Notes under the pieces: generated by a model | What the model was told of the DNA's origin: nothing | Database searches by the model: none | Seen by the model: only the letters and a program-made list of their open reading frames with translations | Assembly: GCF_021869535.1 (NCBI RefSeq) | Contig: NW_026262582.1 | Location: forward strand, 5,332,001 to 5,396,000 | Direction: 5' to 3' | Length of the DNA stretch: 64,000 nt | From: Mytilus californianus | Lineage: Eukaryota | Shown here: positions 1 through 64,000 of the stretch, in pieces | Layout: each line of letters begins with the position of its first letter | Position numbering within the stretch: position 1 is the stretch's first letter | Made by a program: the position numbers and the translations under genes

Positions 1-1239
1 TACCCTCCAATGTCATGAATATTGTGGCAAAGTGAAGTATTTTTTTATTTGTTTTTCAATTGAAAACAATCTATTAATTTCCATATTCAAAAGTAGAAGT
101 CCATAGACGTTTCAAATGTTCAAAATCTTGTATGGATGAAACCTTAATAAAACCTGTATACCAGTTAACAAATATAATTTACATAGATTCAACTATTATA
201 TTTCCATAAAGTCCTAATATTTCAGAATATTGAAGGGAATTTCCCTCATATTTATGATATCCATCTTGCTTCAAACACACACTATTAAAGTGAAGTAGGT
301 AGAAGTGCCCATTTGACACTGTAGGTCAAGGGCGTCTATAGGAAATTTATTTCTATTTTTATACTTTTACTATTAATTTTACATAAAGAGGATTGTTATT
401 TAAAATACATATATATGATGGTAACATGTATATATTTATGTAAGAAATCTGTAAAGAACCATTTGCTTCACACTTCGATTAAAGAATATAAGCATGGTCT
501 TTTGTAGAAATAAGGTTAATTTTTCGAACTACATTGGGCCATGATGTTGGATGCCATTCTTACAAATTAGAAATTTGATAACCAATTAAAAAAAAATCTT
601 AAAATTCATGTGAAGTGTTAATTGTTACCATAATTTTGTTAATGATGAACGTATTGTCCTGAGATATGCTTGTCAACTGATTATTCAGAACATTTTCAAA
701 ATATCCGGAGGTATTTGTTGTTATTCCAATTACTATGTTTTACATTAGAAAATCCGGTATAAAGCCAGCTCTGCCGTATTGAATTTAAAGTTTAGGAGGT
801 CGACTGAGTTTGAGAGGGAGTGACATTGATCATATATCGGTGGGTGACACTGACTTTTTCTGACATTTATTATTGTCTTGCCCTACCCATTATAGTAGGA
901 GGACATTATGTTTTCCAGTTTATGCGATCGTACGTTAAATCGTACTACCTGTATTAGGTTAAGTTTTGGTTTAAGATAGTGAAACATGCAATAGTGGTGA
1001 CATCAACTAAAAGCTTGATACAAATTTTCATTATGATTCGAATTTTTTAATTTTATTGATGTTAGATTATGGATTCACTGAACATGGAAATCTGATAGTG
1101 CGAGCAAAGCATGTCATCCTATGGACATATAGTCATGTTTCCATCATGAAAGAGGAATGCAAGATGAAATGAAATAATCGTAATATGAAATATCTAGAGA
1201 ATGGCAAAATCAACTAGTTTAACATAAAATAAAGTAATA

Positions 1240-2300
1240 AGTTTAAATGGCTTACCTTCTTTTCCATTTTTATTGAAATGGTGTTTTTTTTCAATCTTGA
1301 TTATGCCATTCAACTTCAGATACCTTTACTGTTACTATATCACGTATATTTTACGCATTGTTTCCATGTTTTGAAGGTAAATTGACTGAATTATATGTAA
1401 ATGATTTTATATAGTCTTGAGTTCCGTAAGGACGGAAGATGATAAGTGTTAGTACTTGAAACAACAATGGCAAGTTTGAAGTGGATGAAAACTTTAAAAC
1501 TGAAATCAACAATATGCTGTTTTTTTATGCCCCACCTACGATAAGAGAGGGGCATTATGTTTTTCGGTCTGTACGTCCGTTCGTTCGTCCGTCCGTCTGT
1601 CCCGCTTCAGGTTAAAGGTTTTGGTCAAGGTAGATTTTGATGAAGTTGAAGTCCAATCAACTTGAAACTTAGTACACATGTTCCCTTTGATATGATCTTT
1701 CTAATTTTAATGTCAAATTAAAGTTTTGACCCCATATTTCACGGTCCACTGAACATAGAAAATGATAGTGCGAGTGGGGCATCCGTGTACTATGGACATA
1801 TACTTGTTTAAATTTTATTTTGCAGTGCTAGGAAAGCAATCGAGAATAGCGAAACATTTAATAAGGAAATTAAAGATTTGTTGTTGTTAATTTCCTCCAT
1901 TTACTTTCGAATGAGTATCTCCATTTCCTTGAAATGACATTACTACTTGATATGAAGCATTAATTCAATACTCAAATTTTCAACAATCTTTCTCAGAAAT
2001 CTTCATTATCAATTTTTAGAATTTAGATGCTTGGGCATAGTACATACTATCTGAGCTCACAAAATGCGTTTACAGTTTCAGTTTTATCAGCTTCAAATGT
2101 TTAGCATAAAGTATAATAGTAAAAGTGTACAGAGGATATTTTTCGTAAGAACAGCTGTTTATGTTTGAATAGTTACAAATTGATGGCGGAAGATATCAAG
2201 GAGACATTAAAAACTCATAGGTAAAGAAAAACTGACCACGTCAAGGACAAAACGTAAAACTGACGGAAAGACAAAACAATATTGCATCAATAACTAACGA
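1240..2300 (-). promoter_or_regulatory. Putative promoter and non-coding first exon of cGLR paralog A (coding part presumably left of the window)
   Basis: Paralogous to 15810-16420 and 62580-63330. Minus-strand TATATAAA at 1413-1406 and donor AG|GTAAG at 1256/1255 are conserved with copy C. Confidence 0.55.
1521..1808 (+). mobile_element. HINE/DINE-1-like (Helentron-associated) element; older copies at about 870-1140 and 62195-62285
   Basis: 5' subterminal ATGCCCCAC with internal IR, (GTCC/GTTC)n microsatellite, 3' GTGGGGCAT plus a short stem-loop, T-rich insertion site; empty site in paralogs at about 15970 and 62880. Confidence 0.75.
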
Positions 2301-3034
2301 ATGAGCAATGCGTAGTTTACAAACTGGACAAGTGAAATAAAACATTGTGTGAATGACAGGGGTAATTATTGAATGTTACAATGTGGGAATGTCATTATCA
2401 ATTTTGTGTACGTTACTCAGTGTGTGTGTGTGTGTGTGTGTGTTTGACATAGTTAATTCCTGTATGTGCCACTGTGTACGTGGGGTAGTTATTTCTTGAA
2501 TGTTACACACTGTGATGGACGTTGGAAGTTCATGTATGTTTCACTGTGTGAAAGACATAGTTTATTCTGTGTTGATAAACGGTGTGAGTGATATGATTAT
2601 TTCTTGTATGTTATACTGTACGAGTGAAATAATTTTGTTTTTATGTTAGGGTGTGTATGGTGTGTGTTCGAAAAGGTTAACTAGACGAGTGCCTCAACTA
2701 GAGCAGGAAACGCTTCAAAATCAGCTACCATCACCCCCGGTTTTTTGTTCGGTTCGTGTTGCTTTTGTCCTTAGTTTTTCTATGTTGTGTTTTGTAGACT
2801 GTTGTTTGTCTTTTTATCATCGATATTCGTTTTTTGCAATGGTGTTGCCAGTTTGTCATTGACTTATGATTTTGAAGTTCTTTTGGTAATATTTCGCCTC
2901 TTTTTTAATTCTTTGTATTTTATAAATTTGTGAACATTACTCCTCTGCAACTGTTTGCCAAAAAATAGTCATATTTGGTATGTTGATAGCCTATAATCCA
3001 GATACTGTTGCAGGAAATGCATGGTAATGTGTAT

Positions 3035-3520
3035 TATAATTTTTTATTAACTGTGTATTTGCATTCAGGTGTCACAGGTCAAATTTATTCGTTCATTGTG
3101 TGTTAATTTACGTTTTTTGATTGAGTTAAGCCTTCCAATTGATATTTTATAGTGTGTTTTTCTATGTTGTACTATTGTTTCAGAAAAGGGAGAAGGTTTG
3201 GTACCATTAAAACGTTTAATCCCGCTGCAAATGTTTGCACCTGTCCTAAGTCAGGAATCTGATTACAGTAGTTGTCGTCTGTTTATGTAGTTCATACGTG
3301 TTTCTGGTTTCTCGTTTTTATATAGATTAGACTGTTGGTTTTCCGTTTGAATGGTTTTACACTAGTTATTTTTTGGGGCCCTTTATAGCTTGCTGTTCGG
3401 TGTGAGCCAATGCTCCGTGTTGAAGGCCGTACCTTGACCTATAATGGTTTACTTTTATAAATTGTAACTTGGATGGAGAGTTGTCTCATTGGCACTCATA
3501 CCACATCTTCCTATATCTAT
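3035..3520 (-). mobile_element. Young interspersed repeat, truncated form
   Basis: Near-identical to 8836-9328; absent from the paralogous position near 17800. Confidence 0.8.
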
Positions 3521-5932
3521 TGATCATCGTGATTTTTTATATGTAGATATAAGAATAATATAGAATTCAAATTGTATAATGTGGACGTGTTGTTATGTAA
3601 ATGTGATACTGTTCGCGTTGGATGAATAAGTGATGAACTATACAATTTACATTTTGTCAAAACAGTCTTTACATTAAACCACAAATTACTTCAGCTTGTT
3701 GGATGCACAATATAAATTACATTTGTTAATAAAACAAATTTCTCTCAATACAAAACATTTTACATGTGAAAAAAAAAAATCCTCTAAAACCAATGAATAC
3801 AATATGATTGTAGGTTTACTTAACTGATTTGAATCTTCTATAAAGGCGTAAGGTGCTGAGTTACATCGTCGACTGTTAGGATTAATACTTATAAACTCTA
3901 CATAGGGCTTATAATCGCTGAATATCACTTCAACGTAACATATTTAAAAGTTAATTGTAATTTTTGTTAATGCATGTTACAATTACGAATATTTATTTAT
4001 AGAGAAACAATGCTTACATTTTGTTATGTTTTCTAATAATTGTGTAATTAAATATACTATTACGTTTTTGTTATTTCTATTCGTAGCTTTAATCGTTATC
4101 ATTTGATAAAATGAAAAAAAAAACTAAAAACAAATTTTCGACGTAAAGTCTTTCATACAGAAGAAAATGTAGGTTTTTCCTAAAGCTTGTATTCGCTGAA
4201 TTTTGGTTTCTAATAATTCATATTTATTGAGCCTTATAAAAGTTTGAAATAATGCTTTTTTCAACGAACACGTGCCATTTGCTTCACACTTTGAATCGAT
4301 ATAATATATTTATTTCTATCGGGCAATGTGCGAACAGAAATAACACGCATATAAATAAAGGTTAGCTATATTTGTAGACTATGCAATATCAAATGAAAAT
4401 ATCCTTAGATATGTCTTAGAAATTGATTTAGGATGGTCTTATGACTTTGCTAAGAAAGGAACTATGATATATTACTTTTGAGCTATATTTAGACATTTAT
4501 AGTTTGGTGTAATTTAATGAAATAATATTGTTAAAAACTCAAAGTTCACTCATGTATCTTTAATAGTGTAAATTAAAGAAAGATTGAATGTTCATTTGTT
4601 AATGACATTTGCTTGAAATAAAATCAGAGTGAATTGGCTTTACCTCATTTTTGGATACATGTAGATAAACTCTGTTGATGAAGTCAACAAACCAAGAGGT
4701 ATTTTAGAATAATTTATAGTTTTTATTTCGGCATATTTATGTAGTATAAAGTGTTATGTCGTTCTTAAGACAAATATGAAACTATCCTAATTGTTAAAAC
4801 TAAATGCTAGGTTATATATTATCTTAAAAGGCATACTTAAATCTGACTTATGACTTAGATATGTCGTTAAAACTGTCTGATAATGTCCTCGTTCTAGGAC
4901 AATTCTTTTGACATATCTGCTGGTATCAAGCTTCCTTTTTTAATATTAATATTACTGTTTTAATGACAGTTTTGTTGGATACTCTAAGCGATCCACATTT
5001 TCACATTCTAACAATAGATTTTTCTTAAAAAAACGAATAATCGTACATTGTCAAGTATATACATTTATTTGTTCTCGTATTTCTTCCTGTTACTGAAGTA
5101 CATGTATGTCATATTTTATGATGATAAATCGATAGTGAATATGCATTCAATGCGTTTCTGATCTACAGCACACTTGTAAATCAATACTTTAAAAAAAAAG
5201 ACTGTTTTTAATCTCACTTAAATCTATCTGCCTCAATAAAACGAGAAAATGGTATAAATAAAGGCAACAGTAGTATACCTCTGTTAAAAAGTCATAAATC
5301 GATAAAGAGAAAACAAATTCGGGTTACAAACTAAAACCGAGGGAAACACATCAACTATAAGAGGAAAACAACAGAACAACAGAAACACTGAACTGCAACA
5401 AAAAGAAACGCTAACATACATAAAACGTTAATAAGACAGTAAACTAACGATAACAGATTATAAAAAAATTTCAGCAGAAAGTTTTAAACTATGAATAAAA
5501 ACAATGGTGTAATGTTTTAAGCCCTAAAAAGACACTGGGATAAACAATTTGTAATCTTTACCAAACAGAGATTTTTCTTTTTTCCAGAAACACCTAAACT
5601 AAATTCTTTTGAGAATAGATTTGTTTTTTAGTCAGGACTATGGGGACGTTCTTTTTGATTTGTAACCGAAGGGTCTAGAAAGATGGGGTCGTGGACGGAG
5701 GTTATGTCATATGTGTTCAAATGCTATTTTATATAATGAAGACCATTACTTATTCGAACGTAATCCTATACAAGTAAAAGTATCAGAAATCAATACATTC
5801 CTGTATTCAGTAAAATATCTCAGGTCAACAAAACTGAAAGGCTTCCTTCATTATGTAATATTAAGCTGCTAAATGTATCTTTAGTCGTTATAAAGTTAGT
5901 AAAAGTGATATAAAGTATACATGTTGTTATCA

Positions 5933-7331
5933 TATAAGTGGACTCAAATCCAAGGTGGGTTCCAGATCTATGGCAGATTCCTCATCTATGGTTAATATGA
6001 CGTCATGCAGACCCAAGTCTATTGCAGATTTTTTAGAGTCCTAATCTATGGCGGATTTCTAGTTTTCAAATCTATGATAGATTTTCTGAGAACCAGTCAG
6101 TACATATCTGACCAATGATTTCAAAGTTGCCTTAAACAAAAGGAAATGTCCAAAGGTAACGAAAAAGCTGCTTTTAAATTAAAGCCAGTATAAGTAAAAC
6201 GGATTAGAGGTACGAATAAGGATCATAAAACCAGGTTAAATCCACCATTTTCTACATAAGGAAATGTTTGTACCAAGTCAGGAATATAACAGTTGTTTTC
6301 TATTCGTTTGATGTGTTTAAGCTTTTGATTTTGCCATTTGATAAGGGGTTTTCCATTTTTAATTTTCCTTGGAGTTCGGAATTTTGTTATTTTACTTTTA
6401 ATCATAATCATTTTTGAAATAAACATTGAATAATGGTCAACCAACTCGTGATGACAACCATAAAATTGTCCTAGTAGGGAAGTGATACACACAAATACAG
6501 ACTTTACTTATAAGTATTTCCTACTCTGTGCATGGTACCTGGTTGACCCGGTAATTTACCCAAGTTCCTTAACAACCAAAACAAGTAGTTTGTATGGAAA
6601 GAATCAAACAGTTTGACTTTTTACCTTATATTTCTTTGAGCGTTTGAAGTGATGACGATTTAAGACAAAGTCCTGTAATGAACAATGATTCAAACAAGTG
6701 GATTTCTTAAAAAATCCCTATTTCTCCAACAGTACATTTATTCGACATAAATATAGCTGAACATAATGTAATTAGTCATCAGCAATCTATGACAGATTTT
6801 TTTTTGTCCAAATCTCAAGATAGATTATTTACAACAATAGTACAGGAAGTCGCTGTATTATAATATAACAAGGAGCGGAAACACAAACGAAACATGAACT
6901 CCGAAAACACCAAAAACATATTCATTTGCGTGAAATTGCCTGCACCAGCGGGTTTGCTGCTACGAATGACAATGGGTTTATTTTTATATCATCCAAATCA
7001 GATTAGTACATTTTCTCTTTTGTAGGTTTTTCCGTCACAGTAAACTCAAATTCTGAAATAAAATCTAATTCGAGGATAAGGGTCCTTGAAAACTGGCCTA
7101 TTCTTTTCCTTCTTTATAAAAAAAACCGGCATCGTTAGCGGCGACGTGGACATTATAGTTTACTCTTTTTTCCGGAAAATTACGTAATGTCAAAATCTGC
7201 CATAGATTTGGAAAAAAACAAAAACACTGCCATAGATTTGTGACTTGTTTGGCGTTTGTGACGTAAATTTACCATAGATTAGAAATTTGCCATATATCTG
7301 GAACCCACCATAGATTTCAGTCCTACATATA
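5933..7331 (+). mobile_element. Non-autonomous TIR/foldback element with reiterated AATCTATGGC subterminal motifs, (TA)-flanked
   Basis: Left end GGACTCAAATC..GGTTCCAGATCTATGGCAG and right end CCATAGATTTCAGTCCTACATATA are inverted. Ends and interior match the reverse complement of 57016-59078. Carries a nested repeat at about 6210-6400 that is also present at 26470-26735. Confidence 0.8.
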
Positions 7332-8630
7332 TTCTAGTTAAGGGTTATTTTGTTTCATGTTTTCTGGCTACATGTTTTCACATGTGTATTAACAAAGTGT
7401 TGTATATCTGAAAAAAGATCAAATCATATATATTCAGTTCTGTAACATTATGAAATGAATAGCTTTACCCCTTTTTTTTGGTTTTTGATCTCTACAATTT
7501 TAATTTTTTTTTCTTTCATTTTTTACAAAGAACATTTTGGTCATTGGGCTATCATTTTAACTAAACATGCATGAAATTAATTGGAACAAATCATTGAAAT
7601 TGATCAACGTTGTCTACAGTATATGCAATATTAGATAAGGTTAATGTTATAATCTGTGTTCATTCTACACTTTGAGATAACCCTTAATCCACAGTTTACA
7701 TGTCGTCCTAGACATAGGTAAAAAGTGCCAGTATATATTAGTTTTCGAAAATGTCTAGTCGACCCTGGGCTAGAAAAGTCAATTTTCACTTGTTTCAAGG
7801 CAGTCTTATTTATTTTCATTTGGTTAACAACTACGTTCAATCTTGCATTTTGTCTGGCAGAATACTCATTTTCATTCTGTCACGGAGAAGATTATATATG
7901 TTCTGTTCTAACCAGGTCACCATCAAAGGCAGTGATCTTGAAAGCTGGATGAAGAGTTGATAATTACATTGGCAATTTTTCTGAAAAATTATTTAGTAAC
8001 TAAGTCTAGAAAGACACTTTCCCTGTAAGCTCGCCACGCCCAACATCATTTCTTCTTTCACTTTGCTCAACTTTCTAGGGCGATATAGCAAAAAGGGTAA
8101 ACATTGGTTGAGGTAGCTGTAAACATAGTAAACGTTAGAAAGGAGGATGAAGTGTGTAAACTCTTTCACTAAAAAGGGGCGGGAGAAACCAATTTGAAAT
8201 TCAAAACTCTAACGTCGAAGGAAGAAAATGAAAACGCCATGTAAAAAAAAACGAAAAACGGAAAAGCGAAAAAAAAATATCCGCAACACTACAGATAAAA
8301 CTTTAGACTGAGCAAAATGAAACCTGCAAAAAATCGGCGTTTATCTTAGGTGCTTATGAGGTATTTTAAAACGATATAAGTATAGCTTTGACCTTCGATA
8401 TTTGGGTTCACGGTCATATTAGGTAAAGGTTATTTGTTTTAAGCACGTGTCGCACATACTGAAAATTAGCACGTACGTGTATATATTTCTAATACAGATT
8501 CGATAGCATTATATAATCATCTTGCTGGTCGGAGATATGCTGGAAATATCTATTGAAAATAATAAGCATCTCAATAATAAATAATGAAATAATAATAGCA
8601 TCGTGTTGTCGTCATAATGAAAGTTAATAT

Positions 8631-9328
8631 GGTCTTCCTTAACGGAAGATTTTATACACACAGAAGAAGAAGTATACTTAAAAACAAAATCATTTTCATT
8701 TACCTGTGTATAATATGACGCAGGTTTTTTCAAAAGTGATGATTTTCTAAATATTGTTTAACATTTCACAGTGGTATCATACTTTAACTTTGTTTAAACC
8801 TGTTTATTTACTTTTGACCTTAATTATTTATCCCTTATAATTTTTATTAACTATGTATTTGCATTCAGGTATCACAGATCAAATTTATTCGTTCATTGTG
8901 TGTTAATTTACGTTTTTGGATTGAGTTAAGCCTTCCAATTGATATTTTATAGTGTGTCTTTCTATGTTGTGATGTGATACTATTGTTTCAGAAAAGGGAG
9001 AAGGTTTGGTACCATTAAAACGTTTAATCCCGCTGCAAATGTTTGCACCTGTCCTAAGTCAGGAATCTGATGTGCAGTACTTGTCGTCTGTTTATGTAGT
9101 TCATACGTGTTTCTCGTTTCTCGTTTTTATATAGATTAGACTGTTGGTTTTCCCGTTTGAATGGTTTTACACTAGTAATTTTCGGGGCCCTTTATAGCTT
9201 GCTGTTCGGTGTGAGCTAATGCTCCGTGTTGAAGGCCGTACCTTGACCTATAATGGTTTACTTTTATAAATTGTTACTTGGATGGAGAGTTGTCTCATTG
9301 CACTCATACCACATCTTCCTATATCTAT
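8631..9328 (-). mobile_element. Young interspersed repeat, long (about 700 bp) form; possibly rolling-circle (Helitron/Helentron-derived) non-autonomous
   Basis: Near-identical by eye to 57386-58083 and, in part, 3035-3520. Minus-sense 5' end GGAAGATGTGGTATG, 3' end ATCTTCCGTTAAGGAAG hairpin; no TSD seen. Confidence 0.75.
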
Positions 9329-11391
9329 TGTCCCTAACCTTTTACTATCGTTTTTATCAGATACCAGTATTGTTTTATACGTTTCGTGTGCTCTGAAAGT
9401 GTTTGGTTGACACTAACTTCATTGTTTGATATAATATACGCAATGTATGTGGAAATGCATGTACATATGTTAATTTGATTATGTGTTTTCGTTGAAAGGA
9501 TTTTCCTGTTGCAATCTTGTACTCATTCTTTTATATTTGTCGTCTAAGTTTTTTTAAGCTATCCAAATTTTGTTGATCAGTCATAATTATATTCTTTTAA
9601 CTTGGAAATATTGTGCTTTTTCAACCATAGTGAATAATTATCAGGCAGTATCTTTGTTTGCTGACTAATCAACATCAGAATCCTAGTCGGTGTTATAGTC
9701 ATGATGTTTATAATCATTGATATGACTATCTATCAGTAGGTATCATAAACTTATGATAATTGGTTTGAATTATGACCGGTAAAGGATCTTTACAGAAGTT
9801 AAATTTGTGCATATCGTTTGAATCATATTCCTGAATGTAAAGTTCACATTTGCAGTGGGAAATCTAGTGACAAAATATTACCTCCCCTGTAAACACTGAA
9901 AACTAGATCTTTTCAATGTTTGTCCCATTTCAGCAAGGACGCTATCAATTATAAATTCACGGGAAAATGTTCTGGTCAAAACTTCCATTTAATGTTATCA
10001 TTTCCATCCTTAAATAGAAAACGACGAGTACAGCAGACTAAAGGAGCTTGGTGTCAAATTGGTTTAAAAAGTTGTTATGCAAATAAATTCCTGGAGTACC
10101 AACTTCAATTAATTTTTTTACTGGCTGTATACCTTTTTGGAACAAGCTTATTATCCGTATATATATACAGCTAGATCAGAGAAAGTCAGGAAAAAAATTC
10201 CAAAGAATCGATTGATATGCAGCAAAGATTGACACTTTTGAAATATAGTTACTATGCAAATTCAAACGGACCTTATCCCGATGTAAGCATCGAATGTGTA
10301 TAGATCGAGAAGACCGCAGATACATGTAAAAAACTACAGACGACCTTTTCTTAAGATTGTATAAAAAATAGGAAATAGATGCCTACTTTATAAAAATATT
10401 TATGTTTAATTTTTTAACCTGTACAGGTTATATTCATGAATAGACAATATTTCTATATTGAATTTTCATGTGATAAGAGGAGACCGGTGTACTCGAGGAC
10501 TTTGTGGGACACTCCAAAAATTGGTGACCCAAAAGATCTTTAGATTTTGTATGTACATAACTTTTTCAATTTTTCTTGATCAATATGCAGCAAAGATTGG
10601 CATTTTTTAGATTTCAGTTTCACAAGCTTCTAATGCAATAAATACTGAACATAAAACATCGTGTATTTGCATGTTTATTTCTAATAACACAGTTGAACAC
10701 AAAATTTCTTTAAAATGTACAATTGTTATTTAGAAATAACTTTTGATCAGTGTCGTCGATGGCATTGTTTTATTATTTATTTTCTCGACTCTATCATACG
10801 AAGAGGTAATTTTCTTGTGTTCTTTTTCACTAGATTCCCACTGTTTGTTAATAACATTGTGTACTTCGATCAGGAGAATGTTTAGAAAGTCAATTTTAAA
10901 GTCACTTATAAATTATCGAGCATCATCACATTGCTAAAATAGTCAAACTTAACATCTATTGTCCCAATAAAAGGACTTTAAGACTTTGGCCATGCTTCAT
11001 TATATTTTCCTCCTTTGAGACCTGTAGAATACATTAAGTAAAACATTATCCGTCCTCATTATCGTCTTTGCGAAATAAGATTTTCAAAATCCCATAGTCT
11101 GGATCATTTTTTACATATAAACAAGTCTATGTTTTATAAGTCAAAGAAAGATAAATCATATTAAAATGTTAAATTATGAACCCAATATTTTCCCTGCAAA
11201 TATGTTCACGGAACGCGGACCTATATTGTTTCTGCTCTCTCTCTCTCTCTTTCTCTCTCTCAGGCATGTCATGGTAACAGATGTTCATTTAACTGAATGT
11301 TAACATTTTGTATACTAGTATTTGTTTGTAGAAATACTGAATAACGATTTCTGTTGCGGCGATTTGTTGGATATTTTATATCTATCGTAAC

Positions 11392-11838
11392 TTAATAAAT
11401 TCATCATTACCAGGATTAAAATCTTGTACGCCAGACGCACGTTTCGTCTACAAAAACTCATCAGTGAGCCTAGAATCGAAAAAGGTAAAAAAGCCAAAAA
11501 AGTACGAAGTTGAAGAACATTGGGGACCCAATATCCAAAAGGTTTTGTAAAATACAGCTAAGGTAATATATTCCTGGGTAGAAAATCCTTAGTATTTCGA
11601 AAAATTCAAAGCTTAAAAATCAGTTGATTTATAATTATTACCATATCAATGATAATTCATGTCACCAAAGAAGTGATTACTACTGGGCTGGTGATATCCT
11701 TAGGGAGAAACATCCACCAGCGGTTAAATCTACCAAGTGGTTGTAACTTAACTCATCATAAATACCAGGATTAAAATTTTGTACGCCAGACTCGCCAGAC
11801 TCGCCTTTTGTCTACAAAAGACTCATCAGTGACACTTT
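11392..11838 (-). mobile_element. Retrozyme-like unit: 355-nt monomer bracketed by two type I hammerhead motifs
   Basis: CCAGGATTAAA recurs at 11410 and 11765. Minus strand CTGATGA-GT(C)TTTTGTAGAC-GAAA-CGTGCGTC at 11428-11468; a second, degenerate copy at about 11780-11835. Confidence 0.8.
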
Positions 11839-12109
11839 AAGGATGTAGTGTTTCATGTATGTTCGGAATGAATGAACAACAGGAGTTTTGGGTTGTATAA
11901 CAATTTTAGCAATTTAATGGTTTAAAGTTTAAAAAAATATATTTAAAAAATGGGTAGCAATATTTGTATTTCTTTAAAATGAATAGCTTAATTTCATATA
12001 GCATTTATTCCTGTGCATTATTATAAGTTTCTACTAGAATATCAATCGTTATATCTTTTTCCAATATTTCAAAAGATCAGTTTTTTTGTATCCTGACATG
12101 TGTAGTTAT

Positions 12110-14540
12110 TAAAATAGCTTGTTATCTCATTGTCTTGTACCTCACGTTTCCGTTTATAGAAATATTGTTAGGGGTTTTGATAGGTTGATATCTTAACGAT
12201 TAATACCCTACCTTTCTATTAATAGTCATATTAGTTGGAGGTTAATATAGGTTGCTCACATTTCCATTGATAGACATATTTGTTGTATGTTTTGATAGTT
12301 TACTGTCTCGTATATGTGTCAAAAAGTTATATCCCACTATTCAAGTCATCGTCATGTTTGATGAAATTTGGATAGATTGCTGTCTTGTTGAAGTATACCC
12401 TACATTTCCATTCGTAGTCATTACTTGTAGGTTTTGTTGGATTGCTTTCTAATTTATTTATAAATCACATTTCCATTTATGATTGTATTTGTTGGATGTT
12501 AAGGTATGTTGCTGACTGCTTGACGCTTTCTCCACCTTTTCATTTATAGTCATATTTGCTTGAAGTTTAGACAGATTTCTGACTGATCGACATTTACCAC
12601 ACATTTTCATTCATAGTCATTTTTTGATGAAGTTTTGAAGAAGTTGTCATTTTACCCCTCATTCTTTTTCGTAGTCTAATTTGTTCGAGGATTTGATAGG
12701 CTGCCGTCTCATTGACTTATGTCTCATATTTCCATTCATAGTTATATTTGTTGGAAGTCTAGATAAGTTGCTGACTGCTCAACTTTTACCAAACATTTTC
12801 ATTCATAGTCATTTTGGATGAAGGTTTGAAGAATTCTCATTGAATCATGTCTCAAAATTCCATTCAAAGCTATATTTGTTGGACATTTCGTCATTTCGAT
12901 AGGTTTCCGCTTATTTTCATTCATGCTCATCTATGTTGGATGTTTTGATAGGTTGCTGTCTCATTGACCTATATTTTTCATTGACCTACTCTTATATCCC
13001 ACATTTCCATTCATAGATATATGTGTTTGGGTTTGTGATATGTTGCTGTATCAATTACTTATATCTCACTTTTTCATTCATTGAAATATTTGTTAGGTTT
13101 TCGATAGGTTGTTCTCTCATCGATCATTGCACCTTAAATTTCCATTCATCATTATGTTTGTTTGATTTTTTGATCGGATTCTGTCTACTTGAATAGTATC
13201 TTTTACTACTTGGGATAAGTTCGCATTCAGAAATGATTGTTCAAGTTGTCCATTAATACATATGAATGTATATTTTGTTAAATCTAAATGTTCTTGGTCT
13301 TTTATAACTGGTTGCTTCCGTTTGATCTAGATATGCGTAGATAAAGTGTTTGCGCATTAATTTCATGAGTGTATGACGTAGAAATCAGGACTTTCATTCG
13401 ACATGAATTATGGTTTATTAAATATGAAAATTTCTTTGATGATAACTAAAGAAAGAGATTCTTGCATAGTTATTCGTGGATATAGGCAACTAAGTTTTGA
13501 TATTGTATTTATTTTGTGTCATAGATCAGACTTATTCGTTCAGTGTGCGTCTGTTTTTTTATGTTTATATGTCTTTTTGATCGAGTTAAGCCATTTCAAT
13601 TGATATTTTATAGTGTGTCTTTTTATGTTGTAATGTTACACTACTGTCTCAGGTTATGGTGAAGTTTAGCGCCTGTCTAAATGTTTAAACTCGCTGTATG
13701 TTTATGCACATGTCCTAAGTCAGGAGCCTGTTGTTCAGTGGTTGTCGTTTGTTGGTGTAGTTCATAATTGTTTCTCGTTTCTCGTTTTTTATATAGATTA
13801 GACGGTTTGTTTTCCTGTTTGAATTGTTTTACACTAGTTATTTTCGGGCCCTTTATAGCTTGCTGGTCGGTGAGAGCTAAGGCTCCGTGTTGAAGGCCGT
13901 ACTTTGACCTCTCATTGTTAACTGTTTTTACATTGTGATTTGGATGGAGAGTTGTCTCATTGGCACTCATACCACTTCTTCTTGTCTATAATTATTGGAT
14001 TTATCGATTCTCGACAGTTAAATTATCGAAATCTAACAATATCGATGGGATAAATCCTATAATCCTATGATACTTATTTAAGAACCTATATTTCTATTCA
14101 TAGTTATATTGATTGGAAGTTTAAATGGTTAGCTGTTTAATAATTGTATATCCTCATTTTCATTCAGTCATATTAATGGTAGATTTTGACAGGCTGCTGT
14201 TTCATTTACGTGCAACCGGACATTTCCATTCGTAGACATATTTGTTGGGGTTTGTGATAGTTTGCATTCTATTTGATTTGTACATCACATTTTTCATTAA
14301 TAGAAATAGTTTTAGGGTTTTGGGTTGCTGTCTCATAGACTTATTCTCCATATTCCCATTCATCGATATATTTATTGGAGGTTTTGCACGATAGTTTGCT
14401 GTCTCAATGACTAATATCCCACACTTGCATTCAGTCAAATTTGTTTAAGTTTTTAATAGTTTAAAGTGAAACTGACGTATTCTCCTCATTTTTACTTAGT
14501 CATTATGTTGAATATTTTTGTAGGTTGCTGTCACATTGAC
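12110..14540. repeat. Degenerate satellite of about 67 bp (two blocks, about 12110-13200 and 14090-14540)
   Basis: Recurring TCATTGACTTATATCCCACATTTCCATTCATAGTCATATTTGTTGGATGTTTTGATAGGTTGCTGTC; interrupted by the 13490-13990 repeat. Confidence 0.8.
13490..13990 (-). mobile_element. Older copy of the same repeat superfamily (GATGTGGTATGATTGCCAATGAGACAAC type); others at about 25790-26190(-), 32045-32215(+), 34910-35515(+), 38195-38340(+), 38815-38890(+), 44395-44565(+), 46130-46255(+), 54440-54805(-), 62290-62480(-)
   Basis: Shared blocks GTTGTCTCATTGGCA(C/A)TCATACCACATC, TTGAAGGCCGTAC, TTTATAGCT(T/G). Confidence 0.75.
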
Positions 14541-14549
14541 CTTTACTCT

Positions 14550-15004
14550 ACCATAAATTTTCATGAACGTTGTTTTTGGAGATACCAATGACAAATGGTA
14601 GAGTTTATACTGGTCACTTGAAAACATACATCACAGATGACTTTTTTGACACCAGTTTTCGCGTACTTAGCGATAATCTAGAGGACATAATTGTGTGAAA
14701 AATGGCTGGGTCTCCTTTGTTTTCATAATCAAGGGAATATTCAGGCCATTAAGGACTACTCCTGTTTCTAGTTGATACACTTTAAACAAAGGATTAATAT
14801 TAATGATATCAAAATTACTGCCTTTTAAATCAAGTCCTTCTGCTTTACTTCCGCTATATATTGCTTGTTATTTATCGATGTGTCTGATTTCTAGAATATA
14901 AGAATTCACTCTCCTAATTCCACCTCCTCCTCAGATCAAATTTTCGGACATAGATATAAGTAAAAATTTAACGATTCCCCTTTTTCTGTAGATTTTCTTA
15001 CCAT
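14550..15004 (-). pseudogene. cGAS-like/Mab-21 (cGLR) nucleotidyltransferase pseudogene, copy B (N-terminal part only)
   Basis: Minus-strand reading MVRKSTEKGESLNFYLYLCPKI*SEEEV...SGSKAEGLDLKGSNFDIININPLFKVY...PLIMKTKETQPFFTQL...FSSDQYKL...KIYG. The GSKAEGLDLxGSDxD motif is the Mab-21/cGAS NTase signature. There are several stops and a frameshift, and it is truncated at the adjacent satellite. Confidence 0.85.
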
Positions 15005-15289
15005 TTCAGTTTAAATCATAAATTCTGATTAATCATTTATAAAAGTAACAACAACTTCATGTTTTACAATGCAATAACAAAATAATGATAGTGAAATGCA
15101 GTTGTTTTTACATGATTTATATACTCATTGATCACTTGGCAGTATAGTCAAAATAGCCATGCAGAAATGGTTATCATTCAAAATAATTTGATTGTCAGGA
15201 TATCCTGTATAGGGCTGCCTTGAATTTAAGGCTTCTCAGATAAAATTTGATATGGATTGATCATGAATGGAGTATAGACGTAGTTGAGT

Positions 15290-15810
15290 GACAGATTACA
15301 AAATGCAGTTTACAAAACACAAAATAGAAAAACTAAAGAATAAGCAACACAAAGCCCAACAAAAAAATGGGGGTAATCTCAGGTTCTCCGGACTGGTAAG
15401 TCGGTTCTGCTTTCTATTCGGTACCCTTCGTTTTGTTCGTGTTAGTTCGAATTTAGAACTGAGTCTAATTCGGGGGTGTCACATTCGTTGAAAAGAGGAC
15501 ATAAATGTGGCTACGACCATTTTAACATATCAGTCGTCATCTGCAAATTAGTTTTTTCATAACTGTCAACCAACTCGTGATGGGGTCCGTAAAATTTTCG
15601 GTGGAATTATTTCAACTATTCTACTTCGAATCCTTGCTTTAATATCTGCCTTCTTGTAAGCAAGAAGCCACTTTCACGTAAATCATGATAATTAATAAAA
15701 ACAAAGAAATAGAATATCGTATAGACTAAGTGCTTTATACTCCTTTCTGCTAGAATGTTGCTACATAGAAATGAAAGTTGTCGTAAAGTAATGTTCCAAA
15801 CCAATCTTCA
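15290..15810 (-). mobile_element. Degenerate Penelope-like 3' fragment upstream of cGLR-B
   Basis: Aligns to 61197-61690 and 56079-56500. Confidence 0.75.
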
Positions 15811-15837
15811 ATAATGTACACATAATAAATGACTGAA

Positions 15838-15871
<34 letters not shown>

Positions 15872-16420
15872 TTATATAGTCTTGTATTTTCTTTCTGGAG
15901 GAAGTTGATAACTGTAAGTGTTTATAACAATAATGGAAATTTTCAGTAGATGAAACAAAAAATATGGGATTTTCTATTTTTATTTTGTAGTGTAAGGAAA
16001 GCAATCAAGAACAGGGAAACAGTTACTAAGGAAATTAAAGATTTGTTGTTTTTAATTTCCTCCATTTACTTTCTAATGAATATCTCCATTTCCTTGAAAT
16101 GACATTGCTACTTGATATGAAGTGATAATTTAATACTAAAATTTTCACTAGCATTTCTTTTTACTCTTCATTATCAAACTTTTTGAATTTACACACTTGG
16201 ACATTGATATTACATACTATATGAGCTCAATAAATACATTTTCAATTTCTGTTATATCAGCTTTTATTTTTTTTAATATAAAGTAGAGTAACACTTTACT
16301 GATGATATTTTTCGTTAGAACACTTGTTTATGTTTGAATATTTAAAAAAGAAGCGGAAGATACCAAGGGGACATTTAAAACTCACAAGTAAAGGAAAACT
16401 TACTATGCTAAATAAAAACA
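15810..16420 (-). promoter_or_regulatory. Paralogous upstream/promoter block of cGLR copy B
   Basis: Aligns with 1380-2300 and 62730-63330; TATATAAA at 15878-15871. The first-exon donor is missing because the block abuts the Penelope fragment. Confidence 0.55.
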
Positions 16421-16514
16421 GCAAGTAAAGCATTAATGTTAATATTTTTCTACTGTTAATGAGGAAAAAATACTAGAATCCCTCAATGGCTCTTTTTCCT
16501 TCTTCCCCAAGTAC

Positions 16515-17460
16515 TGAGTGACATTGTGAATTCTTTGTATATAACATTGTGGTATTGACATAGCTAATTATGTACATGTTACACTGTGTGGGAGATCAAG
16601 TTGATTTCTCTTACGGTACACTATATGGGTGACGTAGTGAATTCTTGTCTGCTTTACTGTTTTGGTGACATATTTAATTTTTCGTATCTTTCACTGTGTG
16701 TGTGACATAGTTAAGTCTTGTATGCTTTTAGTTTTAGAGACATACTTAACTCTTGTTTGTTACACTGTGTGAGGAACAAAATGCATTTTTTAAAAGTTAG
16801 ATTGTATATTTGACAGGGTAAACAAGATGGGTGCCACGTGTGGAGCAGGATATGCTTACCCTCTCTAAGCACCAAAGATCACCTATTGAGGTAGGTATAG
16901 TCGTTTGGAATACGATCATATTTACATCACTTTGTAAACATAACAATTCTTTTTTAGTTTTGTTATGTATCAGATACTTGTCGCGTTTGGTGAATAAGCA
17001 ATGAACTATATACGGTTCTGTCAAAACACTCTTTAATTTAAAAAAAAAAGAAGCGGGAGATGTCAAGGGGACATTCAAAATCCAAAAGTACTATGCCATG
17101 GTAAAAAAAACCCAAGTAAAGCATACATGTTATTATTTTTTCTGCTGTTAATGAGGACAAAATACTCTCAATTGCTCTTTTTCCTTCTTCCCCCAAGGGG
17201 TCTGAGTGACATTGTTAATTGTTTGTATATTACATTGTGTGATTGACATAGCTAATTATGTACATGTTACACTGTGTGAGTGACATAATTAGTTCCTGTT
17301 TGCCTTACTTTTTAAGTGAAATATTTAATTCTTGTTTGCTTTACTGTTTTAGTGACATAGTTAATTTTTCGTATGTTACACTGTATGTGTGACATAGTTA
17401 ATTTTTGTATGCTTTACTGCTTTGGTAACACACTTTACTCTTGTATGTTACACTGTGTGA
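16515..17460. repeat. Degenerate repeat of about 35 bp (GTGACATAGTTAATTCTTGTATGTTACACTGT) inside a local duplication (16340-16775 vs 17040-17470); paralog at 2340-2650
   Basis: Visible reiteration, and the two blocks are collinear. Confidence 0.7.
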
Positions 17461-18867
17461 GGGACAAAATGCATTGGTGCCACGTGTGGAGCAGGATATG
17501 CTTACCCTTTCTGAGCACTAAAGATCATCCTTGGGTTCGTGTTGCTGTTTTCTATGTTGAATTTTGTAGACTGTTGTTTATATTTTCGTCGATATTCTTT
17601 TTTTTTTGCCAAGGCTTTGCCATGCAGTTTGACATGTGAGCCCTGATGGCCCTTTGGTTATCTTCCACCTCTCTTTTGATTGTATGTGTTTTAAACTGTT
17701 TGAACATTACACCTCTGCATCGTGTTGGCCTAAGAATGTAATATTGAGTATGTTGGAATATTTGATGTCTACACCAACAATAACCTGGATACTCCTACTG
17801 AAAAAGCATGGCATTTTCTACATTTATCTTCAAAATAATCTAGAATCATTAAGTAGTATGTGAGTCATACTATTAGATATAGATTGTTTTTAACCGGTGT
17901 AAAGAAAAACTGATAATTTCTTTTTCTCATTGATTTTAGTGGTTTATTTCCTTGTTTAAAACAGCTTTTTCAATATGTGACAAGCTAACTGTGATAACGC
18001 AGTCAATTTAATACCCTCGAGTCTAAACTCAAGTACGTTAAAGATAACACCAGCTCAAATATGATATCCTCCGATCAAATCTTGCTTGTGTCACAAAGTC
18101 GTGGTTCTTGATTTTCCCAATGCCTGAGCAGGATGGTATAGACGTTCGGAATACGATCATATGTAAATGACTTTGTTAAAATAACAATTTAATTTTAAGT
18201 TTTGTTATGTAGCTGATACTTGTCGTGTTTGGTGAACTAAATAAACTATATACAGTTCTGTCAAAACAATCTTGAATTTTAAACAATGTTTTAGAAAACT
18301 TCAGCTAATTTGATGGACAGTCTTCAATTTATTTTCTAATTAGTGGCGCTCAAAAAACTAAACATTTCAAATTGGAAAAACATAGATCACCCAAAGCAAT
18401 GAACACAAAATAATTGGCAGTCATGCAATATGCTGCAAGCTTGACAAGGAATGACATTGATATCAACCTTTGTTTTCGATAAAACCAAAAACATGTATTT
18501 CTGTAAAAACCACCATTATACAAATAAGGAAAATGGTATTATTTTAATTAAGACAACTAACCACCAGAGTTCAAATCAACTGGATATGCGCAATCATATG
18601 TCACAATACGACACTCAAAAATTAGAAAAAAACATACAACGTATAATCGGCAATAGAAGGCCCCGACATGTAAATGTAACAATTCAAACGAGAAAACCAA
18701 GGTTTTAAAAGTTAACAAAACAATTAAAGAAAAACAAATATGGCAGACATCAACCGACGACAACAAATGAATTACATGCTTCTGACTTGGGAAATATACA
18801 TTTTTGTGAGCGCTAAACCGCTCCTAGCCCAGAAAAGGGGCGCAAGAACCATCTTTTATAATCAGAT

Positions 18868-19095
18868 GCATGTTCCACATGTGGAGTAGGATCTGCTTAC
18901 TCTTCCGGAGCACCTGAGATCACCCCCAGTTTTTGGTGGGGTTCGTGTTGCTTAGTCTTTAGTTTTCTATTTAGTGTCATCTGTACTATTATTTGTCTGT
19001 TTGTCTTTTTATTTTTGGCCATGGCGTTGTCAGTTTGTTTTCGATCAATGAGTTTGACTGTCCCTCTGGTATCTTTCGTCTCTCTTTTGCAATCG
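18868..19095 (+). mobile_element. Penelope-like 3'-terminal repeat (solo); related copies at about 2665-2905(+), 17476-17685(+), 41225-41395(-)
   Basis: CCACATGTGGAGTAGGATCTGCTTACTCTTCCGGAGCACCTGAGATCACCCCC...GAGTTTGACTGTCCCTCTGGTATCTTTCGTC; its 5' part is continuous with the RT fragments. Confidence 0.7.
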
Positions 19096-19369
19096 ATTTT
19101 ACCCAAAAGAAAGGAACAAAAAACAAAAGAAACAAAGCTCCGATATAAGAGTAATCGCAAGTTTTGAAAGCTAGTTTTAAAACCAATTTAAAAACTTATG
19201 AATAAATGACCTTCCCCAAGACTAAACATCACTCAAGAGCAGAGGAATTGGAAAATGATATGTATCATATTCGGGAGGATAGAAATAAACAAGGATCTTA
19301 ACAGTTTTTATTTGTTACCTTGATTTTGTAATCGATTTATGAGATTTCAACATCCGCTTAAAATTTTGT

Positions 19370-19413
19370 ACGCCAGACGCGCGTTTCGTCTACAAAAGAC
19401 TCACCAGTGACGC
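19370..19413 (-). ncRNA. Type I hammerhead ribozyme motif, family 1 (A6-to-G core variant)
   Basis: GCGUCA CUGGUGA GUC UUUUGUA GAC GAAA CGCGCGUC UGGCGU: stems I and II intact, palindromic stem III ACGCGCGU, GUC cleavage triplet; core CUGAUGA changed to CUGGUGA. Confidence 0.8.
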
Positions 19414-21696
19414 TCGAATAACAAAAATAGAAAAAGTCAGAAAAAGTAGCCTTAAACTTTGCACCGAATGACTTCTCTAAATAATTTAAAGTTAATTCAG
19501 TAGTATCCGATAGACAATATCTAGCTATCCGTCCATCAAAATGTGGGTTTATACATTTGTATATAAACACCCAAAATAAGTCATAGCGGGTTTGAGCTAT
19601 CTTTAGCAAATATAACTTGGTTTTCTGTTTTTCCATTATTATCAAAGTTAATTAAGATTGAATTACCTTTTGTAAATAACACGAGCTTGAAATAGAATCA
19701 GGAAAAACTGTATCTTCCTCTATTCATACTCTGTTAATGAAGTTAAAAAGCATAGAGGTACAAATATCTATTTTTTTTTTTATTTCGACAGATACATGTA
19801 GTATTCCAAGTTGTAGACTATTTTCAGACACATATGCAGCTATCCTCATTTTTTTTAAATTTGAGGTTATATCTTATTGTAGACGGCTTTACATCATTTT
19901 TCGTTTTTGTTCTCATCGCGATCCGCATTTCCACATTTCAGAACTGTTCGATTGAGAATTAAAAACTAATTTCAAAACAATGCTCTTACTTTGTCTAATA
20001 TGTTAATTCGTTTGTTCTCATTGTACTACCCCCCCCCCCCCCTTTCCCAAAAAAAAAATGTGTACAACCTCTATATTTTCTGCAGAAATAAAAGAAAGTC
20101 AGAAAAGCAGACCATTTGTATTCCGACTTCTTTATTTATAGTTTGTATACAACCACATCTAATCTAGAAAGTTGTCAGGCAGAATAAGCAATTGCAACCT
20201 GTCTGTGGGAAGATTATCTATTTTTGGGTGTCAGCATTCAACCATGAAAGGCAACCTTTAAATTGTTAGTTTGCACGTTTGTAATTTCTTTTAAAAAAAA
20301 TAAAATTTCTCAATAGCGCGGCACTTTTTATATTATTTGTTTCTTAACCCACAGTCCAAAAGTAGTCGAATTTATTTCTGTCCATATGATCTTTTTCATT
20401 GGTATAAGCTTCTAAAAATATATCCAATCGATACATAATTTCCTTTTCGTGTCAAGCATGAAATGTTGTCGTTCATTCTAGTATTCCCACGTGCTTTGAT
20501 TTATTCTTAATATAAAATGTATTTAGATGGTACATTCGGTATTAAGTCTCGCTACGCGGAAGTAGTCTTCACTGAACTAGTATACTTATTTGTTTAGGGG
20601 CCAGCTGAACGACGCCTCCGGGTGCGGGAGTTTCTCGCTGCATTGAAGACCCATTGGTGGCCTTCAGCTGTTGTCTGCTCTATGGTCGGGTTGTTGTCTC
20701 TTTGACACATTCCCCATTTCCATTCTCAATTTTATTTTCATCACGTTTATTGTTTTCTCTATCAATACTTGATGACTAATGAGGTAAACATAGCAATTTT
20801 CACATGTTCGCTTTGCATACAAGTTACTGGCTCCTTATCCATAGTATACATGTGATATATATAATTTATATGAAATTAAATCGTCACAAATGAATCAATA
20901 TTTAATACAACGTTTTCCATAGTTCATTAAGGAAAGACAACATCTATTTTATTACGAAAAAAGGGCTGAGAGATATTCAATAAACTCATTATTCAGTTGA
21001 CTTTGAAAAGCTTTGACTCAATCTGATCAAAATACAGATCCTCTGTCCAATATTTGCTTACAAGGAGCTGACAACACTCCGCTTTAATTCCTGTTCTGGT
21101 AATCATTACATCAGCCAATGAAATTTCAACATTCAAATTTTTTAAGATGTGTTTCAATCCGACAAAACCAGGGGATCCCGAAAAATCTTTGAAACAGAAA
21201 TAGAACGGAGTGTTTTCAAAGCCTTGTAAGCAAAGCTTGGACACATGATTTGTATTTTGATAAGTTTGGCCTTGACTGTTTTTTTTTCTTTTTTATGATT
21301 ACTTACCCATCATGTTACAAATTCCGACTTTCTAAATGTAATTAAAAGGAGATTTGGGGTATGCCCAGACGATACAGCAACCCAACAACGCATACATCAA
21401 AGATCAGTCGACGGTCTTCAATGAAATACAGACGTCTAAACAATACGCAAAGCTCTTAATCGTTAAGAGTGTATTATCTATTGTCTAGTTGTGAAATAAA
21501 TTTAACAAACATTTAAAGATATACCGTCGAAATCAATTTGGGAAAACACACATTTTGATATGACACATCACAATCACAAACGAGGTTGTTGACTCTGGAC
21601 GGGCACATTGTTATGTGGCGGTTTTTATACAAGTACCATTTCATATTTCGTATTCAACTTCGTATATTATTTGGCCTTTTTAATTTGTTCGATTCG

Positions 21697-21740
21697 GGCG
21701 TCACTAATGAGTATTTGTAGACGAAATGCGCGTCTCCTGT
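21697..21740 (+). ncRNA. Degenerate hammerhead motif, family 1
   Basis: GCGTCA CTAATGA GT ATTTGTA GAC GAAA TGCGCGTC; core G5 mutated. Confidence 0.7.
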
Positions 21741-22784
21741 AAAAAAATTTAATCCTTGTAGGTTTGGTGAGTTTCTTTCCAGAGAGTTCCATCTTAATAT
21801 TAGTCAAAAATACTAATTGAAGGCGGCAACCACAATAATTACCTTAATTAATTTGTTTTAGGGACACAAGATAATAGTTTGTTCGCTCTGATGGACAATT
21901 AAGCCTTAATTTCAAATAGAGTATTATATAATTCTCATGTGTAACAAATTATCTGATTAGTAATGAATACATGACTTATCCATCAACTTTTATATTTTTT
22001 CTTATCGATGTTGTTTGACCCGAACAAAGGATGGGGTAAATAAATTGATTAAAATCTTCGTTTTCAACGATTTTGTTATTGTTAAAAATAATATGTAATG
22101 AATAATTCAAGATTATTTGCATTCATCACGAGTTCAGTAAACAATGGGTTCATTTTTTTCGATATATGGAAGTGTAATTAATGTGTTCGAAAATCGTTGT
22201 AACTTACTAGAAATCTTCGACTAAGTAAAACATCTTTGATTTTTAAAAAAAATACCTTTTTACCTTACCAGCGATATGGTGATCATTATTTTTTTTAATA
22301 TTTATCATTTCTTCTTATACTCAACTATGTTCAAGACTTTCGTATAAATTGAATTCATCAATGAGACTTCGTATTCTGTACATTCATGAAGTCAATATAG
22401 AGTAAACCCGTGTGTTGGTGCTCGTACATCAACCTATATACTCAAGTTGAAAACGAATTACTATATTGTATAGTTCGTCATTATTCTTAATGACTAGTAC
22501 ATTAATCTGATCTGAAAAGATCATTTTGATATGAATAGCCTTTAAAAGACTGAACAATTAATTCTTAAATTCAATTTCAGTTTTTCAGTAATGTTCAGAC
22601 AATTCGCTTGCAGTCAATTAAGATCTGTTCAGTCTATTTTCAGATTATTCAGTAGTTGGTATTAACCTGTACACAACCAAATCACGATGAATTGTTTGAT
22701 AAGCTACAAAACAATACTGAATTGACCGTTGGTAGGAAAACAGAAACTCCTAGTGAATTAAGATTGGAGTCGAGCGCACCTGCC

Positions 22785-23100
22785 ACGTTACGACAATTGT
22801 CTTGTTTAGTCTTTAGTTTCCTATGTTGTGTCACCTGTACTGTTATTTGTCTTTATTTTTGGCCATGGCGTTGTCAGTTTGTTTTCGATCTATGAGTTTG
22901 ACTGTCCCTCTAGTATCTTTCGTCCCTCTTTTGAAACATATTCGGGGTAATCTGTGACACAGGTGTTCCATCTTGGTCAACCGACTCGTAATAGCGTCCG
23001 TAAATCTTTCAAAGGAATGACTTCAACTTGCCCACTTGAAACACTACGTTCAATAGCTTGTATGCAGCAACCCACTTTAAAAAAATCATAGTAGGAAACT
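22785..23100. mobile_element. Penelope-like 3'-terminal repeat (+, 22785-22933) abutting an inverted RT-thumb fragment (-, 22935-23100)
   Basis: TATGAGTTTGACTGTCCCTCTAGTATCTTTCGTCCCTCTTTT terminus followed by ggtcaaccgactcgtaatagcgtccgtaaatc. Confidence 0.6.
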
Positions 23101-23780
23101 GTGTATTATTGTTACTACTGATTTATACAATTATATGTTAATATTTGATCCAGATTTGTCGTCGTTATAATTGTTTATAGTGTTCCGAAGGTATTTTTGT
23201 TCGCTTAAATTGTTTGTATTGCTCAATAATAATAACTAAATATCCTTTAATAAACGAAAATAAATAAACATAATATATGTATTGAATGAAGTAGAAAAGA
23301 TATGTCAGATATAACTGATATTTGTATTATCGTGTGTTCTTTTCCGGCAACAAATGACATGTTTCTCCAACAAAAATGTAGTTTTCATAATACAAATTGT
23401 ATCTTTTATCAATTATTATAGAGATAAAATTCCAGTAATCTACCGGTCATATAAAGTTACTGTAATTGCCGTATTCGTTGAGTTACATCATCGACCGATT
23501 AGGGTTAATACTGGCAAAATTTATGTAATGCCTCGAATCATGTATTGAAAATTAAGTGTAATATATTTATAAGCTATGGATACATGTTTTTTCAATGCAT
23601 GCTGGTATGACCAGAAGGTAGGAACACATGTTTTTTTTGAAAAGGAAACAATAGGATGATCATAATTTTCGAAGTACGAATTGTTTCATAAAATGTTTAC
23701 TTAACATTTTGTCTGTACTTTGTCATGTTTGTAGTTTTAAAACTTACCATTTGATAAAATGTTAAAATTAGTTAGAAAAT

Positions 23781-23955
23781 CGTAAAGTTCATCTCTTGGA
23801 TGAGTTATTTTGCATATCAACGTCAACTTCCCCTCTTTTATGAACTATTTAAAAAATCAACATTAAGTTCATCTCTTGAATTATTTTTTTTGCAATTCAA
23901 CGTAAAGTTTATCTCTTGAATGATTTATTTAGAAAATCAACGTAAAGTTCCCCTA
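23781..23955. repeat. 40-bp tandem repeat, about 4.5 copies
   Basis: CGTAAAGTTCATCTCTTGAATGATTTATTTAGAAAATCAA with 40-nt period. Confidence 0.85.
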
Positions 23956-25860
23956 TTTCAAACCCCCTTGAATAATAATATAAAAGAGTGTTAAGCATAT
24001 TCTTTAACTTTTTTTTCAACAATATTACATACATGTATTTGCATGTTACCAAAATACCAATATACTGTACGTGTAAAACTTTTGAAGGTATTTTGATTCA
24101 AAACTGCCTTTATAGATGCTTGTAAAATTTTGCTTTGAAGTTTGTATCTCACTAAATTTAATTTACTTGTATACAAAAGACCACATATTGCATAACTGTC
24201 AATCAAATGTTGGTTCTGATAAGCATAGTCCTTCTTTTGAATTTTTATAAGAACTCAGAACATGTCAAAAGTTCTGTTTTGGGAATATCTTCAGGCGTAT
24301 AATTCCTGGTCCTGTGTAATGTATTGTTGAAGACAAAAAGTACATATGTATATGTGAAAATAAAAATCAAAGAACATTATTTTTAAAATATTGGTAGTGT
24401 TTATTTCGATATATAGCTTCCTAAATTTAATGACTATTCTTCGACCATCGTTAGACACCTATGTAATTATGTTAACGTACTAGATATAAGAAGATGTGGT
24501 ATCTTCCTTTAACCTGACTTAACATTAAAATGTCATAAGACCATCTTACGACATGTCCTAGCCCTAAGACAGCTATGTTGACATGGCCCCTGGTATCAAG
24601 CTTCCACTTGGAGCAAACGGTAATATTAAAACTGTTAAAGTCATCTTCGCTATTTACATTTCAGTAGGGTGGTTTATTTAAAAGTCTAAAACTTCGATTG
24701 GGAATTAAAACTGTTAATATTAAATTCCAGGATAGAATCACAATCATTTTTTAATTGTCGAAAACTATCAATTGATTTCGTCTTTTCTACCTGTTTATAA
24801 GATAAACAAATACAAACAGATTTTATACTTTTCAACGATGTACCTCTGGTGTATATATGTTCAATATTTTTCTGATTTATTCCACAATTTGTAACTCTAT
24901 ACTTTCAAAACAGGCAGATCATTTTGATTATCACTTAAATATATTGCATATCTGCACAAATAAAAAGTAAAATAGTTGTACTGTGAGGAAACATTAATCT
25001 AACGACACAAACATTGAAAGAAATTTTGAGTTCAAAACAATGTTTACAACTAAATTATTATATTGCCCCTTCTTACGATGTATATGTCCCAACGTATGTG
25101 CTATGTTTCTGTACTTAATGACGTTTACGATTTAAATGAAAGTGATCTATGAATAACTGTTAAATAATAAAATCGGGGATTTCTTTACAATGAATTTCTT
25201 AAAACTTTTTTACAATTCTCTCATAGGTACATGGATTTGGTTTTAAAGTCTGGCTGTGTAGAATCCTAATTTTACGGAAACGTTATTTTTAAGATCAGAA
25301 AATCAAGATACGATTCATGTAAACGCATTGATCGTTTGAATAAACTTATTCCCAAAAGATATCAAGTTAACACTATAGTACATGTAAGATCTTTGAATAT
25401 TCTTTTGTTGGTACTAACAATGATTTTGATTTTGATAAATGAAAACATAACTGAATATGTATTGCTTTCATTTATGAAAACTTATTGCCCTGTATTCTGT
25501 CGATATAATGTACGATATAATGTACTTATATTTTGACATTGCACGAGGTCATACTTTTCTCAGACTGTTTATGACATCTTTACACTAGATCCGTTTGATT
25601 TGTATTAATCTATACTTATGTCTTGGAGACCATTGTATCTTTTTTAGCTGTGATTTGCTCTAAACTAGCTTTCAGTTACTGTGAGTACTCTTAGATCAGT
25701 ACTTTGTTCTTTTTCGTTTTGTAATTTTTTTTTTTTTTTGCTTTACGTCGATCTGGTGAGTCAAGTTATGTCTAACTGCTTATCAGAGTTTGTTCGTTGT
25801 GAGGGTTAAGCGTTCACAAACATGGTTAAGCATATCACATTCTATATGTTCATGTCCCAC

Positions 25861-25956
25861 GTTTAATTCAGTGGTGGTCGCTGGGTTTAATTCAGTGGTG
25901 GTCGCTGGGTTTAATTCAGTGGTGGTCGCTGGGTTTAATTCAGTGGTGGTCGCTGG
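25861..25956. repeat. Perfect 24-bp tandem repeat x4
   Basis: GTTTAATTCAGTGGTGGTCGCTGG x4. Confidence 0.95.
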
Positions 25957-27249
25957 TTGCTGCCTGTTTTGCCTTTCATCTATTGTTTTGTCATCAGTCA
26001 GGTCATTAGTTTTTTTTCGTTTGAATTACTTCACATTTTGTAATGTCAATGCTTTTTATAGCTGACTATACGGTGTGGTTTTTCTCATTGTTGAAGGCCT
26101 TACGGTACTCTATAGTTGCTTAAATACGATTCATTTGTACTTTTTTAAAGATTTTTCTCATTGGAACTCATACCACATCTCTTGTCTTATATATAAGCAT
26201 TTTTATACAATATGCCATGCCATGAATAGAACCATACGCTACAAGATATAGTCCAAAAAACCTTAATTCAGAAATACCCTAACTCTATAATATGGATTTA
26301 ATGAACGGGGCAAACAGAGGTACAAGTAAAACTATGTAAGATTGGGCACATTTTTCTAGCTGTTATTGTTGTGATAATTAGGGAGATGCACTCACAGACT
26401 TAACATAAAAGTGAAAAGTTTCTAGGTGAATAGTCACAGTTTGCAAATCAATAACGTCTATAAAAGTTATGTCTAATTCTAACAATTCTCACCTCACCTA
26501 TGTCAATATAATGGAATTTGATGCGACTGCCATACGAATGAGAGGTTTAGCTAGCTATAAAACCAGGTTTAATTCACCATTTTCTGCATAAGAAAATGCC
26601 TGTACCAAGTCAGGTATATGACAGTTGTTATCCATTCGTATGATGTGTTTGAGCTTTTGATTTTGCCATTTGATTATATACTTTCCTTTTTGAATGTTCA
26701 TCGGAGTTCAGTATTTTTGTGATTTTACTTTTTACTCAACCGTTTGCTACGTTTTTGTTTCTTTAAATTTAACCGTTCGTGGAGTCCGAACTGTTTTTTC
26801 GTGTGTATCGGACATGAAAATCGCAATAGAATAGACACAGTATAACATTGTTAAAGAAGCAAGTTCTGGTAACTTGAAGTATAAACCGACAAGAAAAGAA
26901 TTTAACGGACCAATCACAATCAATTATTTATAGATATGCTAATCATATAAGAAATATTAATGATGATTCTTTATGAAAGACTTTTTTTATTATTGAAAGT
27001 TAGCTGAAAGAACAAAGCTTTGAATATTTCTTTAATTTTCATGGGATAATGGACAATGTATTAGTGTGTCTTCCTTCACATAGTTGCTGTTTCAATTGAA
27101 AAACTAAACAAATGTGAATATGATATAACAGCATAATTAATCAGCCCAAAATTGCAAAGTTGTAAATGTATATATATATATGTAAATGGCTTTAAAGGAA
27201 GTCAACATAATAATATGATAATATGTATAATGTTAAAAAGCAAGTTATG

Positions 27250-28680
27250 GATGGTAACCTCTGCCACGTTCACGTCCACGTCCTTTTGTGTTGCGCGATT
27301 TGGATCTTCCTCTTGTATTAGGCAAGGGAATATCTAAGGCAGTGTGGATTCCAGGTTTCAAGTTTGCCGACAGCTGAGACACTCCAGAGTCCGAGAGGTA
27401 AATTTTATCATCACTTAGTAGTCCTGGGTTTCAATTTCGCAACATATTGCTATGATCAATAAGAAGAACATCTTACTTGTCATCATACATTTGTTTTAAC
27501 ATAGAATTTATAATTTGCCCATTTGTGTTAAAAAGTACACTGTCTAGTAAGAGAGATGATGCAACCAATATTTTGCCCTTTTTTCAAGTGCAAGCTTGAC
27601 ACTATCCTGAATTTCTTCTACACAACGCTGTGGTGATTTTTTTTTCAAATCATTAGTGAGGGAATGAAACACTACCAGATTCGAAATTATATCAGATACA
27701 TCCATACTGTTGTTTAGTTTCTTCTAAAGTGAAAGCAGTAATCTTGTTGGTAGTAAATGATGGTGATAGCTTCTCTGCATTGATACGCTTGGTATTGGAT
27801 GTGCCAATTAAAAGTACTGTTGGGAAATCATCTGAGATCTGAGAGATATATTTTCTTCTTGAAAAATCTCCAAATGTTGTGTATGACGTTTTACAGAATC
27901 ATTAAGTTTGACAATTTCTTTATTTTTGACTTGTAGGCTTAAAGATAGGAAGTCAATCTCAGTGCTTGACAATTTTTTTATTTTTGGCTTGTAGGCTTAA
28001 AGACAGGAAGTCAATCTCAGTGTTTGAAGTAGAAAGTATCCTTTTCATTTCAGCTCTAGTATCCTCAAATATTTGATTATGATATTTGATTTTACCTTCA
28101 TGCTGAGCTTTATTCAACAGGATTTTGCTTTGTTCGTGCTTTAATTTAACTTCCAAAGTCTGTTTTTCTGTTTGTAAGGTTTTATATTTTAGTTGTAATG
28201 TTGGCATCTCATTTTTATCTTTTCTACATTTTCATAAGCCTAGAATATCATCGTAACATTGTTTAACAGCTGTTAATATAATGCTGAAGACTTCATTGTG
28301 ACTGTGTTCTGTTTTAGCATGAGTGTGAACTAAATTTGATTCGACCCTTTGAAAATCATCTTTTTGAGGTTGATCTTCCTGTACTAGTATTGTTTTAACC
28401 CAGTATGGGAGTCAGATAATACACAAGGAACCTTGTTATGGCACAATTCATTAATGTGGGTGTTGTTATTGTCATCATGACAATCATGTGAAATACTGAT
28501 AGGACTGGTTTGTGATATGTTTTCAAGAACTTTATCAAGAATGTCTTTCAGAATTGGAAAATGAACATCCACAAACTCAGAATAATGACTGTCTTTGACT
28601 CTTATTGTTCATGTTGTAACGAATAATGGTCTATGTCCAATAGAAATATAGGGATACATTTCTAAAACAACATTATTGTA
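27250..28680 (-). pseudogene. Decayed LINE ORF1-like frame: coiled coil plus SGNH-hydrolase-like domain plus RG-rich tail
   Basis: Broken minus-strand reading: FVTT*TIRV...EFVDVHFPILKDIL; coiled coil LQLKYKTLQTEKQTLEVKLK; PTVLLIGTSNTKRINAEKLS (block I-like), VVFHSLTNDLK (block III-like), LLSDDKIYLSDSG (block V-like), RGRSKSRNTKGRGRERGRG. Many stops and frameshifts. Confidence 0.65.
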
Positions 28681-28734
28681 GAAAATTGTTCTATCTTCAG
28701 AAAAGCGGATGCTTTATTTATATATATAATGCAC

Positions 28735-28924
28735 GAGGGTCTGGATGAGGGGTCCCTCATTTCTTTATTCTATACCATTCATCTCTATTCTTTATATTAT
28801 TTGCCCCCCATCATTCTCGATTCTCTATTATTTTGCCTATTTTTTTTTTTTTTAATTTATTTTGTCCTTTATTCTGCACTTCTTGCCCATTATTCTCTAA
28901 TCTTAAAACCCCATCCAGAGCCTC
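28735..28924. mobile_element. Short MITE with pyrimidine-rich interior; related degenerate copy at about 35740-35895
   Basis: TIRs GAGGGTCTGGATGAGGGGT / ACCCCATCCAGAGCCTC. Confidence 0.6.
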
Positions 28925-29069
28925 ATATATATCATACATCCTGTAACATTACCATTTAAGTAATTATTTTCGTTTCTTGCATTCTTTTTTAACCTTATAT
29001 TTTAACAAATACTAATCGGAAAGGCAAAAAGGTATTCTACGTGTTTTATTATTTTTTTTTTTGTACTTT

Positions 29070-29215
29070 TTGGTTTATCAGCTCTTCATGTTTATATAAT
29101 TAGGTTGGGATTTTCAAATATTTTGGCCTCGAGCATCACTGACGAGAAATCTAAGTTGTCGACGTGTGCATCTGGTGCATTAAAATTGGTACCGTTATTG
29201 AATTTTGTTATTTTG
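29070..29215 (+). mobile_element. Family-3 hammerhead-bearing repeat (degenerate); second copy about 34841-34885(-)
   Basis: gagcatca CTGACGA ... gtc gacgtgtg CATC tggtgc; the 34841 copy reads CTGAAGA GAT ATTTATT GTC GAAA GGCG CATC. Confidence 0.55.
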
Positions 29216-32200
29216 TCCGTAGCATGTGAACCCTCTAGTGTAGTACATCAAACATGTCAGTCGTGCAATGTATACTGTTATAATGCTGGTTGATTGTTGT
29301 AATTTTGTTATCTTTTATCCTGTTATAGGTTGCACTTCTATAAATACAGACAATGCAATTTCCCATAGGAACTCCTTTTACGGCTAAATCTGTGCTTTTA
29401 CTATGATGTTTCGTAAAAAGTTATATCCTAGAATGGAAAGTTCATATGCACTACTATTATTTTCAAAGATCAAAACATAGGGCTGTGCGGCATATTTTCA
29501 GCATGTATATGCCTGGAACTTCTAAGAGATTAAAGTTTTGCTAAAATTATGTACTACCCCTCCCTTCATTTTGGGTCTTCCTCAGAATTCAATTTAGCCG
29601 TTATCCATGTGTATTCATACTTGTTACATTTCCAAGTTAATTCTCTATGATATGAAACATAGAGATCATATATGGGAACCAGTACGTAAACAAAACAAAA
29701 TATCTGTGATTATTATATATCTCCCCAAAAGAGGCGTGGTTTGTGAAACAGCTGTGTTTACAAAGGGCAACCTATACTAACATTTATTCAAATAGAAAAA
29801 TCTTGAAAACACTTCCTATCACAACAATACTTCTTTATTAAAATCATAGAATAAAAGAATTCACTGCATGCACTCTAACTTTATTTTACAGTACATTTAA
29901 TACCCCCACCCCTGTTTCAATTTTTAAACAATTTTTAAAGAATTTGAAAACAAAGCTTTAATTGCCAGTTTACCCTATGTGCATGTTTTCTGACATGAAA
30001 TGCCTAAAGCCTGTATGAAACTACTCAGATAACAAATTGAAAGCATTTCAGAATACTATAAATGTAAAGTTTAATAGTTAATCATTCCAACATTCAAGAG
30101 TATATAAGGTATCCTATCCTGCCTATGTCTCCTGTCCAAATCTTACTGTATGCCCATTTATCTATAAAAATTCATAATTTCTGCCTCAAATGGTCAGTTT
30201 AAAACTCTTGTCACAATAATATCATCCCTAAACATATGTTTTACACAATTTGGCTAATATATGAACTAAAAGTATTAACACAAAGCCATGTTTGAAAAAG
30301 TTGTATGAATGAAGTTATCAGTTTGGTATATAAACTCATTAAAAGTTGTATAGAACTGACTGCTAAAATTTGGTTTTTGTTTGCATAACTTCAAAGTAAG
30401 GTTATTGTTTTCTATATACAAAAGACCTTTATAATGATAAAATCATTGCCTTTACAGATTAAATTATCGGTTTCATAACCAAGGGGTTGGGGATTTTTCT
30501 CTTTTTTTTTGCCACTGGGGCCTCAAATTTGCTATTTAATTCTGCTGTTTCTGTGAATATGGAATATTTACATGTAGTACATTTTTAGGATAGAAAACAC
30601 TATTGTTAGTTTTATTGAGGTATTTTTGTCTCTCTAGCTTGTATTTTTTTTATGCCGCGATCACAAGAAAGCACATTAAGGGGTTACGGCTTACTTATTG
30701 GTTTTCAACACCCCAACAACAATATTCATCAATGGTCTATCAGTTTCAATGACTGCGAAGTGTAAATATAAACAACTTAAATTACATATATGTATATATT
30801 ATGAATTTAATTTGTATACAGGGCTTGAGTTAAACTATGCATACTGCAAAATGTGAATATAAGCTGAGTCATCATAGTTACGGCCTAGGATTTTCTCAAT
30901 CTTCATGAAATATTTATAAAACTTTTATTTGAGTTAATTTCTTTAAAATCTCTTAAGATAAACCAGATTTGGTGAAATTTTACAGGTTATCTTTTTTCAT
31001 CCAATATAGACGAAGTGTTAGGTGCAATTGCTATGTAATTCGAATAATAATTCTAGACAAATCTTCCGTGACTACTCTATAATAATTTTACACGTACATG
31101 ATGATCAATAAATATTTGTTCAAACTTGTGTTATTGTATTGCTGGACTTGTCATTCACATCTTTCCGATTATTCTCTATTAACGTCTAAATATCTGCTTA
31201 TCAATAAGTAGGAATATATTAGATAACATATTTATGATTGAAGGATGTTTTTCTAATTTGAACACCAACTCTTAAAATATATATATGAATAATATCCTGA
31301 GGTACATGTAGTTTTGTCCTACTTTTAACTGTAACACCTATGGTTTAAAAGTAGGAAAAAACGTATGTTATTTATTCAAAATATACTCAATAACAAAAGA
31401 AACGCACAATCTCCATAAATTTCTTAGGAGTAGAAATTTCTATAGCAGATACTTGTTTTTGTATTTTGATTAAAATGAGTCAAACTTTCAAACAAAATTT
31501 TTTAAACAAAGTCATTAACACAAGGTTTGGTGAAAATGAGTATTTTTTTTTAATTTTTGACATCTCATAAAACCATATTTTTAACAAAACAAAAAAAAGA
31601 CTTCTGATTTTTGACTTTTGTGGTCGAAATTTTCATTTTCACATTTAAAATAAAAATTTCTCTTTAAATTCTGCATAATATAACTGCGAGGTTATGCTTA
31701 AAATATACTAAATTGCTTCACACTTTTAACAAAAACAAGTAATGGTGAAACTACTTTATTTGGTGAGATGTGGTGCTTTCTTTATTATGTTGTTTAGTAT
31801 AGTGTTCCTCGGTACAATGTGAATATATTTATCATACACATTATGTGTAACATCCTGTAACATTACAGTGTAAGTATTGTTATCATTTTTTTTTTTTTTG
31901 CATTTTATTTTAACCTATTATTATTTTAGAAAATGCTAATCACAAAGACAAAAACGTTTCTCACAAATGCATATCATTATGATTTCTAGAATTATAAATC
32001 AAACATTACCGGTATCAATATGACAGTGTTATACGGTATAATATAAAATAGGGGATGTGGTATGATTGCCAATGAGACAACTAGCTATCAGAGTTCAAAT
32101 GACGTGAATTTAAGCAATAATCGGTCACCGTATGGCCTTCAACAATGATTCAAATCGATTTAGTATAGTCAGTTATAAAAGACCCCGACATGACAAAATG

Positions 32201-33699
32201 TAAAACAATTAAGGCTCATGTATTAAGATGGGCCCACTCAAAATATGGTAGGGTTAAAATGTTTGTGAGAGGTCAGCTGCTATACCGATTATAATTTTTT
32301 TGTGAACTTGTAATTTTGTTATCTATTATCCGGTAACATACGGTTTTGTCATGTTTGAGTCTTTCACACTAACTGCTAGGTATATAGCTTTTAAATTGTT
32401 TGGCGGGAATGCATAGAATGAGCGGTTTGTCACAAAGTCTCACTTCATTCGAAGTTTGTCTGCTTCCAAATAGTTTTTACTCCCATGTTTTTGTCTCTCT
32501 GTTTTATGTTAGGACTTATGACATATATACTGTAAATCGGTAAACTTTCTTTATAATTAAGTTTTATGTATTTTTTATCAAGAGAAGTAGGTTTGGAACA
32601 TTGAAATAAGTCTTGCTGGAGATGTAAACCTTCCATGCCATAACATATGTACGTAGAATTACAAATGGGATTTCTATATTTTGAATGCAATCGTCTTTAG
32701 CTTTTTAAGTAGTGTTTTGTAGATTTTTGTCTATCATTTCGTCGGTTTTCGTTTTCGACTAACGAGTGTTGGTTCTCCCTTCCTCCCTCTGGTATCTGCC
32801 GCCTCTTTTTAACGTCAAACACATACAATTTATGAAACTGCCTAGCACACAGACTAAAACATAAATAATACTCTATTATTCTATTTTCAATGCTACATTT
32901 TACTTAAATTACTTGCTACAAAAAAAAAAGGAAGTGAATTGATTTATAACACAAGTATCTCTCTACACGCACTTGACTCCGGTATTTTTCAATTATATCT
33001 GACAAGAAGTACTTATACTCTTAACATTCCGTATTATCTGGGATACTTTGGAAGTACAACCATAATATCATAAGGTAATTGTTAAAATATGTGAATCGAT
33101 GATAATTTTTTCATTTCTTTCGCTCCAATGTTTTTGGTTCTTTGCATTCCTGACGAAGGTCAACTCAGAAGAGTGCATCGAGTTCGACCATAACAATACG
33201 CTTCATTTTGCTCATGTTTATATTTAAATTTAAAAAAATATTTACAATGCAGATGAAATACAAATATTTATACAAAATCTATAATAGTGCAGATTGATAT
33301 TAAAACGAATTTTTGTTCTTCAGGTTAGTTTGGTTGTTTCTTATAAACGCAATTATCACAGTATCTATTTTGACGATTTTATGATTTGCTGTATTTTTTA
33401 GCGTTGAAAAATTGTTTGAAAATTAAACTTTACGGTGATGTTGTTTATAAAGCACGAAACTGTTAAACGATCCATGTTCACTCTTAGACTCTCTGAATAA
33501 ACTTATTCTTTGTTTGGGTTATCAATATTTATCATCGTAGTTTATGCAAATGTCACATTGAACATGTTTAATGACTATTATATTATATGGGGAGAAATAA
33601 TGACACAGTGAACTAATTGATAGCAATACACATAATTTAGTATTACTTGGTCTAACAATCAACCTCCCAAATGCGAAAGTTGATTATTAATAGATTAAT

Positions 33700-33875
33700 A
33701 AGTAATAGTTTGGTCTAATAAATTAAATGTAAGTAATAGATTGATCTAATAAATTAAATGTAAGTAATAGTGTGGTCTAACAAATTAAATGTAAGTAATA
33801 GAATGATTTAATAAATTAAATGTAAGTAATAGTTTGGTCTAATAAATTAAATGTAAGTAATAGTTTGGTCTAATA
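33700..33875. repeat. 31-bp tandem repeat, about 5.5 copies
   Basis: TAATAAATTAAATGTAAGTAATAGTTTGGTC; variation confined to the last 7 nt. Confidence 0.9.
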
Positions 33876-36589
33876 ATGTATCATAATAAGAAATAATTAT
33901 ATTTTGAAAACAAATTATTAATGTACAGAATAAAACAAAGGCCAAGCATCTATTTTGTGTTTGAAATACCTTGAAATGATGTAAAACTTTAGTAAATGCT
34001 GAATCTAAATCATAATAACCATAATGTGAAATTCTGTAATCTTATATTTTTCATATATTATATAATAATCCTACAGGTATATGTTTTTTTTCAAGACATA
34101 TTTTTTAAGATACCGATTTGTTTTATCTTTCTTTTCCTCATATGCAAAACCAGTCCACAGAAGACTGCATAAGGGAGGCATATTTTACAACAACAACAAA
34201 ATATCATACAATACATAAGAAGGCAGTAAACTACAATGCAGTGTGATCATGATATTATAATTAGCAACATAATAAATTTTACATTTGTTAAACTAAAATC
34301 ATATTTTTCTACCTTTTGAATACAATAACGGAGTGCTATAAATTCTGAATATTACCTACATTCGGGTACATGCGCTCGTGAAAGTTGGCAAAAAAATACT
34401 GAGAGACGATTCGTCAATTTTTACTTGTTTAACGACCAGTAGCAAATGTTTGATGCATATTAATGATAAGAATTTATATAGAAATATATAAACAAATGCA
34501 AAAAGCATAATAATAAACATGAAAAATAGAAAAAAAAGCATTATATATGAAAAAAGATCACAAATGCATGGAAAAAAGAAATAAGAATAGGAACAAAACT
34601 AAAATGACACAACGAAAGATGAAAAAAACACTGAAAATGAACTAAATTAAACAAAACACCAAAGAAATGAAAAAAAAAACAAATAAAAAAAAATCGAAAA
34701 ACCGCAAAATCATTATAATTTTATCATCAAGTCCTCTTCATTTTGAGCAATGAAGTATTGTTAGTTAATTCAATCCAATATTTAATTAAAAAGAACAGAT
34801 GAAATTGGAATTAGGAATAATATAAATGATATCAATTTTTCTGCATCAGATCGATGCGCCTTTCGACAATAAATATCTCTTCAGAAAACTGACTGTTTGA
34901 CCAATATAAAACTAAGGAGAGGTGGTATGATTGCTAATGAGAAAATTATCCATAAAAATCTAAATGACGCGGATGTAACCAACTATATTGCATCCTACTG
35001 CTTTCAACAATGATCAAAGTCCAAACCGTACAGTCAGCTATAAAAGGCCTCCAGCTGACAAAATGTGAATCCATTCAAACTAAAAAAAAAAGAAAAAAAA
35101 AAAAAAAAAAAAAAACAGCCGCCTGATTTATGACAATGCAATTAGCGAAAGCTAAATATGACAGGCAGCAACCAAAAATAACCACTGAATAATAGGCACT
35201 TTATTTGTGACAGGCACATACAGAATGTGGCGGTGTTAAACTTGTGTGTGAGAACTCAACCCTCCCCTTACCTGTCACTCAAAAACAAGAAGCTGTGGTA
35301 TGATTGCCAATCAAAAATTTATCCATCAGCGACAAAATGACGTAGAAGTTAACAACTATAGGCCATCGTACGGCCTTCAACAATGAACAAAACCCATACA
35401 AAATAGTAAGCTTTCTTTTAAAGTACCAGAGATGGCAAATATAAAACAATTAAAACGAGAAAACTAACGGTCTGATTTATGTACAAAACAATAAACTAAA
35501 AACAAATATGACAGTCTACATAAGTAAATCCTTTTTAGGAAGGATAATATGATAAGTACCATATCATACTATCCTAATGTACCAGTTTTTACGTGAACAT
35601 AAAATGTTTAAGAATTGACCGACTTATTTTCATCGTTAACATGTTTATTAATCATTGCATTGTCAGATCAAATCATACAGATAATCACTATATGATACAT
35701 CTGATAAGGAAACTGTATACTTTTCTGTTTGTATATATTCAAGAGGGTAGTAAAAAGGGGGGGGGGGGGTCATTTTCTCTATTCTTTATTTTTGCTGGTT
35801 TATTTTTCACAATTTTATATTTTTGGCCCATTTTTCTCTATTTCTTATTTTTTTGTCCATTATTCGGTATTCTGTCAACCCGTTCCCGACACTAATACAA
35901 TGTCATGATAATGTGTGATATGAGAATAAATGACAATTTAAATGTTTTGAGGCATCTTTTTAGGAGAAGATTTATATAAACATGATAAAATAACTGCAGA
36001 AGCATCATGCACGTAAACTTGTGACATATAGTTATTATAGATACATCTCGTATTTATTTGATTTCGTAAGGGATTACGTTGTTTTAAGTTGTCTCAGTTG
36101 AGTTGCATTCTTTTTATATAAAAGATTACTTTTATCATGTTGTCGCTTCGATAATGTATTACATGTAAAATTTTAAGACAATGTGAGTCGTTTTGATTTT
36201 TTCATACTAGCACTATGAGTACGTAATTGAAGATATTTTGTCAAATACATGTAGCGATTAGAGAATTTCTTCTACTTAACAAATTTCCCATCGGTGCTGA
36301 AACATATTGAAAAACAAAAAACAGATTAAGTAACCAATCATCTTTCAAATCATATACCTTCGAATTCCGTTTAAGAATTGATTACAGGGAATATCATATT
36401 TGATAAATATAGATTTTACTACTGTATCGAGTGTGGTACGATAGTTTTCCATTCGAGACACTTATTTTTTTCTAAATTAAAAACGTAAGACTTGCAGAGA
36501 GTTTTAAAATCCTATGTCCAGCTATCGGTACGGCAAAAACAATCGGATCCTCCGATTGGAATTAAAAGAATTGTTTTGAGTATCGTGTA

Positions 36590-36672
36590 CGTCAACTACC
36601 CTTGGCTGTTTTCGTCCTGAACGTGCATGTAATATTTGCCCCTGAACATTAAGCAACCAACAATCAATCATC
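36590..36672 (+). mobile_element. SINE-like 3' tail fragment
   Basis: AATATTTGCCCCTGAACATTAAGCAACCAACAATCAATCA resembles the (ATCA)n-tailed 3' ends of mollusc SINEs (recalled, not searched). Confidence 0.4.
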
Positions 36673-37152
36673 TTGGCCGATTTGACGTGTTGTTTTCATT
36701 TTTTACACACTTTTAACACTGGCTGTTTCCCTTTTGTCAATTGTTGATTGGTTCTATACCGGACAAAATCGGCTGCTGTCAATACAAAGCATGATAAGTT
36801 GAAAGTGATATATTGGCGTTTTAAACAATTTTTAATCAAAGATAACATTGGTATCAAAAGTGTTTTGCTTAACAACAGATTTCATGTGAATGAAAAGATT
36901 TGAAAGACTTCAAGATTACACACATTACACACATTACGCATGTTCTGCACAGGTACAATTTAGGTATTTCCGCTAGCTGTACATTGGCAATGTAAATGTA
37001 TGCCTGACCAAAGGGAGACAACTGAAAAAAATGGATCTCTAATCAAATGGTCACGGAATTGTCAAATAGACTATTAGAGAAGTTTAGCTTCGGTATTCAA
37101 CACACAGGTGTGTCAAACTAAGCTAGGCAACCGGTATTAGAAAGATAAGTAA

Positions 37153-37460
37153 GATAAAATTGAGAATGGAAATGAGGAATGTGTAAAAGAGACAACAACC
37201 CGACCATAGAACAGACAACAGCAGAAGGTCACCAACAGGTCTTCAATGCAGCGAGAAATTCCCGCACCCGGAGATGTCCTTCAGCTGGCCCCTAAACAAA
37301 TATATATACTAGTTCAGTGATAATGAACGCCATACTAAACTCCAAATTGTACACAAGAAACTAAAATTAAAAATAATACAAGACTAACAAAGGCTAGAGG
37401 CTCCTGACTTGGGACAGGCGCAAAAATGCGGCCGGGTTAAACATGTTTATGAGATCTCAA
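37153..37460 (+). mobile_element. Related GC-richer interspersed repeat; inverted partial copy at 20567-20734
   Basis: GATAAAATTGAGAATGGAAATG...CTTCAATGCAGCGAGAAATTCCCGCACCCGGAG..CTTCAGCTGGCCCCTAAAC matches the reverse complement of 20567-20734. Confidence 0.75.
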
Positions 37461-38619
37461 GACCCATTTCGACTATTGTTAACAGGCATGCCGTTGGCTA
37501 TCAAAAAATAACAGCAACTTGCGTCACCATTTTCGTTTCACGAGCTGGTTCCCTATAGATAAATGAGTTGACGAAATTAAATTTGTAAATATCTTTTCAC
37601 AAAATTGCATGACAATAAGAAAAAGACAATAAATGTCAACCAGCAATATGACTTATTGCAATTGTTTCGTAATTTAGTGACCATTTTTTTTTATTAATGT
37701 GTACTTAATTTTACAGTTTTCAGTTACGTTAACATTTTGTAAATGATTTATTATAGCAGTTCAGAATCAAGAGTCTCACCGCTCTACCGGTTAAAAGAAA
37801 ATTCCTCTCAATTTCAAGTCATTATGTTAACAAAAGAAAAGCGTTAAAAACGAAGTCTGTTAAGAAAGGTTCTGTATCAATGTCCTTTAAGATTTGGCGA
37901 TAATGGCACGTCTCAAACTCCGAAACAGTGGTGACGTTGATATCATTCAATCCTCATGTATTTGATTAACATAAACAACTATTAAAGAAGATTTGATTAT
38001 TTGCTATGTCAATACAGAAATGTATGGTTACCGGATAAGGCCATTTTGCGTTTTCGCCCTGTGGCATATTTTCGGATAACTTGAAAATATGTATTGAAAT
38101 ATTATGTGTATTTGGTAATTTTTTGTTTAAGGTTTAACGTGTGTAAGTGAAAATTTATCTATTTATGTGAGGCCAGATTTAGTTCTATTTAGTATAAAGA
38201 TAAAGATATGTGGTAAGATTGCCAATGAGACAACTATCCACCAAAGTTCAAATGAAGTGGATGTGAGCAATTATAGGCAACCGTACGGCCTTCAACAATG
38301 AGAACAACACCCACACCATACAGTCGGCTATAAAAGGTTCCTTTTGATAATATAGCTCCTAACATTTTACATTCATGGCTTTCAAATGTTTAAAGTTAAG
38401 CGTTTCTGGTGAAAGTTCATCCAGAAAACGCTTCGAACACACAAAATTTATCAAATGTTATTTTTAGTTACTAGTAATACATGTAAAATGCAACATTGTT
38501 TTAGGTTTTAAAGTAAAAATTTAAATGATCATGTTAATTTTATTTTCAGAACAGAAATGTAGGTTGATTCCATACAGTCTTTAAAATGTGTATATCCTTG
38601 ATATTCGAATACACGATAA

Positions 38620-38682
38620 ATGGCATACAACTCACACATAGCTAACGATTCTATACCAACGATGAATGCACCTTATTCCAAC
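38620..38682 (+). CDS. GPCR coding exon 1 (N-terminus MAYNSHIANDSIPTMNAPYSN)
   Basis: ATG in strong context (ATAAATGG), N-glycosylation sequon NDS, canonical donor AAC|GTGAGT in phase 0 matching the next exon, upstream acceptor TTTATTTTCAG at 38549. Inferred, since the exon is short. Confidence 0.7.
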
Positions 38683-41600
38683 GTGAGTGTTAATAGTATC
38701 TTTGACACAGATTTGAGAAATGAATCCAGAAAGAAGATGTCCTTTCCTTCTGTAAGTATAGACTTTCTTAAAAATTATGATAGTAAAAAATAAAAACTTA
38801 AAAATATGAAAATTTGTTATGATTGCCAAAGAGACAACCCTCCACCAGAGACCAAAATGACATAGAATTTAACTATAGGTCACCGTACTGCTGAACAACA
38901 CTAGTGTATAGATTATTGGACATTGACAGAAATACACGTAGAATCTCAAATACACGAGTAACATATAGACATGTAATCCAAATATATTTACTTCGATTAT
39001 GTTGTTTAAAATTTTTACTGAATAAACTCGATACATAATACTGAGGTCGTTTTAGAAACGATAAACTAATTGCCTGATTTGTTTAAAAACCACGTGGTCA
39101 ACTAAGGTACACATTCTTTATGTGATGTAGTTTTTGTGCGAATAAGCCAATATCGGCACTCTCAAAGTATTAATTATCAAATCCATGGGACTTATACTAT
39201 CAGTTTCTATTTTAAAATTGAAACTTATACAAACATTAAAGATCGTTTAAGGAATTGCTTAACCGTTATGTGATATATGCAGTGCATATTAATGATACCA
39301 TTTATCGCTTATGAGAAAAGAACGTCATTTTAAGTTAATGGTATCTGACTTTTCGATTTTTAGTCACTACCTGATCATTAATAGATTAGAAAAAAAACCG
39401 CTAAATATGATTTCTATCGATTGGTACTTGTCTTTTGTCTTTTTGTTGTTTTTGTGCTAAAGCTAAATATCAATCGGATGAGTCGAGCTTTTTTCCATTG
39501 ACTTTTACAATTTGTTCTTATAATGTGCTGTTACATCACTGTTAAAGGATAGACGGGGGTTAAAGTTGAGGCTCACAAACAGGTTTAACCCTGCTACTTT
39601 CTTTATATGCCTGTTCCTAGCAAGGAGCCTTTAAACTAGGCTATTACATATTAAAGCGACAGTAGTTTTCCGATGTTAAAATCTCGTAAATCGATTAGGA
39701 AGTGACAAATCAGTGTAACAAACAAAAACTGAGATAATCGCATTAACTCAAAAAGGAGCAAGACCGGATGAGTCGACAGGATAAGCATATCCTGCTCTGC
39801 ATGCATCACCCGCCGTGCTCAATTAAAATGTCACAATTAGGAATAGGACACAATCGGTTAAATAACAGATCAGATTACTATATTGGTATCTTAAGATCTG
39901 AGACCGCGAAAACATGTCACTAGTTATTTGAGACACCGACACATCGTATCGGTCAACCAAATCGTGATTGTGACCGTACAACTGATGTAGCGTCGATTTC
40001 AGTCATTCAATCTCACAACTCTGTTGGAGCAGCTTTTGCGTTAGGATCACATCCCTGTTAATGAAGTCCGTATAGTGTGAACAAGCACGAGCGTATCCTA
40101 TTAACTGAGATATGTAAACGACATACGATGGAGCAAAGGGTATGTTACTGCTGAGAAATGGGAAGTTGACAATAGGAAAGTTGAAATCATCACGTTTGTC
40201 ATAGATTTTAGTTTGAAGTCGTCTTTCTGTGTCAATATCGTTCTATACGATACGAGTTGCTTCTTGTTGAAGGCCGGGCGGTGGCATGTAGTTGTTCACA
40301 TTGTAGTATTGATATAAAACAAATCATAGACATACACAATAAATAAATAGATATTATTAAAAACAGAAACCCACTTAATATGTAACATAGTTTACACAGC
40401 AAATCAGAACGAAACGGAAAATATTCAAAACGTATCTTCAGTATAATTTCTGTTATTCCTAGATTTTGTTTTAGTTTGCTTGATTGCTTCAGACGTGTTG
40501 ATTAAAATGTAAATTGTCAAACGACAAATGGATGAAGGGACGGAAAGGTACACGACGGACAGAAAGAGATGATAATGTCTCAAATAATGTGTACAAAAAT
40601 GTAGTCCTAACGGTCAGCTGTGCTAAAAGAAATTTAATCAACTACAAATGATATAGTTATAACGAGGTTAATCGAAAGAGCACAATTAAAAGGAATATTT
40701 TCTTTTTAATAGACTATATGGTAGCATCGTATACAAAGTAGAAAAATGTAGCTGTCAACATAGAACACTTGACTCTCAAAAGAAACTCTGCATATCTAAG
40801 TTTTCGGAAGGTTTTTTTTAAACAATCCAGATTTAGTTTCTATCATTATTTACATGATAGATATGTCACACACTAGAAGAGAAACTTAGGTTGTTATAGC
40901 ACAAAATCAAAACAGTAACAAAAATTACTAGATGCCGATGTTTTTTATTTGTATCTTCTACGTGGATTGGTGAAATTAGGAGATTGTTTAAGTACATCTG
41001 TTCTATTGCCTCTATCGTTTAGTATATTATGTGCGTTTACCATTCTGGACAATAATCAAGTAAACCATTAATTCATTAACAAGGGGAAAATGATGGTTAA
41101 AAATGAAATTGATTGAATGACTCAACTTTTATTCTAATAAATTACAGCTAAATGGCATATTTAGAGGAACAATTATGAACAATTACATATATTGATATCT
41201 AAACATGCACTTATAGATCTAGAATGTCGGTTTAAAAAGAGGCGAAAGATAACAAAGGAATATTCAATCTCATCAGTAAAAAACAAACTGTCAATGTCAT
41301 AGCAAAAAATGAAAACGATTAAAAGACAACCCTTATGCAAAATACAACTTAGAAAACTCAAAACTGAGCAACACGAACCCCACCATAAATCCGCGCTAGT
41401 AAATGAAATTTCGTCTTTTAGATCTTAACATCATCTGAACAGTCAGAAAAATAAATAATTATGTCATATTCAGTCTTTCAGTCAATTGTCAGACTTATCC
41501 ACTGCGGTGAATTCAGTATTGTTCAGTAGCTTTTCAGACAATTCAGTATGATTTTGATGTGTACAGGTAAATAAAAGCTACTGTTCACTCTGAACATATC

Positions 41601-44600
41601 CTAGACGGATCTTAACTGACTAGAAGCGATTGGTCTGAACCGTACAGTGGAAAGTCTGAAAATTGACTGAAAATCTGAAAATTACTCAACAATCTATTGA
41701 TCCGTCTTTAAAGAGCTGTTCAGATTAAAACGACCGTTTCAGATCAAAATCGGTTTACTACTGCGGTATTGGTCTCATGTGTTCCGAAATGTTTGAAATA
41801 GAAACAACACAGACATTGAAATGTTACAAATCACATAGAACAACACTTAAAAGAAAAGCAAGGACAACACGTACCCCTTTAAACAAAACTAAGGGTGCTC
41901 TCAGGTGCTCCAGAAGAATATAAGGAGATTCTGCACCACATGTGGCACCCGTCGTGTTTCTTATGTAAGTACAAACCCGATGATAAGTCTAATTTAGTAG
42001 GTCACATTCGAAGAAAAGATGACAGGAATTATTGTTACGACAATTGGAAAAAATATTTCGTCATCTGTGAAACAGATATTCCATGAAGGTAAACCAACTC
42101 TTGATGGAGTCCGTAAAATGTTTCAACTTCAACACTTTGAACTTTCGGTTTAAATGCTTTCTTGAAAGCAGCAACCCTCTATCAAGGAAATCATGACAGG
42201 AAATGCTAGCTCCTAGAACATAATAGCATATTACATTGATCGAAACTATCTGATTAGACTTGTTTTCCATCATATAAATATCTTCCTCTTTGTTTCAATG
42301 TTTCATTTTATGTAAATATTTATATTTTTGTATACTCGTCTTCAGACAATCAATGAAGTAACAAAATGGCTAGCAGTGGGAATTTTGGTCGGAATTTTGG
42401 TGTTTAACTCAACTATACTGATATTACTTCTCCGCAAGAAACAGAACAGTAGGATGGCTTTCTTCGTACAAAATTTGGCAATAGCAGGTAACACAATTAG
42501 GATTTATCAGTATAAAAAAATAACACTTAGTAAATTGTATGCGTCTGAAGCACTTTTCTTAATTTACCCTCATCAACCCAAATATTGGAAAACCTATTGA
42601 AGGATGTATATCTACCGAAACACACGAAGAGCTATATGACCAAAAGGGACATAAAAATCATAGCAAAACCATCTGAGGTCAACTTTGTCTGAGGGAACTT
42701 ATTCCAATTTAAAAACGACCAATTTGAGAATGGTATAACATAAAAAAAGTACTATAGCGGTATAAATGAACTATTTTTAATATACCAATGAAATGCATAA
42801 CTTAACATGTATTGCTATACAGTTACAAACACGAATGGTTCTAATTTCTGTTGAAATTTCTATTTTGGTATTGCATAAGGTCATGTTCACTGCTCATGAC
42901 GTTTCTATACTGAATCTTTTTGAGGTGTACAGCTTGATATTTTGGCCTGGGATAACATTTATTAGTTGAACTTGATATTTGATTTAGCTTTCAGTAACTG
43001 TGAGTACTCTTATATGTTTTCTATTTGATATGTTTGTTGTTCCTATTAACGATCTGATGATTCCAATGTTTTCCAACTGAATTTTACAATGTTTTACAAT
43101 GTCGTGTTGCTATACCACTGTCACAGGCAGGCTAGGGGTGAGATGCGAGTTTAAAACACACGTTTAACACCGCTACTTTATTTATGTTCCTGTTCCAAGC
43201 CCGTTATCCAGAGGTTGTAGTTGCTTGCTGTCTGCTATAATGTGTAAACCAACTAGTTTTCACGAGCGATTTATTTTCGCAACTTTCACAAATATTAATC
43301 GTCGCGAATGTTTAAACCTTAGATCTTCTCTTTTTCTAAAATAACAAGTAAATTTGAAAATCGCGAAAAAAGATCGCCGCGAAGTGGCCTAGAAAGTTCT
43401 AAACGCGAAATAAAGCATCCGTGAAAATAAGTTGGTTTACGGTATTTGTATGTGTATGTTATCATACATCATGTACATGTACACCAGGCCGTTCTTTAGT
43501 CTTTTGAACTATGTCATATTATGTCTTCCTGGGTTTTTATAACTTACTATACGGTATGATTTTGCTTATAAAAGAAGGCTGTATGGTGACAAGTATCTAT
43601 TCAAATCTTTGTCTTTTTGTCTTTAATGTATACTTGTCTTCTGGTCAGACAATCCCTTTTTTAATACAGAAATACAAATTGTGAATTTGACACAATTTCT
43701 TCATTAGACTGTTATGAGACTACGAAGAAAAAATGATGAGTCCAAAAAGTAAATTTGTTTGTTTTTGAAGTGAAACTTAAGTCCTGCATCGATCGAGAAA
43801 GTGTAGCAAATGTACTGACTGCCTAATTATGTTATAGTATCTTAGGGTCAATATGTCCCAAAGATATTAGTTCCAGGAAACAGGCGAATGTAATAAAACA
43901 TTTAAACACTTTTACGAGCACCTTGTACCGCCTGAGATTAGACAGGAGCGTTATTGTATTTGTTTTATATTTTAAGCATTTGCTGTTCGCATGAAAACGT
44001 CCTTTCCGTACAATGTCTCATTAATAAAGGTTTGTCTCATTCATTAATTTTCCCATGATATTGAGTGTGCAACGCAAAGGACTTTGTTAATTTGTGTATA
44101 TCGCTCTTGAATCCAATGACTTCAATTACTTTGTCATATAAATAGAATTAAAAAACTCAAATCTGTTTAATAAAGTTATTTTTTATAGAGGGGGGTGGTT
44201 TCCATATATAAGATCAAATGAAAGATGCAACCATAAATTAACACACCATTGATACCAAAACAGTTGGTAAACTTCAAAGTCTGCTGTTGATACTTCTTTT
44301 TTTAAGTACATATATGTAAGTAAATGTAACTATGACAACGATTTTTGCGAGTACGATACTTGTTTCTGAAATACCTTTCATCAGTTTAAAAATAATGATT
44401 GCCAATGCGTATCTTATCCATCAGATGATGTAAATATACACACCTATTGGTCACCGTACGCTTTTAACAATAAGCAAAACCCATACCGTATGGTCAGCTA
44501 TAAAAGGCCTCGACATGACATGATGTGAAACAATTCAAACGAGTAAATCAACGCCTGATTAATACCAAATTTCAGTGTGTTTAGAACACTCTGATTTTTA

Positions 44601-47600
44601 ATTCCTGAGAAACATGCGACCAAAATAACATTAATGATAGGGATAATAATTATGATAATTTTTTTTTCTGTTTTGTAGTCATTTCAGTAATCAATTAAGT
44701 TTTTTCCTGTTTCAGATTTTTGTGTTGGTTTAATTTATCTTTTACCCGAGGTTATTGTATTTAGATTTCATATCGGTTGGGATAGATACGCTTGCTCTAT
44801 ATTATATGGAGTGAAAATGTTTCCGATTTATGTATCTACGTTTGCTATCATTACCTTGACACTGGATCGTTTGTATGTTATTTTAAAACCTATATCATCC
44901 TCTGGCAAAGGTATGAAATACAGAGTATCATTGATAATAACAACCTGGATTCTGGCAATATTACTTTCTATACCATATATGGCATGTGTAAGATTCAATA
45001 ACGGAAAATGTGGACACGATTTTGGCAATTTTACCAAGGTAAAGATTGTACTTTTTATGCTATGGACCCATTATTTATTCCAAAATAATGTTTTCCTTTT
45101 TTACTATGTACTCTGACATCCTGGTTCATGATATGTGCTTATATATGGAAGAATTTAAAAATGGGACAATAAAAAACTTTAAGTCGAATAAAGAGGACGT
45201 AAAGGAAAAAACAGTCGACGAAACACAACATAGAAAACAATAGGGTGAGAAAACGAGGCCCGAATGACAAAACACAGAATATGATTCGTGAGAAATACAT
45301 TCCGCTTTGATGGAGTCGTTTCGTTTAATAATTCAAAGTTTGGCAACTATGTTAGTGTAATCTATAAAATTTATCTTGAAATAAAGTATACAACAGAGTC
45401 TGTTTGAAATCTTCACTTCATCTACGAATTAACAATGAGGGTTGGTCGAGAATTAAACTTAACGATTAAAAAGACAAACACCAATTGTCCCATAGTAACA
45501 TTGTAGGAGTGAAAAGCAAAAAAGGACAGTACAGTAAAAAAAGCGATAGGTAAAGAAAATTAAACCCAAAATACTGCAGAGTAAACAAAAGATTGAGCAG
45601 CAAACACCCCATAAAAATGGGATGTGCCTAGTGCTCTGTCTAAAGTAAAAATATTTCTAAAATGCCATCATGAACAAAGAAACAAGACATTTCCTTCACA
45701 TTTTTCACAGCAACTAAAAGTCATTCCTTTTTGGTATATGTCAATGTATAATCAGTGAACGATAACTTACAGAACATTCTGGATACTTTGTTGTTTCTAG
45801 GTTATGCTTATGTTTGATATCAGCCTCATTCTGATTTTTCCTGTACTTATCATTGGAGCGTGCTATATATGTATTGTTGTGACAATATGTCGTCGCGAGA
45901 GAAATAGACTTTTAAATGAGAATACTAGAAGAAGCATAAGTAAGTAATATCTTAATAGAAAATAAATAAAAATATATATAATTGAATATGGTATGTACAC
46001 ATATTAAACCAACCTTAGGTTAAAAAATATAATATAACGAAAACACTGGACCGTATAATACTTCGATAAAACGTGTTAACTGCATACCTCAATTATATTG
46101 AAATAACATATAATCATGGTGACCTGCAATAAAAAATAAGGAGGTGAGCTATGATTGCAAATAAGATAACTATCCACCAGAGACCAAATGACGAAGATGT
46201 TAGCAACCTCAGATCACCGTAGGGCATTTAACGATAAGCAAAACCCATATCGCAAGGTTGTGCAGAGAGCCTCGTCATAATTTTTTTTATTAATAAATTC
46301 TTTACTAATACAATTCTTTTTGTCAGCGACAATTTCCAATAGACTATGACTCTTAAAATCTTGAGGAGTACCACATAAGTGAGGTATCCAATGACTCAAA
46401 ACATGACACATTCACTATTCTAGTTAAAGGGTAAAAAAGATCATTTTCCTTTAGTAATCCTTAAAATACAAGATATTCAGTTTTCTTTCAAACTGAAACT
46501 TATTGTGTTTGAAACTTATTGTCGTGTTTATTTTTTTCCTAATTTACAATGGAAACAAACTATTTTGTCTCGTTTCTTCTAAAATAAAAACATCAAAATC
46601 TAACAATTTATCAAGTAAAGCATGTCCCCGAAAAGATGAATGGTCGGTTCCTTAAGGATAAATGAAATATGACTTATTTTGTTATACATTAAAACTTTTA
46701 CTTCTTATAATGTCTAAACTTATTGTTTAAAAACTTAATTGTTATACTCTCTGTAGATTCAACACATAAAAATGATGGTCAGAAAAAAAGTACAAGAAAA
46801 CCTCTAATGGCTCAGGCGAAAATAAGGACAATTAAATTACTTCTGATCATCGTAACTGGTATGTATATAGATACCTAAATAAGTGGAAACAGTAGTTTAA
46901 CGATGTTAAGATCCATACATCTATTAATAAGATATAAATCATGGTAAAAGGCAGAGGGAATCGCATTAACTCCAAATTGAGCAAGACCGTTTGCGTAGAC
47001 AGGGTACGCGTCTGAGGTGATATCTGCATAATCAATTAGAAGCAAAACCAAGATACATAATACGTAATAAGAACTAGGAAAACGATGTTTCAAAAAGATT
47101 CACGAAAAAATCGTGAATCAAAAGACTATACACATCCAAACCAACAAAACCAAACCAGAAAAAAGTAATGTACAAACATGTCAAATCCAAAGGAAAATAA
47201 AGAAGAAAACACAACATTTCAGAAAAAAATACGAATGATAGCATTCTATCGATCTCAAATTTTATCTTAGTTTACAGTTATGAAAGGTGTTAAATAAAAC
47301 TCTTTTTAAAACCAATTGCAAAGACATTTGTAGATGTTAAAAATACAATTTTGTAGTTGACCTATGACGTCAATGCATTAACGACGAGTGTACCGTTGTT
47401 AAATGTGATACCATCTTTTGAGTTTTACATTTTACTCATTTTTAAAATACACGTATTTATGCTTTCTTTTACAGCATACATTGTTTGCTGGACACCGGTG
47501 TGCGTTGGTACATCGTTGTTGATGTGGAAATATATTGAATTTGGAGTTATTTTTCAACTTTTGTACGTCTTGGCGCCATTGAATAGCCTCGTGAATCCTC

Positions 47601-47716
47601 TTGTTTTCTTGTTATTCCATAGGAAAATTTTCAAAAGAAAAGAGTTTGGAACATATAGATTTAACCCGTCTGTAACCTTAAAAACGTCAGGAAAGCAGGC
47701 ATCAACACGCTGTTAG
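38620..47716 (+). CDS. Class A (rhodopsin-like) GPCR, CCAP/neuropeptide S/vasopressin receptor superfamily-like; 6 coding exons (38620-38682, 42346-42487, 44716-45038, 45801-45939, 46757-46858, 47475-47716), about 336 aa
   Basis: Manual splicing gives one open frame with GT-AG introns and matching phases (0,1,0,1,1). Motifs: TM1 ILVFNS, ICL1/TM2 KQNSRMAFFVQNLAIAD, TM3 YAC...TLTLDRLYVILKP, TM4 TWILAILLSIP, ECL2 Cys, TM5 FPVLIIGACY, TM6 AKIRTIKLLLIIVTAYIVCWTP, TM7 LAPLNSLVNPLVF. SRMxFF..LAIxD and LAPLNSxxNP resemble CCAP/NPS receptors. Confidence 0.88.
39650..40215 (-). mobile_element. Old Penelope-like 3' fragment in GPCR intron 1
   Basis: Degenerate matches (ggataagcatatcctgctc, cggtcaaccaaatcgtga, ggaaagttgaaatcatcacgtttgtcata) to the other copies. 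Confidence 0.6.
41470..41760 (-). repeat. TTCAG/CTGAA-rich dispersed repeat; inverted copy at about 22490-22740
   Basis: The reverse complement aligns with 22495-22740 (ACCTGTACAC, AAGCTAC..AACAATACTGAATT). Confidence 0.65.
41850..42260 (-). mobile_element. Penelope-like 3' fragment in GPCR intron 1
   Basis: ORF 42061-42273 ISCHDFLDRGLLLSRKHLNRKFKVLKLK matches the RT-thumb region. Confidence 0.75.
42346..42487 (+). CDS. GPCR coding exon 2 (TM1-TM2 start)
   Basis: Acceptor CTTCAG|ACA, donor GCAG|GTAAC; encodes TINEVTKWLAVGILVGILVFNSTILILLLRKKQNSRMAFFVQNLAIA. Confidence 0.9.
43241..43444. mobile_element. Tc1/mariner-type MITE in GPCR intron 2, nested in an older repeat
   Basis: TIRs GTAAACCAACTAGTTTTCACG / CGTGAAAATAAGTTGGTTTAC; CGCG-rich interior; TA at the right end. 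Confidence 0.75.
44716..45038 (+). CDS. GPCR coding exon 3 (TM2-TM4, ECL2)
   Basis: Acceptor TTCCTGTTTCAG|AT completes the LAIAD Asp codon; donor AAG|GTAAAG; contains LDRLYVILKP and WILAILLSIP. Confidence 0.92.
45801..45939 (+). CDS. GPCR coding exon 4 (TM5, ICL3 start)
   Basis: Acceptor TTGTTTCTAG|GTT, donor ATAA|GTAAGT; VMLMFDISLILIFPVLIIGACYICIVVTICRRERNRLLNENTRRSI. Too short for the supplied ORF track. Confidence 0.88.
46757..46858 (+). CDS. GPCR coding exon 5 (ICL3, TM6 start)
   Basis: Acceptor CTCTCTGTAG|AT, donor ACTG|GTATGT; (N)STHKNDGQKKSTRKPLMAQAKIRTIKLLLIIVT. Confidence 0.88.
47475..47716 (+). CDS. GPCR coding exon 6 (TM6-TM7, C-tail, stop)
   Basis: Acceptor CTTTCTTTTACAG|CA; (A)YIVCWTP...LAPLNSLVNPLVFLLF...STRC*. 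Confidence 0.92.
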
Positions 47717-48323
47717 CCGTTCCGTGATTTTTATGTTCGTCTCTACATATCTTGTGTGTTTAACTTAAAATCTGAGAATACATAATTGCAAAATACAATA
47801 CACACTACCATGACTACTGTACAGTATATATAATGATTCTACATGTATAGTTTTTGTTGTCGATAAAGAAAGAGAAGAAACCCCTGGTTAATAGTTAATT
47901 TCCTAGAAAGTCCGTTATTTACCGTCCAATCTCATTTTTTACACACCTGTCTCGTTATAACGGCAGAAATTTATGCAGTGTGGGAACTAACACCAAGTCG
48001 TCTACATGATATATATACTAGGCCTCACTGTGACTTTGAGATGAAGAACACCAAACGCACTGTTCCTTTGCTTTTGTGTGTTTTTTGTTGTTGTTTTATT
48101 TGCTGTGCATGTACTGATTTTGTGTCATGGATGGATACTCCATATCTTTTTTTTTCTACTATTCAAATCTATGGGTAGTGTTACCTTACCAAACATTTTC
48201 TTCATGGTGATGGAGTCAAAATGGAAAAGCGTAGTTGAAAATTTAGGTGGAGGTAAATTACGATCATTTCTCAACATGGAATCGACAACAGTCCTTGATT
48301 TCTACTATTTATTGCATAATATG

Positions 48324-49227
48324 TAGTGATGTCAACCATGTCAACGGTTAACCGTTGAACCGGGTAACCGTCGGAAGGACCGAATAACGGATACCAAAAC
48401 CGAGATCTTTTTTTCAGTTTTAATAGATTTGATATATAAATGTGTATTGGAATCATTAATAAATTTTGCTCAATTTTAAAATGACTGTTGTGGTACTCTT
48501 TTTGACAAATCAATTGTCCAGTATATTGATTGCTATTGCATGTATTGTTTAGCTTGAAAATATTACAATTTTACAAAATTAATTAGCACAAAGACAACTT
48601 GTCTATTAGCTCGGGGCAGGATTGAAAGTAAAAATAATTAGCATACATGTATTTTGAGCTGTTGTAAGATAATCATTTTTCGATCTACATCATTATTTCA
48701 TTTTTTATTTAAAACATTGCGTAGACCTACATGTAAATATTCCACCTCCTTCGTCCAGTGCTTCGTCATACTTTTAACGAAATGCAGACTAAATAATAGT
48801 GAAATGTAAATCATATGAATAAAATAAAAAAGTATACTGGATGGTACGAGTAACACGCTTAATCATCTCAACTCTCTACAGAATTTTCTGAGACACCAGT
48901 GGAAATGAAACTATGAACGATTTCAGACCTTGTTAATTCGACGATATCAAGAAGATTTGTAGATCCTAAATCTGAAGTTGTTACAAAAACCGTAGTAGAT
49001 GTGGTATTATTGGATAATCAAAACTAAAACTTCACCAGAAATACTCAAAGCCAAGCCGTATATTGACTACGGATATATTTCAACTTATCGTATTATAAAA
49101 CAGTGCATGTGTAGAGTACTGTATGAGAGGCCTTTACACATCAACTTAACTACCGGTTAATTGGTTAATCGGTCGAAACATTATCCGAGTAACCGGTTAG
49201 GAAAAACTGTTCAATTTGACAACACTA
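48324..49227. mobile_element. hAT-type non-autonomous element about 600 bp downstream of the GPCR stop
   Basis: TIRs TAGTGATGTCAA / TTGACAACACTA; 8-bp TSD ATAATATG / ATAATATA (7 of 8); subterminal AACCG(G/T)TTAACCG repeats. Confidence 0.85.
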
Positions 49228-49578
49228 ATAATATATAACTTGTTTTGTCACTGTTTGTAATATAATAAAGTTGAATTGAAACTGAACTTCCAACATACTT
49301 GACGCTGATTTCATTGTAGGTTTTTAATGAGTTTTTGTTGATTTGTAGTTTCTTATTACTTCATTTGAATTTTCTAACACATTTATACTGGCTTAGATCT
49401 GTTTTGAAGTGACGACCTGTTAGTTGTTGTGTTACTCTGTTAAACCGTATTACCAAATGAACACTCATATTTCAGTAAGTCAGTGTTTGTTTAGTAATTT
49501 TATAAATAGTAAATAATTGATATTTAATAACTTTAGCAACTTAAGTATTTTTCCCCTTTCAAAGTACATACGCTGAAT

Positions 49579-49582
<4 letters not shown>

Positions 49583-49616
<34 letters not shown>
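49583..49616. repeat. (TA)n microsatellite; others: (TG)n 2420-2442, (CT)n 11235-11260, (TA)n 15838-15864, polyC 20028-20043, polyA 35085-35115, (GCT)(GAA)(GGA) 52510-52563
   Basis: Directly visible. Confidence 0.95.
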
Positions 49617-49618
<2 letters not shown>

Positions 49619-49869
49619 AACTAGATCTAAATCATTTTAAAAGGGGCTCTTGTGATGGGGTTCCATTTAGAAAAAAAAGAAGTTTCCAGCTAATTGTCTA
49701 TATTCGCCACAAGGCAGCTCTCAATCCACTAGCAAAAGACAATAATATGTACATGTATAGGACAGAGTACAACGGCCAACGTCTGGTTACGAGAATTAGG
49801 TTAAGATAAACTGTATACTGCAACATGTTAACTGGAGTAAAAACATTCTGTTCGTTTATAAATTTAAAA

Positions 49870-50100
49870 ATTAGTAAGAAACTTAGGTTTCAACTCATTC
49901 AGGGAAAATTGAACTTAGATGGATTTGGCTACTAATTTTAGGTCCTTTTTTAGTCATATAGCTCTTAAACTGTTCAAGTTCTTATACATCCTTGGCTTCC
50001 AAATATTCGGCTTTGAGCGTTCTTGATGAAGGTAAATCCAGAAATGCTCTTCTAACGCATACAATTTATTTAGTGCTGTTTTCGATGTTTTGAGAAACGA
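49870..50100 (+). mobile_element. Family-2 hammerhead-bearing repeat (degenerate); further copies at about 33130-33200(+), 38380-38460(+), 42540-42710(-)
   Basis: ctttgagcgttc TTGATGA aggtaaatcca GAAA tgctcTTC; the upstream part aligns with the reverse complement of 63430-63570. Confidence 0.7.
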
Positions 50101-50309
50101 TTAATCCAAACAACAACAACTGCGAACAAGTAAATAACACATTTTTCATTTTAAAAATGGAAAAATAAAAAAATAGAATGAATTTGATTTTTTTCTGAAA
50201 GGTAATAAAACAAAAATGATATAAAATTTTAAAATGCTATGTTAAATTGATGCAATGCAAATGCTATGACATTTTTATAATTAGGGGAAATTATAGTACA
50301 TGAAAGGCA

Positions 50310-51020
50310 TTATGTAACTTATCAGATTGTCGTACTTAGGATAAACACAACCAATAAAATGCGCTAACTGACAAAATTGGTGTACTTTGTTTAAAAAAAC
50401 CAACACAATGCATTAACTGACCAGATTAGTGTACTTAGGACCAAAAACAAACAAAGAAATGCATTAACTGACCAGGCTGGTGTACTTAGAATACGAACAA
50501 CCACTGAAATGCACTAACATGAGCAAAGTGGTGTACTTAGGACAAAAACAACAAAAGACTTGCATCAACTGATCAGATTGGTGTACTGAGGATAAAAACA
50601 ATCAACGAAATGCATTAAAATATCAGATTGGTGTATTTAGGATAAAAACATCCAACGAAATGCATTAACTGATCAGATTGGTGTACTTAGGATAAATACA
50701 ACCAACGAAATACATTGACTGATCAGATTGGTGTACTGAGGATAAAAACAACTACATAAATGCAATAACTTATCAGATTGGTTCACTGAGGGTAAAAACA
50801 ACCACCGAAACGCATTAACTGAGCAAAGCGGTGTACTGAGGATAAAAACAACCACTGACATGCATTAACTGATCAGATTGGTGTACTGAGGATTAAAACA
50901 ACTAATATAAATGCATTAACTGATCTGGTTGGTGTACTGGAGATAAAAACAACTGCATAAATGCGTTATCTGATCAGATTGGTAAACTTAAGACAGCAAC
51001 AATCAAAGGAATGCACCTTA
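50310..51020. repeat. 50-bp tandem repeat, about 14 copies
   Basis: GGATAAAAACAACCAACGAAATGCATTAACTGATCAGATTGGTGTACT(G/T)A; period 50 (50591 to 50641). Confidence 0.9.
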
Positions 51021-51123
51021 AGTTATAAATTAAAATAAAACCTACAACAAGTAAGGAGGAAACAATCTATTATGTACTTTTCCTTGCAGATAACCATAAA
51101 ATTAGCTTGTTAATTAAAAAAAA

Positions 51124-51690
51124 TTCAAACTCATAAGTCGAAAACAAACTGACAAACTGATAAAAAAAACTCTTAAGAGAAAGGCGAATGATACCAAAGG
51201 AACATTTAAACGCATAAGTCGAAAACAAAAAGACAAACTGATAAAAAAAAACTCTTAAGAGAAAGGCGAAAGATACCAAAGGGACATTCAAACTCATAAG
51301 TCGAAAACAAACTGATAAAAAAACTCCTAAGAGAAAGGAGAAAGAAACCAAAGGAACATTCAAACTCATAAGTCGAAAACAAAAAGACAACCTGATAAAA
51401 AGAAAAACTCTTAAGAGAAAGGCGAAAGATACCAAAGGGACATTCAAACTCATAAGTCGAAAACAAACTGATAAAAAAAAACTCTTAAAAGAAAGGCGAA
51501 AGATTTCAAAGGGACATTATAACTCATAAGTCGAAAACAAACTGATAAAAAAAAACTCTCAAAGAGAAAAGCGGAGAGACCAAATGGACATTCAAACTAA
51601 TAAGTCGAAAAAACAAACTGAACACGTCATTGCGAAAACATGAAAAACGACCATAAGACAAACAACAGTACACAACACAGACAATAGCAA
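51124..51690 (-). repeat. 72-84-bp tandem array made of the Penelope-like 3' terminus, 7 units
   Basis: ATAAGTCGAAAA at 51133, 51214, 51296, 51368, 51452, 51526, 51600; the unit matches the terminus at 19030-19090 and 22870-22933. Confidence 0.85.
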
Positions 51691-54600
51691 CTTTTCTATT
51701 GGAAGGAAGTCTTTACATACTAGATCAGCGACAGAACATTTTATGTAGTTTTTCTTTTAGTCGTCAATCAAGCCTGCAATTAAAACAGTTCTAAAAATAA
51801 AACAATGAGACTAGATTGAAATTATAATCACTTCGTCAATCACAAAGCATACCAAAGCACGATTAACGAGAATTAAGAATGAGACACTGACGTCAAATTA
51901 ATTGTTAAATACGAAAATAGAAATATGTGATTTTTAATGAGACAACTATCCACCAGGGTGTACCACAGAACACAGAACGAGGATGTTAACAGCTATAGGT
52001 CACAGTACGACAATTATACATTAGCCATTTATAACAAAAATAATAAAACGCAAGACTATCAATCAATAAAGCCGACAACTGGTATGTCTTTATGTTTGTT
52101 TCGATCTATTTAAGTCTACATTATTCGAAATTTTATCTAAGAATTTAACATCGTTGACATAGTATGTTCCGAAACAAAGAATACAAATTGTTTTTTTATT
52201 TTTACCATAAATCAGAATATTGTTTTTCTCTATTGAATTAATTAAAAATTAGTCTCACCGAGGCCTTTTTTAGCATTCTATACGGTATTAGCTGTTTATA
52301 TCCTCCTCATTTGATACCTAGTGGATATCTGTCTACTTGGGAATCATACCACATCTCCTTGTTGAAGAGGGTATCGTATGACTATTGTCGATGCAGTTTT
52401 CACAGCTTTGGATTAATTACTTATTCTCTTTATTTTGTTATAATGTTATGTAAGCCATTTCTGGTGATGATGGTGAATAGTTGTCTCATTGACAATCATA
52501 CCACATCTCCTGCTGCTGCTGCTGCTGAAGAAGAGAAGTAGGAGGAGGAGGAGGAGGAGGAGGATTGAAGATTTTCTCACTTACATTACTACTTGTTTGC
52601 TATTGTGAATAAAAGGAGCTGTGGGGTATACGTAAATGAGACAGCAATTTAAGGTTATAAATATCCAACAACCACTTTTAATCTATTTTGTAGATTGGTT
52701 AGTATATGTTTGACTTATTTATTTCCACTCTTAACTGTTTGTACCGTTCTCCTTAATTCCGTACATTTATATAAATATTCTAAACCACGGAGTGTCACTG
52801 TCCAACACATGGATGTTTATATCTTACACCATTTTTGAAAATTGACGAGAATTTCGTCAAATCTTTAACTGGCTATCGGTACGATAGGTAACGTGGATCA
52901 AAATATATTGTACATGACTGCAAATCTATTGAATTGCAGTGGTTATAAGAAACACAGGCAACAATCTGCTTTTTGATAAACGAGAAGCCAAAACAATTGT
53001 TTTAATGTCAATCGAAAACACAGATTATATTGTATCGGTCGTAACGATATCAGGTAATAGAGTGACTGTGTTCGTACATCTCAGGGATTTGTACAGCGGA
53101 TATCAAATTTTACTGGCACAACATCTATCGAACACTGTAACACTAGAATCAAATGACAATGATTCAGTGTACATACTGTTCCGTACATTGTTTTGGTGTC
53201 CGTAATTAATACTAGTACTGCTTGGTATATTTTTTTTTTTGGAGAACAAAATTTCAGAAGGTGACTTTAATATCCGGAGAAAGGAGATACATATATCAGA
53301 GCTGTATTTTTTCGATCAAAATTATCATGGACGGAAGGATGGACTCCCCAATCACTATAACCTTGAAAAACGGGTGTATAATTAATAAGCGTCTGCGTCT
53401 GATTCAAATAAATGTATAACCTATTACGACAATTCAAAATCTATATACAGAGGATCCCTTGACATGCAATTAATACTTAACACACATATTCAGTGCGACA
53501 TAGTTCGTAGAGCTAATTGTCCTTTTTTGTGTGTTTATGCTATGGTAATGTTTAAAAAGAGGATTATAGAGAATGTAGTATTCATTTGTGTATAATTCAT
53601 TGCAATCATATGTGATAACATTTATATCTATTTTCTAAAAATTGCTTGTTGGTGTGGTGTACTTGCCACCAACCCCAAAGTCAGCTGTGTATGAGAAATA
53701 CATTCATTTGTGGGGTTCGTGTTGCTCGGTGTTGGGTTTTGTGTGCTGTTGTTTGTCTTTTCATGGGTTTTTTTTTTTTTATGGCGTTAAGAATTTTATT
53801 CAATTGGTATATTTCGATAAAATTGAGAATGGAAATGTAGTACAGAATAATCATTTTTGAAAGGAAAACAGCTTTAAAATGTACCAGTGTGTTAGGTACA
53901 CCAATTAAAAATTACAGTGTGAAAATCATTTGTGCAGACATATACGCCTTTGTCCACATTTTAAGATGTCATCTACAAATAAACTTTAATATTATTTTTC
54001 AAGGAAAGGTAACTGTATACTATTCAACTAAGTGAAAATAGTATTGATTAAATGTTCAATAGTAAACTATACATTTTCGTCTTAAAAACATACATACCAT
54101 TTGATGTTTTTTTTTTCGACTGAGTTTTAAGAAAAGTGTTTTCGTCTGATGTTTCGATTGTTGCTAAGTAACCGGTATGGGCTTTACATGCACACTGTAA
54201 TGAGAAAAATATTTTTTAAAAACGTAAGTCTAAGAGTTTAGTAAAAATAAAAAAACCAAAGCAGAAAACATTACCTTTCTTTGGTGAAGAGGGTTCACAA
54301 CAAATTTGACAGTTGTTGCCCCTATGATCCATTATTTCATTAGTCTGTTATCCTATTTTTGTATTTGATACTTAGGAGGCGAAAAGTCACTAATGCTTAT
54401 AAATGGATATGTTTTGTAGTTTGCAAACAAAACCTTAAAACATGTCTGTTCTTATATTGTGCTATTACACCACTGTCCCATGTCTGAGAAGGGTTGGAGC
54501 GCACGCAAAAATATTTGACCTGAAACATTCTCAATGTGTCTGTCCAAAGTCAAGAGCCTGTAATTCAGCAATTGTCGTTACTTAGTGTATATCATATTTG

Positions 54601-56078
54601 TTTTTCGTTCATTTTTTATACACAAATCAGAACGTAAGTTTTCTTGTTTGAATTGTTTTAGATTTGTTATTTTGGGGCCTTTCATAGCTTGCTATGCGGT
54701 ATGGGTTTTGCTCATTGTTGAAGGCCGTACGGTGACCTTTCGTTACTAACATTCTACATCATTTGGTCTCATTGGGAACCACACCAAATATTCTATTTTT
54801 ATAGTAATTCTTATCTCCGGGAAATGATTAACCATAAGACTAAGTACAGAATTCGAAAGAATTTGAGTTAAAAAAACAAACCTTCAAGTAAGCTATTAAA
54901 ACAAGTCTCGTTATAAGATGTCATTGATCTACTTTACCATACTTACAGATGCGTCATACCAGTTTAATAGATGCTTGAAGAAACCATAACAATGTCCATT
55001 ATAAGGTATCCATCCATGTGGGCATTTTGGTAATAGAAGACCATCAACTATAGAAAGGCTCTTATATTATTATATTGAAATTAAGGTAGACCGGTTGTCT
55101 TTTTCTGAGCATCATTTCTTCGCAAGGTGCCAAACAAATTGTTTGGTTTGCAAGTATGTTACCAAGTACATAGTGTATCATTTTATATACTAGAAAAAAA
55201 CATCTAAAACTTGAAATTAAAAGATCAGAAATTGAATTTTAACCAAATCGTTCATTTAATGTGTCCTCAACGAGGAAAAATGAAGTTTCCCTCGTATTAC
55301 CCATTTAAAATAACTGTGCTTTCGCTAATTTCAATGTATTTTAACGAAAGGAATAATTGTGTCCGTGACCCGAACTTTTTATATTGAAATTTGAAAGTCC
55401 AATGACCCAAAACTCTCTTACAGAATTTTAAGAATAAATTTATTGTCGAACATTTAGACACGTTATGACACCTATTATATAATAAGTATCTTTCTAGTCA
55501 AATCTGGTATTTAAGTTATGACCCATCAATCATTTAGATTAACATAAGGCCATTTTGTTTTATAAATAAATGTTATTTACATCATTTTGAAAATGCTGAT
55601 TCAATGGCAGAGAAATTCATAAGATTCTAGTTTAACAAATTAAAAACAACATTGTAAAATAGATGTACGAGTTTGGTTAATATTATTTAGATTTTCGATT
55701 GAAGTTACTCATCTATTAACACAATTTACACATCATAATAATATATGATATGTCTTACAATAAACACATAGCACTATCAACACATGTCCAAACAATTACA
55801 TGATTTAACAGAAATTCTGTTTGTCCTTCGTATGGTCAGATACAATTTAATGACCTTGTTCAACCTATATAATCATTATGTCTTCCAAAGATAACCTGTG
55901 TTAGTGTCATTAGGACCCAGACAAATTCATCTGGACGTACTGTAAATTTAGAAACTTTTTGTGCGTATTTAATATTATGATACAATGGACAAGAATAACA
56001 GATTAGTTAGTTTTATTTAAGGAAATGTTGCATACAAAGAATGCGATTTTTTATTTTTGCAAAACCTATCCCGTCGCA

Positions 56079-56640
56079 ATCTCAGGTGCTCCGGAAGTGT
56101 AAGCAGATTCTGCTCCACATGTGACACCCGTCGTATTGCACATGTTAGTACAAACCCGGTGATAAGTCTAATTTGGTAGGTCACATTCGGGGAAAGGGGA
56201 CGGAACATATCCGTTGCCACAAGTGAAACGGATATTCCATATCGGTCAACCAACTCGTGGAGGCGTCCGTAAAATTTACGAAGGGACAATTTCAACTTCA
56301 CAACTTGGAACTCTTGGTTTAATAGCTTTCTTGTGAGCAACAACCCTCTATCAAGGAAATCATGATAGGAAATACAAGCCCTGAAATATCGTATCAACTG
56401 GGAGATATATACTCCGAATGCAGGCGCTACTGGAATGTTGCTACATAGAAATGGAAAGGTCATAATTGGGAAGCTGAAATCGCCTCTATTGTCGTAAAGT
56501 TTTGTTTTCAACCGACCCTCATTGTCAATTTCTAGATATCAGTCCAGATATGAGGCAGACTTAACTGTATATGTTGTGTCCTCAATCTCAAGTTCGATGG
56601 GATTGATGCGTTCAACAAAGTCACCAAATTTTGAATTATT
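56079..56640 (-). mobile_element. Penelope-like retroelement, 5'-truncated RT C-terminal fragment (best-preserved copy)
   Basis: NNSKFGDFVERINPIELEI...KTKLYDNRGDFSFPIMTFPFLCSNIPVAPAFGVYISQLIRYFRACISYHDFLDRGLLLTRKLLNQEF...KFYGR. It lies about 190 bp past the cGLR-C stop. Confidence 0.8.
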
Positions 56641-57015
56641 TACTTTAACAATCAAAGTAAAATTGTACTCGTTACAAAGAAATATATTATACACATACAA
56701 AGTATTTCCCATAGTATTTTTTACATTATTTACAGAATCTGCAAAGAAACATGATTTAGTACAGCTTTTGGTTCACATTTCAAAAACTCAAAGTAACATA
56801 TATATTGAATTAGTCATTGACATATCAGTATCAGAAGACACAAGATAATCTTAATGCTGCACTGGTTAAATTATTCTTATCAAGCATAGCAGTTTGTTGA
56901 TATAATTGTCTAGCAATGTTAGTCTCACTCATTAACTGGTGAGCCATGCCACAAAAAATTGGTGAATACATGAATCTGATTGTTTCAAAAGCTGTTAAAT
57001 TTAATATCGATGTTA

Positions 57016-59078
57016 TATATGTAGGACTCAAATCTATGGTTGGTTCCAGATCTATGGCAAATTTCTGCAAATTTCTAATCTATGGTAAATATGATGTCAC
57101 AAACGCCAAACAAATCACAAATCTATGGCAGTATTTTGTTTTCTCCAAATCTATGGCAGATTTGGATACTACGTAATTTTCCGTCACAATTAAATAACGT
57201 CATGGACTACAAATTTTCACTTCAGCGTACTATGAACATCAAAATTATTTCATTTCTCCTTCAATACTGTTCTTGCACCTGTACAGGAAGTTTTATCTAG
57301 CACTAATTGTATAGTTTTATTGTTGATATTCACCCCATATGTACCAAGAGTTAGATTAGTTTCATTGATATTAAAGAAATTTCTTGGTATTCCTAAACGG
57401 AAGATTTTATACACACAGAAGAAGTATACTTAACAACCAAATTTTTTTTCATTTACCTGTGTATAATTTGACGCAGGTTTTTTCAAAAGTGAAGATTTTC
57501 TAAATATGGTTTAACATTTCACAGTGGTATCATACTTTAACTTTGTTTAAACCTGTTAATTACTTTTGACCTTAATTATTTATCCCTTATAATTTTTATT
57601 AACTATGTATTTGCATTCAGGTATCACAGATCAAATTTATTCGTTCATTGTGTGTTAATTTACGTTTTTTTATTGAGTTAAGCCTTCCAATTGATATTTT
57701 ATAGTATGTCTTTCTATGTTGTGATGTTATACTATTGTTTCAGAAAAGGGAGAAGGTTTAGTACCATTAAAACGTTTAATCCCGCTGCAAATGTTTGCAC
57801 CTGTCCTAAGTCAGGAATCTGATGTACAGTAGTTGTCGTCTGTTTATGTAGTTCATATATACGTGTTTCTCGTTTCTCGTTTTTATATAGATTAGACCGC
57901 TGGTTTTCCCGTTTGAATGGTTTTACACTAGTAATTTTTGAGGCCCTTTATAGCTTGCTGTTCGGTGTGGGCCAAGGCTCCGTGTTGAAGGCCGTACCTT
58001 GACCTATAATGGTTTACTTTTATAAATTGTTACTTGGATGGAGAGTTGTCTCATTGGCACTCATACCACATCTTCCTTTATCTGTGTAACGTCGAAGCTG
58101 CCGCTGACGACGACGGTTTGTTATACAAAAGGAAAAGAAAAAGATCGAAAAGCAAGTTTACAAGGATCCAAATTAATAAATAAATTATAATTTAGAATTT
58201 TGTTTGTTTCTACCCTTGTTTTCTTCTTCTCGTGTTGCTGGTGTTGGCAGCACCCTTAATTGTACGAGTTTTTACCGTGCATTTTGGTTTGCTGTTTTGT
58301 CTTTTTATGCTATTTTTTGTATTCCTATGATCTCTTTAATTTTCTGTAAGAAGTAACACAACATAAAGTATTTTGTCAGCTATATAACAGTGACTACCTG
58401 TACTATTGTAGCAAATAATCTTTCTTGAGATTTGGAAAAAATAAATATGACATAGATTTCTAATAGATATTAATATCGTTTTCCGCTATAAATATGTCGA
58501 ATAACTGTACTGTTGGAGAAATAAGGATTTTTTTTTATATAGTCACGTGTTTGAGGCGAGTCATTGTTCATTAAAGGAATTAAATCGTCATCAGTCCAAC
58601 AAGATTTATATTATTCAACGCTCAAATAGATATTACTAGTAGTTTAAAATTCAAACTGCCTTTTTGTTGTTAAAGGTCTTGGTTAAATAAAGGGTCACAC
58701 AGGTACTATGCACAGAGTAGGAAATAATTATTCTTCCGGGCACATGATTTCAACCCTAAAGTCTGTGTCCACTTTACAACCGGTTATGGATATGCTTCCT
58801 AGTAATAGTCCTAATTTGTTTTTCTTATACTGGTTTTTACTTAAAAGCAGCTCTTTTGCTTCCTTTGGACATTTCGACCTCGAAATCATTGGTCAGATAA
58901 GTACTGACTGGTCCGACCTTTGCAGAAAATCTGTCATAGATTTGAAATCTAGAAATCCGCCATAGATTAGGACATTAAACAAATTGCCTTAGATTAGGAA
59001 TGGCATGACGTCATATTTACCATAGATTAGGAATCTGCCATAGATTTGGAACCCGCCATAGATTTGAGTCCTATATAT
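57016..59078 (-). mobile_element. Second copy of the AATCTATGG foldback element, inserted in cGLR-C and carrying a nested younger repeat
   Basis: TATATGTAGGACTCAAATCTATGG ... CCATAGATTTGAGTCCTATATAT; splits the cGLR-C coding remnant. Confidence 0.85.
57386..58083 (-). mobile_element. Young interspersed repeat, long form, nested in the foldback element
   Basis: Collinear with 8631-9328; absent from the sister foldback copy at 5933-7331. Confidence 0.8.
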
Positions 59079-61196
59079 ATTTTAATTAAATACCGATTTT
59101 AGATTTTTAAATAATGTCTGCTTGATGTAATTTCCTGGAGATGGTAGGAACATAAGAAACTTAAGAAATTTGCAAATGGCAAAGGATGCATGTACGCATG
59201 GTTGTCTGTAACAACTAATTGTAATTCTAATGGAATTATTGATGACTTCCTGTGAACTGTAACAGCTTCAATTGTTATTGCTTTTAAAACTGTATACAGT
59301 TTTTCCTTTTCCATGAGGTTCAGCTCAATAATGTCATCTTTGTGTTGCAGCAATGCATAATTGATTACACGTAATGAGGCAAAGTAATTTTTATGAACAT
59401 AGAAGAAGGAAGCCAACAGCAGCCATCCTGATATTGCATCTGAATGTAATCCTATCACTGATTGAGATCATATTTGTACTTGACGTATTGTTGCTTGTTT
59501 TCTGAGCTATATAGATATTATGAAGCTTCTGAAACAATCCAATACGCCTTATACCTTAAATATAGAATTAATATTCATTATATCTAAATCACTGCCTTTA
59601 AGTCAAGTTCGTCTGCTTTACTTCCGCTATACTAGTATATTAATTGCAATTTATTGATGTGTCCAATTTCAAGAATATTAAAGTTCAACCTCTTAGTTTG
59701 CACAACCTCTTCAGATCCAATTTTCTTACATAGATATTTGTAAATATTTAACGATTCACATTTCTCTGAAGATATTCTTACCATGTCAATCTACAAAATA
59801 GGTTATCATCAACTATTGATAAAAGTAGCAATTACTTCTTATTTTACAATGCAAAAAAATAATAATAATATTGAACTGCAGTTGTTTTTAACCTGATTTA
59901 TTTACTAATTGAGCAACTGACAGTAGAGTCAAAAGAATCAGAGGTAGTTATCATTCAAATCACTTTGTCGGGAAATCCAGTATAAGGTTTGTGAGAAAAA
60001 AATTGATATGGATTAAGATGGAAAATAGATCTATTTGAGTGACAACATATCTCATGTGTTTCATGCCTTGCCTATGATAATAGGGGTACATCATAATTTC
60101 TAGTCGATGTGTTTGTTCTTTCATTCGTTCTAGCGGTATCAGGTTAATGTTTAATTTGAAACAGTCAGGATTCAACTTCGTCAAAATTATCTCCCCATTA
60201 CGTCACCGTAAAAATGGAAGCCATTGTAGGGATGACACGCTGTCAAGTTAGCTTTTGAAACCCGAAAAATTTATCCGTATCATTATGATCCTTATATCAC
60301 AGTTGTATGTTTAAAAGACAAATGTATCTACTAGCTACTAAGCATCGTTTAATGTACCTTCAGGTCTTTAGTCAACATAAAACTATTGTCTGATCGGTTG
60401 TCAGAGGGGATTTTCTAAAGTTCTCAAACACTAAAAATAATCTAATTAAATATTTCGCGGAAGGGCAGACTTAAATATTTTATAAGTTGACGATTAACTA
60501 CCATAGATAATACACAAACAAAAAATGAAATTTGTTTGAAGTTATGTATTTTTAAGATTCACTTAAAAAGTCTGTCGACAAGTACTGTTAGTTAAATTTG
60601 TTATTCAAACACACCTACTCTATTGTTATGACTCACCAGAAAGGTATTTCACTTGACCCACATATTTCTCTTTTTAGTACTGTGATTTTTTAAAATGTAA
60701 TTATATCAACCTGTAGCCTGAACATATAAAAATAATAGAACCTGAAGCGATATGTATTAAATATACGTTTTCAAGTACAAATAGTCAGATCAAACACGAC
60801 TGAACATAAAAAGGTGTACTCGACATTCTATTTTCGATGAAATTATTGCCCATTTTTAAAAAGATCAATCTTTATCTTTCTATTGATTTTGTTTTTGGCG
60901 GAATCTATGCTTATGCACAAAAAAGATCCAAATGTATTTGCATCTACCACAATCGACTGTTTTGTGGAAATTTGTCTTTAATTTAAAAGTGTACAAATAT
61001 CTCCAAGCTTCATACTATTATTTAAGTAAAAACACGTGTATAAAATGCATACAATCCTAAATTATGCGCCTACATTAAACTTTTAAAACCCATAGAAACT
61101 GATGTAAACAATTCAAATATTCCAACTTGGCCTTTTTTACCTTCTCTTATAAAGAGTTCCATTTCTTTTGTTTAAATTCTACTGGATATCAGCCTG

Positions 61197-62170
61197 GAAC
61201 GAGCAACACGAAGCCCATCAAAAATCGGGGGTAATCGCAGGTTCTCCGTAAGGGTAAGACAGTTTGGTCATATTCGTCACCCGTCGTGGTAAAGAACTTA
61301 GTGGTGATACGTCAGTTCTAGTTCGGAACTAAGTCTAATTCGGTAAAGTTGCATTCGTTGAAAAGGGGACGTGATTGTGGTTACGACAATTTAAACATAT
61401 CAGTCATCATCTGCGAAACAGATATTCCGTAACCGTTAACCAACTCGTGATAGCGTCTGTGACATTATCTAAATAATGACTTCAACCTTTGCACTTGAAA
61501 ACCCTGTGTTAATATCTTCCTTGAAAGCAGGAAACCCTTTACAAATGAATCATGATAGGAAATGCAAACTCTTGAATATCGTATCGACTAAGAGATTTAT
61601 ACTCCATATGCAGGCGCTGCTGGAATGTTGCTACATAGAAATGAAAAGTTCCCAATCTCTTCTGTCGTAACATTTTGTTCCCAACCAACACTTATTGTCA
61701 ATGTCTAGATGTTAGTCAAGAAATGAAGCAGACTTAACTGTATCCGTTATATCCTTTATTTTAAGTTCGATGGAATAGAAGCTTTCAACATATTCACCAA
61801 ATTTTTAATTATTTGGTGAGTGGACACCATCTATATAACGGTACGTAAAGTTTAAGGATAATGCTATCTTCATTTCATTCTTCATAAGAAGCTGCCGTAT
61901 GAAGTCTAACTCGTATGAATAAAGAAACAAGTCAGAAAGAAGAAGAGCAAATTTGGTTCAATGGAAATGCCGATTGTTTTTTAAAAACACGTCCTCAATA
62001 CGTAACAAACATGTCGTTAACCAACAAATCAGGCATCTTTATAATGTCAACTTTAGAGAAGTTTTTCGTTAAACGAGAGTTGTTATTTGTCCCTCCCTGG
62101 TTAGATAGTGTAGAATTAATCTGTAGTCGCATCAACTTTAAACTTTTTTTAGACGTTCATTATGATATAA
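61197..62170 (-). mobile_element. Degenerate Penelope-like RT fragment in the cGLR-C intron
   Basis: Minus-strand remnants of GIPMG-like, DLFLYSYELDFIRQLL and YRYIDG (RYIDD catalytic motif) followed by the same thumb region as 56079-56640. Confidence 0.8.
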
Positions 62171-62579
62171 ACTTTTTAATTTATTATGCTAGGTAAGGCT
62201 TTGACTTAGATTTCACAGTTCATTGTACATGGAAATGTGATAGTGCGAGCAAAGCATGGTATCAAATGGGCACATATGCTTGTTATGTACATACATCAGG
62301 CCGTTAGTTTTATCGTTTGAATTGTTTTACATTTGTCATTTCGGGGCCTTTTAAAGCTGACTATGCGGTAAGGGCTGTGCTCATTGTTGAAGGCCGTACG
62401 GTGACCTATAGATGTTAATTTCTATATCATTTGGTCCCTGGTTGAGAGTTGTCTCTTTGGATATCATACCACATCTTCTAATTTTGATAATGGTTTCATT
62501 ATGGAAAAGGAATAAAAGATGATAGAAATATTGTTTATGTAACATGTCTTGGGAAAGGTAAAACCAACACGATTTAACA

Positions 62580-63330
62580 TTTATAATTTCTAAACTTCTT
62601 ACCTTTAAGTCTCTTTCCATTTACTTATTTAAAATTTAGTTATTATTTTCAATCTCTAAAATTCTGTTTAACTTTGAATAACTTTTTATGACTATATCCT
62701 ATATATTGTACACATTGGTTCAATGTTCTGAAAGTAAATGACTGAACTATATGTATATACGTGACTTTATATAGTCTTGTATATTCTTTCTGGAGGAAGT
62801 GAATAACTCTAAGTTTTCAAAACAATAATGGAAATGTTCAGTAGATGAAAACTTTAAAATGAAACCAAAAATATAGGATGTTTTATTTCTCTTTTGCAGT
62901 GTTAGCAAGAACAGGGAAACTCTTTATAAGGAAATAAAAGATTTAATGTTTTTAAGTTCCTTTATTTACTTTCGTATGAGTATCTCCATTTCCTAGAAAT
63001 GACATTACTACTTTATATGAAGTTATAATTTAAAACTAAAATTTTCACTTATATTTCTTTGAAATCTTCATTGTCAAATTGTTTAGATTTTAGAGAATGG
63101 GCATTGATAGTACATACTATTTCAGCTCACAAAATACGTTTTCAGTAACAATGTTATCAGCTTCAAATTTTAGGCATAGATTAGAGTAAAACTTTACACA
63201 GGATATTTTTTGTAGTAACAACTGTTTGTGTTTGAATATTTAAAAATAGAGTCGAAGGGTACCAAGGGGACATTTAAAACTCAAAAATTAAAAAAAACTG
63301 TATATGCCATGGTTAAAAAAAAGAAGGTAA
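62580..63330 (-). promoter_or_regulatory. Putative promoter and non-coding first exon of cGLR copy C
   Basis: TATATAAA at 62773-62766; donor AG|GTAAG at 62603/62602, which could splice to the acceptor at 59791; paralogous to 1240-2300 and 15810-16420. Confidence 0.6.
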
Positions 63331-63387
63331 ATGACAAAAAGACAAACAAGTCTAAAAAATTTAAAACATTACGTTTAATAATTTCAT

Positions 63388-63430
63388 GCGTCCAAAGCGC
63401 TTTTCTGGATTTACCTTCATCAGGAACGTT
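63388..63430 (-). ncRNA. Minimal type I hammerhead motif, family 2, core intact (within repeat 63360-63570)
   Basis: CGUUC CUGAUGA AGGUAAAUCCA GAAA AGCGC UUU GGACG: stem I 5 bp, minimal stem II, palindromic AAGCGCUU stem III, NUH triplet UUU. Confidence 0.75.
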
Positions 63431-64000
63431 CAAAGCCAAACATTTGAAATCCGAGAATGTATAAGTACCGAAACAGTTGAAGAGCTATATGACAAAAAAT
63501 ACCTAAAAGTAATGGCCAAATTCATCTAAGGCCAACTTTGCCTGAGGGAGTTGAAACCTTAGTTTTTTTTTTTTATTTCAAAATTTATAAACAGACAATT
63601 TTAGAAAGGTTTAAAACACATCATATACAATTAAACACCACGAACGCCACCAACTGGACGACTGATCTAATTTTAAAGATCTTTGCAAAGCAGAAAGAAA
63701 TAGTGTTGTCGTATCTACAATATTTGTTTTGATTACCGTTGCACATTATTAAGATGTTACTTATAACATTATTTATGTCATAATGTACACACAGTATACA
63801 GTTGTCAGAGAAATATCAAGACGGGATATGGTCCAGCTGATTATTAAGGTCACCAAATATTGTATCTGTCTCAAAATCCTTTTTGATATCACTTTGCCAT
63901 ATAAACCACATATATGTTTTTTATGAATGTTCAGTCTTAAAGTTATATATGTTGCTGCTGTAATTCTATGACATTATAAGCTGTTACAGAGACAAGTAAA

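What the first reader, a model, noticed from the sequence alone, without database searches (positions are those of the whole stretch)
1240..63330. Hidden cGAS-like receptor (Mab-21/cGLR) birth-and-death cluster bracketing the window
None of this is obvious from the ORF track. Two minus-strand remnants carry the cGAS/Mab-21 nucleotidyltransferase signature GSKAEGLDLxGSDxD (14550-15004, 56831-59784). Each has the same upstream non-coding block, and a third copy of that block (1240-2300) points off the left edge. Seen: motifs, stops and paralogy. Known: cGLRs are cyclic-dinucleotide-producing innate immune receptors that are greatly expanded in bivalves. Inferred: a tandem array with rapid turnover, possibly with a functional copy immediately left of position 1.
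Basis: partly seen in the sequence, partly recalled or inferred. Interest (0 to 1): 0.75.

Follow-up and report, generated by a model that had tools for sequence, protein, structure and literature searches.

The report
Mussel cGAS-like receptor gene and two dead copies
The window from the California mussel genome holds two decayed copies of a cGAS-like innate-immune receptor gene, plus the promoter and first exon of an intact, already annotated copy lying just left of the window; this is an ordinary example of gene birth and death in a family known to be hugely expanded in bivalves.

Summary
The genome is Mytilus californianus.

- **psi1 (15004-14550, minus strand):** it keeps codons 1-149 of a ~635-aa Mab-21/cGLR protein. 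It has four in-frame stops, a frameshift, a D64N change, a lost splice acceptor and no 3' three-quarters.
- **psi2 (59784-56837, minus strand):** it keeps codons 1-76 and ~409-634. It has stops, frameshifts, a ~1-kb internal deletion that removes the catalytic core, and a 2.1-kb repeat insertion.
- **Intact copy:** An intact 635-aa ORF (LOC127717497) ends 490 bp left of the window. It has a cGAS/cGLR fold, the full G-S / D-x-D / D active-site motif, a TPR-like tail, and dN/dS of 0.39 against its M. galloprovincialis orthologue.
- **Upstream block:** it is the TATA promoter plus a short exon 1 of a two-exon gene, not a generic repeat.
- **Phylogeny:** the three copies form one clade. Both dead copies split off before the M. 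californianus / M. galloprovincialis divergence, so they are old. M. galloprovincialis has its own young, frameshifted duplicate.
- **Extent:** no other members lie within 184 kb, and an unrelated gene sits between psi1 and psi2. This is a loose three-member cluster rather than a tight array.

Expression and enzymatic activity remain untested. The result is a new member of a known kind, of modest interest.

The parts
1..1255 (-). 3' part of intron 1 of the intact gene LOC127717497. The coding exon (635-aa ORF) lies outside the window at window-relative -2397..-490 (C2:5329603-5331510, minus strand).
   Evidence: Intact ORF, 100% identical to the annotated M. californianus protein. Donor GT at 1255-1254. 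Conserved acceptor TTTTGTAG six nt before the ORF's ATG. The same splice is used in the M. galloprovincialis model P0027, 'MEKK|TDMGRK'.
1256..1389 (-). Predicted exon 1 of the intact gene. Inr-like TCAGTC at 1389-1384; mini-start ATG GAA AAG AAG at 1267-1256.
   Evidence: Read directly from the sequence. Collinear with the M. galloprovincialis exon 1 that ends ATGGAAAAGAAG|GTAAAC. No RNA support was obtained.
1390..2236 (-). Promoter block of the intact gene. TATATAAAA at 1413-1405; conserved proximal and distal parts at 1392-1526 and 1818-2236.
   Evidence: 81% and 78% identical to the psi1 and psi2 blocks. The core is conserved upstream of at least 5 paralogues elsewhere on C2.
1528..1817 (.). 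290-bp high-copy interspersed repeat inserted into the promoter block of the intact gene.
   Evidence: It interrupts collinearity with psi1, psi2 and the M. galloprovincialis orthologue. Contig depth here is about 10,000 times that of the flanks, and the RNA reads are only partial matches from other copies.
14550..15004 (-). psi1: pseudogene remnant covering codons 1-149. It has 4 in-frame stops, 1 frameshift near 14915-14918, and D64N in the catalytic D-x-D. The acceptor AG is changed to AA at about 15012-15011. Everything after about codon 149 is missing.
   Evidence: tblastn E 1e-27 and the printed alignment. Family profile E 2.7e-20. Acceptor alignment.
15853..16408 (-). psi1 promoter block (TATATAAAG at 15878-15870). 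The 3' part of exon 1 and its donor are lost.
59552..59784 (-). psi2 5' coding remnant, codons 1-76, with one in-frame stop and one frameshift. The acceptor AG at 59792-59791 is intact.
59105..59550 (-). psi2 coding remnant, codons about 409-573 of the TPR-like tail. It is joined directly to codon 76 by a deletion of about 1 kb that removes the rest of the NTase core and Mab-21_C. It carries a stop, a frameshift and a 14-codon deletion.
   Evidence: DNA junction at 59550. tblastn E 8.5e-40. Profile E 2.4e-39.
57017..59104 (.). 2.1-kb insertion of interspersed repeats splitting the psi2 coding remnant.
   Evidence: It separates codons 573 and 575. It contains 57385-58083, which is 95% identical to 8630-9326 and 94% identical to 3034-3518, plus segments repeated in inverted orientation at 5940-7340.
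56837..57016 (-). psi2 3' coding remnant, codons 575-634.
   Evidence: tblastn E 3.7e-13. Profile E 3.6e-10. 3' flank homology extends to 56765.
62490..63307 (-). psi2 promoter block plus exon 1. TATATAAAG at 62773-62765; mini-start ATG at 62620-62618; donor GT at 62602-62601.

Best explanation
This is a three-member local cluster of one subfamily of the Mytilus cGAS-like receptor (Mab-21/cGLR) expansion, all on the minus strand.

Each unit is a two-exon gene. It has a TATA promoter and a short exon 1 (5' UTR plus a 4-6-codon start), an intron of 0.8-2.8 kb, and one large exon. That exon encodes a cGAS-fold nucleotidyltransferase core, a Mab-21 C-terminal lobe and a TPR-like helical tail.

The leftmost unit (LOC127717497; its coding exon lies 490 bp left of the window) is intact and has been under purifying selection. 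The two units inside the window are old, unprocessed pseudogenes that arose by DNA-level local duplication before the M. californianus / M. galloprovincialis split.

By inference from the family, the intact protein would be activated by a ligand. It would then make a cyclic-dinucleotide-type signal for one of the STING-like genes present in the genome. The dead copies have no coding function.
For: **Shown**
- Remnant coordinates and lesions.
- An intact 635-aa ORF identical to the annotated protein.
- Mab-21_C at E 5.5e-15.
- AlphaFold model with pLDDT 83.9. Its best PDB matches are Sp-cGLR1, mouse cGAS and Cv-cGLR1, at probability 1.0 and target-normalised TM 0.57-0.70.
- G52, D64, D66 and D160 are invariant and S53 is near-invariant in 78 homologues.
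- The D160 column aligns with the 'SVDLTL' strand of Sp-cGLR1.
- TPR-like tail (weak).
- Conserved TATA, exon 1 donor and acceptor, which match the M. galloprovincialis model MEKK|TDM.
- The block lies 1-2.4 kb upstream of at least five other paralogues.
- L, psi1 and psi2 are monophyletic, with 100/99 support on coding sequence and 100/100 on the promoter.
- psi1 and psi2 fall outside the M. californianus L / M. galloprovincialis clade.
- dN/dS is 0.39 overall and 0.27 in the catalytic half, with dS 0.31.
- No other members within 184 kb.
- STING_LBD exon hits above the cut-off at several loci on C110.
- Extreme cGLR radiation in bivalves, and cGLR-TPR architectures, are published (PMC9980059).

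**Inferred:** ligand activation, the nucleotide product, and STING coupling.
Against: - No RNA-seq read fell on the intact ORF or exon 1 in the one true RNA run. Only about 6% of that run was read.
- The only hint of transcription is four short contigs in a run whose RNA label is a guess.
- A 290-bp repeat sits about 115 bp upstream of the TATA box of the intact gene and could impair its promoter.
- The Pfam Mab-21 NTase model scores below its cut-off on the intact protein (17.9 against 24.1 bits).
- The catalytic-domain pI is 8.1, below the >8.5 reported for nucleic-acid-sensing cGLRs (PMC9980059). The ligand therefore cannot be inferred.
- In the C-terminal tree, psi2 is not resolved as sister to the L lineage.
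Confidence: 0.88

Rival explanations
1. The repeated units are copies of a mobile element that carries a Mab-21 gene as cargo, and the 'upstream block' is part of the element rather than a host promoter.
For: The family is enormous: 996 first-look candidates for this protein and 646 for Mab-21_C. The CDS sits in one exon. One M. coruscus model is fused to HARBI1 (P0100). Repeats surround the units.
Against: The block contains a TATA box, a spliced exon 1 and an ordinary intron. It is found only next to members of one subfamily, at 69-81% identity, not as a high-copy element. Only about 70 nt at one edge is high-copy. No terminal repeats or transposase accompany the units. The three local copies are each other's closest relatives, as expected for local segmental duplication.
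Confidence: 0.04
2. The two remnants are not dead. They are exons of, or templates for, functional products, for example truncated decoy proteins, regulatory non-coding RNAs driven by the retained promoters, or gene-conversion donors for the intact receptor.
For: The promoter blocks are better conserved between copies (78-81%) than the coding remnants (73-77%). psi2 keeps its TATA box, exon 1 ATG, donor and acceptor. A 117-codon open stretch survives in psi2.
Against: In-frame stops and frameshifts lie inside the homologous stretches. The catalytic core is deleted in psi2, and three-quarters of the gene is gone in psi1. psi1 has lost its acceptor and exon 1 donor. No RNA data were obtained for these stretches. 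Divergence of about 25% argues against recent gene conversion with the intact copy.
Confidence: 0.06
3. The intact left-hand gene is itself a recently silenced or non-enzymatic member. The locus would then hold no working cGLR.
For: Zero reads in the RNA run sampled. A repeat is inserted in the promoter, and it is absent from M. galloprovincialis. The Pfam NTase model is sub-threshold. Orthologue models in M. coruscus and M. galloprovincialis are shortened (P0002, P0027).
Against: The ORF is intact. All catalytic residues and splice signals are intact. dN/dS is 0.39 over dS 0.31. The M. galloprovincialis copy 1 ORF is in fact uninterrupted over 635 codons, so its shortened model is an annotation artefact. 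No indel appears among the indels the tool listed (2 more not shown) for the stretches of the ORF that contigs from two other runs cover.
Confidence: 0.2

Closest known systems
Animal cGAS-like receptors (cGLRs) as defined by Li et al. 2023 (PMC9980059), including bivalve Cv-cGLR1 (PDB 8gjw) and coral Sp-cGLR1 (PDB 8gjy)
   Same: The intact gene shares the cGAS/Mab-21 fold, the complete G-S / D-x-D / D active-site motif and the Mab-21_C lobe. It belongs to a lineage-specific radiation in a bivalve. Several STING-like loci are present in the same genome.
   Different: It is only 17-20% identical to solved cGLRs. It carries a ~290-aa TPR-like tail; that paper lists this architecture class among the 13% of cGLRs with appended domains, but it has not been characterised. 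Ligand and product are unknown. Two of the three local copies are pseudogenes.
Human cGAS (MB21D1)
   Same: The fold and the catalytic triad geometry are shared. The profile aligns to cGAS chains at E 1e-14.
   Different: I did not look for the cGAS zinc-ribbon. There is no disordered basic N-terminus. The catalytic-domain pI is 8.1, and there is an extra TPR-like domain. The CDS sits essentially in a single exon.
Birth-and-death evolution of expanded invertebrate immune receptor families (e.g. bivalve TLR, C1qDC, C-type lectin families: PMC10279657, PMC6835236, PMC10140915)
   Same: It shows local DNA-level duplication including the promoter, differential survival of copies between congeneric species, and pseudogene remnants beside an intact member.
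   Different: Here the dead copies are old (pre-speciation) and widely spaced, 15 and 45 kb apart, with an unrelated gene between them. This is not a dense young tandem array.

Membership tests
cGLR / cGAS-Mab-21 nucleotidyltransferases (intact left-hand gene) | cGAS-type bilobed NTase fold | tested here: met
   AlphaFold2 model with pLDDT 83.9 and pTM 0.76. Foldseek top hits are Sp-cGLR1 8gjy, mouse cGAS 4o6a and Cv-cGLR1 8gjw, at probability 1.0, E about 1e-10 and TM by target 0.57-0.70.
cGLR / cGAS-Mab-21 nucleotidyltransferases (intact left-hand gene) | Pfam Mab-21_C (PF20266) and Mab-21 NTase (PF03281) domains over the gathering score | tested here: inconclusive
   PF20266 scores 55.8 bits against a cut-off of 24.1, so it is met. 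PF03281 scores 17.9 bits against 24.1, so it is below the cut-off on this protein. Many close homologues carry both.
cGLR / cGAS-Mab-21 nucleotidyltransferases (intact left-hand gene) | Complete active site: h-G-[GS], then 9-13 residues, then [DE]-h-[DE], plus a third acidic residue on a later beta-strand | tested here: met
   G52-S53, then 10 residues, then D64-I-D66, and D160. G52, D64, D66 and D160 are invariant in 78 homologues, and S53 is S in 77 of 78. The D160 column aligns with the D of 'SVDLTL' in Sp-cGLR1. That this D is the catalytic residue rests on my knowledge of cGAS (hcGAS D319).
cGLR / cGAS-Mab-21 nucleotidyltransferases (intact left-hand gene) | Ligand-stimulated synthesis of a cyclic di- or oligonucleotide | not testable with these tools
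   Requires recombinant protein and nucleotide-product assays.
cGLR / cGAS-Mab-21 nucleotidyltransferases (intact left-hand gene) | A STING-type receptor in the same genome | tested here: met
   PF15009 STING_LBD exon-level matches above the cut-off at several C110 loci: 28.20 Mb, 9.65 Mb and a 67.40-67.70 Mb cluster. Coupling to this particular cGLR is untested.
Unprocessed (duplicated) pseudogenes (psi1, psi2) | Significant homology to a functional paralogue, with disabling lesions inside the homologous stretch | tested here: met
   psi1 has 4 stops, 1 frameshift, D64N and a lost acceptor, and is truncated after codon 149. psi2 has stops, frameshifts, a deletion of about 1 kb (codons 77-409) and a 2.1-kb insertion.
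Unprocessed (duplicated) pseudogenes (psi1, psi2) | Retention of promoter and intron structure (not retroposed) | tested here: met
   Both keep the TATA promoter block upstream of the coding remnant, with intron-like spacers of 0.85 kb and 2.7 kb.
Unprocessed (duplicated) pseudogenes (psi1, psi2) | No translated product / neutral evolution | not tested
No population data were examined.

The most novel reading that the evidence does not exclude
The two dead units may not be inert. Their TATA promoter blocks are better conserved between copies than their coding remnants are. psi2 also keeps all its splice signals. The units might therefore still be transcribed as regulatory or decoy RNAs, or serve as a sequence reservoir for diversifying the intact cGLR-TPR receptor. 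They sit within a Mytilus cGLR-TPR repertoire that may number 600-1,000 loci, larger than any cGLR repertoire reported so far.
Probability: 0.07. Interest if true: 0.65.

Novelty: new member of a known kind. Interest (0 to 1): 0.3.

Why it matters
The locus documents, at base resolution, how one branch of the bivalve cGLR radiation turns over. Duplication carried the promoter along with the gene. Copies decayed by deletion, repeat insertion and splice-site loss. Congeneric mussels kept different copies.

It also defines the gene architecture for a large cGLR-TPR subfamily whose annotated start codons are inconsistent: a TATA promoter, a tiny exon 1 and one large exon. That helps annotation and the choice of candidates for biochemical screens.

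It does not change what is known about cGLR biology.

Tried and rejected
- **Pfam on the remnants.** Scanning the four longest stop-free remnant pieces gave no hit even at E 10. The remnants keep only regions that Pfam also misses in the intact protein, so this is not evidence against homology. A family-specific profile was used instead.
- **Mixed Mab-21 ORFs.** tblastn with twenty genome-wide Mab-21 ORFs gave only weak hits, until the ~650-aa subfamily and then the neighbouring intact ORF were used.
- **Gene structure of LOC127717497.** It could not be looked up because the record is withheld. The structure was inferred from the M. galloprovincialis orthologue instead.
- **RNA evidence.** The only real RNA run gave zero reads on the gene from 6% of its reads, which is inconclusive. 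The kind of runs X4 and X5 is unknown, so they were not used for expression.
- **An inverted third remnant at 5940-7340.** This was rejected. Those stretches match the repeat insertion inside psi2, not coding sequence.
- **Rfam.** At gathering threshold it found nothing in the window.
- **C-terminal domain.** The Foldseek search gave only weak TPR matches (E 0.03-0.2), so 'TPR-like' is a lead, not a finding.
- **STING search.** At E 1e-5 it was blank because the search is exon by exon. It was repeated at E 1.
Full report
**Source.** The window is AT-rich eukaryotic DNA (GC about 32%). It is C2:5332001-5396000 of a 1.65-Gb assembly. The protein encoded just left of the window is 100% identical to 'uncharacterized protein LOC127717497 [Mytilus californianus]', so the genome is the California mussel.

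**Observation.**
- A six-frame motif scan found YSGSKAEGLDLKGSNFDI at 14835-14852 (minus strand). It also found LKGSDLDIM at 59576-59596 (minus strand).
- The genome holds a very large Mab-21 family. All 150 scored PF20266 matches exceed the cut-off, out of 646 first-look candidates. PF03281 gives 145 matches at E <= 0.001, all over the family cut-off.
- ORFs of ~650 aa from this family matched the two stretches.
- Extending 30 kb to the left revealed a full-length relative at window-relative -520..-2361. It is an uninterrupted 635-aa ORF at L021:7603-9510 on the minus strand, which is window-relative -2397..-490.
- With this ORF as query, tblastn delimits psi1 as 15004-14915 plus 14918-14550 (aa 1-149). 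It delimits psi2 as 59784-59593, 59602-59552, 59550-59464, 59455-59105 and 57016-56837.
- A profile built from 78 homologues was searched against every stop-free six-frame piece of 104 kb. It hits only these pieces and the intact gene, at E 2.4e-39 to 3.6e-10 for the four main pieces.
- Another 80 kb of flanks contains neither coding remnants nor the promoter block.

**Lesions.**
- psi1 has a stop at codon 23 and a frameshift at about 14915-14918, followed by three more stops.
- Its catalytic D-x-D reads N-F-D. Its splice acceptor AG has become AA.
- Homology ends at codon ~149 (DNA homology ends at 14586), so about three-quarters of the CDS and the 3' flank are missing.
- psi2 has a stop after codon 50 and a frameshift.
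- At 59550, codon 76 joins directly to codon ~409. This deletion of about 1 kb removes the rest of the NTase core, including the third catalytic Asp, and the whole Mab-21_C lobe.
- psi2 also has another stop and frameshift, and a 14-codon deletion.
- A 2,088-bp insertion (57017-59104) is made of interspersed repeats. One of them, 57385-58083, is 95% identical to 8630-9326.

**The intact protein.**
- Pfam gives Mab-21_C at E 5.5e-15. The Mab-21 NTase model gives only a sub-threshold match.
- An AlphaFold2 model built on a 78-sequence alignment (pLDDT 83.9) has as best PDB matches the coral and oyster cGLR1 structures and mammalian cGAS, at probability 1.0.
- G52, D64, D66 and D160 are invariant, and S53 is S in 77 of the 78 homologues.
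- In a profile-to-PDB alignment (E 9e-18 to Sp-cGLR1), the D160 column falls on the D of 'SVDLTL'. From my knowledge of cGAS, that is the strand carrying the third catalytic Asp.
- Residues ~345-635 form helical repeats whose nearest structural neighbours are TPR proteins. This match is weak.
- cGLR-TPR architectures, and cGLR radiations of more than 200 genes in some bivalves, are already published (PMC9980059).
- STING ligand-binding-domain exons are present at several loci on C110.
- The catalytic-domain pI of 8.1 does not point to a ligand class.

**The upstream block.**
- Self-comparison shows the block in all three units.
- Genome-wide, it recurs at 69-74% identity, 1-2.4 kb upstream of at least five other paralogues on C2. 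It also occurs at two C121 loci and one C110 locus where no coding match was found in the stretch fetched. Only about 70 nt at one edge is a high-copy repeat.
- The multiple alignment shows a conserved core that ends in GACTATATAAAGTCA, followed by a TCAGTC initiator-like motif.
- Downstream, the intact unit reads ATGGAAAAGAAG|GTAAG (1267-1254). psi2 reads ATGGAAAGAGACTTAAAG|GTAAG (62620-62601).
- Six nucleotides before the long ORF's ATG there is a conserved TTTTGTAG acceptor.
- The annotated M. galloprovincialis orthologue begins MEKK|TDMGRK, exactly this splice.
- The block is therefore the promoter plus exon 1 of a two-exon gene. The M. californianus protein may start six residues earlier than annotated.
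- The stretch most conserved across the paralogues contains TTCAAGGAA, which fits TTC-N3-GAA, and GAAAGT/GGAAAT motifs. Reading these as STAT- or IRF-type sites is my speculation.
- In the intact unit, a 290-bp high-copy repeat (1528-1817) is inserted about 115 bp upstream of the TATA box. It is absent from M. galloprovincialis.

**History.**
- On the first 450 nt of the CDS, the three local copies form a clade with 100/99 support against the 15 closest paralogues in the genome. On the promoter block, support is 100/100.
- When other species are added, the intact gene groups with two M. galloprovincialis copies (100/99-100). psi1, psi2 and a M. trossulus / M. coruscus lineage (LOC134701268 / P0094, apparently open) branch outside this group, within a 100/99 clade.
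- So the duplications predate the species split. The dead copies may have live counterparts in other mussels, though the tree cannot say which.
- M. galloprovincialis has a lineage-specific tandem duplicate about 5 kb downstream that carries frameshifts.
- Between the M. californianus gene and M. galloprovincialis copy 1, dN/dS is 0.39. It is 0.27 in the catalytic half and 0.56 in the tail, with dS 0.31. This indicates purifying selection.

**Expression.**
- One true RNA-seq run, of which about 6% (10.3 M reads) was read, gave no read on the ORF or exon 1. Reads fell only on repeats.
- A small run whose RNA label is a guess has four short contigs confined to the ORF, at 97-98% identity.
- Contigs from two further runs of unknown kind cover parts of the ORF, and none of the indels the tool listed (2 more were not shown) falls inside it.
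- Expression is therefore unresolved.

**Layout.** All three units are on the minus strand, about 15.5 kb and 45 kb apart. GPCR-like exons on the plus strand (42328-47716, with DRL and NPLVF motifs) lie between psi1 and psi2. This is a loose cluster, not a dense array.

**Verdict.** The biology, birth and death in a known bivalve cGLR radiation beside an annotated gene, is expected. It is a new member of a known kind and of modest interest.

Noticed in passing
window 8630-9326, 57385-58083, 3034-3522, 13516-13997: A ~700-bp interspersed repeat has copies 94-95% identical to each other (8630-9326, 57385-58083, 3034-3522) and an older copy at about 80% (13516-13997). The young copies suggest a recently active element. 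One of them lies inside the psi2 insertion.
   Followed up: partly
window 56017-56511 (-); also 15343-15776, 61202-61646, 41899-42210: The only ORF of 130 aa or more in the window (164 aa, no Pfam hit) belongs to a repeated element. That element is also present inside the intron-equivalent of psi1 and of psi2, at 67-72% identity.
   Followed up: partly
window 42328-42600, 44811-45116, 47357-47716 (+): ORF pieces with GPCR-like motifs (…TLDRLYV…, …NPLVF…) lie on the plus strand between the two pseudogenes.
   Followed up: partly
window 50315-51015 and 51123-51621; 17203-17466; right flank 63993-64500: Satellite arrays are present: a 50-bp unit x14, a 74-154-bp unit, and ~36-bp units. Similar short tandem repeats lie just upstream of the promoter block in all three units (2342-2650, 16422-17527, 63993 onward), so the duplicated unit extended beyond the promoter.
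   Followed up: partly
L048:19109-20993 (M. galloprovincialis OZ263158.1): The M. galloprovincialis orthologous locus has a second tandem copy about 5 kb downstream with at least three frame changes. The annotated 378-aa model of copy 1 (P0027) skips codons 306-563, although the genomic ORF is uninterrupted over 635 codons. This is probably an annotation artefact.
   Followed up: partly
genome-wide (G000), e.g. C165:71.1-72.8 Mb, C13:73.08-73.42 Mb, C165:58.1-58.4 Mb: There are dense clusters of ~650-aa single-exon Mab-21 ORFs. The first look gave 646 (PF20266) and 996 (this protein) candidates, which suggests a repertoire well above the >200 reported for other bivalves. No census was made.
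   Followed up: no
window 1-64000: Rfam at gathering threshold found no RNA family, and ARAGORN found no tRNA. They were not examined further.
   Followed up: no
G000:C110:67.40-67.70 Mb, 28.20 Mb, 9.65 Mb: Several STING ligand-binding-domain exon matches, including a cluster of at least five loci, suggest multiple STING-like genes in this mussel.
   Followed up: no
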